From NCBI GenBank assembly GCA_965215365.1, contig CBDCDS010000003.1, forward strand, positions 1,632,001-1,696,000: a stretch of DNA of 64,000 nt, read 5' to 3'. Positions 1 to 64,000 of this stretch are shown here, piece after piece (the first letter of the stretch is position 1; each line of letters opens with the position of its first letter). The translations under genes and the position numbers were made by a program. The DNA is from Gammaproteobacteria bacterium (GTDB taxonomy: Bacteria; Pseudomonadota; Gammaproteobacteria; Eutrophobiales; Eutrophobiaceae). Below the pieces are notes generated by a model. The model saw only the letters and a list, made by a program, of their open reading frames with translations. It was not told the origin of the DNA and did not search any database.

Positions 1-1084
1 GCCAGCCCAGCGTCAGAAAACTAACCGTGAACGCAGCCAGCGCAGTCTTGTACTTCCAGCCGCGGTAACGTATCGACCTGACCGGGCTGCGATCCAGCCA
101 GGGTAGCAAGAAGAACAGCATGGTGGCGGCGCCCATGGCGACCACGCCGCCAAGCTGGCTCGGCACGGCCCGCAGGATGGCGTAGAACGGCGTGAAGTAC
201 CACACCGGTGCGATGTGTTCCGGTGTCTTCAGCGGGTCGGCGGGAATGAAGTTGTTGGCTTCGAGAAAATAACCGCCCATCTCTGGCTGGAAAAACACCA
301 CGGCGCAAAAGATGATGAGAAACACCACCACCCCGACAATATCCTTGACCGTGTAATAGGGGTGGAACTGGATACCATCCAGAGGCACGCCGTTGGCATC
401 CTTGTAGTCCTTGATCTCGATCCCGTCGGGGTTGTTCGAGCCGACTTCATGCAGGGCGATCAGGTGCGCGCCCACCAGTCCGCACAGCACCAGCGGGAAG
501 GCAATCACGTGCAGGGAGAAAAACCGGTTCAAGGTTACGTCCGACACCACGAAATCGCCCCGTATCCACAACGCCAGGTCATCGCCCACCAGCGGCAGCG
601 CGCCGAATAGCGAGATGATCACCTGCGCGCCCCAATAAGACATCTGCCCCCAGGGCAGCAGATAGCCGAAGAACGCCTCGGCCATCAGGGTCAGGTAGAT
701 GAGCATGCCGATGATCCACAGCAGTTCCCGCGGCCGCTTGTAGGAACCGTACAGCAAGGCCCGGTACATGTGCAGGTAGATGACGACAAAAAACGCCGAG
801 GCGCCGGTGGAGTGCATATAACGTATCCACCAGCCCCACTCCACATCGCGCATGATGTATTCGACCGAAGCGAAGGCAAGTTCCGCAGACGGCTTGTAGT
901 TCATGGTCAGCCAGATGCCGGTGACGATCTGCAGTACCAGCACCAGCAGGGCCAGCGAACCGAAGAAATACCAGAAGTTGAAATTTTTCGGGGCGTAGTA
1001 GCGCGCCAGATGGTCGTTCCAAAGCTGAGACAACGGGAAGCGCGCGTCCACCCAGTCACGCAATGCCGCCAGCCGTTTAATCAT
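1..1084 (-). CDS. petB: Cytochrome b of the bc1 complex (3' end runs off the window)
   Basis: Read by hand from ATG at 1084: MIKRLAALRDWVDARFPLSQLWNDHLARYYAPKNFNFWYFFGSL, later GWWIRYMHSTGAS, GYLLPWGQMSYWGAQVI and PEHIAPVWYFTPFYAILR. Directly downstream of the Rieske gene. Confidence 0.97.
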   Translation of the reverse strand, partial: MIKRLAALRDWVDARFPLSQLWNDHLARYYAPKNFNFWYFFGSLALLVLVLQIVTGIWLTMNYKPSAELAFASVEYIMRDVEWGWWIRYMHSTGASAFFVVIYLHMYRALLYGSYKRPRELLWIIGMLIYLTLMAEAFFGYLLPWGQMSYWGAQVIISLFGALPLVGDDLALWIRGDFVVSDVTLNRFFSLHVIAFPLVLCGLVGAHLIALHEVGSNNPDGIEIKDYKDANGVPLDGIQFHPYYTVKDIVGVVVFLIIFCAVVFFQPEMGGYFLEANNFIPADPLKTPEHIAPVWYFTPFYAILRAVPSQLGGVVAMGAATMLFFLLPWLDRSPVRSIRYRGWKYKTALAAFTVSFLTLGW

Positions 1085-1099
1085 GACGGCTAACCATGA

Positions 1100-1699
1100 C
1101 TACGCCAGCCCCGAATCATCGCCGATCAACACCCGGCTGTCGCTCAGGTACTGGTGCGGCGGCACCACCAGGTTGGACGGCGCTGGCATCCCCTTATACA
1201 CCCTGCCGGCCAGGTCAAAGCGGCTGCCGTGACAGGGGCAGAAGAAACCGCCCTGCCAGTCCGCGCCCAGGTTGTGAGCTTCGCCTTCGCCTTTTTTGGC
1301 GTACACGGGGGAACAGCCCAGGTGGGTGCAGATACCGAGCACGATCAGGTATTCGGGGCGCTGTGAACGGTATTCGTTGCGGGCGTAAGACGGTTGTTGT
1401 TCGCTGTCTGACGACGGATCCTTCACCACTTCGTCGAGGCTGACCAGCTCATCCACGGCGGCATCATCGCGCCTCAGTATCCACACCGGTTTGCCGCGCC
1501 ATTTGACTATTTTGCGCTCACCGACCGCCAAATCGCCAATGTCCACCTCAACCGGCGCGCCAATCGCCTTGGCCCTGGCGCTGGGCGTTAAGGTGGATAC
1601 AAACGGCACAGTGGCAGCCACCGCGCCAGCACCCCCCACAACCGAAGCCGTGGTAGTAAGAAAACGCCGCCGCTCGCTGTTAACACCATCATTCCTCAT
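1100..1699 (-). CDS. petA: Ubiquinol-cytochrome c reductase Rieske Fe-S subunit
   Basis: Tat-like ERRRFL N-terminus; Rieske motifs CTHLGC and CPCHGS. Confidence 0.98.
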   Translation of the reverse strand: MRNDGVNSERRRFLTTTASVVGGAGAVAATVPFVSTLTPSARAKAIGAPVEVDIGDLAVGERKIVKWRGKPVWILRRDDAAVDELVSLDEVVKDPSSDSEQQPSYARNEYRSQRPEYLIVLGICTHLGCSPVYAKKGEGEAHNLGADWQGGFFCPCHGSRFDLAGRVYKGMPAPSNLVVPPHQYLSDSRVLIGDDSGLA

Positions 1700-1772
1700 T
1701 GAGCAAGTCCCCGGAACCTCATGCGATAAAAAGGGATGAGTATATCAGGTCAGACAGGAATTGGAAACTTGA

Positions 1773-2906
1773 TGTCTAGGTTCAATACATATGAGACTCA
1801 GGGGGCAGGCTGTGTGAGTTGTTGATAATACTCCATTGGGGTTAATAAACCCATACCGTCATGCGGGCGGTAGGTATTGTAGTATTGCTGATACTCTGCC
1901 AGTTTGCGGTTGATGGCGGCCACGGTCAGTGGACCCTCGTAGAACGGATAGAACTCATAGCGGCTGGTGGCATTGGCGCGTTCTACACAGCCGTTGTATT
2001 CGGGTTTTTTCGGGGGCAGCACGTACAGGGGGATTCCTAAGTCCTGGCAAGCCTGCTCGAACTCATCTCGGAACTCCGAGCCGCCATCGACCTGGATAGA
2101 ACGGATGGGAAACGGCGCCTCACCGAGCAGCGCTTTTAAGAAGCGCCGGGCATTGCCACTGGTGGCCCGACTGTAGGCTCGCAGCGCACTCCATTTGCTC
2201 ACCGGACAGACGGCCTTGAACTCCTTCACCGTGATGCCGTCCGTGAAGCCCACACTCATGGGGTCTATCTGCATCAACTCCCCTGGCGCCTTAGCCTTCA
2301 TCCCGTAGCGCCAGCGCTTGGCATGATGGGTAAACGCCCGGCGGCGCTTAGGCTTCACCCGGCCATAGTAAAACGCCACCGGCTTGACCCGACCCAGCCG
2401 CACCCGCTTCGCCACGATGCGCCCGACCGTACTCTCGCTCAAAGTCCAGCCCTGCTCGCGCACCCCCACCCGCCAGAGCTTGCGCTTGCCCCATAACGGA
2501 TAACGTTGGCGAAGGTGCAAGACCTGCTGCTCGTGCTGGCGCGTCCATTGCGGCACACGCCGCCGCCGCGGCGCACGAGAGCCACACCCCAGACCCTTCA
2601 GCCCATGTTCACGATACCGCTTCAACCAACGGTAGTAGGTCGCCCTCGACCAACCTACTGCTGCCAGTGCCGTCGCCTCACCACACCCATCCTCGCGTAA
2701 CGTCGCAACTAATTCCAACTGCTTCAAACGACCGCGCGCGTCAGCATCGGTAGTATCATCGACGCGCCAACTGCGATATGATTTCACCCGCTTACCTTTT
2801 GATCTGCATCGGGTAGTCCTCCTGTGTAAGTTAATCGAAATCACTTTACACACAGACTACCCGATTTCTTTATCTAAAGAGTCTCACTTGTTTCTGAACC
2901 TGGACA
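1773..2906 (-). mobile_element. Intact IS481-family insertion sequence
   Basis: Imperfect TIRs TGTCTAGGTTCAATACATATGAGACTC (from 1773) and TGTCCAGGTTCAGAAACAAGTGAGACTC (reverse complement, ending 2906). 5-bp target duplication CTTGA at 1768-1772 and 2907-2911. One transposase ORF whose stop lies in the TIR. Confidence 0.92.
1798..2853 (-). CDS. IS481-family DDE transposase (HTH + integrase core)
   Basis: GWSRATYYRWLKRY HTH; PGELMQID, IQVDGGSEF, PEYNGCVERAN and YNTYRPH motifs. Confidence 0.93.
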   Translation of the reverse strand: MCKVISINLHRRTTRCRSKGKRVKSYRSWRVDDTTDADARGRLKQLELVATLREDGCGEATALAAVGWSRATYYRWLKRYREHGLKGLGCGSRAPRRRRVPQWTRQHEQQVLHLRQRYPLWGKRKLWRVGVREQGWTLSESTVGRIVAKRVRLGRVKPVAFYYGRVKPKRRRAFTHHAKRWRYGMKAKAPGELMQIDPMSVGFTDGITVKEFKAVCPVSKWSALRAYSRATSGNARRFLKALLGEAPFPIRSIQVDGGSEFRDEFEQACQDLGIPLYVLPPKKPEYNGCVERANATSRYEFYPFYEGPLTVAAINRKLAEYQQYYNTYRPHDGMGLLTPMEYYQQLTQPAP

Positions 2907-2907
2907 C

Positions 2908-2936
2908 TTGACGCTGACTTGCTGACAGGTTATAAA
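2908..2936 (+). promoter_or_regulatory. Sigma70-type promoter for the ATPase-bamD unit
   Basis: TTGACG (2908-2913), 17-bp spacer, TATAAA (2931-2936). The -35 overlaps the IS target duplication. Confidence 0.65.
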
Positions 2937-2993
2937 ACCAGACAGGTCAACTGTGCGGTAAAGTAAAGTGGCCTGTCAACCATTGTCAATAAC

Positions 2994-3028
2994 TTAAAGG
3001 AACCTCTAATTTTTAGAGGCGCCTTTAA
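2994..3028. repeat. Repeat family A, minimal hairpin
   Basis: TTAAAGGAACCTCTAATTTTTAGAGGCGCCTTTAA, a palindrome matching the first hairpin of the copies at 25562, 26711, 43330 and 45170. Confidence 0.75.
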
Positions 3029-3089
3029 CTCGCATAATCGGACCGGATCATGTGCTGTGAGTGAGAGTGAGTGAGTTGCTTTAACGAGG

Positions 3090-4292
3090 TTGTCTGGCTA
3101 TGATACATCATCATACGGTTGCTCGGACAACAGGATCATGATCTCCAAAGACGCTATCAACCCGTTTCAACCGGGCGCCGGTATGATTCCGCCGGTATTC
3201 CCTGGTCGTGAGCATGAACAGGACCAATTCAGGCAATACGTCAAGCGTCTCAAACACGCGGTTTCGCCTTCTCGCGATATTGTTATTTGCGCACCGCGCG
3301 GGAACGGTAAAACCACCTTGCTCAACTGGTTGACCAAAAAAATCAGGGATGAAGAAAAAGACAACATCCAGGTCATCAAAACAACGCCGGACAAAATCAA
3401 AACACCAGCCAGCTTGTTGAACAGGATTGCCTTGCCCGGCTGGATTGAACGGCTTGAAGCCAAAACCGGCCTGTCTTTCAAAATCGATATTTCCGGCTTG
3501 CAGGTTCAAGCCAATACCCAAGCCGGACGAGGCCACGAGGCAACATCGGAATATCTTACAGAAGAACTGGTCCGGCGTTGCCGCAATAAACCCGCGCTCC
3601 TGATCATAGACGAAGCGCATAACCTGGAACCTGGTATCGGTCAGGAACTCCTCACCTCAAGCCAGGATACAAAACAGGAAGCGCCTTTTCAGCTGATACT
3701 GGCCGGCACGCCAGGACTGCGTAGTCACCTGAACACGATGAGCGCTACCTTCTGGGAGCGAAACGACATCATGCAACCGGGTTTATTGTCGTTTGAGGAT
3801 ACCTGTAAAGCCATCGCCGGGCCGCTTGCAGCGTACCAGGTCACTTTCGATGACAATATTCTGAAAACTATTGCCGATGACAGCCAAGGCTACCCGTATT
3901 TTACCCAACTGTGGGGGGAGAAATTGTTCAATACCCTGCAAAAAGCGCAATCTGACCACGTTGATAAGTCCATAGCGAATCACGCAGGGGACGAGATTGA
4001 ACATGAACGTCAATTCTTCTACCAAGGCCGCTATGACCGGTTAAAAACCAATAATTTAATCTCCGCTGCGGAGCGGATTGCGGAACACTTCGGACCTCTG
4101 TCCGTGCTGCACGAGGACAAGGTCGAAAAGATCCTCAGCGCAATTGAACTCAGCGCCGGCCAGACCGCTGAAACGGTCAAAAACGAACTGCTAAACGAGG
4201 GGTATATCTGGCGGGCTAACCCGACCGAGCAGCGCCAGTTTCACCCCGGGATACCATCACTGATGGCATTTATTAAAGGTACTGGAATATGA
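3090..4292 (+). CDS. AAA_16-like P-loop ATPase with C-terminal helical/winged-helix region (probable start 3138)
   Basis: NPFQPGAGMIPPVFPGRE N-terminus, Walker A APRGNGKTT, Walker B LIIDEAH, LILAGTP, SQGYPYFTQLWG and C-terminal PGIPSL. Homologous to 41181..42458. Confidence 0.88.
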   Translation: MSGYDTSSYGCSDNRIMISKDAINPFQPGAGMIPPVFPGREHEQDQFRQYVKRLKHAVSPSRDIVICAPRGNGKTTLLNWLTKKIRDEEKDNIQVIKTTPDKIKTPASLLNRIALPGWIERLEAKTGLSFKIDISGLQVQANTQAGRGHEATSEYLTEELVRRCRNKPALLIIDEAHNLEPGIGQELLTSSQDTKQEAPFQLILAGTPGLRSHLNTMSATFWERNDIMQPGLLSFEDTCKAIAGPLAAYQVTFDDNILKTIADDSQGYPYFTQLWGEKLFNTLQKAQSDHVDKSIANHAGDEIEHERQFFYQGRYDRLKTNNLISAAERIAEHFGPLSVLHEDKVEKILSAIELSAGQTAETVKNELLNEGYIWRANPTEQRQFHPGIPSLMAFIKGTGI

Positions 4293-5098
4293 TTGTCAGC
4301 GATTATTATATGGGAACCTCTAAAAACGCGCTCTGCTGTATTTTCGCAGCCGCCCTGCTGCTGGGCGGTTGCGCCTGGTTTGGCGACAAGGACGATGAGG
4401 CCAGTAACTGGACGGTGGAACGTCTTTACTCCGAGGCCAAAGGCGCATTGGATTCGGGTTATTACAGCAAGGCGGTGGAATATTACGAATTTCTGGAAAC
4501 CCGTTTTCCGTTCGGGGTTTATGGGCAGCAATCGCTGCTGGACTTGGCTTATGCCTACTACAAGACCGAAGAATTTGATTCGGCCATGTCCGCCTGTGAC
4601 CGTTTCATTCGTCTGTATCCCCAGAACATCCACATTGACTATGCCTATTACCTGAAAGGGGTGGTCAACTTCAACCGCGGCAAAGGCCTGACGGAACGGT
4701 TCCTCCCCATCGATTCCAGCCAGCGCGACCAGAGCTCGGCCATGACCTCGTTTCAGGCTTTCGCCGAGCTCCTGGAAAGATACCCGCAGAGCCGGTACGC
4801 CGAAGACACAAAAAAACGCATGGTGTTCCTGCGCAACCGTCTGGCCCGGCATGAAATGCACATTGCCGACTACTACATGAAACGCGGCGCCTATCTGGCA
4901 GCCATCAACCGCGCCAGGAGCGTGGTGGAATCCTACTCACGCACCCCCTCAGTCGCCGACGCCCTGGTACTCATGGCCAAGGCCTACAAGGTCATGGAAA
5001 TGTCCGATCTCTCCGCCGGCGCCCTGCGCGTGCTGGAACTGAACTACCCCAACCACCATGGTATCTACGAGGTCAGGGATATTGTGGTTGAGGATTAG
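4289..5098 (+). CDS. bamD: Outer membrane protein assembly factor BamD
   Basis: Lipobox LLGGC; motifs LYSEAK, RFPFG, FIRLYP, IDYAYYLKG, LRNRLARHE and RGAYLAAINRA. Confidence 0.96.
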   Translation: MIVSDYYMGTSKNALCCIFAAALLLGGCAWFGDKDDEASNWTVERLYSEAKGALDSGYYSKAVEYYEFLETRFPFGVYGQQSLLDLAYAYYKTEEFDSAMSACDRFIRLYPQNIHIDYAYYLKGVVNFNRGKGLTERFLPIDSSQRDQSSAMTSFQAFAELLERYPQSRYAEDTKKRMVFLRNRLARHEMHIADYYMKRGAYLAAINRARSVVESYSRTPSVADALVLMAKAYKVMEMSDLSAGALRVLELNYPNHHGIYEVRDIVVED

Positions 5099-5126
5099 CC
5101 CGTAGACCGCACAGACGGGGATTGAC

Positions 5127-5330
5127 ATGAAAACCATGGCGGCAAGCGAATTCAAAGCAAGGTGTTCGCGTGTAATCAAGCAAATGGAAATGGATCGCGA
5201 GCCGATGACCATCGTCAGCTTTACTTATGCCACTCCTTGATGAAGCAGAGCATGATCTTTTTGAACGAAGCCCTGACAAGGGAAGAACTGTTGATTTGTA
5301 ATGCACCTGTTGGACACTTCGGTCGTTATG
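5127..5330 (+). pseudogene. Collapsed Phd/VapB antitoxin - VapC (PIN) toxin relic
   Basis: 5127-5240 reads MKTMAASEFKARCSRVIKQMEMDREPMTIV (Phd/YefM N-terminus). Another frame gives ...ERSPDKGRTVDL*, overlapping (TAATG) with MHLLDTSVV, a PIN-domain start that then degenerates. Confidence 0.65.
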
Positions 5331-5376
5331 ATAATGTGTCGACACCTCTGGTTTTTGCTGTCGTGGCAGCAGCGAA

Positions 5377-6999
5377 CTACCGCTCGCGGTAACGTGAAGT
5401 AATCGGGTAACGGCGGTCGCGGCCGAAGGCGCGTTCGGTAATTCTGACGCCGGGGGCGGCCTGGCGGCGTTTGTATTCGTTTTTGTCCACCAGTGCGGCT
5501 ATCCGGTGGACTGTATCCCGGTCGTAACCTGCGGCGATAATCTCGTCCGGGGTGCGGTCAAGTTCTATGTATTGTTCCAGTATCGGGTCCAGTATCTCGT
5601 AGTCGGGTAGTGAATCCGCGTCTTTCTGGTCGAAGCGCAGTTCTGCCGTGGGTGGGCGGTCGATAATGCGCGGCGGGATGACTTCCCCGTTGCGGTTGCG
5701 CCAGCGGGATAGTGCGTACACCAGTGTCTTGGGCACATCCTTGAGCGGCGCGAAGCCGCCGGCCATGTCGCCGTACAGGGTGGCGTAACCTACCGCCAGC
5801 TCGCTCTTGTTGCCGGTGGTCAATACCAGTTTTCCGGTCTTGTTGGAAACGGCCATGAGCAACAGACCGCGGCAGCGCGCCTGGATGTTCTCTTCGGTCG
5901 TATCTGCGGGCAGATTCTCAAACACGGGCGCCAGAATTTCCGCAAAAGCCGTGAACGGTTGCTCAATACTGACGATGTGGCAGGCAACGCCCAGCCGTCC
6001 GGCCAAGTCCTGTGCGTCTTCGATGCTCATGTCTGCGGTATAGCGTGACGGCATCAGCAGCACGGCCACGTTCGCCGCGCCCAGGGCATCCACGGCAATG
6101 GCCAGAGTCAGCGCCGAGTCGATGCCGCCGGACAGGCCGATCACCGCGCCCTTGAAGCCGTTTTTCGCTACATAATCCTTAACGCCCAGTGTCAACGCCC
6201 GGTACACGCTGTCATTGAAGTCCGGCCGCTGCGCTGGCGGCGCTGCAGCCGTCAACTTCAGCTGCCCGGCTTCCCGCTCCAGCTCCACCAGATACAACCC
6301 CTGCTCGAACTGTGGCGCCTTGAGTACTAATTCCCCGCGGGCATCGACTACCAGCGAACCACCGTCGAACACCAGCTCATCTTGGCCGCCGACCAGATTG
6401 ACGTAAATAATGGCAAGACCGCAGTCGCGGGCGCGGCGGCGCAGCAGCTCCTCGCGCACCGCAGCCTTGTCGGTGTGGTAAGGCGAGGCGTTGATATTGA
6501 TCAGCAGTTCCGCCCCGGCCTGCGCCGCCTCCCGGGCGTGGTGTTCGGTCCACAGGTCTTCGCATACGCTCAACGCGACTTTGCCGTGCGGGGTTGTCAG
6601 CAGGTTCAACGCCGTGCCCTCGGTAAAATAGCGTTTTTCGTCGAACACCCCGTAGTTGGGCAGGTTGCGCTTATGGTAGGTGGTGGTAATTGCCCGGTCC
6701 CGGAGCAGGCCGCAGGCGTTATACAGCCTGGCGCCAAGCGGTTGCGGATAGCCGAGGATGACGTCGATACCGCGCGCCGCGTCGGTCACGCGCTGCAAGG
6801 CTCGTTCCACCTGTACATGGAAATGCGGGCGCAATAACAGGTCTTCCGGCGGATAACCGGTCACGGCGAGTTCCGGGAAAATGACGGTATCGGCGCCGGC
6901 AACGTCCCTGGCCTCGGCGATATACTTCACGAGCAGCGCCGCATTATCTGCCATGGCGCCGACACAGGGGTCAACCTGGGCGATAGCGATCCGGTTCAT
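5377..6999 (-). CDS. nadE: Glutamine-dependent NAD+ synthetase
   Basis: Nitrilase domain (FPELAVTGYPPEDL, YGVFDEKRYF, CEDLW) plus synthetase domain (GLSGGIDSA, ENIQAR, TGNKSE). True start is MNRIAIAQ at 6999; the ORF-track extension to 7128 is MITE sequence. Confidence 0.96.
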   Translation of the reverse strand: MNRIAIAQVDPCVGAMADNAALLVKYIAEARDVAGADTVIFPELAVTGYPPEDLLLRPHFHVQVERALQRVTDAARGIDVILGYPQPLGARLYNACGLLRDRAITTTYHKRNLPNYGVFDEKRYFTEGTALNLLTTPHGKVALSVCEDLWTEHHAREAAQAGAELLININASPYHTDKAAVREELLRRRARDCGLAIIYVNLVGGQDELVFDGGSLVVDARGELVLKAPQFEQGLYLVELEREAGQLKLTAAAPPAQRPDFNDSVYRALTLGVKDYVAKNGFKGAVIGLSGGIDSALTLAIAVDALGAANVAVLLMPSRYTADMSIEDAQDLAGRLGVACHIVSIEQPFTAFAEILAPVFENLPADTTEENIQARCRGLLLMAVSNKTGKLVLTTGNKSELAVGYATLYGDMAGGFAPLKDVPKTLVYALSRWRNRNGEVIPPRIIDRPPTAELRFDQKDADSLPDYEILDPILEQYIELDRTPDEIIAAGYDRDTVHRIAALVDKNEYKRRQAAPGVRITERAFGRDRRYPITSRYRER

Positions 7000-7197
7000 T
7001 AGCCCGCATATCTCACCGGGTGATGCGAAGATCGCGCCGGATTGGTTCTGCCTGCGGGTGCCTGCGACGATGAGCATAGTGGTTCTCTGGTTGAGGAAGC
7101 ACGTGCCCGCAGGCAGAACCAAGACCAACGAGGGCGCATCAAGCGCAGTGTGTCAGGTGGAAAGAGCAGCAGTATTACCATCACTTATTGAGAGCAA

Positions 7198-8117
<920 letters not shown>

Positions 8118-8118
<1 letters not shown>

Positions 8119-9287
8119 CAGTTCTCTCCCCGGCTCACTGCCACAACCTTGTCCGCCGCATCACTCAGGCCGTCTGCGGAAATAATCTTCAAGCCGCTGT
8201 CGTTGAGCAGGGCCTGGCCTTCTGCGACCCGCGTGCCTTCCAGCCGCACCACCACCGGCAGCGTCAGGCCGGTTTCCCGCACGGCATTGATGATGCCCTG
8301 GGCGATCAGGTCGCAGCGCACGATGCCACCGAAAATATTCACCAGGATCGCCTTGACCCGGGTGTCGGACATGATCAGTTTGAATGCTTCGGCCACGCGT
8401 TCTGTGGTGGCACCGCCGCCCACATCCAGAAAATTCGCCGGCTCCCCACCATGCAGCTTGATGATGTCCATAGTGGCCATGGCCAGACCGGCGCCGTTCA
8501 CCATGCAGGCGATATCGCCGTCCAGTGCCACGTAATTCAGGTCGAACACCTTGGCCTTGTTCTCCTTTTCATCTTCCTGGCTGGGGTCGCGCCAGCTTTC
8601 CAGTTCCTGTTGGCGGTACAAGGCATTGTCATCGACGGCCACCTTGGCGTCCAGGGCCTCCAGGTCGCCGGCGGCGGTGATGATCAGCGGGTTTATTTCA
8701 ATCAGGCTGAGGTCCTTGTCCACAAACAAGCAGTACAGGCCCGCCAGCATTGCCGCCAGTTGCTTGCTCTGGGCCGCGTTCAACCCCAGGGCTGTGCCCA
8801 GCGCCCGGCATTGATACCGCTGCAAGCCCATTACCGGGTCGATGGCAAACGTGCAGATTTTTTCCGGCTCGGTGGCCGCCACTTCTTCAATGTCCACGCC
8901 ACCGGCGGCTGAAGCCATCACCGCCACCCGGCGCTGGCTGCGGTCCACCAGTAGCCCCAGGTAAAGTTCAGCAGCGATGTCCGATGGTGGCGATACCAGC
9001 ACGCAGTACACCGGCTTGCCCTCGGCGCCGGACTGTTTCGTGACCAGCACGCTCCCCAGCAGGTTTTGTGTATAATCTTCCAATTCGGCCTTACCGCGCA
9101 CCAGCCGCACGCCACCGGCCTTGCCGCGCCCGCCGGCATGGATTTGGGCCTTGACCACCCAGCTGTCACCGCCCAGCTGCGCCGCAGCTGCCAGTGCCTC
9201 GTCAACGGAATGGGCAGGTTTGCCCGCAGGCACGGGAATGCCATACTCTGCAAACAGATTTTTTGCCTGATACTCATGCAGGTTCAT
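8118..9287 (-). CDS. sucC: Succinyl-CoA synthetase beta subunit
   Basis: [36 protein letters not shown] and [10 protein letters not shown]. Confidence 0.98.
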
Positions 9288-9348
9288 TTCCTGAATACTC
9301 CTGGTAGGGTATGATTGATACCATGTGTAAAGTTGGGGTTGTCAAGCG

Positions 9349-9579
9349 TTGCTACGCCTGTTGATTATTATCCTGTCGCTGGTATTGCTGGTCGCCTTGC
9401 TCAAGCGGTTGTGCTTCAAGAAACTGCCCGGGCCGGACGAAAAATATATCGCGAAAATGGTCCAATGCGATTACTGTCAGACTTACGTCCCGCATCACTC
9501 TGCGATCAAACACGCTGCGCGCTACTACTGTTGTGAGGAGCATAAGAGCGCGTCCGCATCCAAAGGCGAGTCAGTCTAG
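9349..9579 (+). CDS. Small membrane-anchored Cys/His protein (PP0621-like)
   Basis: N-terminal TM helix then MVQCDYCQTYVP...YYCCEEH zinc-ribbon-like motif. Confidence 0.75.
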   Translation: MLRLLIIILSLVLLVALLKRLCFKKLPGPDEKYIAKMVQCDYCQTYVPHHSAIKHAARYYCCEEHKSASASKGESV

Positions 9580-10355
9580 CACTGCTTTCGTATAATCTCC
9601 AGCAAGCAGTCATGCAGCGTCGGGTTGCCGGCAACCACATTGCTCGAACTTTTCCAAGGTTCGCCGGTATCTAGGTCACTGAGGTAGCCGCCGGCTTCCC
9701 GGATGAGCAGGGCGCCGGCGGCAATGTCCCAGAGTTCCAGGCCGTATTCCCAGAAACCATCTAGGCGTCCGGCGGCGACATAAGCCAGGTCCAGTGCCGC
9801 CGCGCCGGGGCGTCTGATGCCGGCGGTCACCTGGGTCAATTCCTTGAAGATGCCAATGTAGTGGTCCATTTTATCTAGGCTCCGAAAGGGAAAGCCGGTG
9901 CCGATGAGCGCGCCGTCCAGGGTGTCTCTGCGAGTCACACGAATGCGGCGACCGTCTAGGTGCGCGCCGTCACCCCGGCTGGCGGTGAACAGCTCCTGGC
10001 GCAACGGGTCGTAAACAATGCCCTGATCGAGCACGCCTTTGTGTTCCAGTGCCAGCGACACCGCAAACTGCGGAAAGCCGTGCAGATAATTCGTGGTGCC
10101 GTCCAGCGGGTCGATGATCCAGCGATACTCGCTGTCCCCCTGCGCGCCGCTCTCTTCGGCTAAAATGGCGTGGCTGGGATAGGCCTTGTGCAGCACCTCG
10201 ATGATGATAGCCTCGGCGCGCCGGTCCACCTCACTGACAAAGTCATTGCGGCTCTTCGTGATAACCTCAATGCCGTGCATGCGTTCCATGCAACGGACGA
10301 TATAATCACCGGCGGCACGTACCGCGCGGATACCCATGTTCAACATCGGGTGCAT
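9576..10355 (-). CDS. suhB: Inositol monophosphatase family protein SuhB
   Basis: MHPMLN start, WIIDPLDGTTNYLHG and WDIAAG; divergent from trmJ as in other Gammaproteobacteria. Confidence 0.96.
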   Translation of the reverse strand: MHPMLNMGIRAVRAAGDYIVRCMERMHGIEVITKSRNDFVSEVDRRAEAIIIEVLHKAYPSHAILAEESGAQGDSEYRWIIDPLDGTTNYLHGFPQFAVSLALEHKGVLDQGIVYDPLRQELFTASRGDGAHLDGRRIRVTRRDTLDGALIGTGFPFRSLDKMDHYIGIFKELTQVTAGIRRPGAAALDLAYVAAGRLDGFWEYGLELWDIAAGALLIREAGGYLSDLDTGEPWKSSSNVVAGNPTLHDCLLEIIRKQC

Positions 10356-10409
10356 AGTTTGCTCCAGTAATTAGGAAGGGGCCATTGTAACGGGTTTACA
10401 ATAACGCTG

Positions 10410-11219
10410 ATGATAAAGATCGTTCTGGTAGATACCACCCACCCCGGCAATATCGGCGCCGCCGCCAGGGCCATGAAGACCATGGGCCTGGAGCGCCTGG
10501 CGCTGGTATCCCCGCAACGTTTTCCCAGTGCCGAGTGCACAGCCCGGGCCGCGGGCGCAGACGACCTTTTGGCCCGGGCCGAAGTGTTCTCCAGCCTAGA
10601 AGACGCAGTGGCAGACTGCGCGCTGGTATTCGGCGCCAGTGCCCGCACCCGCAGCATCGCTTGGCCGGAAGTGACGCCGGCCACCGCCGCCGCACAGATA
10701 CTTGACCACGTTGGCAACGGCGGCGGCGCAGCCATCCTGTTCGGGCGTGAGAGCTCCGGCTTGTCCAACGAGCAACTGCAAGTCTGTCATGCCATGATCC
10801 GCATACCGACTAACGCCGACTTTGCGTCGTTGAATATTGCCGCGGCGGTGCAGATCATCTGTTATGAAATCAACAAGCAACGTCTGGCCCGAACCGCTGC
10901 GGCCAAGCACGGCTTGGCAGGCGTTCCCGTCGCGGCCGGGCTACGATCCGCAGCGCCGGACACGGACGTTAATTCACCCATCGGTGATGATGATACCGCA
11001 CCTCCGGTAACGACCCAAGACATGGAGTACCTGTATCAACATCTCGAACAAACCCTGGCCCGGGTGGGTTACCTCAACCGTAAAAAACCCCGCCACCTGA
11101 TGCGTCGCCTGCGCCGCCTGTTCAACCGCGCCCGGCTGGACAGCAACGAATATAACATCCTGCGCGGAATCCTGACGGCAATCGGGAACCGCGCAGGTCA
11201 GGCCCAAAATGACGAATAG
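10410..11219 (+). CDS. trmJ: tRNA C32/U32 2'-O-methyltransferase TrmJ (SPOUT)
   Basis: IVLVDTTHPGNIGAAARAMKTMG, FGRESSGL, SLNIAAAVQI and RLRRLFNR...NILRGIL. Confidence 0.93.
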   Translation: MIKIVLVDTTHPGNIGAAARAMKTMGLERLALVSPQRFPSAECTARAAGADDLLARAEVFSSLEDAVADCALVFGASARTRSIAWPEVTPATAAAQILDHVGNGGGAAILFGRESSGLSNEQLQVCHAMIRIPTNADFASLNIAAAVQIICYEINKQRLARTAAAKHGLAGVPVAAGLRSAAPDTDVNSPIGDDDTAPPVTTQDMEYLYQHLEQTLARVGYLNRKKPRHLMRRLRRLFNRARLDSNEYNILRGILTAIGNRAGQAQNDE

Positions 11220-11227
11220 CTGCCGCC

Positions 11228-14200
11228 CTATGCGGCTTCCCGTCTGTGTCGGGCGGGTGGCAGGGACAGCAGGCGCCGCAGATCGTCAGCGATGATGACG
11301 TTGACCGGGATCATGATGAGCGTGATGAGGGTTGCGAACAGGATGCCGAAGGCCAGCGAGATACCCATGGGGATCAGGAACTGCGCCTGTACCGACTTCT
11401 CGAACAGCAACGGCAACAGGCCGAAGAAGGTAGTCAGTGAGGTCAGCAGCACCGCCCGGAAGCGCGCCACGCCGGCGTTCAGTACCGCGTCCAGCGTGGT
11501 CTTGCCCTGAGCCTTCTGCTGGTTGATAAAATCCACCAGCACCAGGCTGTCGTTTACGACCACGCCGGTCAGCGCCATCAGGCCCAGCAGGCTCGGAAAG
11601 GTCAGGTCGCGCCCCATGAGCCAGTGCCCCCACACCGCGCCGATGATGCCGAAGGGAATGACCGACATGACGATCAGGGGTTGAATATATGATTTTAACG
11701 GCAGCGCCAGCAACAGGTAAATCGCAAACAGCACGGCGAGCATCCCCCATTGCAGGCTCGCAAAGGAGCGGCGCTGTTCCCGGGCCTCGCCTTCTAGGGT
11801 GTAGGTGACACCGGGATAGTTCCGTAGCAGTGTTTGCAGGTAGGCATCAAGGTCGGCCTTCAATATCGTCATGTTAGTCTCTTCCTTATCGACATCGGCG
11901 GTGACATTCATGGTGCGGTAGCGATTGATGCGCTTGATGGCGGACGGACCCTTGCCCGGCGTCAGGGTGGCCACGTGAGCCAGGGGCACCCGCCGGCCCT
12001 CCGGGGTGGTGAGCAGATACTCATCCAGGGTGGACGTGACGCTGCGTTCCTCCCTGGGCAGGCGCACGATGACGCGGATATCATCGCGCCCGCGCTGAAT
12101 GCGTTGCGCCTCAAACCCGCGAAAGGCCTGGCTGACCTGGCTGGCAATGGCGGCCCGGGTCAGCCCCAGCACGTGGCCCTGCGGGGTCAGTTCGATCCGT
12201 ATTTCCTCTTTGCCGTCAGACAGGCTGTCGGCGATATCGAACACGGTGGGGTAGGTGGCCAGACGCTGTTTGACCTGCTCGCCGAGCGCTGCCAGTGCCT
12301 CCAGCGAGTGGCCGCTGAACTGGATGTTGAGCGGGTCGCCGGTGCGGATCAGCTCGGCGCGATAGGTCAGAGACTCGGCCCCTGGGATGACACCGACTGC
12401 GCGCCGCCATTCCCGTAGCAGAGCATTGGTGCTCACGTCAGTCCGGCGCTCGTCGGAAGGCACCGTCTCGATCATGACCTGACCGCGATGACCGTCGTTT
12501 CCGTCAGCGCCGCCGCCCGTCCCTATACCGGCTGCGCCGGTGGTGGAGAGGATATTGCGTATCAGTGGTTCCCCGCTGTCGCCGTTGGTGTATTTCCGCT
12601 GCAGCTCAAAGGCTACCCCGGTAATACGCTGCATGTGCCGGTCGGTGACCTCGAACGGGGTGCCGGCCGGCATAGTCAGGGTTACCACGGCCGTGTCCGC
12701 CTCAATACGGGGAAAAAAAACGAATTTGGCCCAGCCGCTCAGCACCAGCGCCAGCGTGATCAGCAAGACGCCCAGGAAAGCGGCGCTGACCGAGTAACGG
12801 TGCGCCAGGGCGAAACGTAACAGCGGCCGGTAATAGTTCAGTATGCAGCGTTCAAAGCCGTCGGCAAAGCGTTGCTGAAAGCCGCTAAAACCGGTTGGCG
12901 TGGCAGCGCTGTTGCGTACCCTGACGTTTTTCAGGTGCGCCGGCAATACTAATTTCGATTCGATCAGGGAAAACAGCAGGCATGGAATGACCACGGCCGG
13001 TATCGCGCCTAGGAAATCACCCATGCGCCCCTCCACAAAAGCCAGCGGGCTGAAGGCGGCGATGGTGGTGAGGATACCGAACGTGACCGGCACGGCTACC
13101 TGTCTGGTGCCCTGTATGGAAGCAACCAGCGGGTCCTCGCCACGGCGCAGGCGCGCATAGATGTTCTCGCCGGTAACGATGGCATCGTCCACCACAATGC
13201 CAAGTACGATGATGAACCCGAACAGGCTGATCATGTTGATGGTGACGCCACTGAGCGGCATGATGATCAACGCGCCCAGAAAGCTGGCTGGAATACCGAT
13301 GAAGACCCAAAGCGCCACCGCCGGTCTCAGGAACATTGCCAACAGCAGGATCACCAGCATGCCACCCTGTACGCCGTTCTGCAACAAGGTGCCAAGACGC
13401 GCTTTCAGGTACAGGGAGCGGTCGTTCCAGTAGCCCAGGGTAATGCCCGCCGGCAGGGTTGCCTGTCTCCCGGCAATATACTGCCTGACCTTGTCGGCAA
13501 TATCCATGACATCCTGATTGCCGATCCGGTAAACCTGGACCACGGCCGCAAACTCACCGTTAAAACCGGCTTTCAACAGCACTTCCTGAAAACCGTCGTT
13601 GACCGTAGCGACATCGGCCACGCGCAGGATGCTGCCGTCCGGGTTGGTTTTCACAACAATGTCTTCAAACTCTGCACGCCGGTAGGCCTGACCCTTGGCA
13701 CGGATAAGCACATCGCCGCCATCGGTGCGCACATTGCCGGCGGAAACATCCAGTGAACTGCGTTGTATCGCGTAGGCAATATCTGCCAGACTCAGTTGGA
13801 ATTCACGCAAACGATCCTGGGATGCCTCAATGCTGATTTCGTAGTTTCTCACCGCATCCAGCGAAACCTGGGTAATACCGTCGAGGCGCAACAGTTCATC
13901 ACGCACCTGTTCGGCAAAACTGCGGATTTCCTGTTCCTGATAGGCGCCGGCAACCACCACCGAAATGACCGAGCGGGTGCGTTGCGCAAGGCTGACTACC
14001 GGTTTCTCGGTATCGGCGGGGAAGGTATTGATGGCATCGACCCGGTTCTTTATATCGTTGAGCAACGCGCGCGGGTCATAGTCCGAATCCACCTCAATGC
14101 TGACAGAGGTGCGGCCTTCAACCGAACGACTGACAATCTCGTCAATGCCTTCCAGGTCTTGCACCGCTTCCTCAATACGGATAGCGACGCCCAGTTCCAG

Positions 14201-14371
14201 GTCTTCCGGGGTGGCGCCGCGCAACGGCACCGACACGGTGATGACATCCGGCTCGGTTTCCGGAAACATGTCCAGCAGCAGCGAGGTGTTGAGCGAATAA
14301 AGGCCGGCGACAATAATGCTTAACAGCAACAGGTTGGCGGCCACGTGATTTCTGGCAAACCAGTCGATCAT
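11228..14371 (-). CDS. RND efflux transporter permease (AcrB/AcrD/AcrF family)
   Basis: 1047 aa; MIDWFARNHVAANLL, GIVVDDAIV, GVVVNDSLVLV and RFRAVLLTSLTT. Confidence 0.95.
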   Translation of the reverse strand: MIDWFARNHVAANLLLLSIIVAGLYSLNTSLLLDMFPETEPDVITVSVPLRGATPEDLELGVAIRIEEAVQDLEGIDEIVSRSVEGRTSVSIEVDSDYDPRALLNDIKNRVDAINTFPADTEKPVVSLAQRTRSVISVVVAGAYQEQEIRSFAEQVRDELLRLDGITQVSLDAVRNYEISIEASQDRLREFQLSLADIAYAIQRSSLDVSAGNVRTDGGDVLIRAKGQAYRRAEFEDIVVKTNPDGSILRVADVATVNDGFQEVLLKAGFNGEFAAVVQVYRIGNQDVMDIADKVRQYIAGRQATLPAGITLGYWNDRSLYLKARLGTLLQNGVQGGMLVILLLAMFLRPAVALWVFIGIPASFLGALIIMPLSGVTINMISLFGFIIVLGIVVDDAIVTGENIYARLRRGEDPLVASIQGTRQVAVPVTFGILTTIAAFSPLAFVEGRMGDFLGAIPAVVIPCLLFSLIESKLVLPAHLKNVRVRNSAATPTGFSGFQQRFADGFERCILNYYRPLLRFALAHRYSVSAAFLGVLLITLALVLSGWAKFVFFPRIEADTAVVTLTMPAGTPFEVTDRHMQRITGVAFELQRKYTNGDSGEPLIRNILSTTGAAGIGTGGGADGNDGHRGQVMIETVPSDERRTDVSTNALLREWRRAVGVIPGAESLTYRAELIRTGDPLNIQFSGHSLEALAALGEQVKQRLATYPTVFDIADSLSDGKEEIRIELTPQGHVLGLTRAAIASQVSQAFRGFEAQRIQRGRDDIRVIVRLPREERSVTSTLDEYLLTTPEGRRVPLAHVATLTPGKGPSAIKRINRYRTMNVTADVDKEETNMTILKADLDAYLQTLLRNYPGVTYTLEGEAREQRRSFASLQWGMLAVLFAIYLLLALPLKSYIQPLIVMSVIPFGIIGAVWGHWLMGRDLTFPSLLGLMALTGVVVNDSLVLVDFINQQKAQGKTTLDAVLNAGVARFRAVLLTSLTTFFGLLPLLFEKSVQAQFLIPMGISLAFGILFATLITLIMIPVNVIIADDLRRLLSLPPARHRREAA

Positions 14372-14381
14372 GTTTGCTCGT

Positions 14382-15590
14382 TCACGTGTTGGTATTGCGA
14401 CCTTGCGTATCAGGGGGCAGGGTACGCGCAGCTCGGGCCGGCTGCTTTGAAACCGTCACGCGTACTCCAGAGGTGACCTGACCCAACGGCGTCAACACCA
14501 GCAGTTCGCCCGGCTCAAGACCGCTTGCGATCAGCGCCTCGGTCTGGTTCTGCCAGGCGACCTTAATGTCGCGTCGCTGTAAGATCCCGTCTGCCACGGT
14601 GTAAACGTAACCGCCCTGGTAAATCGCGCCGGTTGGGATGAGCAGGGCCTCGGGCAACAGTGTACCCTCCACTTCGGCGGTGACGTACTGGCCTATCTTC
14701 AGCGGCGCCTGGGCGCGCGCATCAATGCCAAAGGGGTCATCTATCTGCGCCACCACATGCAGTTGCCGGGCGCGCTCGTCAATGGCACCCTCGGTACGCA
14801 CCACCCGGCCCGGCCAGCTTGAGCCGTCGCCTAGCTCGGAACGGACTGTCACGCGCGGGCCGGAGGGCGCCGCCCCGGTATCAAACCGGTAGTTCTCGGG
14901 CAGGTCGATAAAAGACAGGTCGCGATTGCGTAGCGGCAGGCGCACTTCCACGTAATCCACCGCGTAAATCTCTGCCAGTGATGAGCTTCTGCTCACCACC
15001 TGTCCCTGGTCCACCAGTTGGCGCAGCACCCGCCCTGCATAGGGCGCCACCACGCGGGTGCGTTCCAGTTCCAGACGCGCCTTGTCCAGCGCAGACTGCG
15101 CCGACGCCACCTGCGCCCGGGCTGCGGCCAGTTGCGGCTGACGCAGCACCAGGGCTGGCGCCGGTCCCCGGTTGCCCAGCCGCTGCCAGTCTTCCCGCGC
15201 CTGTGCGCCCCGGGCCTGTTCCTGGAGCAGCGCCTGCTGTGCGTCCAGCAGCGAGCTCTCGGCAATTTTGACATTGGCCAGATACTCGCGCCGGTCGATG
15301 TTGAGCAACACCTCGCCCTGCTCGAAAAAGCCGCCGGTTCTCAGACTGTCGTTGATGGAGGTAATCTCGCCGAAAACCTGCGCCACCAGCATACTGCGGG
15401 TACGCGGTTGTACGGTGCCGAAACTTTGCAGGGTTACGCGGTACGGCCGCCGTTCCAGCTCCAGTACAGCCACGCGTAGTTGCGGCCCCGCCGGCGCCTG
15501 GTCGCGCTCTGCTTGGGGCGGGTTGTGCAGGATCAGGTAAGCCAGACCGGCCAGCACGGCCAGAATAATGATGGGGGCCAGTTTTCTCAT
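14382..15590 (-). CDS. RND efflux periplasmic adaptor (MFP)
   Basis: Start MRKLAPIIILAVL at 15590 (the ORF-track extension is MITE/OMF sequence). Coiled-coil hairpin, LERTRVVAPYAG and PLKIGQYV. Confidence 0.92.
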   Translation of the reverse strand: MRKLAPIIILAVLAGLAYLILHNPPQAERDQAPAGPQLRVAVLELERRPYRVTLQSFGTVQPRTRSMLVAQVFGEITSINDSLRTGGFFEQGEVLLNIDRREYLANVKIAESSLLDAQQALLQEQARGAQAREDWQRLGNRGPAPALVLRQPQLAAARAQVASAQSALDKARLELERTRVVAPYAGRVLRQLVDQGQVVSRSSSLAEIYAVDYVEVRLPLRNRDLSFIDLPENYRFDTGAAPSGPRVTVRSELGDGSSWPGRVVRTEGAIDERARQLHVVAQIDDPFGIDARAQAPLKIGQYVTAEVEGTLLPEALLIPTGAIYQGGYVYTVADGILQRRDIKVAWQNQTEALIASGLEPGELLVLTPLGQVTSGVRVTVSKQPARAARTLPPDTQGRNTNT

Positions 15591-15597
15591 TGTTGCC

Positions 15598-15661
15598 TTA
15601 ACCCGCAGACAGAACCAATCCGACGCGATCTTCGCATCACCTGGTGAGATATGCGGGTTAA
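15598..15661. repeat. MITE family B, short form
   Basis: TTAACCCGCAG...GATCTTCGCATCACCTGGTGAGATATGCGGGTTAA; overlaps the OMF stop codon. Confidence 0.85.
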
Positions 15662-17004
15662 CCAAAGTCGCCACCGAGAGCCAGATACAGGGCAACGCGG
15701 TTCTGCAACAGCTGGTTGCGCAGTTCGATCACCCCCGATTGTATATCAAAAGCCCGGCGCTGCGCTTCCAGCGCCGTAGTATAAGGGACCAGGCCGCGCT
15801 GGTACTGTGCAAACGCCAGGGTCAGCGCCGCCACGGCATTTTTTTCTGCAGCCAGGGTCACCTGGTAGCGGGTTTGTAGCGCGCGCCCGCGGCTGAGAGC
15901 GTTTTCCACTTCGGAGAAGGCCTGGTACAGATTTTCCAGGTATTGATTCTCGGCTTGTGTCAGGCGCGCCCGGGCCTGTTGTTCCTGCGCTTTCAGGCGG
16001 CCGGCGTTGAACAACGGCTGAGTCAGGTTGCCGAGTATCGACCAGGCCAGCGGGGTGCCGTTCAGCAGGCTGTCCAGATCTTGCGAAACATCGCCGCCGG
16101 ACGTCGCCAGAACCAGACGCGGGAAGCGTTGCTTGTGTGCGATCGCCACCGCCGCGTCCTGTGCCAACAGGTTGGCCCAGGCCTGCTGCAAGTCCGGGCG
16201 GCGGCTGATGAGTTCCGACGGCAGGCCGGCGGGGACCGGCGTTGCAATAATCGGCAGCGTTGTGCCGGTTGTCATGTTCACCTCCGGGTTCCCGTCCGGG
16301 TAGGCGCCCAGCAGCAATTGCAGCGCCACCTGATGTTCCGATAATGTCTGCTCCTGGGCGGCGATACGGGCGCGCTCCTGGTCAGTATTGGCGCGGGCCA
16401 GATAAACGTCTAGGGCGCCGGTCAAGCCCTGATTGTAGGCGCTTTCGATAATATCCAGGTCTTCTTCCAGGTTCGTCAGGCGTTCGCGCAGCAAGGCCAG
16501 CAACTCCCCGGCGCCGATTATGTTGAACCAGCCCCGCGCCACCTTGCCGGCCACCTGGCACCGGGCCGCCTGATAACGCGCCTGCGCGGCCAGCAGGCTC
16601 AGACCGGCCTGCCGCTCTGCGTCGCGCAGCCTGCCCCAGGCATCAATTTCCCAAGACAGGTCGGCGCCGATCTCAAAGTTGCTGGCGGTGCGCGTGATGC
16701 CGAACTGGTTGCTGATGACACGCCGGCGCGAGGAATCAAACGTCAGGTTCAGTTGCGGCCAGCGCGCCGCGCCGCTGACGCCGACCGCCTGCCGCGCCGC
16801 GGCAACCTCCGCAGCCAGTTGCGCCAACTGGTAATTCTGCGCCATGGCAGTGGTCACCAGTTCGTCAAGCCGGGTGCTACCCAGTTCAACCAGCCAGCCG
16901 TCCTGAACCGCGCCATACTCAGCCACCCCGCGCCAGCTTTCCGGCAAGTCCCGCTCCCGCACTTCGGGCGAGACGGCAGAGCCCGCGCACCCGGCTAGGA
17001 ACAA
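15658..17004 (-). CDS. Efflux outer membrane factor lipoprotein (NodT/TolC family); start uncertain
   Basis: Lipobox LAGC; SWEIDAWGRLR, PAGLPSELISRRPDL, PLFNAGRL and LYLALGGD. No in-frame ATG/GTG upstream of the lipobox. Confidence 0.9.
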   Translation of the reverse strand: MFLAGCAGSAVSPEVRERDLPESWRGVAEYGAVQDGWLVELGSTRLDELVTTAMAQNYQLAQLAAEVAAARQAVGVSGAARWPQLNLTFDSSRRRVISNQFGITRTASNFEIGADLSWEIDAWGRLRDAERQAGLSLLAAQARYQAARCQVAGKVARGWFNIIGAGELLALLRERLTNLEEDLDIIESAYNQGLTGALDVYLARANTDQERARIAAQEQTLSEHQVALQLLLGAYPDGNPEVNMTTGTTLPIIATPVPAGLPSELISRRPDLQQAWANLLAQDAAVAIAHKQRFPRLVLATSGGDVSQDLDSLLNGTPLAWSILGNLTQPLFNAGRLKAQEQQARARLTQAENQYLENLYQAFSEVENALSRGRALQTRYQVTLAAEKNAVAALTLAFAQYQRGLVPYTTALEAQRRAFDIQSGVIELRNQLLQNRVALYLALGGDFG

Positions 17005-17082
17005 GGCCGCAATGAGGGCGGATAATGGTGGAATGATAGCTGGGGTCAGAGTAAAAAAACCTTGAGGTAATGGGATTCGTTA

Positions 17083-17493
17083 CTACTCGTCGGGAATGTC
17101 GGCGCGCGGCAACTGTTGGTCGAGAACACTGGCGATATACTGGTTGTTGGCCTTCAGACTGGTCTCCACAATGACAAGGCGCTTATCAATCTTCACCACA
17201 CTTGTCTCTAGGTCTGTCATGCGTACATCCAACGCAGCAATTCGGTCGGACAGTCTTTTCTCCACTTCATTGATCCTGTCAGACAGCTTGTTCTCCACCT
17301 CATTGATCCTGTCAGACAGCTTGTTCTCCACCTCATTGATCCTGTCAGACAGCTTACTCTCCACCTCACTGATCCTGACCGATAGCCGGTTTTCCACCGC
17401 GACAATGCGGCCGGACAGGTTGGTATGGCTCCAAGTGCTGGAGCCTACAATGGCTATGATCAGCGTTATCAGGTGTATGGTCTGTTTGTCCAT
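17083..17493 (-). CDS. Membrane-anchored coiled-coil protein with 11-residue tandem repeats
   Basis: GGAG RBS and ATG at 17493; hydrophobic N-terminus LITLIIAIVG, then VENRLSVRISE / VESKLSDRINE / VENKLSDRINE x2 / VEKRLSDRIAA. Confidence 0.8.
   Translation of the reverse strand: MDKQTIHLITLIIAIVGSSTWSHTNLSGRIVAVENRLSVRISEVESKLSDRINEVENKLSDRINEVENKLSDRINEVEKRLSDRIAALDVRMTDLETSVVKIDKRLVIVETSLKANNQYIASVLDQQLPRADIPDE
17258..17400. repeat. 33-bp coding tandem repeat (about 4-5 units)
   Basis: Unit TTCTCCACCTCATTGATCCTGTCAGACAGCTTG repeated almost perfectly. Confidence 0.92.
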
Positions 17494-17546
17494 TGGTACT
17501 ATCTCCCGGAAGCCGTGAGGGCCCCTTGTTTTGATCACTGAAACTG

Positions 17547-17609
17547 ATTATAGCCTGTTGAGGGGTGGGGCTGCATGTTTTTTTTCGGAAAAATGTGAGT
17601 TTTCTCACA
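17547..17609 (-). promoter_or_regulatory. CRP-type site plus -10 element (class I geometry) for the coiled-coil gene and efflux operon
   Basis: TGTGA-GTTTTC-TCACA at 17594-17609; TATAAT on the minus strand at 17552-17547; poor -35. Confidence 0.65.
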
Positions 17610-17652
17610 AAACTGCAAAGGTTTTGCTGTTCGGCTGGGCAAGGACAGGAAA

Positions 17653-17682
17653 TTGACAGCGGCAGAGGAAAAACGATAGAAT
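17653..17682 (+). promoter_or_regulatory. Sigma70-type promoter of the formate dehydrogenase operon
   Basis: TTGACA (17653-17658), 18-bp spacer, TAGAAT (17677-17682). Confidence 0.6.
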
Positions 17683-17753
17683 AGGCGAGGCTGGCAGGTT
17701 GTTGCATGGGTTAGCCCGTGACCTGACTTTTTCTACCTGGATTACTGGATCTG

Positions 17754-19418
17754 ATGAAGCGCACGCGCGGCGAGAAAGGCCGCATACAAGGCCGCACTAC
17801 ACCACGCAAGGCATTGGCCGAGGTGCGCGCACTGCTGGGGGAGGCGCCGCGCTCGCGCGAGCTGCTGGTGGAACACCTGCACAAGCTTCAGGACCATTAC
17901 GGACATTTGTCGCACCGCCATCTCCTGGCGTTGGCCATAGACATGGAATTGCCCATGGCCGAAGTCTATGAGACGGCCACCTTTTATCATCATTTCGACG
18001 TACTGAAAGCCAATGAGACTCCGCCGCCGGCACTGACCGTGCGTGTCTGTGAATCGCTGACCTGTGAGATGTTCGGCGCGTCCAACCTGATCAGTGCCTT
18101 GCAAGCAGAAACAGACCTGGCCCAAATCCGGATTCAGCCGGTTCCCTGCGTTGGCCGTTGCCAGGGCGCGCCGGTGGCCGTGGTGGGGACCAGCCCGGTA
18201 GAACAGGCCCAGCCGGAGACGGTTGTAACTGCCATAAAACGTGGGGAAGCCGTGTGTCCCGAACCGGATGCCACCCGTTATGCGGACTATCGTGCGCAAG
18301 GTGGCTACCAACTGTTGATCGATTGTCACAACGGCAACTACACGCCGGAGCAGGTTATTGACATACTGGAGCAAGCCGGCCTGCGCGGTTTGGGCGGCGC
18401 CGGTTTCCCGGCAGGACGGAAATGGCTTATCCTGCGCGGCCAGACGCAACCGCGGCTGCTCGCGGTGAATATTGATGAGGGTGAGCCGGGCACATTCAAA
18501 GATCGGTATTACCTGGAACGTGACCCGCACCGTTTCCTTGAAGGGGCGCTCATCGCAGCCTGGGCCATTGAGGCAGAAGCAATATACATTTACCTGCGCG
18601 ACGAATACGCCGGCTGCCGTGCGTTGTTGCAGACGGAACTGGCGGCTTTGCAACAAGACCCGCCGTGCCCGCTGCCGTCGCTCCACCTGCGCCGCGGCGC
18701 CGGCGCTTATATCTGTGGGGAAGAATCCGCCATGCTGGAATCCATAGAGGGTAAACGCGGTATGCCGCGCTTGCGCCCGCCTTATGTGGCGGAGGTGGGC
18801 CTGTTCAACCGCCCCACTCTGGAGCAGAACATGGAGACCTTGCACTGGGTAAGGGATCTGGTTGAGAAGGGCCCCGAGTGGTTTACCTCCCAGGGACGGC
18901 GCGGTCGCCAGGGGCTGCGTTCGTTCTCGGTCAGTGGCCGGGTGCAAAACCCCGGCGTGCACCTGGCGCCGGCCGGTATCAGTATCCGCGAGCTTATTGA
19001 TGAATACTGTGGCGGTATGCTGCCGGGGCACGAATTCTACGGCTACTTCCCCGGCGGCGCGTCCGGTGGGATATTGCCCGCCGCGTTGGATGACGTGCCG
19101 CTGGATTTTGACACCTTGCAGCCGCACGGCGCGTTTATCGGTTCGGCCGCAGTCATTGTGCTGTCCGATCAGGACAGCGCCCGCGCACTCGCATTGAACG
19201 CGATGCGCTTTTTTGAGCATGAATCCTGCGGCCAGTGTACACCCTGCCGGGTGGGGACGGCCAAGGCGGTGAAACTGATGGAGCAATCCGAATGGAACCA
19301 GCTGCTGCTGGAAGATCTGGCGCAAGCTATGGAGGACGCCTCCATCTGCGGACTGGGTCAGGCCGCGCCGAACCCGTTACGTTGCGCCATGAAGTATTTT
19401 CCGGGAGAGTTTTCTTAA
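17754..19418 (+). CDS. NAD-dependent formate dehydrogenase beta subunit (NuoE+NuoF-like fusion)
   Basis: ETATFYHHF, CESLTC...CVGRC [2Fe-2S], GLRGLGGAGFPAG, NIDEGEPGTFKDR, GAYICGEESAM and ESCGQCTPCR. Confidence 0.93.
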   Translation: MKRTRGEKGRIQGRTTPRKALAEVRALLGEAPRSRELLVEHLHKLQDHYGHLSHRHLLALAIDMELPMAEVYETATFYHHFDVLKANETPPPALTVRVCESLTCEMFGASNLISALQAETDLAQIRIQPVPCVGRCQGAPVAVVGTSPVEQAQPETVVTAIKRGEAVCPEPDATRYADYRAQGGYQLLIDCHNGNYTPEQVIDILEQAGLRGLGGAGFPAGRKWLILRGQTQPRLLAVNIDEGEPGTFKDRYYLERDPHRFLEGALIAAWAIEAEAIYIYLRDEYAGCRALLQTELAALQQDPPCPLPSLHLRRGAGAYICGEESAMLESIEGKRGMPRLRPPYVAEVGLFNRPTLEQNMETLHWVRDLVEKGPEWFTSQGRRGRQGLRSFSVSGRVQNPGVHLAPAGISIRELIDEYCGGMLPGHEFYGYFPGGASGGILPAALDDVPLDFDTLQPHGAFIGSAAVIVLSDQDSARALALNAMRFFEHESCGQCTPCRVGTAKAVKLMEQSEWNQLLLEDLAQAMEDASICGLGQAAPNPLRCAMKYFPGEFS

Positions 19419-22141
19419 TGACCATCCATTTCTCCCTGAACGGCCGCGAGCTTGAGGCCGCGGCGCAAGAGACAATCCTTGAGGCGGCCCAGCGTCACGG
19501 CGTGGAAATCCCGCGCCTGTGCTACAAGGAAGGCTATCGCGCCGACGGCAACTGCCGCGCCTGCGTGGTGGAAATTGAGGGCGAGCGGGCGTTGGCGCCG
19601 TCCTGCTGCCGCAAACCGGCAGACGGCATGAAGGTCAGTAGCGACAATGCGCGCGCACTGCACTCGCAGAAAATGGTGCTGGAACTGTTGCTGGCCGACA
19701 TGCCGCAACAGGGCGCCTCCCCTTATCGCCTGGACTCGGAACTGGATTACTGGGCTGAAAAGTTGAACGTGTTTTCACCCCGTTTTGAGGCGCGGGAAGC
19801 GGTCGAACACGATCTGTCGCATCCTGCCATTGCCGTGAACCTCGATGCCTGCATCCAATGCACCCGGTGCGTGCGCGCCTGCCGGGAAGAGCAGGTGAAC
19901 GATGTCATCGGTTATGCCTGGCGCGGCAGTCACACCGAAATCGTGTTCGACATGGGCGACCTTATGGGCGAGAGCACCTGCGTGGCCTGCGGCGAGTGCG
20001 TGCAGGCCTGTCCCACCGGCGCCCTGATGCCGGCTCGCAACGTGGGGCTGGTGCAAGCGGATAAGCAGGTTGATTCTGTGTGCCCGTACTGCGGCGTCGG
20101 CTGTCTGCTCAAGTTCAATGTAAAAAATAACCATATCCAGTATATTGATGGCCGCGACGGCCCTTCAAATAATGGCCGCTTGTGTGTCAAAGGGCGTTAC
20201 GGTTTTGACTATATACACCATCCGGGCCGCCTGACCAGACCATTGATCCGCAAACCAGACACGCCCAAGACTACAGAGATTATCCCGGCGCAGGCGCTGC
20301 ACCGTTATTTTCGCGAAGCCACCTGGGAAGAGGCGTTGGAACTGGCAGCCTCCGGCCTGCGCGCCATCCGGGATACACAGGGCTCCCAGGCTCTGGCCGG
20401 GTTCGGCTGCGCCAAGGGCAGTAACGAGGAAGCCTACCTGTTCCAGAAACTGGTGCGCACCGGCTTCGGCACCAATAACGTGGACCATTGCACCCGCCTG
20501 TGTCACGCCTCCTCGGTGGCCGCGCTGCTGGAGACCATCGGCTCGGGCGCGGTGTCCAACCAGGTGGCGGACGGCACACAGGCAGAGGTTATCATCGTGA
20601 TCGGCGCCCGGCCCAACGATAACCATCCGGTAGCAGCCACGTTTATGAAAAACGCGGCGATGAGCGGCAGCAAACTGATCGTGATAGAGCCGTACAGTTC
20701 TGAGCTGTACCTGCATGCCCACGAGTTTCTGCAACTGCGCCCGGGTACGGATGTGCTGCTTTTGAATGGCATGATGCATACGATAATCAGTGAGGGGCTG
20801 TACGATCAGACCTTTATTGATGCTCACACCGATGGTTTTGAGGCGTTGCGGGAAACCGTGCAGGCATATAGCCCGGAGCAGGTATCGCCGCTATGTGGCA
20901 TCGCCGCGTCAACCATCCGGGAGACGGCGCGGCTGTACGCAACGGCGCAATCGGCCATCATTTTCTGGGGCATGGGCATTTCCCAGCATGTGCACGGGAC
21001 GGATAACGCCCGCTGCCTGATCTCGCTGGCGTTGATGACCGGGCAGATCGGCCGGCCCGGTACCGGCCTGCACCCGTTGCGCGGCCAGAACAATGTGCAA
21101 GGCGCCTCCGACATGGGGCTTATCCCCATGGTGTACCCGGACTACCAATCTGTGCAAGACCCCAACACCCGGCGCCGGTTCGAGGAATTCTGGGGCGCGG
21201 TGCTGGATCCCAAGCCTGGCAAGACCGTAGTCGAGATTATGCACAGCGTCCATGAGGGAGAAATAAACGGCATGTACATCATGGGCGAGAACCCGGCGAT
21301 GTCGGACCCCAACCTGCACCACGCCAGAGACGCGCTCACCCGGCTGCAGCAGCTCGTGGTGCAAGACATATTCTTCACGGAAACCTGTGGTTTTGCCGAT
21401 GTCATCCTGCCGGCGTCGGCGTTCCCGGAGAAGACCGGCACCTTCACCAATACTGATCGCCGGGTGCAACTGGGCCGTCAGGCAGTCACCCCGCCCGGCG
21501 CTGCGCGCCAGGACTTGTGGATTATCCAGGAACTGGCCCGGCGTCTCGGCCTGGACTGGGACTACCCGGACGCAGAGGCGGTATTCGAGGAAATCAGACA
21601 GGCTGTACCCAGCATGGCCGGCATGACCTGGCCTCGCCTGGAACAGGAGGACTCATTGACCTACCCCCTGCTTAAGGAAGACGACCCCGGTGAACCGGTG
21701 ATATTCAAGGGCGGCGTGTTCCCCACGGCCGACGGCAGGGGACGTTTTATTGCAGCCGATTATATCGAAGCGGCAGAATTGCCCGATGACGACTATCCCT
21801 TCACCTTCATGACCGGCCGCCAACTGGAACACTGGCATACCGGCACCATGACGCGCCACTCCCGGGTCTTGAACACCATCGAACCCTGGCCCTACATCCT
21901 GATCAACCCGCAGGATTTGCAAGCGCTCGGGATGGAGTCAGGCGACCTGCTCACCATCGAATCCCGCCGCGGCGCCCTGTCGGTAGCCACCCGCGTCGAC
22001 GAAGGCATGCAAGCAGGCGTACTGATGATGCCGTTCACCTACCACGAAGCCGCCGCCAACCTCCTCACCAACGACGCCCTGGACCCCTTCGGCAAGATCC
22101 CGGAATTCAAGTTCTGCGCGATACGGGTGAGCAAGCATTAG
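19418..22141 (+). CDS. fdhF: Formate dehydrogenase alpha subunit (Mo/W-bisPGD, Cys-type)
   Basis: Starts at ATG 19418, overlapping the beta stop (TAATG). NuoG-like Fe-S N-terminus, CPYCGVGC, DHCTRLCHASS, PLRGQNNVQG and KIPEFKFCA. Confidence 0.94.
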   Translation: MTIHFSLNGRELEAAAQETILEAAQRHGVEIPRLCYKEGYRADGNCRACVVEIEGERALAPSCCRKPADGMKVSSDNARALHSQKMVLELLLADMPQQGASPYRLDSELDYWAEKLNVFSPRFEAREAVEHDLSHPAIAVNLDACIQCTRCVRACREEQVNDVIGYAWRGSHTEIVFDMGDLMGESTCVACGECVQACPTGALMPARNVGLVQADKQVDSVCPYCGVGCLLKFNVKNNHIQYIDGRDGPSNNGRLCVKGRYGFDYIHHPGRLTRPLIRKPDTPKTTEIIPAQALHRYFREATWEEALELAASGLRAIRDTQGSQALAGFGCAKGSNEEAYLFQKLVRTGFGTNNVDHCTRLCHASSVAALLETIGSGAVSNQVADGTQAEVIIVIGARPNDNHPVAATFMKNAAMSGSKLIVIEPYSSELYLHAHEFLQLRPGTDVLLLNGMMHTIISEGLYDQTFIDAHTDGFEALRETVQAYSPEQVSPLCGIAASTIRETARLYATAQSAIIFWGMGISQHVHGTDNARCLISLALMTGQIGRPGTGLHPLRGQNNVQGASDMGLIPMVYPDYQSVQDPNTRRRFEEFWGAVLDPKPGKTVVEIMHSVHEGEINGMYIMGENPAMSDPNLHHARDALTRLQQLVVQDIFFTETCGFADVILPASAFPEKTGTFTNTDRRVQLGRQAVTPPGAARQDLWIIQELARRLGLDWDYPDAEAVFEEIRQAVPSMAGMTWPRLEQEDSLTYPLLKEDDPGEPVIFKGGVFPTADGRGRFIAADYIEAAELPDDDYPFTFMTGRQLEHWHTGTMTRHSRVLNTIEPWPYILINPQDLQALGMESGDLLTIESRRGALSVATRVDEGMQAGVLMMPFTYHEAAANLLTNDALDPFGKIPEFKFCAIRVSKH

Positions 22142-22165
22142 CCCAAGCGCAAATCTCAACCAGGA

Positions 22166-23377
22166 TCAGGAACTCTTAAAGCAGACTCTCTCTATCACCG
22201 TCGAGCCCACGCTATCTCCCCATACGTTCACGGTGGTTCTGAGCCGATCCAGGAACCAGTCCACAGCCAGCAACAAGCCGATGCCTTCCATGGGCAGGCC
22301 CACCGCGGTGAGCACGATGACCATGGTGACCAGGCCGGCCTCAGGGATGCCGGCGGCGCCGATGGCCGCCAGGGTGGCGGTGATGAAAATGACGACCTGG
22401 TCCATGGGCGCCATGTGTATGCCATAGGCCTGGGCAATAAACATCACGGCTACTGCCTCATACAGGGCGGTGCCGTCCATATTTACCGTGGAGCCCAGCG
22501 GTAGCACGAATTTGGCCGCGCGCTTGTCCACGCCGGCTTCCTGCGCACACTCCAGGGTCAGCGGCAGGGTGGCCGAGGAACTGGCGGTGCCGAACGCGGT
22601 AATCAAGGCTTTGGACATGGTGGCAATGAACTGTCGGCCACGCCGGCTGACGACAATGAGGATGGTCATCAGCACGAAAAAATGCAGGGTCAGACCGACG
22701 CCGACCGTCAACATGTATTTGCCCACACCCAGGATTTCCTGCCAGAACTGTTCACCGCCGCCGCTGCTTCCGAGCTTTGATGAGACCAGGGCAAAGATGC
22801 CGATGGGAGCAAAGTACATGATCCAGACGACGATTTTTATCATCACGTCGTTCATGGCCTCGAAAAAAGCCACCAGCGGCTTCCCGCGTTCCCCGAGCGT
22901 GGTCAGGGCGGCGGCAAACAGGATGGCAAACACGATCACTTCCAGCAGCTTGGTTTCGGCTGCCGAGGCCACGATATTGTCGCCAATCAGCGAGCGGATG
23001 ATGTCAATAAAGCCGGTGTCCTCCTTGCCGCTGACCCGGTCGGGAACCACCTGGCTCACCTCGCTGATGCCGGCGCCGGGCTGGATGATATTCACGATAA
23101 TCAGGCCCAGCAGCACGGCGATGGCAGTGGTGCAGAAATAATACAGCACGGTGAAGCCACCGAGCCGTTTCAAGCCGCCGGAAGCCCCGCCTAAGGAGGC
23201 AATGCCACTGATAACGGCGGCGACAATGAGCGGGATGATGACCATTTTCAGGGCGTCCAGGAACAACTCTCCCACCCAGGCAATGGCAAGCATTGATTGA
23301 CCGAAAAACCAGCCGCAGAAGATGCCGGAAATGGCTGCGACCAGCAGCGCCCATAACAAATGGTTACTATTGTGCAT
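22166..23377 (-). CDS. Dicarboxylate/amino acid:cation symporter (DAACS)
   Basis: AFGTASSSATLP, VNMDGTALYE, GAAGIP and DWFLDRLRTTVNVWGD. Confidence 0.95.
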   Translation of the reverse strand: MHNSNHLLWALLVAAISGIFCGWFFGQSMLAIAWVGELFLDALKMVIIPLIVAAVISGIASLGGASGGLKRLGGFTVLYYFCTTAIAVLLGLIIVNIIQPGAGISEVSQVVPDRVSGKEDTGFIDIIRSLIGDNIVASAAETKLLEVIVFAILFAAALTTLGERGKPLVAFFEAMNDVMIKIVVWIMYFAPIGIFALVSSKLGSSGGGEQFWQEILGVGKYMLTVGVGLTLHFFVLMTILIVVSRRGRQFIATMSKALITAFGTASSSATLPLTLECAQEAGVDKRAAKFVLPLGSTVNMDGTALYEAVAVMFIAQAYGIHMAPMDQVVIFITATLAAIGAAGIPEAGLVTMVIVLTAVGLPMEGIGLLLAVDWFLDRLRTTVNVWGDSVGSTVIERVCFKSS

Positions 23378-23385
23378 AGCGCAGT

Positions 23386-24171
23386 TTACTCCGTGCCTTC
23401 ACTGCCTGCGGCGTTATAACCACAATCAACATAGGTAATCTCGCCGGTGACGGCGGAGGCATAATCAGAACACAAGAACGCGCCCACATTACCGACTTCT
23501 TCAATGGTAACATTACGGCGCAGCGGGGATACTTTTTCCACGTGACTAAGAAACCCGCGCAGACCTTTGATGCCGGAGGCGGCTAGGGTGCGGATAGGTC
23601 CGGCCGAGATGGCATTCACGCGAATGCCCTCCGGCCCCAGGTCGGCGGCCATGTAACGTACATTGGCCTCCAGGCTGGCCTTGGCAATGCCCATCACATT
23701 GTAATTAGGCATGGCCCGCACCGAGCCGATATAGGTAAGGGTGAGCATGGCGCCATTGCCGCCCTGCATCAACGGCCGCGCCGCCTTGCCCAGCGCCGCG
23801 AAACTGTAGGCGCTGATGTCCTGCGCCTGCAAGAACCCGGCGCGGGTAATGCTGTTCAGGTAATCACCCTCCAGCAGCGCCCGGTCGGCGAATGCAACCG
23901 AATGCACCAGTATATCCAGGCGCTCCCAGCGCTCACCGAGGCGGGCAAACATGCCCTCAATAGCGCCCTCCACAGCCACATCACAAGGCAGGGCAATATC
24001 CGAGCCGGTCTGCCCGGCAAACTTCTCCACCCGCCCTTGCAGCTTGTCATTCTGGTAGGTAAACGCCAGCTCCGCCCCTTCCCGCTGCATCGCCTGCGCA
24101 ATCCCCCAGGCAATCGAACGATTGCTGGCAACCCCAACAATCAGCGCCCGCTTGCCGGTCAGCAAACCCAT
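23386..24171 (-). CDS. fabI: Enoyl-ACP reductase FabI
   Basis: [27 protein letters not shown] and [13 protein letters not shown]. Confidence 0.97.
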
Positions 24172-24429
24172 GATTGAACCTTGTTCATCGTTACATTATG
24201 CCATGCGGGGCAGGAGTTGTACATTGGAGCCGACTATTATTTCTGACTATTATTTCCTGACATCAACTTCACGTTTTTGTAAAATGGTATAACCCGGTTG
24301 GCATCCGTAGCTTCGGCTTGCCCGATTGAATGATGCGGAATCACGAAAGTATTAGTGCCACAAAAGAGCAGGAAGGTACTTAAATAGGGAGCGGAGGGAA
24401 AAATGGCTGAAATGGCGTCATTGCCAGGT

Positions 24430-24708
24430 CAAAAAGTTGTAGTCGGTGTCGATAAACCAGGCGGCCTTTTTTCCCGACTGTATTCATCTGGTAAAGAGTT
24501 TGCTCCCCGGGGTGCGCACCGCGTTGACGGTCTGCCAGGCAATCAGCATCGCCATTACTGTTGTCTTACCGGCGCCGGTGGCCATTTTCAGCGCCAGTCG
24601 CAGCAGTTCCGGGTTGGCTTGTTCGTTCGCGTTCTCTATATGTGTCCAGAGGTGTTTGTGCCGTTTCTGTCGGCGCGCGACCTCGGTCAACCAGATCAGG
24701 GTTTCCAT
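24430..24708 (-). pseudogene. Relic of a type III-like restriction-modification locus (Res helicase fragment joined to a possible Mod fragment)
   Basis: ETLIWLTEVA...RLALKMATGAGKTTVMAMLIAWQTVNA is a ResIII motif I region, with a stop after about 74 aa. Immediately after, AAWFIDTDYNF resembles a motif I recall from cognate methyltransferases. Confidence 0.7.
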
Positions 24709-25557
24709 TTACTTCTCAGCCAACGCATCGCGCAACCCGTCGCCGAGGAAGTTCAGTGAGAACAGGGTCAGCGCCAGCAGAGTGGCGGGGAACAGCAGGA
24801 GCCAGGGGTATTCTTCCATGGTTTCCACGCCGTAGGCGATGAGCAGGCCCCAGGAGCTCTGGGGGGGTTGAATGCCTAAGCCTAAGAAGCTGAGGAAGGA
24901 TTCCAGCAGGATCACATTGGGTACGGTCAGGGTGGCGTAAACGATCACGGGGCCGGCGATGTTGGGCAGTACGTGTTTGACGATAATGCGCCGGCGCGAC
25001 GCGCCCAGGCTCACCGCCGCTTCGATGTAATCCTGCTGTTTGATATGCAACACCTGGCCGCGCACGATACGCGCCATGGTCAGCCATTCCACTGCGCCGA
25101 TGGCGAGAAATAACAGGATGATATTGTTGCCGAATACTACCATCAGCAGAATGATGAAGATGGTGAAGGGCAGGGCATAGAGGATATCGACCGTGCGCAT
25201 CATCAGTGCGTCCGTGCGCCCGCCCAGGTAACCGGCGAGCGCACCCCAGGTCACGCCGATGAGCAACGCCACGGCGGTGGCGATGAAGCCGACCGCCAAC
25301 GACACGCGGCTGCCGTAGAGCATCCGGGTCAGCAGGTCGCGCCCGAACAGGTCGGTGCCCAGCCAGTGTGCAGCCGAGGGTGCGCTCGGCCCCAGCACCA
25401 GATTCTGGGCAGAGTAGGAGTACGGGCTGAGCCAGGGCGCCAGCAGCGCCAGTAGTGCCAGGGCCGTCAACATGCACAGGCCGAACATAGCCACCTTGTT
25501 GCGTTGCAGCCGCCGCCAGGCATTGCGGCGCGGCGATATGCTGTGTGGCTCAGCCAT
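24709..25557 (-). CDS. oppC: Oligopeptide ABC transporter permease OppC
   Basis: HWLGTDLFGRDL, EAA loop YIEAAVSLGAS, ESFLSFLGLG and LNFLGDGLRDAL. Confidence 0.92.
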   Translation of the reverse strand: MAEPHSISPRRNAWRRLQRNKVAMFGLCMLTALALLALLAPWLSPYSYSAQNLVLGPSAPSAAHWLGTDLFGRDLLTRMLYGSRVSLAVGFIATAVALLIGVTWGALAGYLGGRTDALMMRTVDILYALPFTIFIILLMVVFGNNIILLFLAIGAVEWLTMARIVRGQVLHIKQQDYIEAAVSLGASRRRIIVKHVLPNIAGPVIVYATLTVPNVILLESFLSFLGLGIQPPQSSWGLLIAYGVETMEEYPWLLLFPATLLALTLFSLNFLGDGLRDALAEK

Positions 25558-25561
25558 ATAC

Positions 25562-25714
25562 AGGGCACCTCTAAAAATTAGAGGTGCCCGTGCAGCATAA
25601 GGATATGCTGCTATTTTTAAGCACGTAAGTGCTTGAAAATGAAGGAAACGAAAAATCGCATTTTTTCGTTTCCGTCTCTAAAAATGTCATGGAGGGCATT
25701 TTTAGAGGTGACCT
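25562..25714. repeat. Repeat family A, full ~150-bp multi-hairpin copy
   Basis: AGGGCACCTCTA...TAGAGGTGACCT ends enclosing stacked hairpins; contains the oppB stop codon. Confidence 0.88.
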
Positions 25715-26637
25715 ACAGTCTCGGCGCGCACCTTGGGGTCCAGCCAGGCCAGCAGCACATCGGCAACGATGTTGAACGCGATGATCAAACCGGCAAACAA
25801 CAAGGTGGTGCCCATGATCAAGGTATAATCCCGGTTGAACGCACCCTGCACAAAGTAGCGCCCTAGGCCGGGGATCTGGAAAATGGTCTCCACCACGAAC
25901 GAACCGCTTAATAACCCGGCCAGCGCCGGCCCCAGGAACGACACCACCGGCAACAACCCCACGCGCAGGGCATGGCGGGTAATGATCACGGCTTCCGGCA
26001 GGCCCTTGGCGCGGGCACTGCGAATGAAGTCCCGGGACAGAGTTTCCAGCATACCACCGCGGCTCAGGCGGGCGATATAAGCGGCATACACCGACCCCAA
26101 GGTAACAGACGGCAGGATCTTGTCGCCGGGGATCAGCTCCCAGCCGGCCACCGGCAACCACTCCAGCCAGATGCCAAACACCAGTGCCAGCAGCGGCCCC
26201 AGCACGAATGCGGGCAGGCAGATACCCACCGTGGCAAATGTCATCGGCAGGTAGTCCTGCCAGGTATTAGGCCGCAGGGCCGCGCACACGCCGCTGCCGA
26301 TGCCGATCAGCAGGGCGAACAGCAAGGCGTAACAGCCCAGTTCCAGCGTGACCGGAAAGCCGGCTGCGATAATCTCATTCACCGTCCGCCCCGGATACCG
26401 GAACGACGGCCCCAGGTCGCCGCGCAGGGCGTGACTGAGGTAGTCGTAAAACTGCACGTGAATGGGCTGGTCCAGGTTGTAACGCTCATTTAAGCGCTCG
26501 AGAATCTCTGCCGGCACCGCCTTCTCCGCGGCAAACGGCCCGCCGGGCGCGGCATGGATGAGCAGGAAGGTGATGAAGCTGACGGCAAACAAGACCGGTA
26601 CAGCCTGCAACAAACGCCTGAGAATGAATCCGATCAT
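25702..26637 (-). CDS. oppB: Oligopeptide ABC transporter permease OppB
   Basis: APGGPF, GDLGPSF, FIRSARAKGL, GSFVVETIFQIPGLG and WLDPKV. Confidence 0.93.
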   Translation of the reverse strand: MIGFILRRLLQAVPVLFAVSFITFLLIHAAPGGPFAAEKAVPAEILERLNERYNLDQPIHVQFYDYLSHALRGDLGPSFRYPGRTVNEIIAAGFPVTLELGCYALLFALLIGIGSGVCAALRPNTWQDYLPMTFATVGICLPAFVLGPLLALVFGIWLEWLPVAGWELIPGDKILPSVTLGSVYAAYIARLSRGGMLETLSRDFIRSARAKGLPEAVIITRHALRVGLLPVVSFLGPALAGLLSGSFVVETIFQIPGLGRYFVQGAFNRDYTLIMGTTLLFAGLIIAFNIVADVLLAWLDPKVRAETVGHL

Positions 26638-26643
26638 ATAACT

Positions 26644-26899
26644 TATCCGCAGATATTTATCCGCAGATGACGCAGATTAACGCAGATATTTTTTGGGTTA
26701 TTCCTGACATAAGGGCGCCTCTATTACACGAGGCACCCGTGCAGCACAGGGATGTGCTGCCATTTTTAATCACGTAAGTGATTGAAAATGAAGGAAATGA
26801 AAAATCACACTTTTTCATTTCCGTCTCTACAAATGCCACGGATGGCATTTGTAGAGGTTACCATAAAAAAATCTGCGTTAATCTGTGTCATCTGTGGAT
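26644..26899. repeat. Repeat family C inverted arms enclosing a family A copy
   Basis: ATCCGCAGATGACGCAGATTAACGCAGAT (to 26687) pairs with ATCTGCGTTAATCTGTGTCATCTGTGGAT (26871-26899). Confidence 0.8.
26711..26862. repeat. Repeat family A, full copy
   Basis: Collinear with 25562-25714, with covarying stem substitutions. Confidence 0.88.
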
Positions 26900-28500
26900 T
26901 TAACCAATGAAATGTACTTGTAAGGATGAATATCCAGCAGGTTCGGGTGCCAGCCGCGCACATCCGGCGACACCAGGGCCTTGTTGACGTAGATGTAGAT
27001 GGGCATGATGGGCAGTTCTGCCATGAGGATGTTTTCGGCCTCCCGGAACAACGCGAAGCGATGTTCCTGCTCCGTTGTCTGTGCGGCCCGGGCGAGCAGT
27101 GCGTCGTAGCGCGGGTGGGACCAGCCGGTATCGTTGTTGCCGCTGTGTGAAGTGTACATGTCGAGGAAGGTGTTGGGGTCCAGGTAATCGCCGATCCAGC
27201 CGGCGCGCGCGATCTGGTAATCACGACTGTCGCGCTTATCCAGATAGACCTTCCAGTCCTGGTTGACCAGTTTGACGTCGATATTCAGGTTGGTCTTCCA
27301 CATCTGTTGCACCGCAATGGCGATGCGGCGGTGCCCTTCCGAGGTGTTGTACATCAGTTCCAGCGACGGGAAACCGGCACCATCCGGATAACCGGCCGCG
27401 GCCAGCAGCGTCTGTGCCTGTGGCACATCGTAGCGTAATACAGGTTCGGCTGTATAGCCGTTCACTTCCGGTGGGGTGTAACTGTAGGCCGGCAACTCGC
27501 CGGCCATGGTAATTTTATCTGCTATCTGTTGCCGGTCGAGGGCCAGACTCAACGCCTGCCTGACTTGCACCTGGTGCAGCGGCGCGGCAGTGGTGTTGAA
27601 CAGGTAGTAATAGGTGGAGAAAAAGGGATGCAGTTTCAGTACCTCCGGTCGCTCGCGGCGATAGCGTGCGATCTTGTCGGTGGGTATGGTGCCGGTGATG
27701 TGCAACTGCCCGGCGCGGAACATGCGCTCCTCGGTAGTGGCGTTCTGCACCGGATAGAATACGATCCCGTTCAGTCGCACTGTGTCGGCATCCCAGTAGT
27801 GTTCATTTTTTTCCACCACGATACGACGGTTCAGTGTCCATTCCTTGAGTGTGAACGGGCCGTTGCCGACGAAATTACCCGGACGCGTCCAGCGCGTGCC
27901 GCGCGCATCGGCGGACCCAAAGGCTTCGATGGTGGCCTGGTGCACCGGGTAATAGCTCATGTGTGTGAGCAGCTGCGGAAAAAACGGTGTGGGGTTGTCC
28001 AGTTTGACTTCCAAGGTCAGGTCGTCCAAAGCCTGCACGCCTACCTCGGAGAAATCCGTGAGCTCGCCGCGGTGGAAGGCTTCGGCATTACTGAGGTAGT
28101 ACAGCATGTAGGCATAATTATTGCCCAGCGCCGGCAGCAGCGCCCGGCGCCAGGCATAGACAAAGTCCGCGGCCGTGACCGGGTCACCATTGGACCAGCG
28201 CGCCTGTTCCCGCAGGTGGAAACGGTAAGTCCTGCCATCCTCGCTCACCTGCCAGTCGCGAGCCACGCCGGGCATGATGCGCAGGTGCTGCGGGTGCAGC
28301 GCCAGCAGCCCTTCCAGCAGGGCCAGACACAGCTTGTGCTCAATATGCCCGGTAACAATATGCGGGTCCAGTTCCTGCGGCTCGTCACCGTTGCCGATAT
28401 GCAGGATGCCCTGACGCGTGCCGCGCTCAACGTTGGTTTCGTAATCAAAGCTGCACGAGGCCAGCAGCAGGGCCGCTGCTGCAACTACGGAACGCAACAC
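26878..28500 (-). CDS. oppA: Oligopeptide ABC transporter substrate-binding lipoprotein OppA
   Basis: Lipobox LASC; EPQELDP, ARWSNGDPVTAADFVYAWRR, NGPFTL and RAGWIGDYLDP. Confidence 0.92.
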   Translation of the reverse strand: MLRSVVAAAALLLASCSFDYETNVERGTRQGILHIGNGDEPQELDPHIVTGHIEHKLCLALLEGLLALHPQHLRIMPGVARDWQVSEDGRTYRFHLREQARWSNGDPVTAADFVYAWRRALLPALGNNYAYMLYYLSNAEAFHRGELTDFSEVGVQALDDLTLEVKLDNPTPFFPQLLTHMSYYPVHQATIEAFGSADARGTRWTRPGNFVGNGPFTLKEWTLNRRIVVEKNEHYWDADTVRLNGIVFYPVQNATTEERMFRAGQLHITGTIPTDKIARYRRERPEVLKLHPFFSTYYYLFNTTAAPLHQVQVRQALSLALDRQQIADKITMAGELPAYSYTPPEVNGYTAEPVLRYDVPQAQTLLAAAGYPDGAGFPSLELMYNTSEGHRRIAIAVQQMWKTNLNIDVKLVNQDWKVYLDKRDSRDYQIARAGWIGDYLDPNTFLDMYTSHSGNNDTGWSHPRYDALLARAAQTTEQEHRFALFREAENILMAELPIMPIYIYVNKALVSPDVRGWHPNLLDIHPYKYISLVKSTDDTD

Positions 28501-28514
28501 GTCAGGGACGCGCT

Positions 28515-28628
28515 TCAGTTTTTTTTATTTTGCTTGTGCTGATGCCAAAGGATTCCAGCCGTTGCCAACATGAAAATGATCGACAATGCTGAAAAGAACA
28601 TCAGGGGTGTGACGATAATTGATGTCAT
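28515..28628 (-). CDS. 37-aa single-TM peptide with basic tail
   Basis: MTSIIVTPLMFFSALSIIFMLATAGILWHQHKQNKKN; ATG overlaps the upstream stop (TAATG). Confidence 0.5.
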   Translation of the reverse strand: MTSIIVTPLMFFSALSIIFMLATAGILWHQHKQNKKN

Positions 28629-28804
28629 TATTTTTCCCTCAAAATCAGAAAGCCTGTTACTGCAGCAAACACAGAGGCGTTTATGCTTACCAGTAAAACA
28701 GTCAGCCCAGACAGATTTTGTATCTCCAAAAGTACGGTTAACACCACTCCGGCAAGTATCAGTTTGGATATATCCAACAAATAATCCGCAATTTTTTCCG
28801 TCAT
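28628..28804 (-). CDS. Small two-TM membrane protein (DUF6722-like)
   Basis: GGAG RBS; MTEKIADYLLDISKLILAGVVL...GFLILREK; AT-rich relative to flanks. Confidence 0.6.
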   Translation of the reverse strand: MTEKIADYLLDISKLILAGVVLTVLLEIQNLSGLTVLLVSINASVFAAVTGFLILREK

Positions 28805-28952
28805 TAAAATCTCCATTAACTCAAAGGTCCGAGTATTCCACGTATCCACTACAACTCGCATTGCGTAACGGTAGCAGGCCTGGCGCATTCAGTCAATATC
28901 GATAGTGTTAACACGCCCTAGTTTGCTGCCCGGTGCTGCGGCTTGTGTGCGG

Positions 28953-29578
28953 TTACTGGATGGTACCGTCGGTCTGCCCCCCCTCGTTGACCGTCGCGCA
29001 GCCCTTGCCGCCCATGAACAGGAAGTAGGCGCTGCCAGCGTGCGTCCATTGGGCGTTTTCAGGCGGCGTGAACACCGGCACCACCAGCTCGCCGGGGCCC
29101 TGGTTGATATTGGCGGGATTGCGGTTGGTCCAGATGTGGGCGCCAGCCTTGGGCCGCACCTCGATGAGGTTCTCACCGAGCGCGCCGCCGGAAAAATTGA
29201 TGGCTCTTATTCCACCATCCGGGTTTCTCCAGCGGTTTCCGCCTATAGCCTGAGTCCGCCACTCCCAGTCGCCGAAAGTGGAGTTGAAATCATTCTGTGA
29301 GCGAATGAGACCGATGTTGAGGTTGAAGCTTCGCCGCGTCACATTGGGGTTGTTGGACGAGAGGGTCAGCACCATGCGTCCGGGCGTGGCGTGGTCGCCG
29401 CAGCCGTCTACGACTTGAGAGACCGATGCAAGCGAGACGGTGCAGATGTTAGAGTTGCATGGGGGGGGCGTTTGCGCCTGCACGGTTCCTGCAAGCAGCC
29501 CGAAGCACGTCATTGCGGTCGCCGCGAGGGCCGTCAGTCTAGCGGGGGGGGGGGGGGTAAAAGGGTAAATAGTTTCAT
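28953..29578 (-). CDS. Secreted hypothetical protein, frameshifted at a C14 tract in the signal peptide
   Basis: AGGAG RBS and ATG at 29578. MKLFTLL followed by C14 (G run 29544-29557) hits TGA; C12 or C15 gives ...PPPP-ARLTALAATAMTCFGLLAGTVQA/QTPPPCNSNIC. Confidence 0.75.
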
Positions 29579-29662
29579 TATCTCTCTCCTGATGATTGGG
29601 TGGGGTACCTCAATGTCGAGTCCTACCACAATGGCCAGAGAAAGTCAACACTTTTCGATCTT

Positions 29663-31334
29663 CCCAAATCCCGCGATAGAGATTTGAAACAGGCACTTGG
29701 GGTGTATTTTGCTGGTTGGTAGTGCCTGTTTACCGGCAATCGGCTATAAGCTACCCGGATACCGGGGAGGTTGACCGTAGTCTGGTGTCGGATTGGGGTC
29801 ATATCTGGCGCCTGACCCGGTGCTGTCCGACAACACGGACAGGGGGACCCGTCCCCGGCTGGCCGGGGGGATGGCAAGTGCATGACTTGGCGCGGCTACG
29901 CCGCGTGGGGGAGTGGCGGCGGCCGCTCTGGCGGAGCTAACGCCGCCAGCAGGGTCTTAATCAGATCGGCCTGGTCGGTGCGAAACTTCACAAACACCCG
30001 GCGCGCATGGGACACTACCTTGGCGGCTAAGGCCACCACTCGCCAACGGAAGGTGGGCGCCCGGCAGGTGTGCCATTCGGGCGGCAGGGAGTGACGCAGC
30101 AGCACAAACAGGTTATAGGCGGTCACACACAGGTGGAAGTACAGGGCATTGGCATCAAACTGGCCGCACGGCAGGCGCTCGCCGGCGAAGTCACACTTTA
30201 ATTCCTTAATCCGGTTCTCCGAGTCCTCCCCGCGCCGGTTGTACCAGTGGACTATTTCGCTGTCAGTCAAGGTGTCTCGATTCGTTGCCAACGCCCGGTA
30301 GATATAGCGCCCATCGGTCATCGTGGTCGTATCATCCGGCCCGTTCTCATTCTCACCGAAGTCCAGGCACCGTTGCCCACGCTTGCGATAACGCTGCACC
30401 ACCAGCGTGAAGGGGGTCGGGTGCTTGTCCATCGCCCACACGCCCCGACACGTATCCTGCCCAGCCACCACCGCCCCCTCCCGCACGAGCGGCGCCCAAG
30501 CCGACTCCGGGCGCTCGGCTATCCACGCCTTCATGGACTGACTGCGCTTGGCCCGTATCGCGTATTCCAGCTTATGGGTCTGGCAATAGGCCAACACCGC
30601 CCCCTGATACCCCGCCGCATCGACCCGCAGGTGCGTCACACGCACCCCCGCCGGCAACCCCGCCACACAGGTCTTGATAAACCCCGCATTGTCCTCAGCC
30701 GGGGGGACATTCCCAGCCCGGAACGCACACCCTACCACCTGCCCGGTCTCGCTGATATGCCCCAGCATCGGCATATAGCCCCGCTCCCCCAGATACGTCC
30801 GCCGTGCCTCGCGCTTATCCGCCAGCGCCGGCGTGGCGTCAATGTCCAAGGTCACCTCGCTACAGCCCCGCAAGGTCAGTCCCACCAAACGCCGGTTTAT
30901 CGCTGCCAACGCCTCGATGCCTACCTCGTCTTCACCCAGGCGCCGCAACCAATCCCCCAGCATGTCGGCGCTCGGCAAGCGTCGCAACCCCAGCAGCTTA
31001 CGCAACGCCCGGTCCTCACGAATATGACGTACATCCTCTAAACAACGCGCCCCCTCGTGCAGCATCAGCATCCATAACGTCACCACCTCAGCAGGGGGGT
31101 AGCCCCGGTTGCTGCCAGGCCGGGGAAATGCCTGCTCAACCCAGGATGAAAACCCAATCCGCCGCATCAGTTCGGCCACACACAACAACCCGCCGCGACC
31201 GGTCAATAAATCATTGGTCTTTGCTATGGTATAAGGTAAGATGTGCATAAGCCTTGCCTGTTGCACCCATCGGGTGATAGTCATAAGGTTCACAAGACAT
31301 TATACAGACAAGGCTTTTTTCATTCTTGGACTTT

Positions 31335-31351
<17 letters not shown>
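29663..31351 (-). mobile_element. IS1380-family insertion sequence
   Basis: TIRs CCCAAATCCCGCGATAGA and CCCTAATCCCGCCTTAGA (reverse complement); 6-bp target duplication GATCTT at 29657-29662 and 31352-31357. Confidence 0.9.
29896..31248 (-). CDS. IS1380-family transposase (DDE_Tnp_1_4)
   Basis: LTGRGGL, VTLDIDAT, GYMPM, FRAGN, LRVDAAGY, YNRRGEDSENRIKELK and FDANALYF. Confidence 0.92.
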   Translation of the reverse strand: MHILPYTIAKTNDLLTGRGGLLCVAELMRRIGFSSWVEQAFPRPGSNRGYPPAEVVTLWMLMLHEGARCLEDVRHIREDRALRKLLGLRRLPSADMLGDWLRRLGEDEVGIEALAAINRRLVGLTLRGCSEVTLDIDATPALADKREARRTYLGERGYMPMLGHISETGQVVGCAFRAGNVPPAEDNAGFIKTCVAGLPAGVRVTHLRVDAAGYQGAVLAYCQTHKLEYAIRAKRSQSMKAWIAERPESAWAPLVREGAVVAGQDTCRGVWAMDKHPTPFTLVVQRYRKRGQRCLDFGENENGPDDTTTMTDGRYIYRALATNRDTLTDSEIVHWYNRRGEDSENRIKELKCDFAGERLPCGQFDANALYFHLCVTAYNLFVLLRHSLPPEWHTCRAPTFRWRVVALAAKVVSHARRVFVKFRTDQADLIKTLLAALAPPERPPPLPHAA

Positions 31352-33179
<1,828 letters not shown>

Positions 33180-33189
33180 TTATCCCCCC

Positions 33190-34770
33190 TCATTCCAGCC
33201 GCGTAAACTGTTTCGGATCAAACGCATTACGCACCCCTTCGCCGACAAACACGCACAGCAGGATGACCAGGAACAGCGCCAGACTGGGGTACAGGATCAG
33301 CCACCAGTACGCCTGTCCCTGAGCCTGGGCCAGCAATTGCCCCCAGGAGGCGGTAGGCGGCGGCAGGCCGAAGCCCAAATAGTCCAGCGCCGCCAGGGTG
33401 CCGATGGCGCCCACCAGGGAGAATGGGAAGAAGGTGGTCAGCGGCACCAGCGCGTTGGGCAGGATATGACGAAACAGGATTTTCCGGTCCGGCAGCCCCA
33501 GGCAGCGGGCGGCCTCGACAAACTGCTGGTTGCGCAGGCGCAGGAACTCGGCGCGCATGTAGTAGGAGATGCCGATCCAGTTGAACAAACCGTACACCAG
33601 CAGTAACAGCGTGAAACTCTGACCATATACGGACCCCAGCAGGATCAGCACGTACAGGAACGGCAGCGCCTCCCAGATCTCGGTCAGGCGCTGGCCGGTG
33701 AGGTCTATCGCGCCGCCGTAGTAACCCTGGATGGCGCCGATGATGGTGCCCATGAACAGGGATGCCACCACCAGCAGCAAGCCGAAGTTGAGCGAGGTGC
33801 GCAGGCCGTAGAAGATCCGCGCCAGCACATCCCGACCGGTATCATCCAGCCCGAACAGGTGCGGCCCCACCGGACGGAACGGGAAGCGCACATCTTCCTT
33901 GTCAAAGCTGAGGCGGTACTGTGCGCCCTCATGCTCTAGGCGCAGGTCACCGACTGGCACCGTCACCCGGTTCTCGGCCAGCCGCCGGATTTCCTGCCGT
34001 TGCGCGCCCGTCAGCCCTTGCCATAAGTCTCCCGAGGCGCTGACCTGCCCGGCCTCAGGCGTGTACAGCCAAATTTCTTCCTGCTGCTGCGCCGCGCGTT
34101 CGCGTAGCACTACGCGTACCGTTTCCGGGCGCCGGTTGCGAGGTCGGTACGGCGACAGGTGCAGTTCCACCGCTGGCAGGTCCGTGAAAACCTGCATGTA
34201 AGAGTCGTCCGCCAGATTATCAAAACGCTGTCTTAAGGCCTGCAGAAATGGCTCCGGCAACGCATACACCGCGCTGAGGTCAGTCCCTGCGACAGCTTCA
34301 TACTCTGCCGGGAAAAACCACGCGGCGCGCTGTTCACGGCGTATGCTCAGGTCGGTGTCGATATCCACGGAACCCACCCGGGGGGTGCGGCGCACCCGGA
34401 TCTGCACCTCGTTGCCCACCGGAATGGACTCGGCCTTGATGATCTCCTGAGGTCCGAACGGCAGCAGCGGGAAGATCATGAAATTCTCTTCATTGTCCGC
34501 AAACGCAGGCGTGGCATTGATGGCCTTATAGTCCGGGCGGGTGAGCCGGCCACTGCCGGTAAAGGTATCCTCCGGGTAGAACAACAGTACCGGGAAATAA
34601 GACTTGCCCTGATACTGCACATACAGCGGCCGGTCGTTGCAGAACACCTCCGCCACTAGGCTGGTCAGGTACAAAAAGACGATGATCAGCAAGGAATAAT
34701 ACGCCCGTCGGTAGTCGCGAAACCGCTGCAGACGCTTGCGCGTGATCGGGTTGATAGCGCGGTTAATCAT
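33190..34770 (-). CDS. yejE: Peptide ABC transporter permease YejE type, with enlarged periplasmic region
   Basis: KRLQRFR...RAYYSL, NDRPL, GLDDTGRDVLARIFYG, MRAEFLR, LDYLGFGLPP and GEGVRNAFDP. Confidence 0.88.
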   Translation of the reverse strand: MINRAINPITRKRLQRFRDYRRAYYSLLIIVFLYLTSLVAEVFCNDRPLYVQYQGKSYFPVLLFYPEDTFTGSGRLTRPDYKAINATPAFADNEENFMIFPLLPFGPQEIIKAESIPVGNEVQIRVRRTPRVGSVDIDTDLSIRREQRAAWFFPAEYEAVAGTDLSAVYALPEPFLQALRQRFDNLADDSYMQVFTDLPAVELHLSPYRPRNRRPETVRVVLRERAAQQQEEIWLYTPEAGQVSASGDLWQGLTGAQRQEIRRLAENRVTVPVGDLRLEHEGAQYRLSFDKEDVRFPFRPVGPHLFGLDDTGRDVLARIFYGLRTSLNFGLLLVVASLFMGTIIGAIQGYYGGAIDLTGQRLTEIWEALPFLYVLILLGSVYGQSFTLLLLVYGLFNWIGISYYMRAEFLRLRNQQFVEAARCLGLPDRKILFRHILPNALVPLTTFFPFSLVGAIGTLAALDYLGFGLPPPTASWGQLLAQAQGQAYWWLILYPSLALFLVILLCVFVGEGVRNAFDPKQFTRLE

Positions 34771-35810
34771 GCGTCAAAATGTATGCGCGGATCCACGAAC
34801 ATGTAGCAGATATCCGAGAAAATTCTGCCCACCAGTCCCAGTATTGACGTCAGCGCCAGGATGCCCATGAACACCATGTAGTCGCGGCTGACGATGGCCT
34901 CTAGGCTGAGCAGGCCCATGCCGGGGATTTCAAATACCTTCTCTATCAGCACCGAACCGGCGAAGATCAGGGTGAAGATGCTGCCGAAGCCGGTGGCAAT
35001 CGGGATCAGTGAGTTACGGAACGCATGTCCCCATATCGCGCGGCGGAAAGTGGCGCCTTTGGCCAGCACGGTGCGCACGTAATCCTGGCTGATTTGCTCC
35101 AGCAGGCTGTTTTTCATCAGCAGAGTCAGCACTGCGAAGTTGCCGATCATGTAGCAGGTAACCGGCAGACACATGTGCATGAACAAGTCCTTGGCCTTGT
35201 CCACGGTGGACAATTCGGCAAAGTTCTCGGAGGTAAAGCCGCTCACCGGGAAGATGTCCCACAACCCCTCGGTCGTCCCGGACAGCAGCATCTTCAGCAA
35301 CATACCGAATGCGAACGCCGGGATGGCGTAACCGATGAACACCAGCACGCTGCTGGAGATATCGAACCAGGAGCCGTTGCGGATGGCCTTGGCCACCCCC
35401 AGTGGAACACACACCAGGTAGGTCAGGAAGAACCCGGCAAGGCCGAAGCTGAGCGATACCGGAAAGCGCTCCGTGATGAGCTCCAGCACGGTCTTGTTGG
35501 GGTACTTCCAGGAACTCACAGTCATACCGATGTGGTCCTGTGCCAGCCATTTCCAGTAGCGTTGCAGCAGTGGCTTGTCAAAGCCGAAATGCTGCTCCAG
35601 TGCCTGGCGCTGCTCCGGCGAGATGCCGCTGGGCCCGGCGCTCGCGGCGGCGTCAACCGAGCCCTCACCAATGCCGCGCATACTCATAAGTGCCTGCTCC
35701 ACCGGCCCGCCGGGGATGAACTGGCACAACGCGAAACAGGCAAAGGTAATGCCGATAAAGGTGGGAATGACCAGCAACAAGCGCCTGATGACGTAGTGGG
35801 TGCGTTCCAT
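34767..35810 (-). CDS. yejB: Peptide ABC transporter permease YejB type
   Basis: RRLLLVIPT, QFIPGGPVEQ, FGFDKPL, KAIRNGSWFD and VDPRIHF. Confidence 0.92.
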   Translation of the reverse strand: MERTHYVIRRLLLVIPTFIGITFACFALCQFIPGGPVEQALMSMRGIGEGSVDAAASAGPSGISPEQRQALEQHFGFDKPLLQRYWKWLAQDHIGMTVSSWKYPNKTVLELITERFPVSLSFGLAGFFLTYLVCVPLGVAKAIRNGSWFDISSSVLVFIGYAIPAFAFGMLLKMLLSGTTEGLWDIFPVSGFTSENFAELSTVDKAKDLFMHMCLPVTCYMIGNFAVLTLLMKNSLLEQISQDYVRTVLAKGATFRRAIWGHAFRNSLIPIATGFGSIFTLIFAGSVLIEKVFEIPGMGLLSLEAIVSRDYMVFMGILALTSILGLVGRIFSDICYMFVDPRIHFDA

Positions 35811-35812
35811 CG

Positions 35813-37594
35813 CTACTCAAAGACATCATCAAAACGGATCACGGCATCCCGTGCCGGCAGCGGCAGTTGCGTCTCCTGCGCATACTCCAGGTCCGCGGCG
35901 GCATCTTCGTCGTACCACCAGAACAGGTAGGCGCCGGCCTCGCCGGCATACTTGGGCAGCACGGTGTCCGGCACGCCGAACTTGTTCCAGTACAACAGGC
36001 GCCGGTAGTTCAGGTTCCAGAGCAGTATATAGGGAATATCGTTGGCCAGGATGGTGTCAATCTCCCGTATCGTAGCGTGGCGCCGGTTGAGGTCGAACTC
36101 CGTGCGCAAGCCGTCTATCATGGCATCTACCGCAGGGTTTTTGTAACCGGTGATGTTCTGTCCGCCGGGACGGTCAGCCTCGCGCGAGTGCCACAGCGAT
36201 TCCGGGTCCTTGAACATGGACGCGCCCCAGGCCGCCCAGGTCATGTCGAAATTGAACTCGTCCATATCTTTCACCCAGGCCGCCCAATCCTTGCGCACGA
36301 TTTCCAGTTGAATGCCAACGTCATTTAAGTCTTCCCGGTAGATAGCCAGATACTTGTCCGAGGATTGGTTGCGGGTGAGGAAATGGATGATGAACGGCTG
36401 GCCGTTCTTTTCCAGCAGGCCGGTGTTCGGGTCGGCGCGCCAGCCGGCCGCCGCCAGCAGGTGCCGCGCCTGTTCCTTATCGAAGCGTAGCGCCGGCCCC
36501 TGGCAGGGCCGGTCCGCGTCGTACAGGTCTTCAAAGTAGCAGCGATGCAGAAAATAGGATTCATACATCAGCGTGCGGTTCATTTTTTCCCGGTTCAGCA
36601 GGTGCGCCAGGGCCAGACGCACGCGCCGATCGGCAAACTTGTCCCGGCGCAGGTTCATGGCAAAACCCTGGAAACCGATGGGGTTGTAGTTATAGACCTC
36701 CTGCTTGATAATCCAGTTGTTGTCGTAGGCCGCGCCGCGGGTTTCCGCGGCCCAGCGCGACGCGGTATAGACCGGGTAGAAGTCCAGGTTGCCGGTCTTG
36801 AACTCGGCGAAGGCGTTTTCCCGCTCGGCAAAAAAGCGGAACTTCAGGCGCTCGAAATTGGCAACGCCGGCGGCGCCCGGCAGCTGCCGACGCCACCAGT
36901 CCTGCCGACGCTTGAGAGTCAGCGCGCGCCCTTCCCGGAGCGTTGCCACCATGTAAGGTCCCGCCACCACCGGGAACTCGAAGTTGATTTTATTAAAGTC
37001 CCGGTCCTTGAAGACATGCGCCGGCAGCACGTGGAATGACCCCAGCGACAGCAGGTTCTTCCAGTGCACTTCCTTGGCAGTGAAGCGTAGCGTGCGGTCA
37101 TCGATCACTTGCGGCGCATGAAAGCGCTCAAAATTGATCTTGTGCGGCCCGGTGAGATTTTTCGGGTCCATCACTGCGGCGTAAGTCCAGGCCACATCCT
37201 GAGCGCGGATCGGCATGCCATCGCTCCACTTAGCGCGCGCGTCCAGCCGGAACTCAAAGCTCAGCCGGTCTGCGGACACCGACCAGGAGTCCGCCAGCCC
37301 CGGTTCGAACTCCAGCGTCAGGCCGTTGTTACTAAGCAGGGTTTCAAACAGCAGGTTGAACACCCGGCTGGAGGTCACGGTGGTGTCCAGGTAGTAATTA
37401 AAACTCTTGGGGAACGGCCCCGACCAGAACTTGAATTCCCCGCCGGGGTAGGCGTCAGGACTGGCAAACGGCGACGGACGCGGCTGCCACTCCGGCGCCG
37501 GATAAACCTGCGCCGCCACGCCGGGCAGCAAGCCGGGCAATATGCTCAGCAACAGGTAAAGTTTGTGCATGGTACGGTTTTTCACAGACTGCAC
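35813..37594 (-). CDS. yejA: Peptide ABC transporter substrate-binding protein YejA type
   Basis: Signal peptide; PDAYPGG, FAMNLRRDKFADRRVRLAL and C-terminal WWYD. Confidence 0.88.
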   Translation of the reverse strand: MQSVKNRTMHKLYLLLSILPGLLPGVAAQVYPAPEWQPRPSPFASPDAYPGGEFKFWSGPFPKSFNYYLDTTVTSSRVFNLLFETLLSNNGLTLEFEPGLADSWSVSADRLSFEFRLDARAKWSDGMPIRAQDVAWTYAAVMDPKNLTGPHKINFERFHAPQVIDDRTLRFTAKEVHWKNLLSLGSFHVLPAHVFKDRDFNKINFEFPVVAGPYMVATLREGRALTLKRRQDWWRRQLPGAAGVANFERLKFRFFAERENAFAEFKTGNLDFYPVYTASRWAAETRGAAYDNNWIIKQEVYNYNPIGFQGFAMNLRRDKFADRRVRLALAHLLNREKMNRTLMYESYFLHRCYFEDLYDADRPCQGPALRFDKEQARHLLAAAGWRADPNTGLLEKNGQPFIIHFLTRNQSSDKYLAIYREDLNDVGIQLEIVRKDWAAWVKDMDEFNFDMTWAAWGASMFKDPESLWHSREADRPGGQNITGYKNPAVDAMIDGLRTEFDLNRRHATIREIDTILANDIPYILLWNLNYRRLLYWNKFGVPDTVLPKYAGEAGAYLFWWYDEDAAADLEYAQETQLPLPARDAVIRFDDVFE

Positions 37595-37640
37595 AGATTA
37601 ACACAGATTGTGCTTGCGTTAATCTGCGCCAGCTGCGGAT
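37583..37640. repeat. Repeat family C palindrome
   Basis: CACAGACTGCACAGATTAACACAG...GCGTTAATCTGCGCCAGCTGCGG, similar to the 26644/26871 arms. Confidence 0.6.
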
Positions 37641-37685
37641 AAATCTTCCGGGTCATCCACCGCTAATCGTGGTATTTTATCTCCC

Positions 37686-38858
37686 ATGGCTCCTCTGCAC
37701 GAGATTGGTTTTTCCCTGTTCCTGATTTTCACCGGCGCCGCGGCGCTGGCTACCGTGGCGTTGTATGCGCGTCAGGCGATTATCGTCGCCTATATCATAC
37801 TGGGCGTGATCCTCGGCCCCTGGGGCCTGGGGCTGCTCAGTGATGCTCAGTTGATCGCCGATATCTCCCATATCGGTATCATTTTCCTGCTCTACCTGCT
37901 GGGCCTGGACCTGATACCGCAGGAATTATGGAAGATGCTGGGCGAGGCGATGTGGGTCACGTTACTGAGCTCGCTGGTGTTTTTTGTGGCAGGTTTCGCC
38001 ATTGCCCTGGGCTTCAGTTATCCGTTGCACGAAGCGGTTCTGATCGGTTCTGTCATGATGTTTTCCAGCACCATCATCGGTGTGAAACTGTTACCCACCA
38101 CCGCCTTGCATCACCGCCATTCGGGGCAGATGATTATCAGCGTCCTGTTAATCCAGGACTTGATTGCAATCGTCATCCTGCTGATGCTGCAAGGTTACGG
38201 CAAGAACGACCAGTTGCTGCTTGACATCACCCGGCAGCTGCTGACCCTGCCGCTGCTGATCCTGATTTCCTGGTTTTTCAATCGCTACGTGATCGTCAAA
38301 CTGATCAGTCGCTTTGACCAGATCCATGAATACATTTTCCTGCTGGCCATTGCCTGGTGCCTGGCTATTGCGGAAGTGGCGGCGCTGCTGGGTCTGTCGT
38401 ATGAGATCGGCGCGTTCATCGCCGGCATCACCCTAGCGTCCAGCCCCATCGCCCCGTTCATTACCATGAATCTGAAACCGCTGCGGGATTTCTTCTTGGT
38501 GCTGTTTTTCTTTTCCTTAGGTGCCGGCTTTAACATGGGTATCATCTCACAAATCATCCTGCCGGCGGCGGCGCTGGCAGCCTGTACCCTGGTGCTCAAA
38601 CCCTTTGTTTTTGAGAAACTGTTTGTCAAGGCCAATGAAAAACGGTCAATTTCCAGGGAAGTGGGCTATCGGCTGGGAACGATCAGCGAGTTCTCCCTGC
38701 TGGTTGCAGTCATGGCGGCACAGACAAATTTTATCGAGCAGAGCACGTCGTACATGATCCAGCTGGCGACATTGATTACCTTTGTCATTTCCTCGGGCAT
38801 TGTGGTGATGAATTTCCGCACCCCGATTGCGGTCTCAGCTCGCTTGCGCCGCGATTGA
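37686..38858 (+). CDS. Cation:proton antiporter (CPA2 family)
   Basis: About 12 TM segments; FLLYLLGLD, FSSTIIGVKLL, LLIQD, GAFIAG and PLRDFF. Confidence 0.9.
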   Translation: MAPLHEIGFSLFLIFTGAAALATVALYARQAIIVAYIILGVILGPWGLGLLSDAQLIADISHIGIIFLLYLLGLDLIPQELWKMLGEAMWVTLLSSLVFFVAGFAIALGFSYPLHEAVLIGSVMMFSSTIIGVKLLPTTALHHRHSGQMIISVLLIQDLIAIVILLMLQGYGKNDQLLLDITRQLLTLPLLILISWFFNRYVIVKLISRFDQIHEYIFLLAIAWCLAIAEVAALLGLSYEIGAFIAGITLASSPIAPFITMNLKPLRDFFLVLFFFSLGAGFNMGIISQIILPAAALAACTLVLKPFVFEKLFVKANEKRSISREVGYRLGTISEFSLLVAVMAAQTNFIEQSTSYMIQLATLITFVISSGIVVMNFRTPIAVSARLRRD

Positions 38859-38963
38859 CTGTGCCCCAAGCGGTCCGGTTGAGCCGTAGCCGCAGTAACC
38901 GCCCTGCCGTTGCAGTAACCGTTATAATGACGGGTGCTCCCTGCGCAACACCGGAAAATAATC

Positions 38964-39572
38964 ATGTTTGAGAAAAAAGCGATCACCTCGGTTCCTGTGA
39001 ATAACCTGCTGGCCCGGCGCTGGAGCGGCGTGTCATACGACCCCGCACGGCCGGTGGAGGCGGACAAACTCAGCGCTTGTATCGAAGCGGCAAGGTGGGC
39101 GCCGTCCTGCTACGGCGCGCAGCCCTGGAGTTTTATTATCTGTGATCGCAGCCGCGACGAGTCGGCATGGCAGGCGGCCCTGGCCTGCCTGGTGGAGGGC
39201 AATCGTGATTGGGCGCAACAGGCGCCGGTACTCATCCTGGCGCTGGCTCGGGAGCATTTTCAGCATAACGACAAGCCCAACCGCTGGGCGCAGTACGACA
39301 CCGGCGCCGCCGCCGTCAGCCTGTGTTTGCAGGCTACCGAGCTGGGTCTGATGGCGCACCAGATGGGTGGTTTCGATGCGGACCGGTCTATAACAGCATT
39401 CGGCATCCCCGCAGGGCACACCCCCATGGCCATGATTGCCCTCGGCTACCAAACCGCACAGGAAGAGGTTCCGGCAGCACGCCAAGAGCGGGAATTTGCG
39501 CCGAGAAAACGCAATCCTGTTGCAGAACATTTCTTCTTTGGGGCGTGGGGGAAGGGTAGTCAAAGCAATTAA
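38964..39572 (+). CDS. Nitroreductase family protein
   Basis: RRWSG, EAARWAPSCYGAQPW, YDTGAA and HQMGGFD. Confidence 0.92.
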   Translation: MFEKKAITSVPVNNLLARRWSGVSYDPARPVEADKLSACIEAARWAPSCYGAQPWSFIICDRSRDESAWQAALACLVEGNRDWAQQAPVLILALAREHFQHNDKPNRWAQYDTGAAAVSLCLQATELGLMAHQMGGFDADRSITAFGIPAGHTPMAMIALGYQTAQEEVPAARQEREFAPRKRNPVAEHFFFGAWGKGSQSN

Positions 39573-39632
39573 CATAGATGGACGGGATAGACAGGATTTC
39601 TTTGCTGTTCATCCTGTCTGTCCTGTACGTCA

Positions 39633-40937
39633 ATGTTAACTCAACATAGCCGTCTGCTGCGTCTGGCGGGTCCGTTAGTCCTGTCCAACCTGACGGTGGC
39701 CTTGCAGGGCATGGTCGATACGGCAGTAGTCGGCCACCTGGATACACCGGCGTACATCGGTGCAGTGGCGGTGGCCAATGTGATCTTCAGCTTCCTTTAC
39801 TGGGGCATGGGCTTTTTGCGTATGAGTACGGTGGGCATCGTCGCCCAGCTCATGGGCGCTGATAATCCTGAGCGTCTGCGCGCGGCGCTGTTGCACAGTT
39901 GTTTTCTCGGCGCCGTCATTGCCCTGGCCATCCTGTTATTACAGACCCCGGTAGTGCGTCTGGGGCTGAACCTGCTCGGTGGCAGCGCCGCGGTCAGGGC
40001 CAATGCGCAGGTCTATTTTTACTGGGCGGTGTGGAGCGCACCGGCGGTCTTGCTGAATATGACCTGTGTGGGGTGGCTGCTGGGCCTGCACAATGCCCGC
40101 GCCACGCTGTACATCGCCCTGCTGATTGGCGCGCTGAATATGCTGCTGGACCTGGTGTTCGTGTTTGGTCTGCACCTAGATGTGCGCGGCGTGGCGCTGG
40201 CGTCGGTCGTGGCCCAGTATTGTGGTTGCGCACTCGCAGGGTATTTTATTGTCGGTGAGTTGCGGCGGCGTCCGGGGCCGTGGAGCAAGTCGGTTATTCT
40301 CAACCGCAAGGACTTTGCCGGTTTGTTGGCGCTGAACCAGAATATTTTTATCAGGACCTTGTGCCTGATCTTCGCCTTCGCATTTTTTACCCGGCAAGGC
40401 GCCCAGCAGGGGGAACTGGTGCTGGCGGCCAACGCCGTGCTGATCAATTTCATGTTGCTGGTAGCGCTCGGTCTGGACGGGTTTGCCAATGCTGCAGAAG
40501 CCCTGGTAGGCAAGGCTATCGGCGCCGGTGACCGGACGCAATTACAAAAATCTGTGCAGGCCGCCATGCTCTGGGGTGGCGCCGTGGCGCTGCTGTATGC
40601 CCTGTTATTTGTGCTGGCCGGCAACGGGCTGGTCAACCTGATGACCAACCTGGAGCCGGTGCGGGAGACCGCCGGCCAATACCTGCCCTGGATGATGGCA
40701 GCGCCGGTTATTTCGGTCTGGTGCTTCCTGCTGGATGGGATCTTTATCGGCGCCACCCGCGGGCGCGAGCTCAGAAACGCCATGCTGTTCTCCACCCTTA
40801 TCGTTTACCTCCCTTGCTGGTATCTGTTGCAGGACTTCGGCAACCACGGCCTATGGCTGGCGCTGATGGCATTTTTCATCGCCCGCACACTGAGCCTGTT
40901 GTGGTACTACCGCAATGCTTCAAAGTGGATTAGTTGA
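39633..40937 (+). CDS. dinF: MATE efflux transporter (DinF-like)
   Basis: VDTAVVGHL, GFLRMST, LDGFANAAEALVG, LDGIFIGAT and GNHGLW. Confidence 0.9.
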   Translation: MLTQHSRLLRLAGPLVLSNLTVALQGMVDTAVVGHLDTPAYIGAVAVANVIFSFLYWGMGFLRMSTVGIVAQLMGADNPERLRAALLHSCFLGAVIALAILLLQTPVVRLGLNLLGGSAAVRANAQVYFYWAVWSAPAVLLNMTCVGWLLGLHNARATLYIALLIGALNMLLDLVFVFGLHLDVRGVALASVVAQYCGCALAGYFIVGELRRRPGPWSKSVILNRKDFAGLLALNQNIFIRTLCLIFAFAFFTRQGAQQGELVLAANAVLINFMLLVALGLDGFANAAEALVGKAIGAGDRTQLQKSVQAAMLWGGAVALLYALLFVLAGNGLVNLMTNLEPVRETAGQYLPWMMAAPVISVWCFLLDGIFIGATRGRELRNAMLFSTLIVYLPCWYLLQDFGNHGLWLALMAFFIARTLSLLWYYRNASKWIS

Positions 40938-40975
40938 CATGGATGCCCCACAAGAATCAAAAAAGCCTGTCCGGT

Positions 40976-41133
40976 GCAGCAGATTGGTCGAGGGCGACCT
41001 GCTATCGCTGGTTGAAGCGGTATCGTGAATGTGGGCTGAGGGGTCTGGGGACTGCCTCTCGTGCGCCGCGACGGCGGCGTGTGCGGCAGCGGGCACGCCA
41101 GCACGAGCAGCAGCAGGTCTTGCACCTGCGCCA
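40976..41133 (+). pseudogene. IS481 transposase HTH fragment
   Basis: WSRATCYRWLKRYRECGLRGLGTASRAPRRRRV...HEQQQVLHLRQ, closely similar to the transposase at 1798-2853. Confidence 0.88.
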
Positions 41134-41180
41134 ATGCTCTGCTAGACTGACCGCTCTTGTGTAACCTGTCAAGGAGCGCT

Positions 41181-42458
41181 ATGACCACATCGTTCCCGCA
41201 TGATTTCAGTGACGAACGCTACACCGAGGCACTGTTGGGCCTGTTCAAGCCCGGCACCGGCGTGGCCCCGCCCAAGCTCGCCGGGCGCGGTGATGAGACG
41301 AAGGTCTTTGAGCGCCAGCTGTTGATCGACTTGCGCAAGGGATGCGGCCCGGCAGGGGACTTGGTGCTCTTCGGGCCGCGCGGTAACGGCAAGACGGTGT
41401 TGCTCACTGATCTCAGTCGCCGCGCCGCTGAGCGTCAGATTGACGTGGTCACGCTGACTCCTGATGAGATCGATTCCCCGCTGCAGCTAATCAGAAACTT
41501 ATTGCAGCGTCCGCCGTCGACACTGGCGTCGGGCGGGCTCTGGCTCGGGCGCTTGTTGAGGCGGCGCGCACCGCGCACACAGAAGGCCTCGGCGGCGAGC
41601 TTACGCGTGGGAGCGGGCGATCTCAGCGCGGAGCTCAGTGCTGAGCTCAGCGTTGTCTCAGACGATGAGCTCAGGGTGTATGGTGAGGCCAAGCTGACTG
41701 CGCGTTGTCGCGCACAACCGCTGTTGGTCACCGTGGACGAAGCCCATACGCTCGATATCGAGACCGGGCGCCGGCTGCTGAACCTCAGCCAGCAGCTGCG
41801 CACGGCCGATGTCCCGTTCGTCCTCATCTTGGCCGGCACGCCTAATCTTGAAGCGCATCTGGGTAAGATGAGCGCCACCTTCTGGGATCGCTCTGAGATC
41901 CTGCCGATCGGCCGGCTGAGCGCTAAGGCCACGGCCGAGGCTTTAACGACTCCGCTGGCCCAATGGTCGGTGGCTTTCGAGCCGGACGCCTTGGCGGCGG
42001 TGGTGGATGACTCACAGTGTTATCCGTATTTCATTCAGCTTTGGGGGCGGGCGTTGTGTGGCGCCTTGGTCGAGCAAGGGGGGGGGCACACAGTGACCTT
42101 GGGTCTCGTCAAGCAGGCTGCCCCACAGGTCGCGGCACGGCGCCTGCGTTATTATGGGAGGCGATATCTGGAGCTCGAAGATCGTGGCTTGCTCGAGACC
42201 GCGTCGCTCGTCGCCGGCTGTTTCGAGAAGTCCGAGCAGGTGGCCAGGGCGACGCTCAAGGCGGCGTTGGGCGAGGGGCTCGGGTCAGACGCCGAGGCCG
42301 CCATGGCGGTGCTCGGCCAACTCGCCGACTTAGGCTACACCTGGGCGCCTGACGGCGGTCGGGAGATCGAGCCGGGTATTCCGTCGCTGATGAGTCATGT
42401 GCGCGAGGCGGTCGCTGAGGAGGCGATGGATTTTCCAGAACCGCCACCGCGGCCTTAA
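41181..42458 (+). CDS. AAA_16-like P-loop ATPase (intact cargo copy)
   Basis: AAGGAG RBS; FKPGTGVAPPKLAGR, Walker A GPRGNGKT, Walker B VTVDEAH, SQCYPYFIQLWG and PGIPSL. Confidence 0.9.
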   Translation: MTTSFPHDFSDERYTEALLGLFKPGTGVAPPKLAGRGDETKVFERQLLIDLRKGCGPAGDLVLFGPRGNGKTVLLTDLSRRAAERQIDVVTLTPDEIDSPLQLIRNLLQRPPSTLASGGLWLGRLLRRRAPRTQKASAASLRVGAGDLSAELSAELSVVSDDELRVYGEAKLTARCRAQPLLVTVDEAHTLDIETGRRLLNLSQQLRTADVPFVLILAGTPNLEAHLGKMSATFWDRSEILPIGRLSAKATAEALTTPLAQWSVAFEPDALAAVVDDSQCYPYFIQLWGRALCGALVEQGGGHTVTLGLVKQAAPQVAARRLRYYGRRYLELEDRGLLETASLVAGCFEKSEQVARATLKAALGEGLGSDAEAAMAVLGQLADLGYTWAPDGGREIEPGIPSLMSHVREAVAEEAMDFPEPPPRP

Positions 42459-42592
42459 CCCGCAGATATCACCAAGTCGCTTGTTGCCTTGTGCAACATG
42501 ATTGCTCTCAATAAGTTATGGTAACCTCTAAGCCTTCATGATCAACCCCTCACACAGCACAGTCTCATAGGCATTGAACCTGAACAAAAGTC

Positions 42593-42621
42593 TTGACTGT
42601 AGAGTGGAATTGTGTTAAAGT
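42593..42621 (+). promoter_or_regulatory. Sigma70-type promoter of the poly-C secreted gene
   Basis: TTGACT, 17-bp spacer, extended TGn-TAAAGT; similar to the promoter upstream of 29578. Confidence 0.6.
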
Positions 42622-42673
42622 TGCGATGTCGTTCAGCTTCTATACAATCACCCGTTTACTGAGGAGAACGAGA

Positions 42674-43235
42674 ATGAAAATGAAACTTACGGTTACCCCC
42701 CCCCCCCCCCCCCCCCACACGCCCTAGCCGCCTGACGGCACCGGCCACCCTGCTGGTGGCCCTGATGCTGGGACTGGCCGGCACCCTGCCGATGACAACA
42801 TATGCGCAGGTTAATCTGTGCCCGAATGGATTGCTTCAGTTGAATAACATCTATATGACCGTAACCGTGGGTCAGAACCGAGGGTCGACATACAACCCGG
42901 ACACAGCCCAGTTTACGACCGACACGACAAAACATTCGGCCACGGTTACGGTCAGAGAAGAGCAGGCGAATCTCCTTATCACCGGCCGGGGGTACACCTC
43001 TGGCCAATTCCGTTTTGGGATGCAGGGCGAAGGCGAGGCCCTTCTCCACCACGGCGTCATGTGGTCCGCCGGGCGCCTTCACAATGGTCAGTTGTCGGGG
43101 ATTGACATTCCGATCTCTTTCCATAACCTGGAGCCGGGCACAAAGTACGCTGTGGAACTTCTTGTAGAGAATACCAATCTCCACCCTGAGCGGCGCCTAC
43201 TATTCCGGAACTGTTTCCAGACGCCCGCGCCCTGA
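42674..43235 (+). CDS. Secreted hypothetical protein, frameshifted at a C21 tract in the signal peptide
   Basis: GAGGAG RBS and ATG at 42674. MKMKLTVT followed by C21 (42696-42716) hits TAG at 42725; C20 or C23 gives ...PPPP-TRPSRLTAPATLLVALMLGLAGTLPMTTYA/QVNLCPNG. C-terminal FHNLEPGTKYAVEL is FN3-like. Confidence 0.75.
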
Positions 43236-43329
43236 CCCCACGCCCTTCCTGCTGCTAGCGACTATGCTGGCACCTGCGGCGGTGACGGCGCAGATGGTTG
43301 GAGGCAGTGTCTGCCCGTCAGGCACGTTT

Positions 43330-43451
43330 GGTCACCTCTCACAAACACGAGGTGACCGTGCAGCACAAGGATGTGCTGCCAGTAACTGCAAGCACGTAAG
43401 TGCTTGAAAATGAAGGAAATGAAAAATCATACTTTTTCATTATCTCTGAGA
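43330..43451. repeat. Repeat family A, partial copy
   Basis: GGTCACCTCT...GAGGTGACC-GTGCAGCACAAGGATGTGCTGC...AAGCACGTAAGTGCTT-GAAAATGAAGGAAATGAAAAAT. Confidence 0.85.
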
Positions 43452-43596
43452 GACAGTGATGGCGCTCTCGTCCATGGCGTGTGGCTTCACATGGGGACAG
43501 TTCGCAGTGGTCAGCTAGGAACGCACCTTTATGCGGGATAGAGGTGGTCGGTACATCCATGTTACTTTATACTCCTGGTGTTTCCGTGAGTAGAGC

Positions 43597-44115
43597 ATGT
43601 CCGAGAGAGCATTCAAACCGTTAAATATCGCCGTGCTGGTGGTTTCCGATTCGCGCACGGAGAAGACCGACAAGTCCGGGAAACTGCTGGTTTCCAGGCT
43701 GGAGGCGGCGGGACATTGCCTCTATGAAAAGTCTATTGTGCCGGATGACTGCCATCAAATTCGCGCACAGGTGGCGCGCTGGTGCGCCACCTCGGATGTG
43801 GACGCAGTGCTGGCTACCGGCGGCACCGGCGTGACTGGTCGCGACGGCACGCCCGAGGCCGTTGCGACGCTGCTCGACAAGCAAATCGAAGGTTTCGGCG
43901 AGCTGTTCCGCCACCTGTCCTACCAGGAAATAGGCACTTCATCCCTGCAATCACGCGCCTTGGCCGGCGTTGCCAACGGCACATATATTTTTTGTTTGCC
44001 GGGCTCTGCCGGCGCCTGCGCCACGGCCTGGGACAAAATTATCTCGCAGCAACTGGACTATCGTACCCGACCCTGCAACCTGGTGGAACTGATGCCCAGA
44101 CTCAAGGAACACTGA
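43597..44115 (+). CDS. moaB: Molybdenum cofactor biosynthesis protein B
   Basis: IAVLVVSDSR, DKSG, TGGTGVTGRDGTPEA, QSRA, FCLPGS and RPCN. Confidence 0.95.
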   Translation: MSERAFKPLNIAVLVVSDSRTEKTDKSGKLLVSRLEAAGHCLYEKSIVPDDCHQIRAQVARWCATSDVDAVLATGGTGVTGRDGTPEAVATLLDKQIEGFGELFRHLSYQEIGTSSLQSRALAGVANGTYIFCLPGSAGACATAWDKIISQQLDYRTRPCNLVELMPRLKEH

Positions 44116-45110
44116 TGGCACTGGCCGCCGGTCAGGCTCACCGGGCGATACGACTGTGCCGGTCTTGCGGCCGGTTGCCGGGACGTTTGTCAGCGTATCT
44201 TTGTATGACGCTTGCGCTGGTGTGTTTGTTAGCGACGTTCCCGCTGCGGGCGACCGGGTCTTTTACCCTGGCGCAGCCAGTTGACTCGGTGGTCGGCGCC
44301 ATTCGCACTGTTACCGCCCGGCACGAAGACACGCTCCCGGACCTTGCCAGGGCGCATGGCCTGGGTTTCCAGGAAATTAAACTGGCCAACCCGGAGGTGG
44401 ACACCTGGTTGCCAGGGCAGGGCGCCGGGATTGTGCTGCCGACCTGGTATGTGCTGCCCGAGCCGCCCCATGTCGGCCTCGTGCTGAACATACCGGAAAT
44501 GCGCCTGTATTATTTTCCCGCCCAGGAACCGGACCAGGTGGTCACTCATCCGATCGGGGTAGGGCGCCAGGGTTGGGTTACCCCGTATCTCAATACCCGG
44601 ATTATCGAAAAGAAAACCCGTCCTTACTGGTATCCGCCCGCATCAATCCGCAAGGAACACGCCGAGCAGGGTGACCCGCTGCCGACACGGGTGCCGCCGG
44701 GGCCGGATAACCCTCTGGGAGACTATGCGCTGAGATTAGGCTTGCCCGAGTATATTATTCACGGCACCAACAAGCCCTACGGTATCGGCCTGCGGGTCAG
44801 CCATGGTTGCATCCGTTTATACCCGGAAGATATAGCCAGCCTGTACCAGCGGGTGGCGCTGTACACGCCGGTGCGCATCATCAACCAGCCCTACAAAGTC
44901 GGCCGGCGCGGCAATAAACTGTACTTAGAAGCCCATCCCTACCTGGAGGAAGATGCGGCGCAGTTCCAGGGTAGCCTGACCAGCGTGGTTAAAAGCCTGA
45001 TAAAAATTACCGGTGAGGACGCCTACGAGATAGACTGGAAACTGGCACAATCCGCCATCGACCAACGCGACGGCATTCCGGTTGCGATCGGCAGGTTAGT
45101 GGATAATTAA
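44115..45110 (+). CDS. L,D-transpeptidase (ErfK/YbiS/YcfS family) with LysM-like N-domain; start may be 44205
   Basis: ANPEVDTWLP, NIPEMRLYYF, PPGPDNPLG and catalytic IHGTN...SHGCIRL. Confidence 0.93.
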   Translation: MALAAGQAHRAIRLCRSCGRLPGRLSAYLCMTLALVCLLATFPLRATGSFTLAQPVDSVVGAIRTVTARHEDTLPDLARAHGLGFQEIKLANPEVDTWLPGQGAGIVLPTWYVLPEPPHVGLVLNIPEMRLYYFPAQEPDQVVTHPIGVGRQGWVTPYLNTRIIEKKTRPYWYPPASIRKEHAEQGDPLPTRVPPGPDNPLGDYALRLGLPEYIIHGTNKPYGIGLRVSHGCIRLYPEDIASLYQRVALYTPVRIINQPYKVGRRGNKLYLEAHPYLEEDAAQFQGSLTSVVKSLIKITGEDAYEIDWKLAQSAIDQRDGIPVAIGRLVDN

Positions 45111-45243
45111 CCCGCAGCCTGACCCAATCCGGCGCGATCTTCGCATCACTTGGTGAGAGCTGCGGGTTAAGGGTGCCATCTGAAAATTAGAGATGCCTAT
45201 GCAGCACAGGGACGTGCTGCCATTTTTAATCATGCGAGTGATT
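45107..45243. repeat. MITE family B short form (45107-45170) abutting a partial family A copy
   Basis: TTAACCCGCAG...TGCGGGTTAA at the Ldt stop codon, followed by GGGTGCCATCTGAAAATTAGAGATGCC-TATGCAGCACAGGGACGTGCTGC. Confidence 0.82.
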
Positions 45244-45354
45244 CCGACGATGTTATAAAAATGGTGTTACACTGGAGCTTCATGGCACAGGGTTGTACCG
45301 TTTCAAACCAAACATCAGCAAAAAGGGAGATGTAGCTCTCCTGTGGAGGAGATC

Positions 45355-45618
45355 ATGACTGAAAAAACAGATACTCTTGATGACAATATCAATGCATTTC
45401 AGAAGATATCCGATGAGTTACATGAACATCATTTGGGCAAGTTTGTTTTGATGCACAACAGTCAGTTCATTGCATCGTATGACAATTTCGACAATGCAGC
45501 GAGGGCGGCAATAGAGAGGTTTGGCAGAGGCCCTTATCTGATTCGTCAGGTTGGCGCTCCGACTGAAATGACTTTGCCTGCCTCCATTGCTTACCGGCCG
45601 GATTATGCCAATCATTGA
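45355..45618 (+). CDS. Small DUF5678-like protein
   Basis: GGAGGAG RBS; ELHEHHLGKFVLMH...A.ERFGRGPYLIRQVG pattern; AT-rich. Confidence 0.65.
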   Translation: MTEKTDTLDDNINAFQKISDELHEHHLGKFVLMHNSQFIASYDNFDNAARAAIERFGRGPYLIRQVGAPTEMTLPASIAYRPDYANH

Positions 45619-46051
45619 AGCCGGATTTATAAGTGATGATGGTAAACCGGACCCGGCTGCATTGGTTCGGTTTGGCCCGACTATTAAGGTTTTCGCAGGA
45701 CACTTGAAATCTGGCGGCAGTTCCAATTCGGTTACGGATGAATTTGTTCACGCATTGATTGACACCGGTGCCACTGAAAGCTGTATCGACATCTCTTTAG
45801 CGCAAAAGCTCGAACTCCCTGCTGTAGACAGAATAACTATTTCCGGTGTGGGTGGGACAAAGGTACACGATATGTACATGGCGCAAATTCATATACCGCA
45901 GCTTAATTTTACGCAATATGGCAAATTCTCTGGTGTGCAGTTGGCAGGCGGGGGGCAGCAACATTACGCGCTGTTAGGCAGGACTTTTTTGCGAGGAACC
46001 ATAATGATATATGACGGAATAAGGGGTCAGGTTACTGTAACCACTTCGTAA
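45605..46051 (+). CDS. Retropepsin-like (clan AA) aspartyl protease
   Basis: ALIDTGATES catalytic motif, ISGVGG flap and LLGRTFL; overlaps the upstream gene. Confidence 0.85.
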   Translation: MPIIEAGFISDDGKPDPAALVRFGPTIKVFAGHLKSGGSSNSVTDEFVHALIDTGATESCIDISLAQKLELPAVDRITISGVGGTKVHDMYMAQIHIPQLNFTQYGKFSGVQLAGGGQQHYALLGRTFLRGTIMIYDGIRGQVTVTTS

Positions 46052-46192
46052 AAGTAGCAAATATTGCTCCCGGCAGGCCGCCTACGAACACCATCGTCGC
46101 CACCAGAACAACGCTCGTATTCATTCAATCTTTCTCCTCAGGGCTTGCTGCCCGGATTAACAATAAACCAAGCAGCCTGACCCAACCATCTG

Positions 46193-46303
46193 CTACTCGG
46201 CGGGCGGGGCGGCGCGCTTTTTGCGGGTGCGATGGGCCAGATAGCTGAGCGCTGCACCGCCGGCGAGCAAGGTCAATAGCGGGGCCAGTATGTTCCAGGC
46301 CAT
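46193..46303 (-). CDS. 36-aa single-TM peptide with basic tail
   Basis: GGAG RBS; MAWNILAPLLTLLAGGAALSYLAHRTRKKRAAPPAE; ATG overlaps (TGATG) an upstream two-TM frame. Confidence 0.5.
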   Translation of the reverse strand: MAWNILAPLLTLLAGGAALSYLAHRTRKKRAAPPAE

Positions 46304-46493
46304 CAGTTCTCCAGGCTGCCGGCCACGCTCAGGGCCAGACCGCTTATCACGATCACCACGCCAGGCCCGGCCAGACTGGCATCGAGCGCCCCGGCAATCA
46401 GGCCGGTGGCCGCCACGATGGCGCCGGTCTGGCGCAGGCCGGCGCCGATATGGTCGGGTTGATATTCACGGGTGAAGTATAATAGAGGCGCCC

Positions 46494-46775
46494 TTATTTC
46501 TGCATCGCCTTTTCAAACATGCGATCCAGCTTGCTTGAATTTTCGCTGCAGCAGGCATTTGCCGCGTCCGCCGCCGCCTGGGCCGCCCTGGCGGCATCCA
46601 TAGCCTGATCGGCTGCTGCCGTAGCGCTATCTGCTGCTGCCGCCGCCGCTGCCGCTGCCGCCTGTGCGTTTTCTGCCATGGATTTAGCCTCATTCACTTG
46701 CTCGACCGTTGCGCATCCCCCCAACAGCATCAGCACGGCTGCAAAAAATGTGACTTTGGTTAAAGTGTTTTTCAT
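46494..46775 (-). CDS. Lpp/OprI-like alanine-zipper outer membrane lipoprotein
   Basis: GGAG RBS; lipobox LLGGC, poly-Ala zipper and C-terminal KLDRMFEKAMQK ending in Lys; close to the L,D-transpeptidase. Confidence 0.9.
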   Translation of the reverse strand: MKNTLTKVTFFAAVLMLLGGCATVEQVNEAKSMAENAQAAAAAAAAAADSATAAADQAMDAARAAQAAADAANACCSENSSKLDRMFEKAMQK

Positions 46776-46877
46776 ATCATATTCTCCAGTTTGCCCGGTT
46801 ACAGTAGTGGATTCGAGCGGGTATTGTAGCAAATTATCAGGTTAAAACAAGCAGTAGTGGCGGCAGTTGTATTGTCT

Positions 46878-46938
46878 GGCCCGCAGATCTCACCCGGTGA
46901 TGCGAAGATCGCGCCGGATTGGTGCTGCCTGCGGGCTA
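46878..46938. repeat. MITE family B, short form
   Basis: GCCCGCAGATCTCACCCGGTGATGCGAAGATCGCGCCGGATTGG...TGCGGGCTA; overlaps the TAG stop of 46936..47301. Confidence 0.85.
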
Positions 46939-47301
46939 TCGTCCCATTCTGCCGGACGGTCGCTGGTAGCGATGTTCATGATGGCTGTCGACAAACTCCA
47001 ACAAAGACTGCTCCAGTCCGCTCATCGGGTTGGCCTCACAATAATCATCTATCCAGACCATAATCTCATCTAAGCTCAGGTTGCCGGAGATACTGTAGGT
47101 GTCCGGGACCATGGCGTTATAGGCGGTTAAATACCCCATAATGTAGGTCCGGTAAGGGTCTTTGCCATCGGTAGTGCGCTCCTTGAGATAGCGGTAGCAG
47201 GACTTCTGTCCTGCCCCCCAGATCGCATAGTTGCCTGACTTGTCCATGCCCTGGGCCGGCAGCCACAAGGCCGCGCTCAACGCGCAGCAGACAATCCGCA
47301 T
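46936..47301 (-). CDS. Secreted hypothetical protein with two Cys (Rap1a/HdeA-like pattern)
   Basis: GAGG RBS, signal peptide; GAGQKSC...YIMGYLTAYN...WIDDYCEANP. Confidence 0.75.
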   Translation of the reverse strand: MRIVCCALSAALWLPAQGMDKSGNYAIWGAGQKSCYRYLKERTTDGKDPYRTYIMGYLTAYNAMVPDTYSISGNLSLDEIMVWIDDYCEANPMSGLEQSLLEFVDSHHEHRYQRPSGRMGR

Positions 47302-47370
47302 AAAAAATTCCTCATAGCATTAACTCGTAGTATTGCAGGCACCTCTGACACAAACCACCCGCGAACCATT

Positions 47371-47585
47371 CTACCCGACCACGGGTTTATTGCAAGGGAA
47401 ATCCTCAGCGACGCAGGCGCGCAGGCACTTTCGCACGTGTGTCATCAGCGATGGAACGCCCGGCTTGAAGAAATCATTCGCCCAACGAGGGTCGGCGGGC
47501 GCCCGCCCGTGCAGGCCATAAATAGCCTCTTTAGGCCTTTGCGGTAACAGGCATCACTGAAATCATGCGGGAACGGTGTGGCCAT
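47371..47585 (-). pseudogene. Internally deleted AAA ATPase homologue
   Basis: MATPFPHDFSDACYRKGLKRLFMACTGGRPPTLVGR matches the N-terminus of the 41181 ATPase and is joined out of frame to FKPGVPSLMTHVR...VAEDFP, matching its C-terminus. Confidence 0.8.
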
Positions 47586-48130
47586 GGCACCCTCTCGATA
47601 GGACAAGTGGATGTAAATTGAAGTATCCTTTCTATGTTCAGCAGTGTACATTGCGGCGCGCCCTTAAGTCAACACAGGGAATTGACCAAGAACCATTTTA
47701 TATGCGGGTTAAGACCACTCTGCCCCGGCGCATTGATAAAACCTGTATTGGCTATTGAAAAAACAATGAGGTCGGGTTTCATTTTCGCTTGATATCAAAT
47801 ACCGGCTTTGGTTTAATGTCGGTATGTCATATTACCACGGTACTGTGTTGCTGATGTGAGAGGTAGCTGAAATGTCCTGCGATTCTTATTCTCTAACCCG
47901 TATGGAACGCCGGTTTTTCCGAGCTTGGGAAGAAATTCTCAGCAGGGCACCTCTCGTTTGGCTATCACTCTACCCCTCTATTTGATTACCGGCCGGCCAG
48001 ACCGGGAGCTGCGTCGGGTAATCCTTGCATGGCGCCAAGCCTCATGCTGTTAGCCACTGCGCTGAGCCGCTATGTGCAGTCGGTGCGGGCGGCCTCGATG
48101 GTGAGCCTTCAATAGGCAAGAGCTAAAGCC

Positions 48131-51100
48131 TTGTCTATGATCCGCATGATGTATCGAACGGCAGGCTTTGCGCACCGCCCGGCGCTCGCCGGGTTGCTGC
48201 TGTCAGTGGGGGTGGTCCTCGCCGTCTCCGGTCTGCTCCGGGCCGGGCCCGTTGCAACGCCCGGTGCCCGTCTCACCGCCGGCGACCTGACGGTCTCTAT
48301 GGACGAGACCGGCCTCATCACCGGCCTGACCGCTCCGTCCGGGCGCGACTATCACGTGAACGAGCCGCCCACTGCGCTGCTCAGCCTCATTGTTGAAGAT
48401 AAACCCACCGACCTACCGTCCGCCGGTACGGCCGCCCACTATCGCCCCCTCCGCTGGCGTTTTACACCCGGGACACCGCAGCTCGGCGAGACCGCCCGCG
48501 GCACTTACACGTTTGACTTTGCCGAGCACCTCAGCGTCACGGTGGCGTTCGTGGAAAAGCCCGGCTATGCCACTCTGGCCGTAACTGCCCTGCACAATCC
48601 CGCCGGCAAGGATGTGCGTCATATCTTGTGGGGGCCGCTCAGTACCTCTATTACCGAGAGTGTCGGCGAGACGGTGGGCGTGGTGCGCGGTCGTGACTTT
48701 GCCATGGGCTTATTCGGCACCAATGCTAAGACCTTAGGCGGCTGGGCGCGCGCATATCCGGCTACGGGGCTCAAATCCTTAGCCGCCGGTGAGGACACCG
48801 CCGGGGATGTGCGTACCGTCGCACAGGACTTTGCAACCGCCGCGGCGGTGCGCACGGTGCCGGGCAGTATTCTACAAGCCCATACCCAAGACTACACCCA
48901 AGGGCGCATGGTGGAGGTGGCGCCCACCGGTGGTCAGGAAGGGCGCCGCCGGTGGGTACCCGCTCTGACGGGAGAGTTCGCCACAGCCGGGCAACTAGTC
49001 GGCTCGCAGGTGGCGTTGTTCGGTGTCGCCGGCACCGATGCCGCCGGGGTGACGCATGCGTCACGGCGCGAGGCCTTGTATGCCAAGGTGCTGGCGCGCA
49101 TTGGCGCTATTGAGGTAGGGGAGGGCATGCCCCATCCGCAGCTCGATAAGGTCTGGGCTAAGCAAGCACTGCGCGCCAATGCGCCGTATTTGCTGTTAGA
49201 GGACTTAGACAGTCACAACTTAGACACCGCCTTGCGCTGGGCTAATGAGCTCGGTTGGGACACGGTCGCTAAAGACGCCTGCTGGGGCGTGTTCGCGCGC
49301 GGGGGTGACTTTCCGATCAGTGATGCCTTCGGCGGCTCGGACAATGCCTTGCGCTCGGTCATCGAGCGGGCGCAGTCCCGACACACCACGCTGGGCGTGG
49401 ACATCCGCTCGAACTGGTTACCGGCACCCTATGCCACGACCCACCTCGGCGGGTTAGCAGCGGCACAACATGCCACCTTAGCCGCACCCGTCACCGCCAC
49501 GGCCACGACACTGACCGTGGCACCGTTACCCGGCGGTGACTTGCAGCCCGGGTTCGCCACCACGGGGTACGTGGTCATCGGCACGGAGCTGATGGGTTAT
49601 ACCGAGACCACCCCTGTGGCCGAGAACCTGGTATTGTCGGGACTCACGCGCGGGGTCGATGCCACCTTAGCCCAGGGCCATGCAGCCGATGCACCGGTCA
49701 AGCGGGTGATTCGCAAGACGCAGTGCGGGGAATATCTGGCCGGCTTGACGCTGATGCGCGGGCGGGTTGCCGAGCGGCTCATCGAGGTACTGGACTTAGG
49801 CCTGGGCGGCGTGTCCTTAAGTGGTGCTGAGGCGCTGGCGGCAGATGGCTACGGTGCGCTGGCGGCGAACCTGGTGATGGACAAAATCTATCGCGCCCTG
49901 GCCGGCCACGACAACCTCATTACCGAGCTCAGTGTGCTCACGCCTTATACCTGGCATGTCAACACCCGTGCCGGTGCGGTCAATCAGGACCGGCGCATTT
50001 TGTCATCGGGCTTAGCCGCCCCGCAGGTGTCTTATCCGTGGGGTGCGCAGGTCTCTGCCCGGCGTAATTATCTGGCGCGCCCGATGCTGGGACGCTGGCA
50101 TATCCCAGACGCCAATGGCTGGCGTTGGGCGCTGGGCAAGGCCGCCGCGCTCGATGCCGGGTTGGCCTATGTCGGGCGCGTGCGCGATGCGGCCCGGCAT
50201 GACGCCCCGTTGCGCCGTGAGATTCGCCACTGGCGCTATGCCGCACTGGCCGGTGCCTTCGATGCGCCCAATCGCTTAGTGATGCAAGAGCAGGGCGCGT
50301 ATTTTAAGTTAGACCGGGTGTCCCACACCGGGAGTATCGGCCCGACCTGGAAGTTATCGGACTGGGCACCGCTCGGCGCTGCCGGCGGGCAGCGCCGCAA
50401 CAGCCGTTACCTGGCCCCGCAGCTGCGGGGTTTTCCCACCGCCAACTTAGCGCGTGATGCCGAGGTCACGGTATCGGGCGCCTTAGCGCCGGAATTTGAC
50501 GGCGCGCACGCGCTCGATGGGTTCACGGTGACCGGTCACGATGGCGGTGCCGGGGAATGGGCGCTTGCCGCCGGTGCCCGTGAGAAGTGGATTGAGCTGA
50601 CCTGGGAGACCCCCCGGCGGGTGCGTGAGATCATATTGTTTGACCGCGCCTCCCCGCAGCAGAACGTGCGCGCCGGGAGTTTGACATTGACCCGGGCCGA
50701 CGGCACCACCACCACGCAGCGGGTCGATGCCTTGCCGCTGACCGGCGGGGCGAAGCGCATCGCCCTGTCCGACCAAGCGCTGGTCAAGGCGCGTTTCACC
50801 CTGCACGCGACCCAGGGCGCCGCCCCGGGCTTAGCAGAGTTCGCAGTGTTAGGCCCCGCGCCGGTCTATCAGGTTAGCAACTTAGCCACAGGCGCCGTAG
50901 TCAGTGGCGTTGCAGCCGGTCAGGGCGCGCGCATCACTGACGGGGTGATAGCACCCGGCGCCGAGCCGGCGGCGACACTGACCGGTGCCTTTGCACAGTT
51001 GGACTTAGGCGGGCTGCATTATATCGGCGGGCTCACTGTCTGGCATGCCTTCGGTGACGGGCGGCGCTACCAGGATGTGGTCTTCGAGCTGGCCGACAAC

Positions 51101-54100
51101 CCGGCCTTTACTAACTCGACTATCGTCTTTAACAACGATGCGGACAATTCTCTGGGGCTCGGTGCCGGGACCGACGCCCCGTACACCGAAACTGCCGCCG
51201 GCAAGCAGGTGCTGTTCGCCCCGACCCCGGCCCGTTACCTGCGACTATGGTCACAGGGCAATACCGTCAACGATGCCAACCACTTAGTGGAAGTGGAAGT
51301 CTATGGCGCCGGTCACGGCACGGCAGCCGCCACGCTCAGCGCCTCGAGCACCGCGCCCGGGGATCTCCGCGCGGCGATAGACGGCCACCCCGACACCGCC
51401 ATCGATCTCGGCACCGGCCCACAGTACTTACAGCTTGACTTAGGCACCCCTCGGCAGGTGAACAGCTTAGTCGTGCTGCGCGAGGGGGACTTGCGCGCCT
51501 ACCGCAACGTGGTCTATCAGTTATCGAACGACGCCGACTTCGCCGACACAGTGACCACGGTGTTTCACAACGACTATGACGCGGTGCACGGCTTGGGCCT
51601 CAAAGAGCCGTCCCAAGGCGAGTATGCCGAGACGCCCAACGGCCACTATGTGCGCTTTGCACCCCGCCCGGCGCGCTATGTGCGCCTGTATTCCAACGGC
51701 TCAGACCGCGACCGCCACAACCGCTATCACGAAGTACTGGTGGGCACTGAGCATGCGACCCGGTTGCCCACACCGACGCCGGCCTGGGCACCGGCCGAAT
51801 CAGCGCCGGCCGACAACACGGCGCGGGCTGACAACGCAGCGCAGCAGGGCGCCCCGCCCGGCGCCCCAATCCCCGGCCCGGCGGCGCGCGGCGGTGGCGG
51901 ACTGGGCGCGCGGGCGTTGCCGACGGCGCGCCAGACTGCCCTGGAACTGTCGATTAACAACGTGGCAGTGACGGAGGGGGCCACGGCGTATTTTACGGTG
52001 ACCCTGTCGAAGGCGCACACCGCTGACGTCACGGTACAGGCGGCCACCTCGGACGGCACCGCCACGGCAGGCAGCGACTACACGGCGAAGACGGCCACAC
52101 TGACTATTGACGCCGGCGCTACCAGCGCCACCTTTGCGGTAGCGACGACTGCCGACAGCATTGCGGAGTCCAGCGAGACGATCAAAGTCACCCTGTCCAA
52201 CTCCAGCGGCGGCGCTACCATCAAGTCTGGCGCTGGTGTAGGCACGGCCACCCTGTACGATGGTGGGGGCGGGTTCGTCAATGATAATGACAGTGCTGTC
52301 AGCTATGAGAATGGCAGTAACGGAACAGGCGTGGCATGGTTCTATGGCGCTCGCCACGGGGGAGACTTCAACAGCTACGATAATGACGGCTACGTCACCT
52401 CCAGACCGGGTGCTTATTTTGAATATACGTTTACCGGCACCGGCGTGGATTTTATCTCGGAGACTAACAAAGACCACGGCGAGGTTGACCTCTATATCGA
52501 CGGCGCCAAGGTGGCGCGCGTGTCGTTGAACAGTGCGACCCGTGTCGGCAAGGTGCTGGCCTACAGTGTGCGCGGGTTGAGTCTTGGGGAGCACACCATC
52601 AAGGGTGTGAAGGTGGGCAGTGGCACTCCCAGCAATTATTTAGTGGTCGATGGCTTTTTTGTGTACGCCCCCTTAGACTTCGTCACCTGGCACTTGCCTC
52701 GTGAGCTGCGGTATATGAAGGGTGAAGCGATATTGGCCCCGACCCGGCTGCCGCGGGTCGATGGCGGCACGGGGACGGTGACTTATGCCTTAACACCGAC
52801 GCTGCCGACGGGCCTGCAATGGGACCCCAAGGAACGCACGATTTCAGGTACGCCCACCGCAGATAAGGCGCGCGCGCAATACACCATGACGGCGACCGAT
52901 GCGGCCAGTCGCACTGCCACTTATACCTTCCACCTGACGGTGTCCGCCACGGACAACAAGCCCACCTTCGGCAACAAGACGCAAGACGACCTGCTGCTGA
53001 AGAAGGAAGCGGCCATGACCACCGTCACGCTGCCGGCGGCGACCGACGGCGATGGGTCTTTGACCTATCAGTTGTTGCCGTTGAAGTGGACGAACATCGG
53101 CGGCGATTACGTGCCGCAGCCGGCTAATACGCCGTTGGATTACACCGGGGTGGCGAACCTGCCGGCGGGGCTGAGCTTTGATATCGACGCGCGGGAGCTA
53201 TCGGGGACCCCCACTGAGAAGTGGACGCGCGGCCAGTACACGCTGGTGGCTACGGATGCCGATGGCGACACGGCGGCGCTCAGCTTCCACTTAGGGGTAG
53301 TCGATACGTTAACCCCGGCGACCCCCTCCAGCGTCCTGAAGATGTGGACGGCCGATGCGCTCACGCGCATCAATGACGATGCGACCGGTCCGAACTCGCC
53401 GTCGACCCGCATTGATTTACATGCGGTGCGCAATGAGTATGAAAGCGGGCAGGTGGTGTTGCGCAGCAATGCGGACTTGACCATTACCGAGGTGGCGTTT
53501 ACGGATCTGACCAGTGGCAGCAACACGATTGCCAAGTCTCACCTTAACTACCATTTTGCCGAATACCATGTGCCGGTCATGCCGACGCACCCCAATATCA
53601 CAGGGGAGAAGCACCGCCCGATTTATCCGTATTTCAAACGCAGACCTGATCCGTTGTCGAACGCCCGCTCTATCGTGGTGCCGGCGAATGTGACGCAGCC
53701 GATTTTTGTGAAGGTGTATGTGCCGAAGGGTCAGGCGGCGGGGACCTACACTGGCACGGTGACGGTGAAGGTCAACACGGCGCAGGGCAACGATACCAAG
53801 ACCGTGTCTTTGAGCGTGAAGGTTTATGCGGTGGAGATTCCCGATGCCAAGGACAGTGGGCACTTGCAGTATAACTGGGCGAACACCAACATTTATTCGA
53901 TAGAGAACACCAGTGATTTCGGCTTTGAGTACTACGGGATTGCCAAGTACTCCGATGAGTGGTGGGAGTTGATGGGCAATATGGCGGACACGATGGTGGC
54001 GCATCGCCAGAACGTGGCCCTGCTGTGGACGGTGAGCCAGCTTCGTGACGGCGGCACCAAGGTCAACGCCGACGGCACGTATGATTGGAATTGGGGCTTA

Positions 54101-57100
54101 GTGGATGAGTTCGTTGATCTCTACCACAGTCGCGGCATCACTCATTTCGGCGGCGGTCATCTGGCGCGTCACTGGAAAGGGCAGCCGGGGACTTACGCGT
54201 ATGGCCGGGCCAACGGGCTGGTGCTGCTGACCCGTGATAGCGTCAGCGGCGAGACGCTCGTCGACAGAGGGGACATTTCCACGTCGCTGAGCAATGAGAA
54301 CAGCCATCCCACCAGCCGGAACTGGTTAAATGCCTACCTGGCGGCGCTCAATACTCACCTTAAAAGTAAGACCTTACCAGGCGGCACGAAGTTATTCGAC
54401 CGCTGGTATCAACATGTCTGGGATGAGGCGTCCACGTCCAGCCAGTGGGCGTATCTGGCCGATAAAATTGAGCAGCACGCGCCCGGCTTGGAGACCATCG
54501 ACGCATTGGCTCGCGAAACGACGTTTAACGGCCTTAAAACCGCGGCCAACGTGGGCAAGGTCAAGAACTGGGTGCCCCTGCTCGATGCTGTTTACAAGGA
54601 AGACACAAAGGCTTTTTTCAGGGGTCAACGGCAGGCTGGCAAAAAGGTATTCGCTTATGTCGTCGGCACGATTCCCAAGGCGCCCGACGAGCTCAATCGA
54701 GAGTTGGGCAACCATTTGCTGGCGATGACGATGATGTCCTGGTATCTGAACCGGGAGCAATTAGACGGCTACCTGCACTGGGCGTTGAACGCGTGGAGCT
54801 ACGGGTTTCACAGGGGTGACACCACCATCACCTACCCGGATGTAGCCGGCAGGACTTTGAAGTCGTCGTTGCGCTATGAGTCCGAGCGCGGCGGACTGGA
54901 GGACTGGGAGCTGCTAACGCTACTGCGTGACAGCAATGATGCCAAGGCCGATGAGCTCATCGCAGAAGTGCTGCCAGCGACCGGGCTGGGCTATACCCAG
55001 GATGTGTCGCTGTACCGCAGCGTGCGTACCGAGTTGCTGGGGGCCCTCACCGGCGCACCGGGGAGATTTACGGCGACGCCAGGCGACGGGCAGGTGACGC
55101 TCACCTGGGCTGATCTTTCTGACGACACCATTACCCAATACCAGTATCGTCAGGGCGCCGGCACCCCCGTCACTTGGGGCGATTGGGCGGGCGTTCCCAA
55201 CAGCTCGGCCACCACCACCTCGCACACGGTGACGAAACTGACCAACGGCACGGCCTACAGCTTTGAAGTGCGCGCCGTGAGGGGGGCGACGCCCGGCCCG
55301 GCCTCGGCTGTCGTGAGCGCCACCCCCGGCGCCCTGCCGGAGCTGTCCATTAACAACGCAGCAGTGACGGAAGGGGGCACGGCATATTTTACGGTGACCC
55401 TGTCGAAGGCGCGCACCGCCAATGTCACGGTACAGGCCGCCACCTCGGCCGGCCCGGCCACGGCGGGCAGCGACTATACGGCCAAGACGGCGACATTAAC
55501 CATTGCGACCGGCAGCACCAGCGCCACCTTTGCGGTATCGACGACTGCCGACAGCATTGCGGAGTCCAGCGAGACGTTCAAAGTCACTCTGAGCAAGCCC
55601 AACGGTGGCGCCACCATCAAGTCCGGCGCCGGGGTAGGCACGGCCACCTTGTACGATGGCGGCGGCAGCGTGTTTGTCAATGATAATGACAGCGCCGTTA
55701 ACTACGAGAATGGCGGCAGCTCAAGCGGTGTTAAATGGACGGACGATACTGGTCGTAACACAAGCGCCTTTAACAACTACAATAAAGACGCCTACGTCAC
55801 CAACAGGCCGGGCGCTTATTTTGAATACATGTTTACCGGCACCGGCGTGGATTTTATCTCTGAGTCCCACGCTGGCCACGGTGAGGTTGACATCTATATC
55901 GACGACGCCAAGGTGGCGCGCGTGTCGCTGTACAATGCCACTCGCGTCGGTAAGGTGCTGGCCTACAGTGTGCGCGGGTTGAGTCTTGGGGAGCACACCA
56001 TCAAGGGCGTGAATGTGGACAGTGGCACTCCCAGCAATTATTTAGTGGTCGATGGCTTTTTTGTGTACGCCCCCTTAGACTTCGTCACCTGGCACTTGCC
56101 TCGTGAGCTGCGGTATATGAAGGGTGAAGCGATATTGGCCCCGACCCGGCTGCCGCGGGTCGATGGCGGCACGGGGACGGTGACTTATGCCTTAACACCG
56201 ACGCTGCCGACGGGCCTGCAATGGGACCCCAAGGAACGCACGATTTCAGGCACCCCCACCGCAGATAAGGCGCGCACGCAATACACCATGACGGCGACCG
56301 ATGCGGCCAGTCGCACTGCCACTTATACCTTCCACCTGACGGTCGCCGCCGCCGACAAAAAGCCCACCTTCGGCAGTAAGACGCAGGCCGACCTGCTGCT
56401 GAAAAGAGGCACGGCCATGTCTACCGTCACACTACCGGAAGCCACCGACGGCGATGGCACGCTGACCTATCAGTTATTGCCGTTGAAGTGGAGTAACATG
56501 GGCTACAACCAGGGGGTACGAGAGAACAACCAACCCTTGGACTACGCCGGGGTGGCCAACCTGCCGGCGGGTGTGAGCTTCAATGCCACCACCCGCGTCC
56601 TCTCGGGCACGCCCACGGCGAACTGGACACGCGCGCTCTATACCTTAGTCGCCACAGACACCGATGGCGACACGGCAGCGCTGAACTTCCATGTGGCAGT
56701 AGTGACCGCACTGACCCCGGCCACCGGCTCGAGCACCCTGGAGGTATGGACGGATGATGCGCTGAGCCATGTCAACCGCGATGCCACCAAGCCCAATTCC
56801 CCGTCGACGGACATTGATTTACATGCGGCGCGCAATGAATATGAGAGCGGCCAGATAGTGCTGCGCAGCGATGCGGATTTGACCATCACCGAGGTGGCGT
56901 TTGACGACCTCACCGATGGCAGCAACACGATTGCTAAGACCCACCTTGACTACCGGTTTGTAGAATACCACGTGCCGGTGATGCCGACCCGGACGACCCA
57001 GCTGCTCTACCCGGCCAATAATCGCCCTGATCCGTTGTCCAATGCCCGCTCGATTGTGGTGCCGGCGAACGTCACCCAACCCATCTTAGTGACGGCGTAT

Positions 57101-60100
57101 GTCCCCAAGGGGCAGGCGGCGGGGACTTATACCGGCACGGCGACGGTGAAGGTCAAGACGGCCCAGGGGAACGACACCAAGGAGGTGCCCTTGAGCGTTA
57201 AGGTCTATGCGGTGCAGATTCCCGATGCCAAGGACAGCGAGTTCTTACAGTACAACTGGACGGAGACAAACATGTACTCTATCCGCAATGAAGAGGACAT
57301 GGGGCGCTCGTACTACGGGATTGACAAGTACTCCGATGACTGGTGGGGCTTAATGGGCAACATGGCCGATACCATGTCCAAGCATCGTCAGAACATGACC
57401 ATTGCCTGGACGGTGGCACTGCTGCGCGACGGCGGCACTAAGGCCAAGGCCGATGGCACGTATGAGTGGCAATGGGGGCTGTTCGATAAGTTCATCGACA
57501 CTTATAACCAGCGCGGCATGACCCACTTCGGCGGCGGGCATTTGTCGTTGCACTGGACCGGGCAGCCCGGGAGTTACAATATCCAGCATGCCCTCCAAGT
57601 GGCGCGCCTTGCGCCCGATGCGAACGGTGAGACACGCATCGCCGGCGCCCTGGTGCCGACCTCGACGAGCAATGCCGACGACGAGCGCACGGTGGCCCGG
57701 GATTGGCTCAATGCTTATCTGACGGCGCTGAATACCCATATTAAGGCCAAGACCTTGATGGATGGCGTCACCACCCTGCGCAGCCGCTGGTTTCAGCATC
57801 TCGGCGATGAGCCGCACAAGGACGAGCATGTCCAACAATGGGGCTATATGGCGGACACGCTCAAGGTCAAGGTGCCGCAAGTGCGCAACTTAGATGCGAC
57901 GCATGATGGCACAGCAAAACTCTTGCAGGATGCTTACAAGCCAAAAGTGACGGCCTGGAGTCCTTATCTCGACGACTTTGACCGGCGCAAAGACTTATTT
58001 GCCCAACAGCAACAGGCCACCAAGCCGGTGTTTGTCTACGTGATGCTGATTCCCCGTGAACAGGAGGACTATAACCGCCTGTTCGCCAACCACCTGGTAT
58101 CGACTTCCACGCTGTATTGGTATTACTTCCGCCATAATGTGGACGGCAATTTGCACTGGGCGCTGAACGTGTGGTCCATCGGGCCGGATGGCCGCTCTAA
58201 AGGCGATACCCACATTGTCTATCCGGACATCGGCGGGCGCACGCTGCGCTCATCGCTGCGCTATGAAGCCGAGCGTGGCGGGCTGGAGGACTTGGAACTG
58301 TTGAAGCTGTACAAAGCGACCTCTGCCAGCGCCGCCAACACACTGGCTGAGAAGCTCACCACCACGACCCGCACCAACCACAACAAGGATGTGTCAACGT
58401 ACCGCACCGTGCGTACCGAGTTGCTGGAGGCTGTAGCGCCGCCCCCCGTCGCCGCCGTCACCATCGCCGCTACCGACACCACCGTCACCGAAGGCGATAC
58501 CAGCGCCACGGCGACCTTCACGGTAGTACTGGACGCCGGGCCGTCCGCCGATGTCACCGTCACCGTCACCGCACCCACTGGCTTAGAGCTCGACGGCCCG
58601 GACAGCGCCACCACCTTCACCTCCAGCGAGGCGCTGACCTTCACCGACAGCACCTGGAGCACCGCCCAGACCGTCACCGTGCGCGCCCCCGACGACAGCA
58701 CCGACAGTCCCAGTCAACCGGAACTGACCGTCACCTACGCCACCACCTCGACCGACAGCGACTACAGTGGCCTGACCGGCGATGCCGCCACCGTCACCGT
58801 CACGGATAATGACGCCACCGAGGTCACCTTAGCCGGTAGCGCCGGGGATGTCACCGAGGGCAACACCAAGGAGTTCACCGTCACTCTGGGTCGCGGTCTG
58901 GTCAATGGCGAGACGCTGGCCGTACCGATGACCTTCGGCGGTGATGCGACGCAGGGCACGGACTACACGACGGCGTGCGAGTCACCGCTTCCGACCGGGG
59001 TAACCTGCGCGAACCTGGACATCGGCAACGCGGCGGTGACCTTTACCGGTGCGAGCGGGCGCACGACGGCGAAGACGGTGACGCTGACCTTAACAGCGAC
59101 CCCCGACAACACCGCGGAGGTCGGTGGAGAGAGTGTGACCATTGGGTTAGGCACGCTTAACGCCCGCTCTGGCACCGGTCTCAATGGCGGCGCTTCGGGC
59201 ACCGACAGTCTGGCTGACTTTGACATCATCGATCCAGACACCACCGCGCCGACGGTTGAGATCACCGGCGTGCCTGAGAAAATTAACGCCCGTGACCCGT
59301 TCACGGTGACCTTTACCTTCTCTGAAGCCGTCACTGGCTTTGCTGCCGATGACATCAGTGTCACCAACAACGCCAACAAAGGCACGTTCACGGAGACCAG
59401 TGCCACGGTCTATACCCTCACGGTCACGCCCACCGCCGATGCTGATGTGAAAGTCACAGCGCGCGCCAATACCGCCACCGATGGCGTGAACACCGGCCCG
59501 GCCAACGCCGTGAGCGACACCGCCATCTGGGATGCCAGTGTCCCGACCGTGACCATCACCGGCGTGCCTGCTGAGATTCTTAACCGTGACCCGTTCACGG
59601 TGACGTTCACCTTCTCCGAAGACGTCACCGGCTTTGCTGCCGACGATGTCAGCGTCACCAACGGGGATAAGAGTGCATTCGCCGGCAGTGGCGCCAGTTA
59701 CACTCTCGCCGTCACCCCCAACGCCAACGCCGATGTGACCGTCGGGGTCGCCGCCAATGCCGCCAGTGACGGTATTAACACCGGCCCGGTCTCAATGGTG
59801 GCCCAGACCGCCGAGTGGGATGTGGATGTGTCGTTCTCCACGAACGCCGCCAGCATCACCGAAGCCAACGGCGCCGAGGTGTCCCTCACCGTGCGCCTGA
59901 CCTCGGCGCGCGCGGCTGCCACGGTGGTGTATATTCAATACCAGGATATCACCGCCACACGCGCCGGCAATGCCGACTACACCGGTAGCCCGACCTCGAT
60001 CACCCTCCCCGCCGGGGACACCCGCGCCACGCTGACCATCCCCATTACCAACGATGATGCCACCGAGTCCACCGAGACCTTCTTAGTGCGCCTGCTCGAT

Positions 60101-60586
60101 ACGCAACTGCCGACCGGTGTCACCTTGGGCAGCCCGCGCGAGGTGACCGTGACCATCACCATCACCGATGATGACGCCCCACCGGCAGCACCGGGTGCGC
60201 CCACCGGCTTGACCGCCACCGCCGGCGATAGGCAAGTGGTGCTCGCCTGGACGGATCCGTCCAACGCCGACATCACCGCTTGGGAAGTACGCCAGGGCAG
60301 TGGCAGCCCGCTGAGCTGGGGTAGCTGGACGGAAATTGCCAGCAGCACGGCCACGACCACGACGCACACCGTCACCGGCCTGACCAACGGCACGGCTTAC
60401 AGCTTTGAGCTGCGCGCCAAAGCCGGCACGGTCATCTCTGCTCACGCTGCCCGTAGTGGCGCTGGCGCACGAGCCGTTATGGGTGCCGGTCACCCCCGCC
60501 GGCGTCAGCCCGTGCGAGCTGCCCCGGGCGCACTGCCCGCTCTCGTTGCGGCGTATCCACAGGCACCTCAGCGCAGCAGTACTTGA
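48131..60586 (+). CDS. Giant secreted multidomain glycoside hydrolase/adhesin: two GH123 (DUF4091)-like modules, discoidin, Calx-beta, He_PIG Ig, Big and FN3 domains; C-terminus truncated
   Basis: Hydrophobic leader. Duplicated RNEYESGQ...W/G-DE...LHWALN.W...GDT.I.YPD...SSLRYE.ERGGLED.ELL; Calx-beta (VTEG.TAYFTVTLS, DGTATAGSDY); FN3 (GDGQVTLTW, LTNGTAYSFE); PFTVTFTFSE Big repeats. Confidence 0.88.
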   Translation: MSMIRMMYRTAGFAHRPALAGLLLSVGVVLAVSGLLRAGPVATPGARLTAGDLTVSMDETGLITGLTAPSGRDYHVNEPPTALLSLIVEDKPTDLPSAGTAAHYRPLRWRFTPGTPQLGETARGTYTFDFAEHLSVTVAFVEKPGYATLAVTALHNPAGKDVRHILWGPLSTSITESVGETVGVVRGRDFAMGLFGTNAKTLGGWARAYPATGLKSLAAGEDTAGDVRTVAQDFATAAAVRTVPGSILQAHTQDYTQGRMVEVAPTGGQEGRRRWVPALTGEFATAGQLVGSQVALFGVAGTDAAGVTHASRREALYAKVLARIGAIEVGEGMPHPQLDKVWAKQALRANAPYLLLEDLDSHNLDTALRWANELGWDTVAKDACWGVFARGGDFPISDAFGGSDNALRSVIERAQSRHTTLGVDIRSNWLPAPYATTHLGGLAAAQHATLAAPVTATATTLTVAPLPGGDLQPGFATTGYVVIGTELMGYTETTPVAENLVLSGLTRGVDATLAQGHAADAPVKRVIRKTQCGEYLAGLTLMRGRVAERLIEVLDLGLGGVSLSGAEALAADGYGALAANLVMDKIYRALAGHDNLITELSVLTPYTWHVNTRAGAVNQDRRILSSGLAAPQVSYPWGAQVSARRNYLARPMLGRWHIPDANGWRWALGKAAALDAGLAYVGRVRDAARHDAPLRREIRHWRYAALAGAFDAPNRLVMQEQGAYFKLDRVSHTGSIGPTWKLSDWAPLGAAGGQRRNSRYLAPQLRGFPTANLARDAEVTVSGALAPEFDGAHALDGFTVTGHDGGAGEWALAAGAREKWIELTWETPRRVREIILFDRASPQQNVRAGSLTLTRADGTTTTQRVDALPLTGGAKRIALSDQALVKARFTLHATQGAAPGLAEFAVLGPAPVYQVSNLATGAVVSGVAAGQGARITDGVIAPGAEPAATLTGAFAQLDLGGLHYIGGLTVWHAFGDGRRYQDVVFELADNPAFTNSTIVFNNDADNSLGLGAGTDAPYTETAAGKQVLFAPTPARYLRLWSQGNTVNDANHLVEVEVYGAGHGTAAATLSASSTAPGDLRAAIDGHPDTAIDLGTGPQYLQLDLGTPRQVNSLVVLREGDLRAYRNVVYQLSNDADFADTVTTVFHNDYDAVHGLGLKEPSQGEYAETPNGHYVRFAPRPARYVRLYSNGSDRDRHNRYHEVLVGTEHATRLPTPTPAWAPAESAPADNTARADNAAQQGAPPGAPIPGPAARGGGGLGARALPTARQTALELSINNVAVTEGATAYFTVTLSKAHTADVTVQAATSDGTATAGSDYTAKTATLTIDAGATSATFAVATTADSIAESSETIKVTLSNSSGGATIKSGAGVGTATLYDGGGGFVNDNDSAVSYENGSNGTGVAWFYGARHGGDFNSYDNDGYVTSRPGAYFEYTFTGTGVDFISETNKDHGEVDLYIDGAKVARVSLNSATRVGKVLAYSVRGLSLGEHTIKGVKVGSGTPSNYLVVDGFFVYAPLDFVTWHLPRELRYMKGEAILAPTRLPRVDGGTGTVTYALTPTLPTGLQWDPKERTISGTPTADKARAQYTMTATDAASRTATYTFHLTVSATDNKPTFGNKTQDDLLLKKEAAMTTVTLPAATDGDGSLTYQLLPLKWTNIGGDYVPQPANTPLDYTGVANLPAGLSFDIDARELSGTPTEKWTRGQYTLVATDADGDTAALSFHLGVVDTLTPATPSSVLKMWTADALTRINDDATGPNSPSTRIDLHAVRNEYESGQVVLRSNADLTITEVAFTDLTSGSNTIAKSHLNYHFAEYHVPVMPTHPNITGEKHRPIYPYFKRRPDPLSNARSIVVPANVTQPIFVKVYVPKGQAAGTYTGTVTVKVNTAQGNDTKTVSLSVKVYAVEIPDAKDSGHLQYNWANTNIYSIENTSDFGFEYYGIAKYSDEWWELMGNMADTMVAHRQNVALLWTVSQLRDGGTKVNADGTYDWNWGLVDEFVDLYHSRGITHFGGGHLARHWKGQPGTYAYGRANGLVLLTRDSVSGETLVDRGDISTSLSNENSHPTSRNWLNAYLAALNTHLKSKTLPGGTKLFDRWYQHVWDEASTSSQWAYLADKIEQHAPGLETIDALARETTFNGLKTAANVGKVKNWVPLLDAVYKEDTKAFFRGQRQAGKKVFAYVVGTIPKAPDELNRELGNHLLAMTMMSWYLNREQLDGYLHWALNAWSYGFHRGDTTITYPDVAGRTLKSSLRYESERGGLEDWELLTLLRDSNDAKADELIAEVLPATGLGYTQDVSLYRSVRTELLGALTGAPGRFTATPGDGQVTLTWADLSDDTITQYQYRQGAGTPVTWGDWAGVPNSSATTTSHTVTKLTNGTAYSFEVRAVRGATPGPASAVVSATPGALPELSINNAAVTEGGTAYFTVTLSKARTANVTVQAATSAGPATAGSDYTAKTATLTIATGSTSATFAVSTTADSIAESSETFKVTLSKPNGGATIKSGAGVGTATLYDGGGSVFVNDNDSAVNYENGGSSSGVKWTDDTGRNTSAFNNYNKDAYVTNRPGAYFEYMFTGTGVDFISESHAGHGEVDIYIDDAKVARVSLYNATRVGKVLAYSVRGLSLGEHTIKGVNVDSGTPSNYLVVDGFFVYAPLDFVTWHLPRELRYMKGEAILAPTRLPRVDGGTGTVTYALTPTLPTGLQWDPKERTISGTPTADKARTQYTMTATDAASRTATYTFHLTVAAADKKPTFGSKTQADLLLKRGTAMSTVTLPEATDGDGTLTYQLLPLKWSNMGYNQGVRENNQPLDYAGVANLPAGVSFNATTRVLSGTPTANWTRALYTLVATDTDGDTAALNFHVAVVTALTPATGSSTLEVWTDDALSHVNRDATKPNSPSTDIDLHAARNEYESGQIVLRSDADLTITEVAFDDLTDGSNTIAKTHLDYRFVEYHVPVMPTRTTQLLYPANNRPDPLSNARSIVVPANVTQPILVTAYVPKGQAAGTYTGTATVKVKTAQGNDTKEVPLSVKVYAVQIPDAKDSEFLQYNWTETNMYSIRNEEDMGRSYYGIDKYSDDWWGLMGNMADTMSKHRQNMTIAWTVALLRDGGTKAKADGTYEWQWGLFDKFIDTYNQRGMTHFGGGHLSLHWTGQPGSYNIQHALQVARLAPDANGETRIAGALVPTSTSNADDERTVARDWLNAYLTALNTHIKAKTLMDGVTTLRSRWFQHLGDEPHKDEHVQQWGYMADTLKVKVPQVRNLDATHDGTAKLLQDAYKPKVTAWSPYLDDFDRRKDLFAQQQQATKPVFVYVMLIPREQEDYNRLFANHLVSTSTLYWYYFRHNVDGNLHWALNVWSIGPDGRSKGDTHIVYPDIGGRTLRSSLRYEAERGGLEDLELLKLYKATSASAANTLAEKLTTTTRTNHNKDVSTYRTVRTELLEAVAPPPVAAVTIAATDTTVTEGDTSATATFTVVLDAGPSADVTVTVTAPTGLELDGPDSATTFTSSEALTFTDSTWSTAQTVTVRAPDDSTDSPSQPELTVTYATTSTDSDYSGLTGDAATVTVTDNDATEVTLAGSAGDVTEGNTKEFTVTLGRGLVNGETLAVPMTFGGDATQGTDYTTACESPLPTGVTCANLDIGNAAVTFTGASGRTTAKTVTLTLTATPDNTAEVGGESVTIGLGTLNARSGTGLNGGASGTDSLADFDIIDPDTTAPTVEITGVPEKINARDPFTVTFTFSEAVTGFAADDISVTNNANKGTFTETSATVYTLTVTPTADADVKVTARANTATDGVNTGPANAVSDTAIWDASVPTVTITGVPAEILNRDPFTVTFTFSEDVTGFAADDVSVTNGDKSAFAGSGASYTLAVTPNANADVTVGVAANAASDGINTGPVSMVAQTAEWDVDVSFSTNAASITEANGAEVSLTVRLTSARAAATVVYIQYQDITATRAGNADYTGSPTSITLPAGDTRATLTIPITNDDATESTETFLVRLLDTQLPTGVTLGSPREVTVTITITDDDAPPAAPGAPTGLTATAGDRQVVLAWTDPSNADITAWEVRQGSGSPLSWGSWTEIASSTATTTTHTVTGLTNGTAYSFELRAKAGTVISAHAARSGAGARAVMGAGHPRRRQPVRAAPGALPALVAAYPQAPQRSST
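51940..58430 (+). repeat. Internal ~3.4-kb tandem duplication within the giant gene
   Basis: About 51940-55050 and 55340-58430 are collinear (offset 3402 at 52561/55963). About 52550-52940 is nearly identical to about 55950-56340. Confidence 0.9.
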
Positions 60587-60745
60587 GACCGATCAGGCGG
60601 CGCTGGATTACTGGCAGCGGCGCCTGCGCATCTGGTACAGCTTTAACCCCGACTACCGCCACCACCTGCATCCGCACCGCTAGACCGCCCTGTCTTATTC
60701 GTTGTTCTTCCCATGGCGCCCAAGGCCGTCCCGACGGCGCCGCCG

Positions 60746-61455
60746 ATATGGTACAGCTGGGCTCGCCGCACCGGATGAGGACTATCTACCGTACCAACAT
60801 CGAGGTCGGCGTGGCACACGGGCGCTATCGCCGTCAGGTCGATAACGCCCAAAATCGCCCGTACTGGAAGTACGAGGCCATCATGGACGCCGCCACCCGA
60901 CCCGCCCACGCCGCCATGCACGGCAAAGTGTTCCGGGCCGACGATCCGATCTGGAAAACCCACTACCCGCCGAACGGATTCGGCCGCCGCTGCTCGGTTA
61001 TGGCATTGACCGAACAGGAAATGGAAAAAGAAGGACTGAGCGTCTCGGACAGCGCCGGACACCTGCGCCCGGTCGAGCAGCAGGCTGGAGTCAACCAACG
61101 CACCGGTGAGGTCGTCACCGTGCGCGGCACACAGTACCGGTTCACCGGCACCGATGGGCAGGCACGAGTGATGATCCCGGACCCGGGCTGGAACTACAAC
61201 CCCGGCTATGCGGGCGGCGCCACCACCCGGCGCCTGCCTAAGAAGATAACGCCACAACAGACCTTAGCCGACGAGCTGGGCAAGATCAGTGTCCCCAAAC
61301 TGGAAGGGGCGCCGCCGGCTATCGCCCGCGCGCAGGTGCAGGACTTGTTACAGGCACCGCGATTCGACGCCGCAGTACAGGCGCGCACCGTCGGCAACTG
61401 GCCGATGGCGGACATCTCCACGGGCTCCCCGGCACAATCCGCTATGGATAGCTAG
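60746..61455 (+). pseudogene. Mu-like prophage head morphogenesis protein (gpF) fragment
   Basis: QLGSPHRMRTIYRTN, RPYWKY.AIMD.ATRPAH, HYPPNGFGRRCSV (usual CRC altered) and PDPGWNYNPG; N-terminus missing. Confidence 0.85.
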
Positions 61456-61627
61456 GTTCTACGGCCACCCTGGGCTCTACCTCACTTCCCAAGACACAGT
61501 ATAGAACAATTCATACCAGGAGATCAACCATGATGTTCAGGTTCAATGCCTATGAGACTGTGCTGTGTGAGTGGTTGATTATGCTCCGTCTGCAAATGAA
61601 CAAGCACCGCCTTCCGGCGCTCAGAGG

Positions 61628-61790
61628 TTAACCCGCATATCTCACCAAGTGATGCGAAGATCGCACCGGATTTTTTACGCCTGCGGGTGCCTGCGAACGA
61701 AAGCATAGCGGTAGCTGAGGTTACCATAACTTATTGAGAGAAATCATGTTTCACAAGGCAACAAGCGACTTGGTGATATCTGCGGGTTAA
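61628..61790. repeat. MITE family B copy inside the IS481 derivative
   Basis: TTAACCCGCATATCTCACC...GGTGATATCTGCGGGTTAA; overlaps the ATPase stop. Confidence 0.85.
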
Positions 61791-63048
61791 GGCCGCGGTG
61801 GCGGTTCTGGAAAATCCATCGCCTCCTCAGCGACCGCCTCGCGCACATGACTCATCAGCGACGGAATACCCGGCTCGATCTCCCGACCGCCGTCAGGCGC
61901 CCAGGTGTAGCCTAAGTCGGCGAGTTGGCCGAGCACCGCCATGGCGGCCTCGGCGTCTGACCCGAGCCCCTCGCCCAACGCCGCCTTGAGCGTCGCCCTG
62001 GCCACCTGCTCGGACTTCTCGAAACATCCGGCGACGAGCGACGCGGTCTCGAGCAAGCCACGATCTTCGAGCTCCAGATATCGCCTCCCATAATAACGCA
62101 GGCGCCGTGCCGCGACCTGTGGGGCAGCCTGCTCGACGAGACCCAAGGTCACTGTGTGGCCCCCCCTTGCTCGACCAAGGCGCCACACAACGCCCGCCCC
62201 CAAAGCTGAATGAAATACGGATAACACTGTGAGTCATCCACCACCGCCGCCAAGGCGTCCGGCTCGAAAGCCACCGACCATTGGGCCAGCGGAGTCGTTA
62301 AAGCCTCGGCCGTGGCCTTAGCGCTCAGCCGGCCGATCGGCAGGATCTCAGAGCGATCCCAGAAGGTGGCGCTCATCTTACCCAGATGCGCTTCAAGATT
62401 AGGCGTGCCGGCCAAGATGAGGACGAACGGGACATCGGCCGTGCGCAGCTGCTGGCTGAGGTTCAGCAGCCGGCGCCCGGTCTCGATATCGAGCGTATGG
62501 GCTTCGTCCACGGTGACCAACAGCGGTTGTGCGCGACAACGCGCAGTCAGCTTGGCCTCACCATACACCCTGAGCTCATCGTCTGAGACAACGCTGAGCT
62601 CAGCACTGAGCTCCGCGCTGAGATCGCCCGCTCCCACGCGTAAGCTCGCCGCCGAGGCCTTCTGTGTGCGCGGTGCGCGCCGCCTCAACAAGCGCCCGAG
62701 CCAGAGCCCGCCCGACGCCAGTGTCGACGGCGGACGCTGCAATAAGTTTCTGATTAGCTGCAGCGGGGAATCGATCTCATCAGGAGTCAGCGTGACCACG
62801 TCAATCTGACGCTCAGCGGCGCGGCGACTGAGATCAGTGAGCAACACCGTCTTGCCGTTACCGCGCGGCCCGAAGAGCACCAAGTCCCCTGCCGGGCCGC
62901 ATCCCTTGCGCAAGTCGATCAACAGCTGGCGCTCAAAGACCTTCGTCTCATCACCGCGCCCGGCGAGCTTGGGCGGGGCCACGCCGGTGCCGGGCTTGAA
63001 CAGGCCCAACAGCGCCTCGGTGTAGCGTTCGTCACTGAAATCATGCGG
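61787..63048 (-). pseudogene. AAA ATPase copy, 5'-truncated and frameshifted
   Basis: Identity to copy 1 begins at CCGCATGATTTCAG, so the start codon is lost. G7CC replaces G9C at about 62158-62166, splitting it into ORFs 62149..63063 and 61787..62227. Confidence 0.88.
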
Positions 63049-63053
63049 ACACC

Positions 63054-63245
63054 ATGAAATCAAACGACACGCACCTGGAGCAGGCCATCGAGAGGCTGAA
63101 GTCTCAGATGGAAACGCAGCAACGGTACATAGATGATTTAGAACTGCGACTGACTAACCTGACCGTTGACCTCTATGGGCATCTGGCCAAATGGAAAACT
63201 GGCCAGCGAAACAAAGATGTAGGCCGACGGCAGGACTCTCGATGA
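63054..63245 (+). CDS. Small coiled-coil hypothetical protein, separated from its RBS by the element
   Basis: Reconstructed empty site CAGGAGATCAA-CCATGA-AATCAAAC places AGGAG in front of MKSNDTHLEQAIERLKSQMETQQRYIDDLELRL. Confidence 0.6.
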   Translation: MKSNDTHLEQAIERLKSQMETQQRYIDDLELRLTNLTVDLYGHLAKWKTGQRNKDVGRRQDSR

Positions 63246-63451
63246 ACATATCACTGATTTTTTGAACGAGCGTCGATGACGACTAAAACAGAACTCGATG
63301 TCAGCGTCGAGCAAGAGGATGTCATCCTCACACTCCGGGTGCGCTGGCCGGCCGCCTCGTTCCTGGCTATCGCACGTCAGGTGCACGAGGTACTGCACCC
63401 GGTGCGCACCATCCGGCCAGAGCGCCCGCCCATTGAGCATCAGGACAGCGA

Positions 63452-63911
63452 TTAGTCAATCGCCCGTTGCAGGTGCCGTCGGATAATGTCTCCGATCTCG
63501 TTTCGAGCGTTGACCCGACCGACCACGTGCCGTCCGGGCAACCACCGAAAAACTGCCGAACTCGCCGCGCCTTGCACCCTCCTGGTGAGTGGACGCATAC
63601 GGCACATCAGTCCCCACCACCACACTGCGACGGTCATAAGCCGTAGTGATACTGCGCTTTAGCCGGCCAGATAAAACCAACGGGTTGTTGGCCGGCTTGC
63701 TCCGCTTGAGCCGCCGAGCCTGTGTGGCCTTCGATAACGCAGCCCACGCGCTGCCATCCGGCGCCCGCTTGGTGTTAAACCTGTTTTCCGTCGATGTCGC
63801 CAGAAGACCAGCCACCTCCTGCATCGCCGGCGACATATCATCCGCAGCATCACGCAACTGCCGCAACGCCCGCCTCACGTCACTATCACTGAGAGATATT
63901 CGTATGTTCAT
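63452..63911 (-). pseudogene. Mu-like virion morphogenesis protein (gpG-like), apparently frameshifted
   Basis: RFNTKRAPDGSAWAALS, LVLSGRLKRSI and VGTDVPYASTHQEG. The expected tail (EIGDIIRRHL) is in another frame. Confidence 0.82.
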
Positions 63912-64000
63912 GGCTCTCTAATATTTGTCCCGTATTCCCCCGCAATATCCCGCATTTTTCCGTCAACACTTTGTTGATTTTCCCCCGCTTCAAAAACCCC

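Follow-up and report, generated by a model that had tools for sequence, protein, structure and literature searches.

Mobile insertion cassettes (MICs) have been described as passenger cassettes without a transposase gene that sit between the repeats of an insertion sequence (IS), examples being the TnXax1-related MICs of Xanthomonas and MIC231 of Bacillus cereus (PMC4337579). Members of the IS481 family may also carry cargo, as described for the transposon TnRErm46 of Rhodococcus equi (PMC6794481), and the target duplications of this family are given as short and mostly 6 bp (PMC10045372). Here we analyse a gammaproteobacterial DNA stretch of 64,000 nucleotides (the window) which contains two copies of an ATPase-carrying element with IS481-type ends (Table 1). 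The first-pass annotation of the window did not recognise this combination, yet cargo-carrying IS481 transposons and transposase-less MICs are both in print. We regard both loci as probable insertions of a single non-autonomous mobile insertion cassette of IS481 type with an ATPase passenger, a good right repeat and a vestigial left one. Hitch-hiking of this kind is real but familiar, and the unusual part is the vestigial left end of 6 to ~13 nt.

Structure of the cassette

The two copies (copy 2 compared as the reverse of 61534–63051) share 99.25% identity over 1341 bp with only seven differences in ~1330 shared bases, compared with only 33–78% protein identity for the other ATPase paralogs. 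Both start with TGTCCG and have the same right end, ...TCTCATAGGCATTGAACCTGAACA, and the cassette termini read TGTCCG...GAACCTGAACA. The right end corresponds to TCTCATATGTATTGAACCTGGACA in the resident IS, a full-length IS481-type element in the same window, and the repeat is complete with 21 of 24 nt identical and three different, which upholds the resemblance between the two that had been pointed out earlier. The decayed 3' end of a transposase gene lies just inside this repeat in both copies and a transposase HTH region lies upstream of the ATPase in copy 1, as had also been annotated. The copy 1 fragment shares 90.5% identity over 95 nt with an old remnant at C3 1752.9 kb, and the 76-aa ORF of this copy matches HTH_32, HTH_28 and LZ_Tnp_IS481 in Pfam. 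This chimeric HTH fragment and the decayed 3' codons are the only coding remnants in the cassette besides the ATPase, and there is no transposase gene, which supports the earlier description of a transposase-less IS481-type element with a passenger.

The left end had been put at about 6 bp in both copies; this holds for copy 2 (6 nt), but copy 1 possibly keeps ~12–13 nt of the left repeat when TGTCCGG-TGCAG is aligned to TGTCCGGGTTCAG. Neither copy can have given rise to the other, as 225 bp are missing from the left of copy 2 and 125–133 bp (a stretch common to paralog A7 and copy 2) from the right of copy 1. A short-read joint from 61583 to 61717, with eight letters between, has the copy 1 form of the right-side deletion, and the G-run at the ATPase frameshift of copy 2 is G7 compared with G9 in copy 1. 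There are only two insertions of the cassette in the genome, and no copy which combines this ATPase with a complete left repeat was found there, leaving the parent element hypothetical. Exact-match scans of JGI metagenomes for the cassette left end and right-end tail found nothing.

Table 1. Features of the cassette copies, their insertion sites and the resident IS in the window.
Feature	Position	Strand	Remarks
Resident full-length IS481-type IS	1773..2906	-	1134 bp; transposase 1798-2853; one of 26 full copies; likely transposase source in trans
Distant ATPase paralog A12	3090..4292	+	~34% identity; ~180 bp from left end of resident IS, divergent transcription
Copy 1 target duplication, left	40962..40967		AAAGCC, one change from AAAGTC; 6-bp gap exactly here at paralogous empty site
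Cassette copy 1	40968..42586	+	1619 bp
Vestigial left terminus, copy 1	40968..40975	+	TGTCCGGT; with next 5 nt, 12/13 positions of left repeat TGTCCGGGTTCAG, one gap
Transposase gene fragment, copy 1	40976..41138	+	Older-lineage IS481-type, HTH region; IS positions ~244-412; 86.8% over 159 nt
ATPase leader, copy 1	41139..41180	+	With ribosome-binding site; common to paralogs A2-A4
Intact ATPase gene, copy 1	41181..42458	+	425 aa; AAA_22/AAA_16; predicted Orc1/Cdc6-like fold, C-terminal winged helix
MITE-derived repeat, copy 1	42455..42524	+	~70 bp, directly 3' of ATPase stop; >100 copies in genome
Decayed last transposase codons and diverged right terminal repeat, copy 1	42537..42586	+	
Copy 1 target duplication, right	42587..42592		AAAGTC, then TTGACT
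Copy 2 target duplication, right-repeat side	61528..61533		CCATGA
Cassette copy 2	61534..63051	-	1518 bp
Right terminal repeat and ~80 nt transposase 3' tail, copy 2	61534..61614	-	Tail common to stub downstream of A7
MITE-derived repeats, copy 2	61615..61786	-	Between ATPase stop and IS tail; 125-133 bp of stretch absent from copy 1
ATPase pseudogene, copy 2	61787..63045	-	Without first 4-5 codons and promoter; frameshift at G-run
Vestigial left terminus, copy 2	63046..63051	-	TGTCCG; fused directly to ATPase codon 5-6
Second copy 2 target duplication	63052..63057		CCATGA; contains ATG of ORF 63054-63245

Insertion sites and the probable mobilising transposase

Removal of copy 2 with one CCATGA restores AGGAGATCAACC-ATG-AAA as the start of ORF 63054–63245, and the same site is uninterrupted in the prophage of a relative (G006, locus L097: ...CAGGAGATCAACCATGAAA...), to which the left flank of copy 2 aligns with 90.8% identity over 130 nt, in an alignment that reaches the very edge of the element. 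For copy 1, a paralogous site is present at C3 ~621.35 kb, and the joined flanks align to it with a single gap, which is 6 bp long and falls exactly at the junction. The empty sites that the first-pass annotation proposed to look for were therefore both found, one paralogous (copy 1) and one orthologous (copy 2), and they confirm that the imperfect AAAGCC/AAAGTC pair is a duplication and that excision at the perfect CCATGA duplication rejoins a ribosome-binding site to the ATG at 63054. Its central claim, of two insertions of one ATPase-carrying element with shared ends and 6-bp duplications, stands on these sites, on the duplications and on the near-identity of the copies.

The resident IS has the ends TGTCCGGGTTCAG...GAACCTGGACA in all 26 full copies, with a TGT start and an ACA end, and 22 of these have an unbroken full-length transposase protein match; no intact transposase of the older IS lineage is left in the genome. 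The transposase matches HTH_32, rve_3 and rve in Pfam, with a weak match to LZ_Tnp_IS481, and its best NCBIfam match is transpos_IS481 (E 9e-53; 179.6 bits, under the curated cut-off of 224) with IS3 next at 84 bits. Exact 4–6-bp duplications are found at 18 of the 26 copies (6 bp, n = 5; 5 bp, n = 11; 4 bp, n = 2), and these, like the 6-bp duplications of both cassette copies, are of the short kind seen in the IS481 family. The resident IS does not use the NCTAGN target of IS481 proper and ISRe46, which is a trait of some IS481 members and is not family-defining. Its duplicated words vary, and TTG(A/C) is favoured just past the duplication on the right-end side: TTG is present at +5 to +7 beyond the right end in 17/26 copies, compared with 4/26 at the left end and 5% of random positions (binomial p ~2e-16). 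The target therefore consists of 5–6 duplicated bases with a TTGAC-like word following them, and this word occurs on the side of the right repeat alone. The right-side junctions of the cassette read AAAGTC-TTGACT (copy 1) and TCATGG-TTGATC (copy 2).

As the cassette shares the duplication length and the asymmetric target word of the resident IS, our best reading is that the transposase of this IS moved it in trans, and the earlier suggestion to this effect gains support from the 5–6-bp duplication length and the TTGAC/TTGAT on the right-repeat side. Taken together with the transposase-less passenger, this is what leads us to see the element as a probable mobile insertion cassette of IS481 type. 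We note that the resident IS also has small non-autonomous derivatives of 49 bp and 588 bp with 5–6-bp duplications, so that forms without a transposase of their own have been mobile here as well.

Origin of the cassette and of its short left end

IS-derived DNA is found within 260 bp of 8 of the 15 ATPase paralogs in the genome compared with 6% of random windows, and IS remnants abut the ATPase promoters of A2–4, A7, A11 and A15 with the right end 5–6 nt from TTGAC or TTGCGG. The promoter-side remnants are 93–97% identical to the active IS whereas the ATPase genes there differ by 18–33%, and the insertions at these promoters are therefore recent and independent. No matching duplication is kept at the remnants upstream of A7, A11 and A15, and their history is more tangled than that of a simple insertion. 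The nearest paralog, A7, likewise has an old right-end stub with a transposase tail on its downstream side, and this stub is ~90% identical to the copy 2 stub by manual count. The first-pass annotation had the transposase core replaced by the ATPase; since insertions of the IS at ATPase promoters recur, it is likelier that two IS copies trapped a gene between them, and trapping followed by deletions also fits better with the stub downstream of A7.

The cassette may have arisen because the IS homes on TTGAC words, including the conserved -35-like box of ATPase promoters, such that the ATPase gene would have been trapped by two older-lineage IS copies, one upstream of it and one downstream, and later deletions would have taken out the transposase gene and the inner ends. 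Microhomology is present at the deletion joint of each copy (CAG for copy 1, CCG for copy 2), and deletions of this type may have left copy 1 with ~13 nt and copy 2 with 6 nt of the left end, either while the present copies were being made by transposition or at an earlier time. Judged from the sequence, the left ends should bind transposase poorly because they lack the inner block TGAGACTC which is found in both repeats of the resident IS, and we infer that the cassette moved with left ends as short as these. If so, one intact end plus a terminal TGTCCG can suffice, perhaps because a circular junction places the two ends next to each other for processing.

It is also conceivable, though unlikely, that what moved was still complete, having either a full left repeat or, as an autonomous composite, a transposase of its own, and that the left sides were eroded in place later. 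The short left ends would then carry no information on which ends the transposase accepts. In this genome the IS has often undergone internal deletion (forms retaining 1–224/648–679/1031–1134 or 1–440 plus 17 nt, and minis of ~50 and ~130 bp), the microhomology at both joints fits ordinary slippage, and copy 1 has lost DNA on the right as well. However, two independent deletions would have had to start no more than 6–13 nt from the tip while sparing both the tip and the duplication, which is a coincidence of roughly one in a thousand if starts are spread over a few hundred bases (a rough estimate rather than a computed test), and there is no trace of a fuller copy in the genome. We therefore prefer the reading in which the cassette was already shortened on the left when, or before, it last moved.

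The ATPase passenger

The ATPase family has 15 members in this genome (15 per 2.7 Mb), two of them in the cassette and one of these truncated and frameshifted; only these two are recent. The family is also multi-copy in genomes without such a transposase (ATPase/transposase matches of 11/0 in G006, 10/0 in G008 and 6/0 in G018), and the earlier claim that the element spreads the ATPase gene was overstated.

The passenger has a Walker A motif of GPRGNGKT and a Walker B motif of DEAH, with GxxGNGKT and DEAH invariant across 64 sequences, and has no named family past AAA_22/AAA_16. The predicted model (pLDDT 88.4) has an AAA+ core, a lid and a C-terminal winged helix, and its top ten Foldseek matches are all Orc/Cdc6 proteins. 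Archaeal Orc1/Cdc6, 2qen and 2fna head the 44 matches listed to rank 50, among which there is no transposition ATPase (IstB, TnsC/TniB or MuB). Our best guess from this fold is that the protein may act in the cell as an ATP-dependent DNA-binding switch, and 15 copies per genome would argue against an origin-binding role in replication.

DDE transposases of this superfamily often partner AAA+ ATPases, and on these grounds the passenger could be seen as a working helper or target selector of the IS, comparable to IstB, TnsC/TniB or MuB, with the loci being what is left of a two-gene transposon that has fallen apart. The AAA_22 match, the IS-derived DNA beside 8/15 paralogs and the position of A12 next to an intact IS would agree with this, but we consider it very unlikely. 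Neither the fold and sequence kinship nor the co-occurrence with a transposase that mark such helpers was found: the listed Foldseek matches include none of them, this transposase is within 3 kb of the ATPase at 0/79 loci in other genomes, where the repeated unit is the ORF alone, and 3/3 multi-copy relatives do not have this transposase. Furthermore, of the 26 full IS copies, the one in the window (beside A12) is alone in having an ATPase gene within 260 bp, and the preference of the IS for TTGAC accounts for the adjacency to ATPase genes. The ATPase is cargo and not transposition machinery, given the fold matches without a transposition ATPase and a family that is multi-copy without the IS.

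Short-read support for copy 2

In three of four runs (X1, X2 and X4), a 1077-nt short-read contig covers the first 33 nt of copy 2 from its TGTCCG end. The right-repeat junction is bridged by 38 nt in X5, but X1 and X2 bridge it by only 30 nt; these runs (n = 4) may include the assembly's own sample. The circle junctions suggested as a check were not seen in the contigs of the four runs, where no polymorphic empty site was listed either, and such contigs drop rare forms. We give almost no weight to copy 2 being mis-assembled, or having arisen by recombination or gene conversion among the paralogs with flanking repeats by chance. The genome is repeat-rich, and homopolymer runs which differ between the copies might point to long-read errors. 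However, both junctions are crossed by short-read contigs, the chance of a perfect 6-bp repeat is about one in 4096, G006 has a match to the restored RBS–ATG, and the insertion follows the IS target word; a mis-assembled duplicate in particular is largely refuted by the contigs, the duplication and the G006 site.

Comparison with known systems

The passenger is predicted to share its AAA+ core, lid and C-terminal winged helix with archaeal Orc1/Cdc6 and the 'archaeal ATPase' group (PDB 2qby, 1w5t, 2v1u, 2qen and 2fna; Foldseek E 1.7e-9 to 1e-6, best TM-scores 0.57/0.67 to 2qen), but with only 12–17% identity and as a member of a bacterial family present in many copies. As a mobile unit, the cassette resembles TnRErm46 as described in having IS481-family TGT... 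ends, 6-bp duplications and cargo between the ends; however, TnRErm46 is autonomous through the ISRe46 transposase and has an NCTAGN target, whereas the cassette has no transposase and its IS favours N5–6 and then TTGAC. MITE-type derivatives of the same IS (49 bp, 588 bp and others) have the same ends and 5–6-bp duplications and would likewise rely on the resident transposase, but retain both repeats and carry no gene.

Mobilisation of neighbouring DNA by a good end paired with a surrogate one has been described for ISEcp1 and for one-ended events of IS3-family elements, and the cassette is similar in having one intact end and a second that is barely recognisable. Unlike in those cases, the second end of the cassette starts with an authentic TGTCCG and is not a random surrogate, and it presumably served as an end. 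The cassette is closest to MICs as these have been described: its passenger has no transposase, it has a repeat of the resident IS type at its right end and a vestige of one at its left, its duplications have the cognate length, and a cognate transposase which presumably moved it in trans is present in the genome. It differs from the described MICs in its IS481-type ends, in having a 6–13-nt vestige at one end (6 nt in copy 2 and ~12/13 nt in copy 1) in place of a full inverted repeat, and in its Orc1/Cdc6-like ATPase cargo with pieces of a transposase gene on both sides.

Both copies of the cassette are true insertions

The ATPase-carrying IS481-type cassette occurs twice in the 2.73 Mb G000 genome under study (58% G+C, three contigs), and both copies are true insertions. 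Copy 2 is flanked on both sides by a perfect CCATGA repeat, and excising it with one repeat leaves AGGAGATCAACC-ATG-AAA, in which the ORF at window 63054-63245 has its start and ribosome-binding site, as the first-pass annotation had proposed. This agrees with the homologous Mu-like prophage of G006, a relative in the same genus, where the site is uninterrupted (...CAGGAGATCAACCATGAAA..., running into a different small gene) and where the match to the left flank of copy 2 (90.8% identity over 130 nt) extends to the final base ahead of the element. G000 itself has no paralogous locus at which the copy 2 site is empty. The prophage hosting copy 2 (window 60583-64000) contains head-morphogenesis and virion-morphogenesis-like ORFs (compare locus L097 in G006), and there is a variable gene slot after the shared ribosome-binding site and ATG, with the small gene in G006 differing from that in G000.

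Copy 1 has the flanks AAAGCC and AAAGTC, earlier read as an imperfect duplication. When joined, these flanks are 92% identical over 196 columns to a paralogous locus at ~621.35 kb of C3 (the contig that holds the window, at positions 1632001-1696000), and the alignment contains a single 6-bp gap located exactly at the junction; the duplication is therefore genuine, and one of its repeats mutated later. We note that a gene for a small secreted protein, located downstream of copy 1, has 21 consecutive C shortly after its start (window 42696-42716); the tract is three letters shorter in the paralog at C3 ~621.46 kb and is either phase-variable or an assembly homopolymer error.

The possibility that copy 2 is a mis-assembled duplicate is ruled out by short-read contigs from four public runs (X1, X2, X4 and X5, which may include the genome's own sample) that cross both junctions. 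A 1077-nt contig enters the TGTCCG end by 33 nt (X1, X2 and X4), and across the right-repeat junction the overlap is 38 nt in X5 and just 30 nt in X1 and X2. The empty sites that had been suggested as a check were thus found in G006 for copy 2 and at the paralogous locus for copy 1, but the contigs of the four runs, which drop rare forms, contained neither a joint skipping the copy 2 element nor the circle junction that had also been suggested.

Structure of the two copies

The copies are 99.25% identical across 1341 bp, with seven differences within the ~1330 common bases in a direct alignment. This alignment also shows that copy 2 does not have the initial 225 bp of copy 1. Copy 1 in turn is short of 125-133 bp downstream of the ATPase stop, ahead of the right end, that copy 2 and A7 (the paralog nearest to the cassette ATPase) keep. 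Each copy is thus without something kept by the other, and neither can have been the other's parent. The ATPase gene includes a G-run: copy 1 has G9 (window 42075-42083) and an open frame, and copy 2 has G7 plus C (window 62154-62162) and a broken frame.

The right terminus of both copies is ...TCTCATAGGCATTGAACCTGAACA, sharing 21 of 24 nt with the resident IS's right terminal repeat, and is preceded in both by the decayed last transposase codons noticed in the first-pass annotation. Copy 1 also contains IS positions ~244-412, the part coding for the transposase HTH seen earlier upstream of the ATPase; Pfam HTH models hit this fragment, which matches the active IS at 86.8% identity and an older remnant elsewhere in the genome at 90.5%. 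The stretch from the ATPase stop to the IS tail (window 42455-42524 and 61615-61786) holds short repeats present more than 100 times in the genome. Some of these occur in arrays of 243-bp period, and in several paralogs one such repeat begins exactly at the stop codon.

Positions of the cassette copies, the resident IS and related features of G000
Feature	Position	Description
Copy 1	window 40968-42586 (+)	ATPase-carrying cassette
Copy 2	window 61534-63051 (-)	ATPase-carrying cassette
Resident IS	window 1773-2906	1134 bp, ends TGT...ACA, right end at 1773; transposase gene 1798-2853
49-bp mini elements	C3:764924-764972, 1880311-1880359	left and right IS repeats only, 5-bp duplication each
A2-A4	C3:265340-271254	tandem triplication, 2267-bp period; each unit a truncated IS and an ATPase paralog
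A7 upstream remnant		IS positions 1-224/648-679/1031-1134
A11 upstream remnant		50-bp mini form, left plus right ends
A15 upstream remnant		form of ~130 bp
92-nt leaders upstream of A7, A9, A11, A15	C3 586.3, 664.8, 1319.2, 2541.7 kb	
Sites of the GGGGGCGAGTAGTTAC word	C3 ~1752685, ~265300, ~584600, ~650850	

The resident IS and its target preference

The best profile match of the resident IS transposase is to IS481 (179.6 bits, below the NCBIfam curated cut-off of 224). The genome holds 26 full IS copies, 22 of them with an unbroken transposase match, among a total of ~70 IS-derived intervals. Exact target duplications were found at 18 of the 26 (5 bp in eleven cases, 6 bp in five and 4 bp in two). 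TTG is found at +5 to +7 past the right end in 17/26 full copies, compared with 4/26 at the left end and 5% of random positions (binomial p ~2e-16 for the right-end enrichment); the usual words are TTGAC, TTGCA and TTGTC, and T occupies +7 at 54 of 81 right-end-like sites. We found no published description of an asymmetric TTGAC target preference for such an IS in the literature searched, and it is a side observation worth following.

Both ATPase elements follow the IS in duplication length and target word, with the orientation correct (right flanks AAAGTC|TTGACT for copy 1, window 42587-42598, and TCATGG|TTGATC for copy 2, window 61522-61533). As the TTGATC at copy 2 is the complement of a ribosome-binding region, what is preferred is the word rather than a functioning promoter. 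IS-derived mini elements of 49 bp and 588 bp carry 5-6-bp duplications, showing that non-autonomous derivatives do move in this genome; the 49-bp elements are the smallest form still holding both IS repeats. We infer that the cassette was mobilised in trans by the resident transposase, as first suggested, and this reading is well supported by the duplication length, the TTGAC-type target and the moving mini forms.

The vestigial left end

The vestigial left end is the unusual trait of this cassette. Copy 2 starts with TGTCCG, joined to ATPase codon 5-6, and only the TGT is certain to come from the IS because the CCG also belongs to the gene. Copy 1 starts with TGTCCGGT, joined to IS position 244, and matches the left repeat TGTCCGGGTTCAG at 12/13 positions with one gap, with CAG common at the joint. 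The left end of about 6 bp originally described for both copies holds for copy 2 but may be too short for copy 1. The inner block common to both IS repeats is absent from the left ends of both copies.

We favour, with fair confidence, the view that the cassette moved with this stub left end. The transposase would then need little beyond the tip at one end, and use of the stub might perhaps be possible through side-by-side end processing in a circle junction; in IS3-family elements the ends are processed together in such a junction. The less favoured explanation, that both left sides were eroded after insertion, requires two deletions to have halted 6-13 nt from the tip by coincidence, and we consider it rather unlikely. 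A search for further stub-ended elements with matching duplications at all 81 right-end-like sites returned the two ATPase copies, ordinary mini forms and a few other candidates. The best further combination of a right end with TGTC[CT], a 638-bp element at C3 969539-970176, has an IS match of ~13 nt and a twin with different limits, and was rejected as chance. There were 0 exact matches to the copy 1 left end, and 0 to the right-end tail, in JGI metagenomes.

Should the stub truly have served as an end, the minimum that an IS481-type transposase requires at one end would drop considerably, with a bearing on gene capture by such elements, resistance genes included. More generally, it is conceivable, though we hold it as doubtful, that this type of transposase needs one intact end and a partner of only TGTCCG (6-13 nt), and that TTGAC words, -35 boxes among them, attract the IS in one orientation, so that it parks by genes and can pick them up, which would provide an IS-to-cassette route without a second full repeat or an accessory protein.

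IS insertions at ATPase promoters and the origin of the cassette

IS remnants adjoin the upstream side of several of the ATPase paralogs (A2-A4, A7, A11 and A15); a TTGAC or TTGCGG of the promoter region lies 5-6 nt from the remnant's right end. The truncated IS in each A2-A4 unit retains positions 1-440 and the last 17 nt of the right end. The promoter-side remnants match the active IS at 93-97% identity while the ATPase genes differ by 18-33% in DNA, and the insertions are therefore recent and independent, making ATPase promoters a hot spot for the resident IS. By an automated measure 8/15 paralogs have IS-derived DNA no more than 260 bp away, compared with 6% of random windows; A2 and A10/A11 are two more IS-adjacent cases, identified by eye only. 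Downstream of A7 there is a right-end stub and transposase tail ~90% identical to the copy 2 stub (hand count), and A9 terminates in a 17-nt right-end stub.

The simplest history for the cassette would be one of trapping, in which an IS of the older lineage inserted upstream of an ATPase gene and a second one downstream, the transposase gene and inner ends were lost by deletions, and the remainder became mobile as one unit. The first-pass idea of a transposase core replaced by an ATPase resembles this in outline only, and the IS remnants flanking the paralogs favour trapping. The old left repeat was not recovered from the old-lineage remnant at C3 1752.7-1753.2 kb, where both tips are missing.

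We also note a recurring word, read as GGGGGCGAGTAGTTAC or as its complement, directly next to truncated IS copies and the A7 flank; a different mobile element that cuts into the resident IS may end in it. Four paralogs share a 92-nt upstream leader that is 86-92% conserved, compared with 67-82% for the coding sequence, which suggests a regulatory leader or protein-binding site. An Rfam scan of window 40500-43500 (copy 1, with another leader type, and its flanks) found no family.

The ATPase family and its independence from the IS

The cassette ATPase matches Pfam AAA_22 and AAA_16, and no specific name was obtained from PADLOC, NCBIfam (no match at cut-off), a PDB sequence search or the protein atlas; the single PADLOC match, mad8, is marginal (E 6e-4, 17 bits). 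In an alignment of 64 sequences GxxGNGKT and DEAH are invariant and a C-terminal EPGIPSLM is conserved. The AlphaFold model (pLDDT 88.4, pTM 0.85) matches archaeal Orc1/Cdc6 (E ~2e-9), with the best TM-scores to the archaeal ATPases 2qen and 2fna, and there was no transposition ATPase among the 44 structural matches listed (up to rank 50).

G000 has 15 ATPase paralogs with 33-78% protein identity to copy 1, and a search of 31 genomes, counting G000, found the family in 16, with no more than 16 matches in any one of them. Within the genus it is patchy and often multi-copy, and across 23 genomes no close ortholog of the cassette ATPase was found (the best is 58% identical); two orthologs at 82% identity, P0001 and P0002, are known. 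Several copies each at 35-45% identity occur in MAGs labelled Spirochaetia, Vicinamibacterales, Azotimanducaceae and Candidatus Spongiihabitans, and this multi-phylum, multi-copy distribution suggests horizontal spread or a common selective pressure in one habitat; sponge-associated genomes are among those with many copies. In a tree the G000 paralogs are intermixed with those of related contigs, and the expansion therefore predates this species.

The first-pass annotation had the element spreading the ATPase gene. The family is however multi-copy where the transposase is not found (11 ATPase vs 0 transposase matches in G006, 10 vs 0 in G008 and 6 vs 0 in G018, all relatives), and there was no resident-type transposase within 3 kb of any of 79 ATPase loci in other genomes (L017-L095). 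The repeated unit is approximately the ORF alone in five genomes (three Spirochaetia MAGs, a gammaproteobacterial MAG and Ca. Spongiihabitans), and Ca. Spongiihabitans also has tandem ATPase arrays. On these comparisons the ATPase is cargo, and the IS has contributed little to its multiplication.

Comparison with known systems

In kind the first-pass annotation was right: the cassette is an IS481-type element that is non-autonomous, carries a passenger and has been mobile. It overstated the novelty and what the ATPase does for the element. In the titles and abstracts searched we found neither an IS481-type mobile insertion cassette (MIC) with an ATPase nor a TTGAC target rule, which is not proof of absence. 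The combination had been called unfamiliar, but published work already describes both cargo-bearing IS481 transposons and MICs: members of the family may carry cargo, as in TnRErm46 with its 6-bp NCTAGN duplications (PMC6794481), and most make 6-bp duplications (PMC10045372). What G000 adds is a clean natural example of a plain insertion sequence turning a chromosomal gene into mobile cargo, with all the stages present in one genome: the full IS, the IS parked at a gene promoter, deletion remnants, and the finished cassette at two sites. The nearest parallel is with MICs, transposase-less cassettes that lie between IS repeats and are moved in trans (PMC4337579); like them, the present cassette carries a passenger gene and no transposase, with one good IS-type repeat, at its right end.
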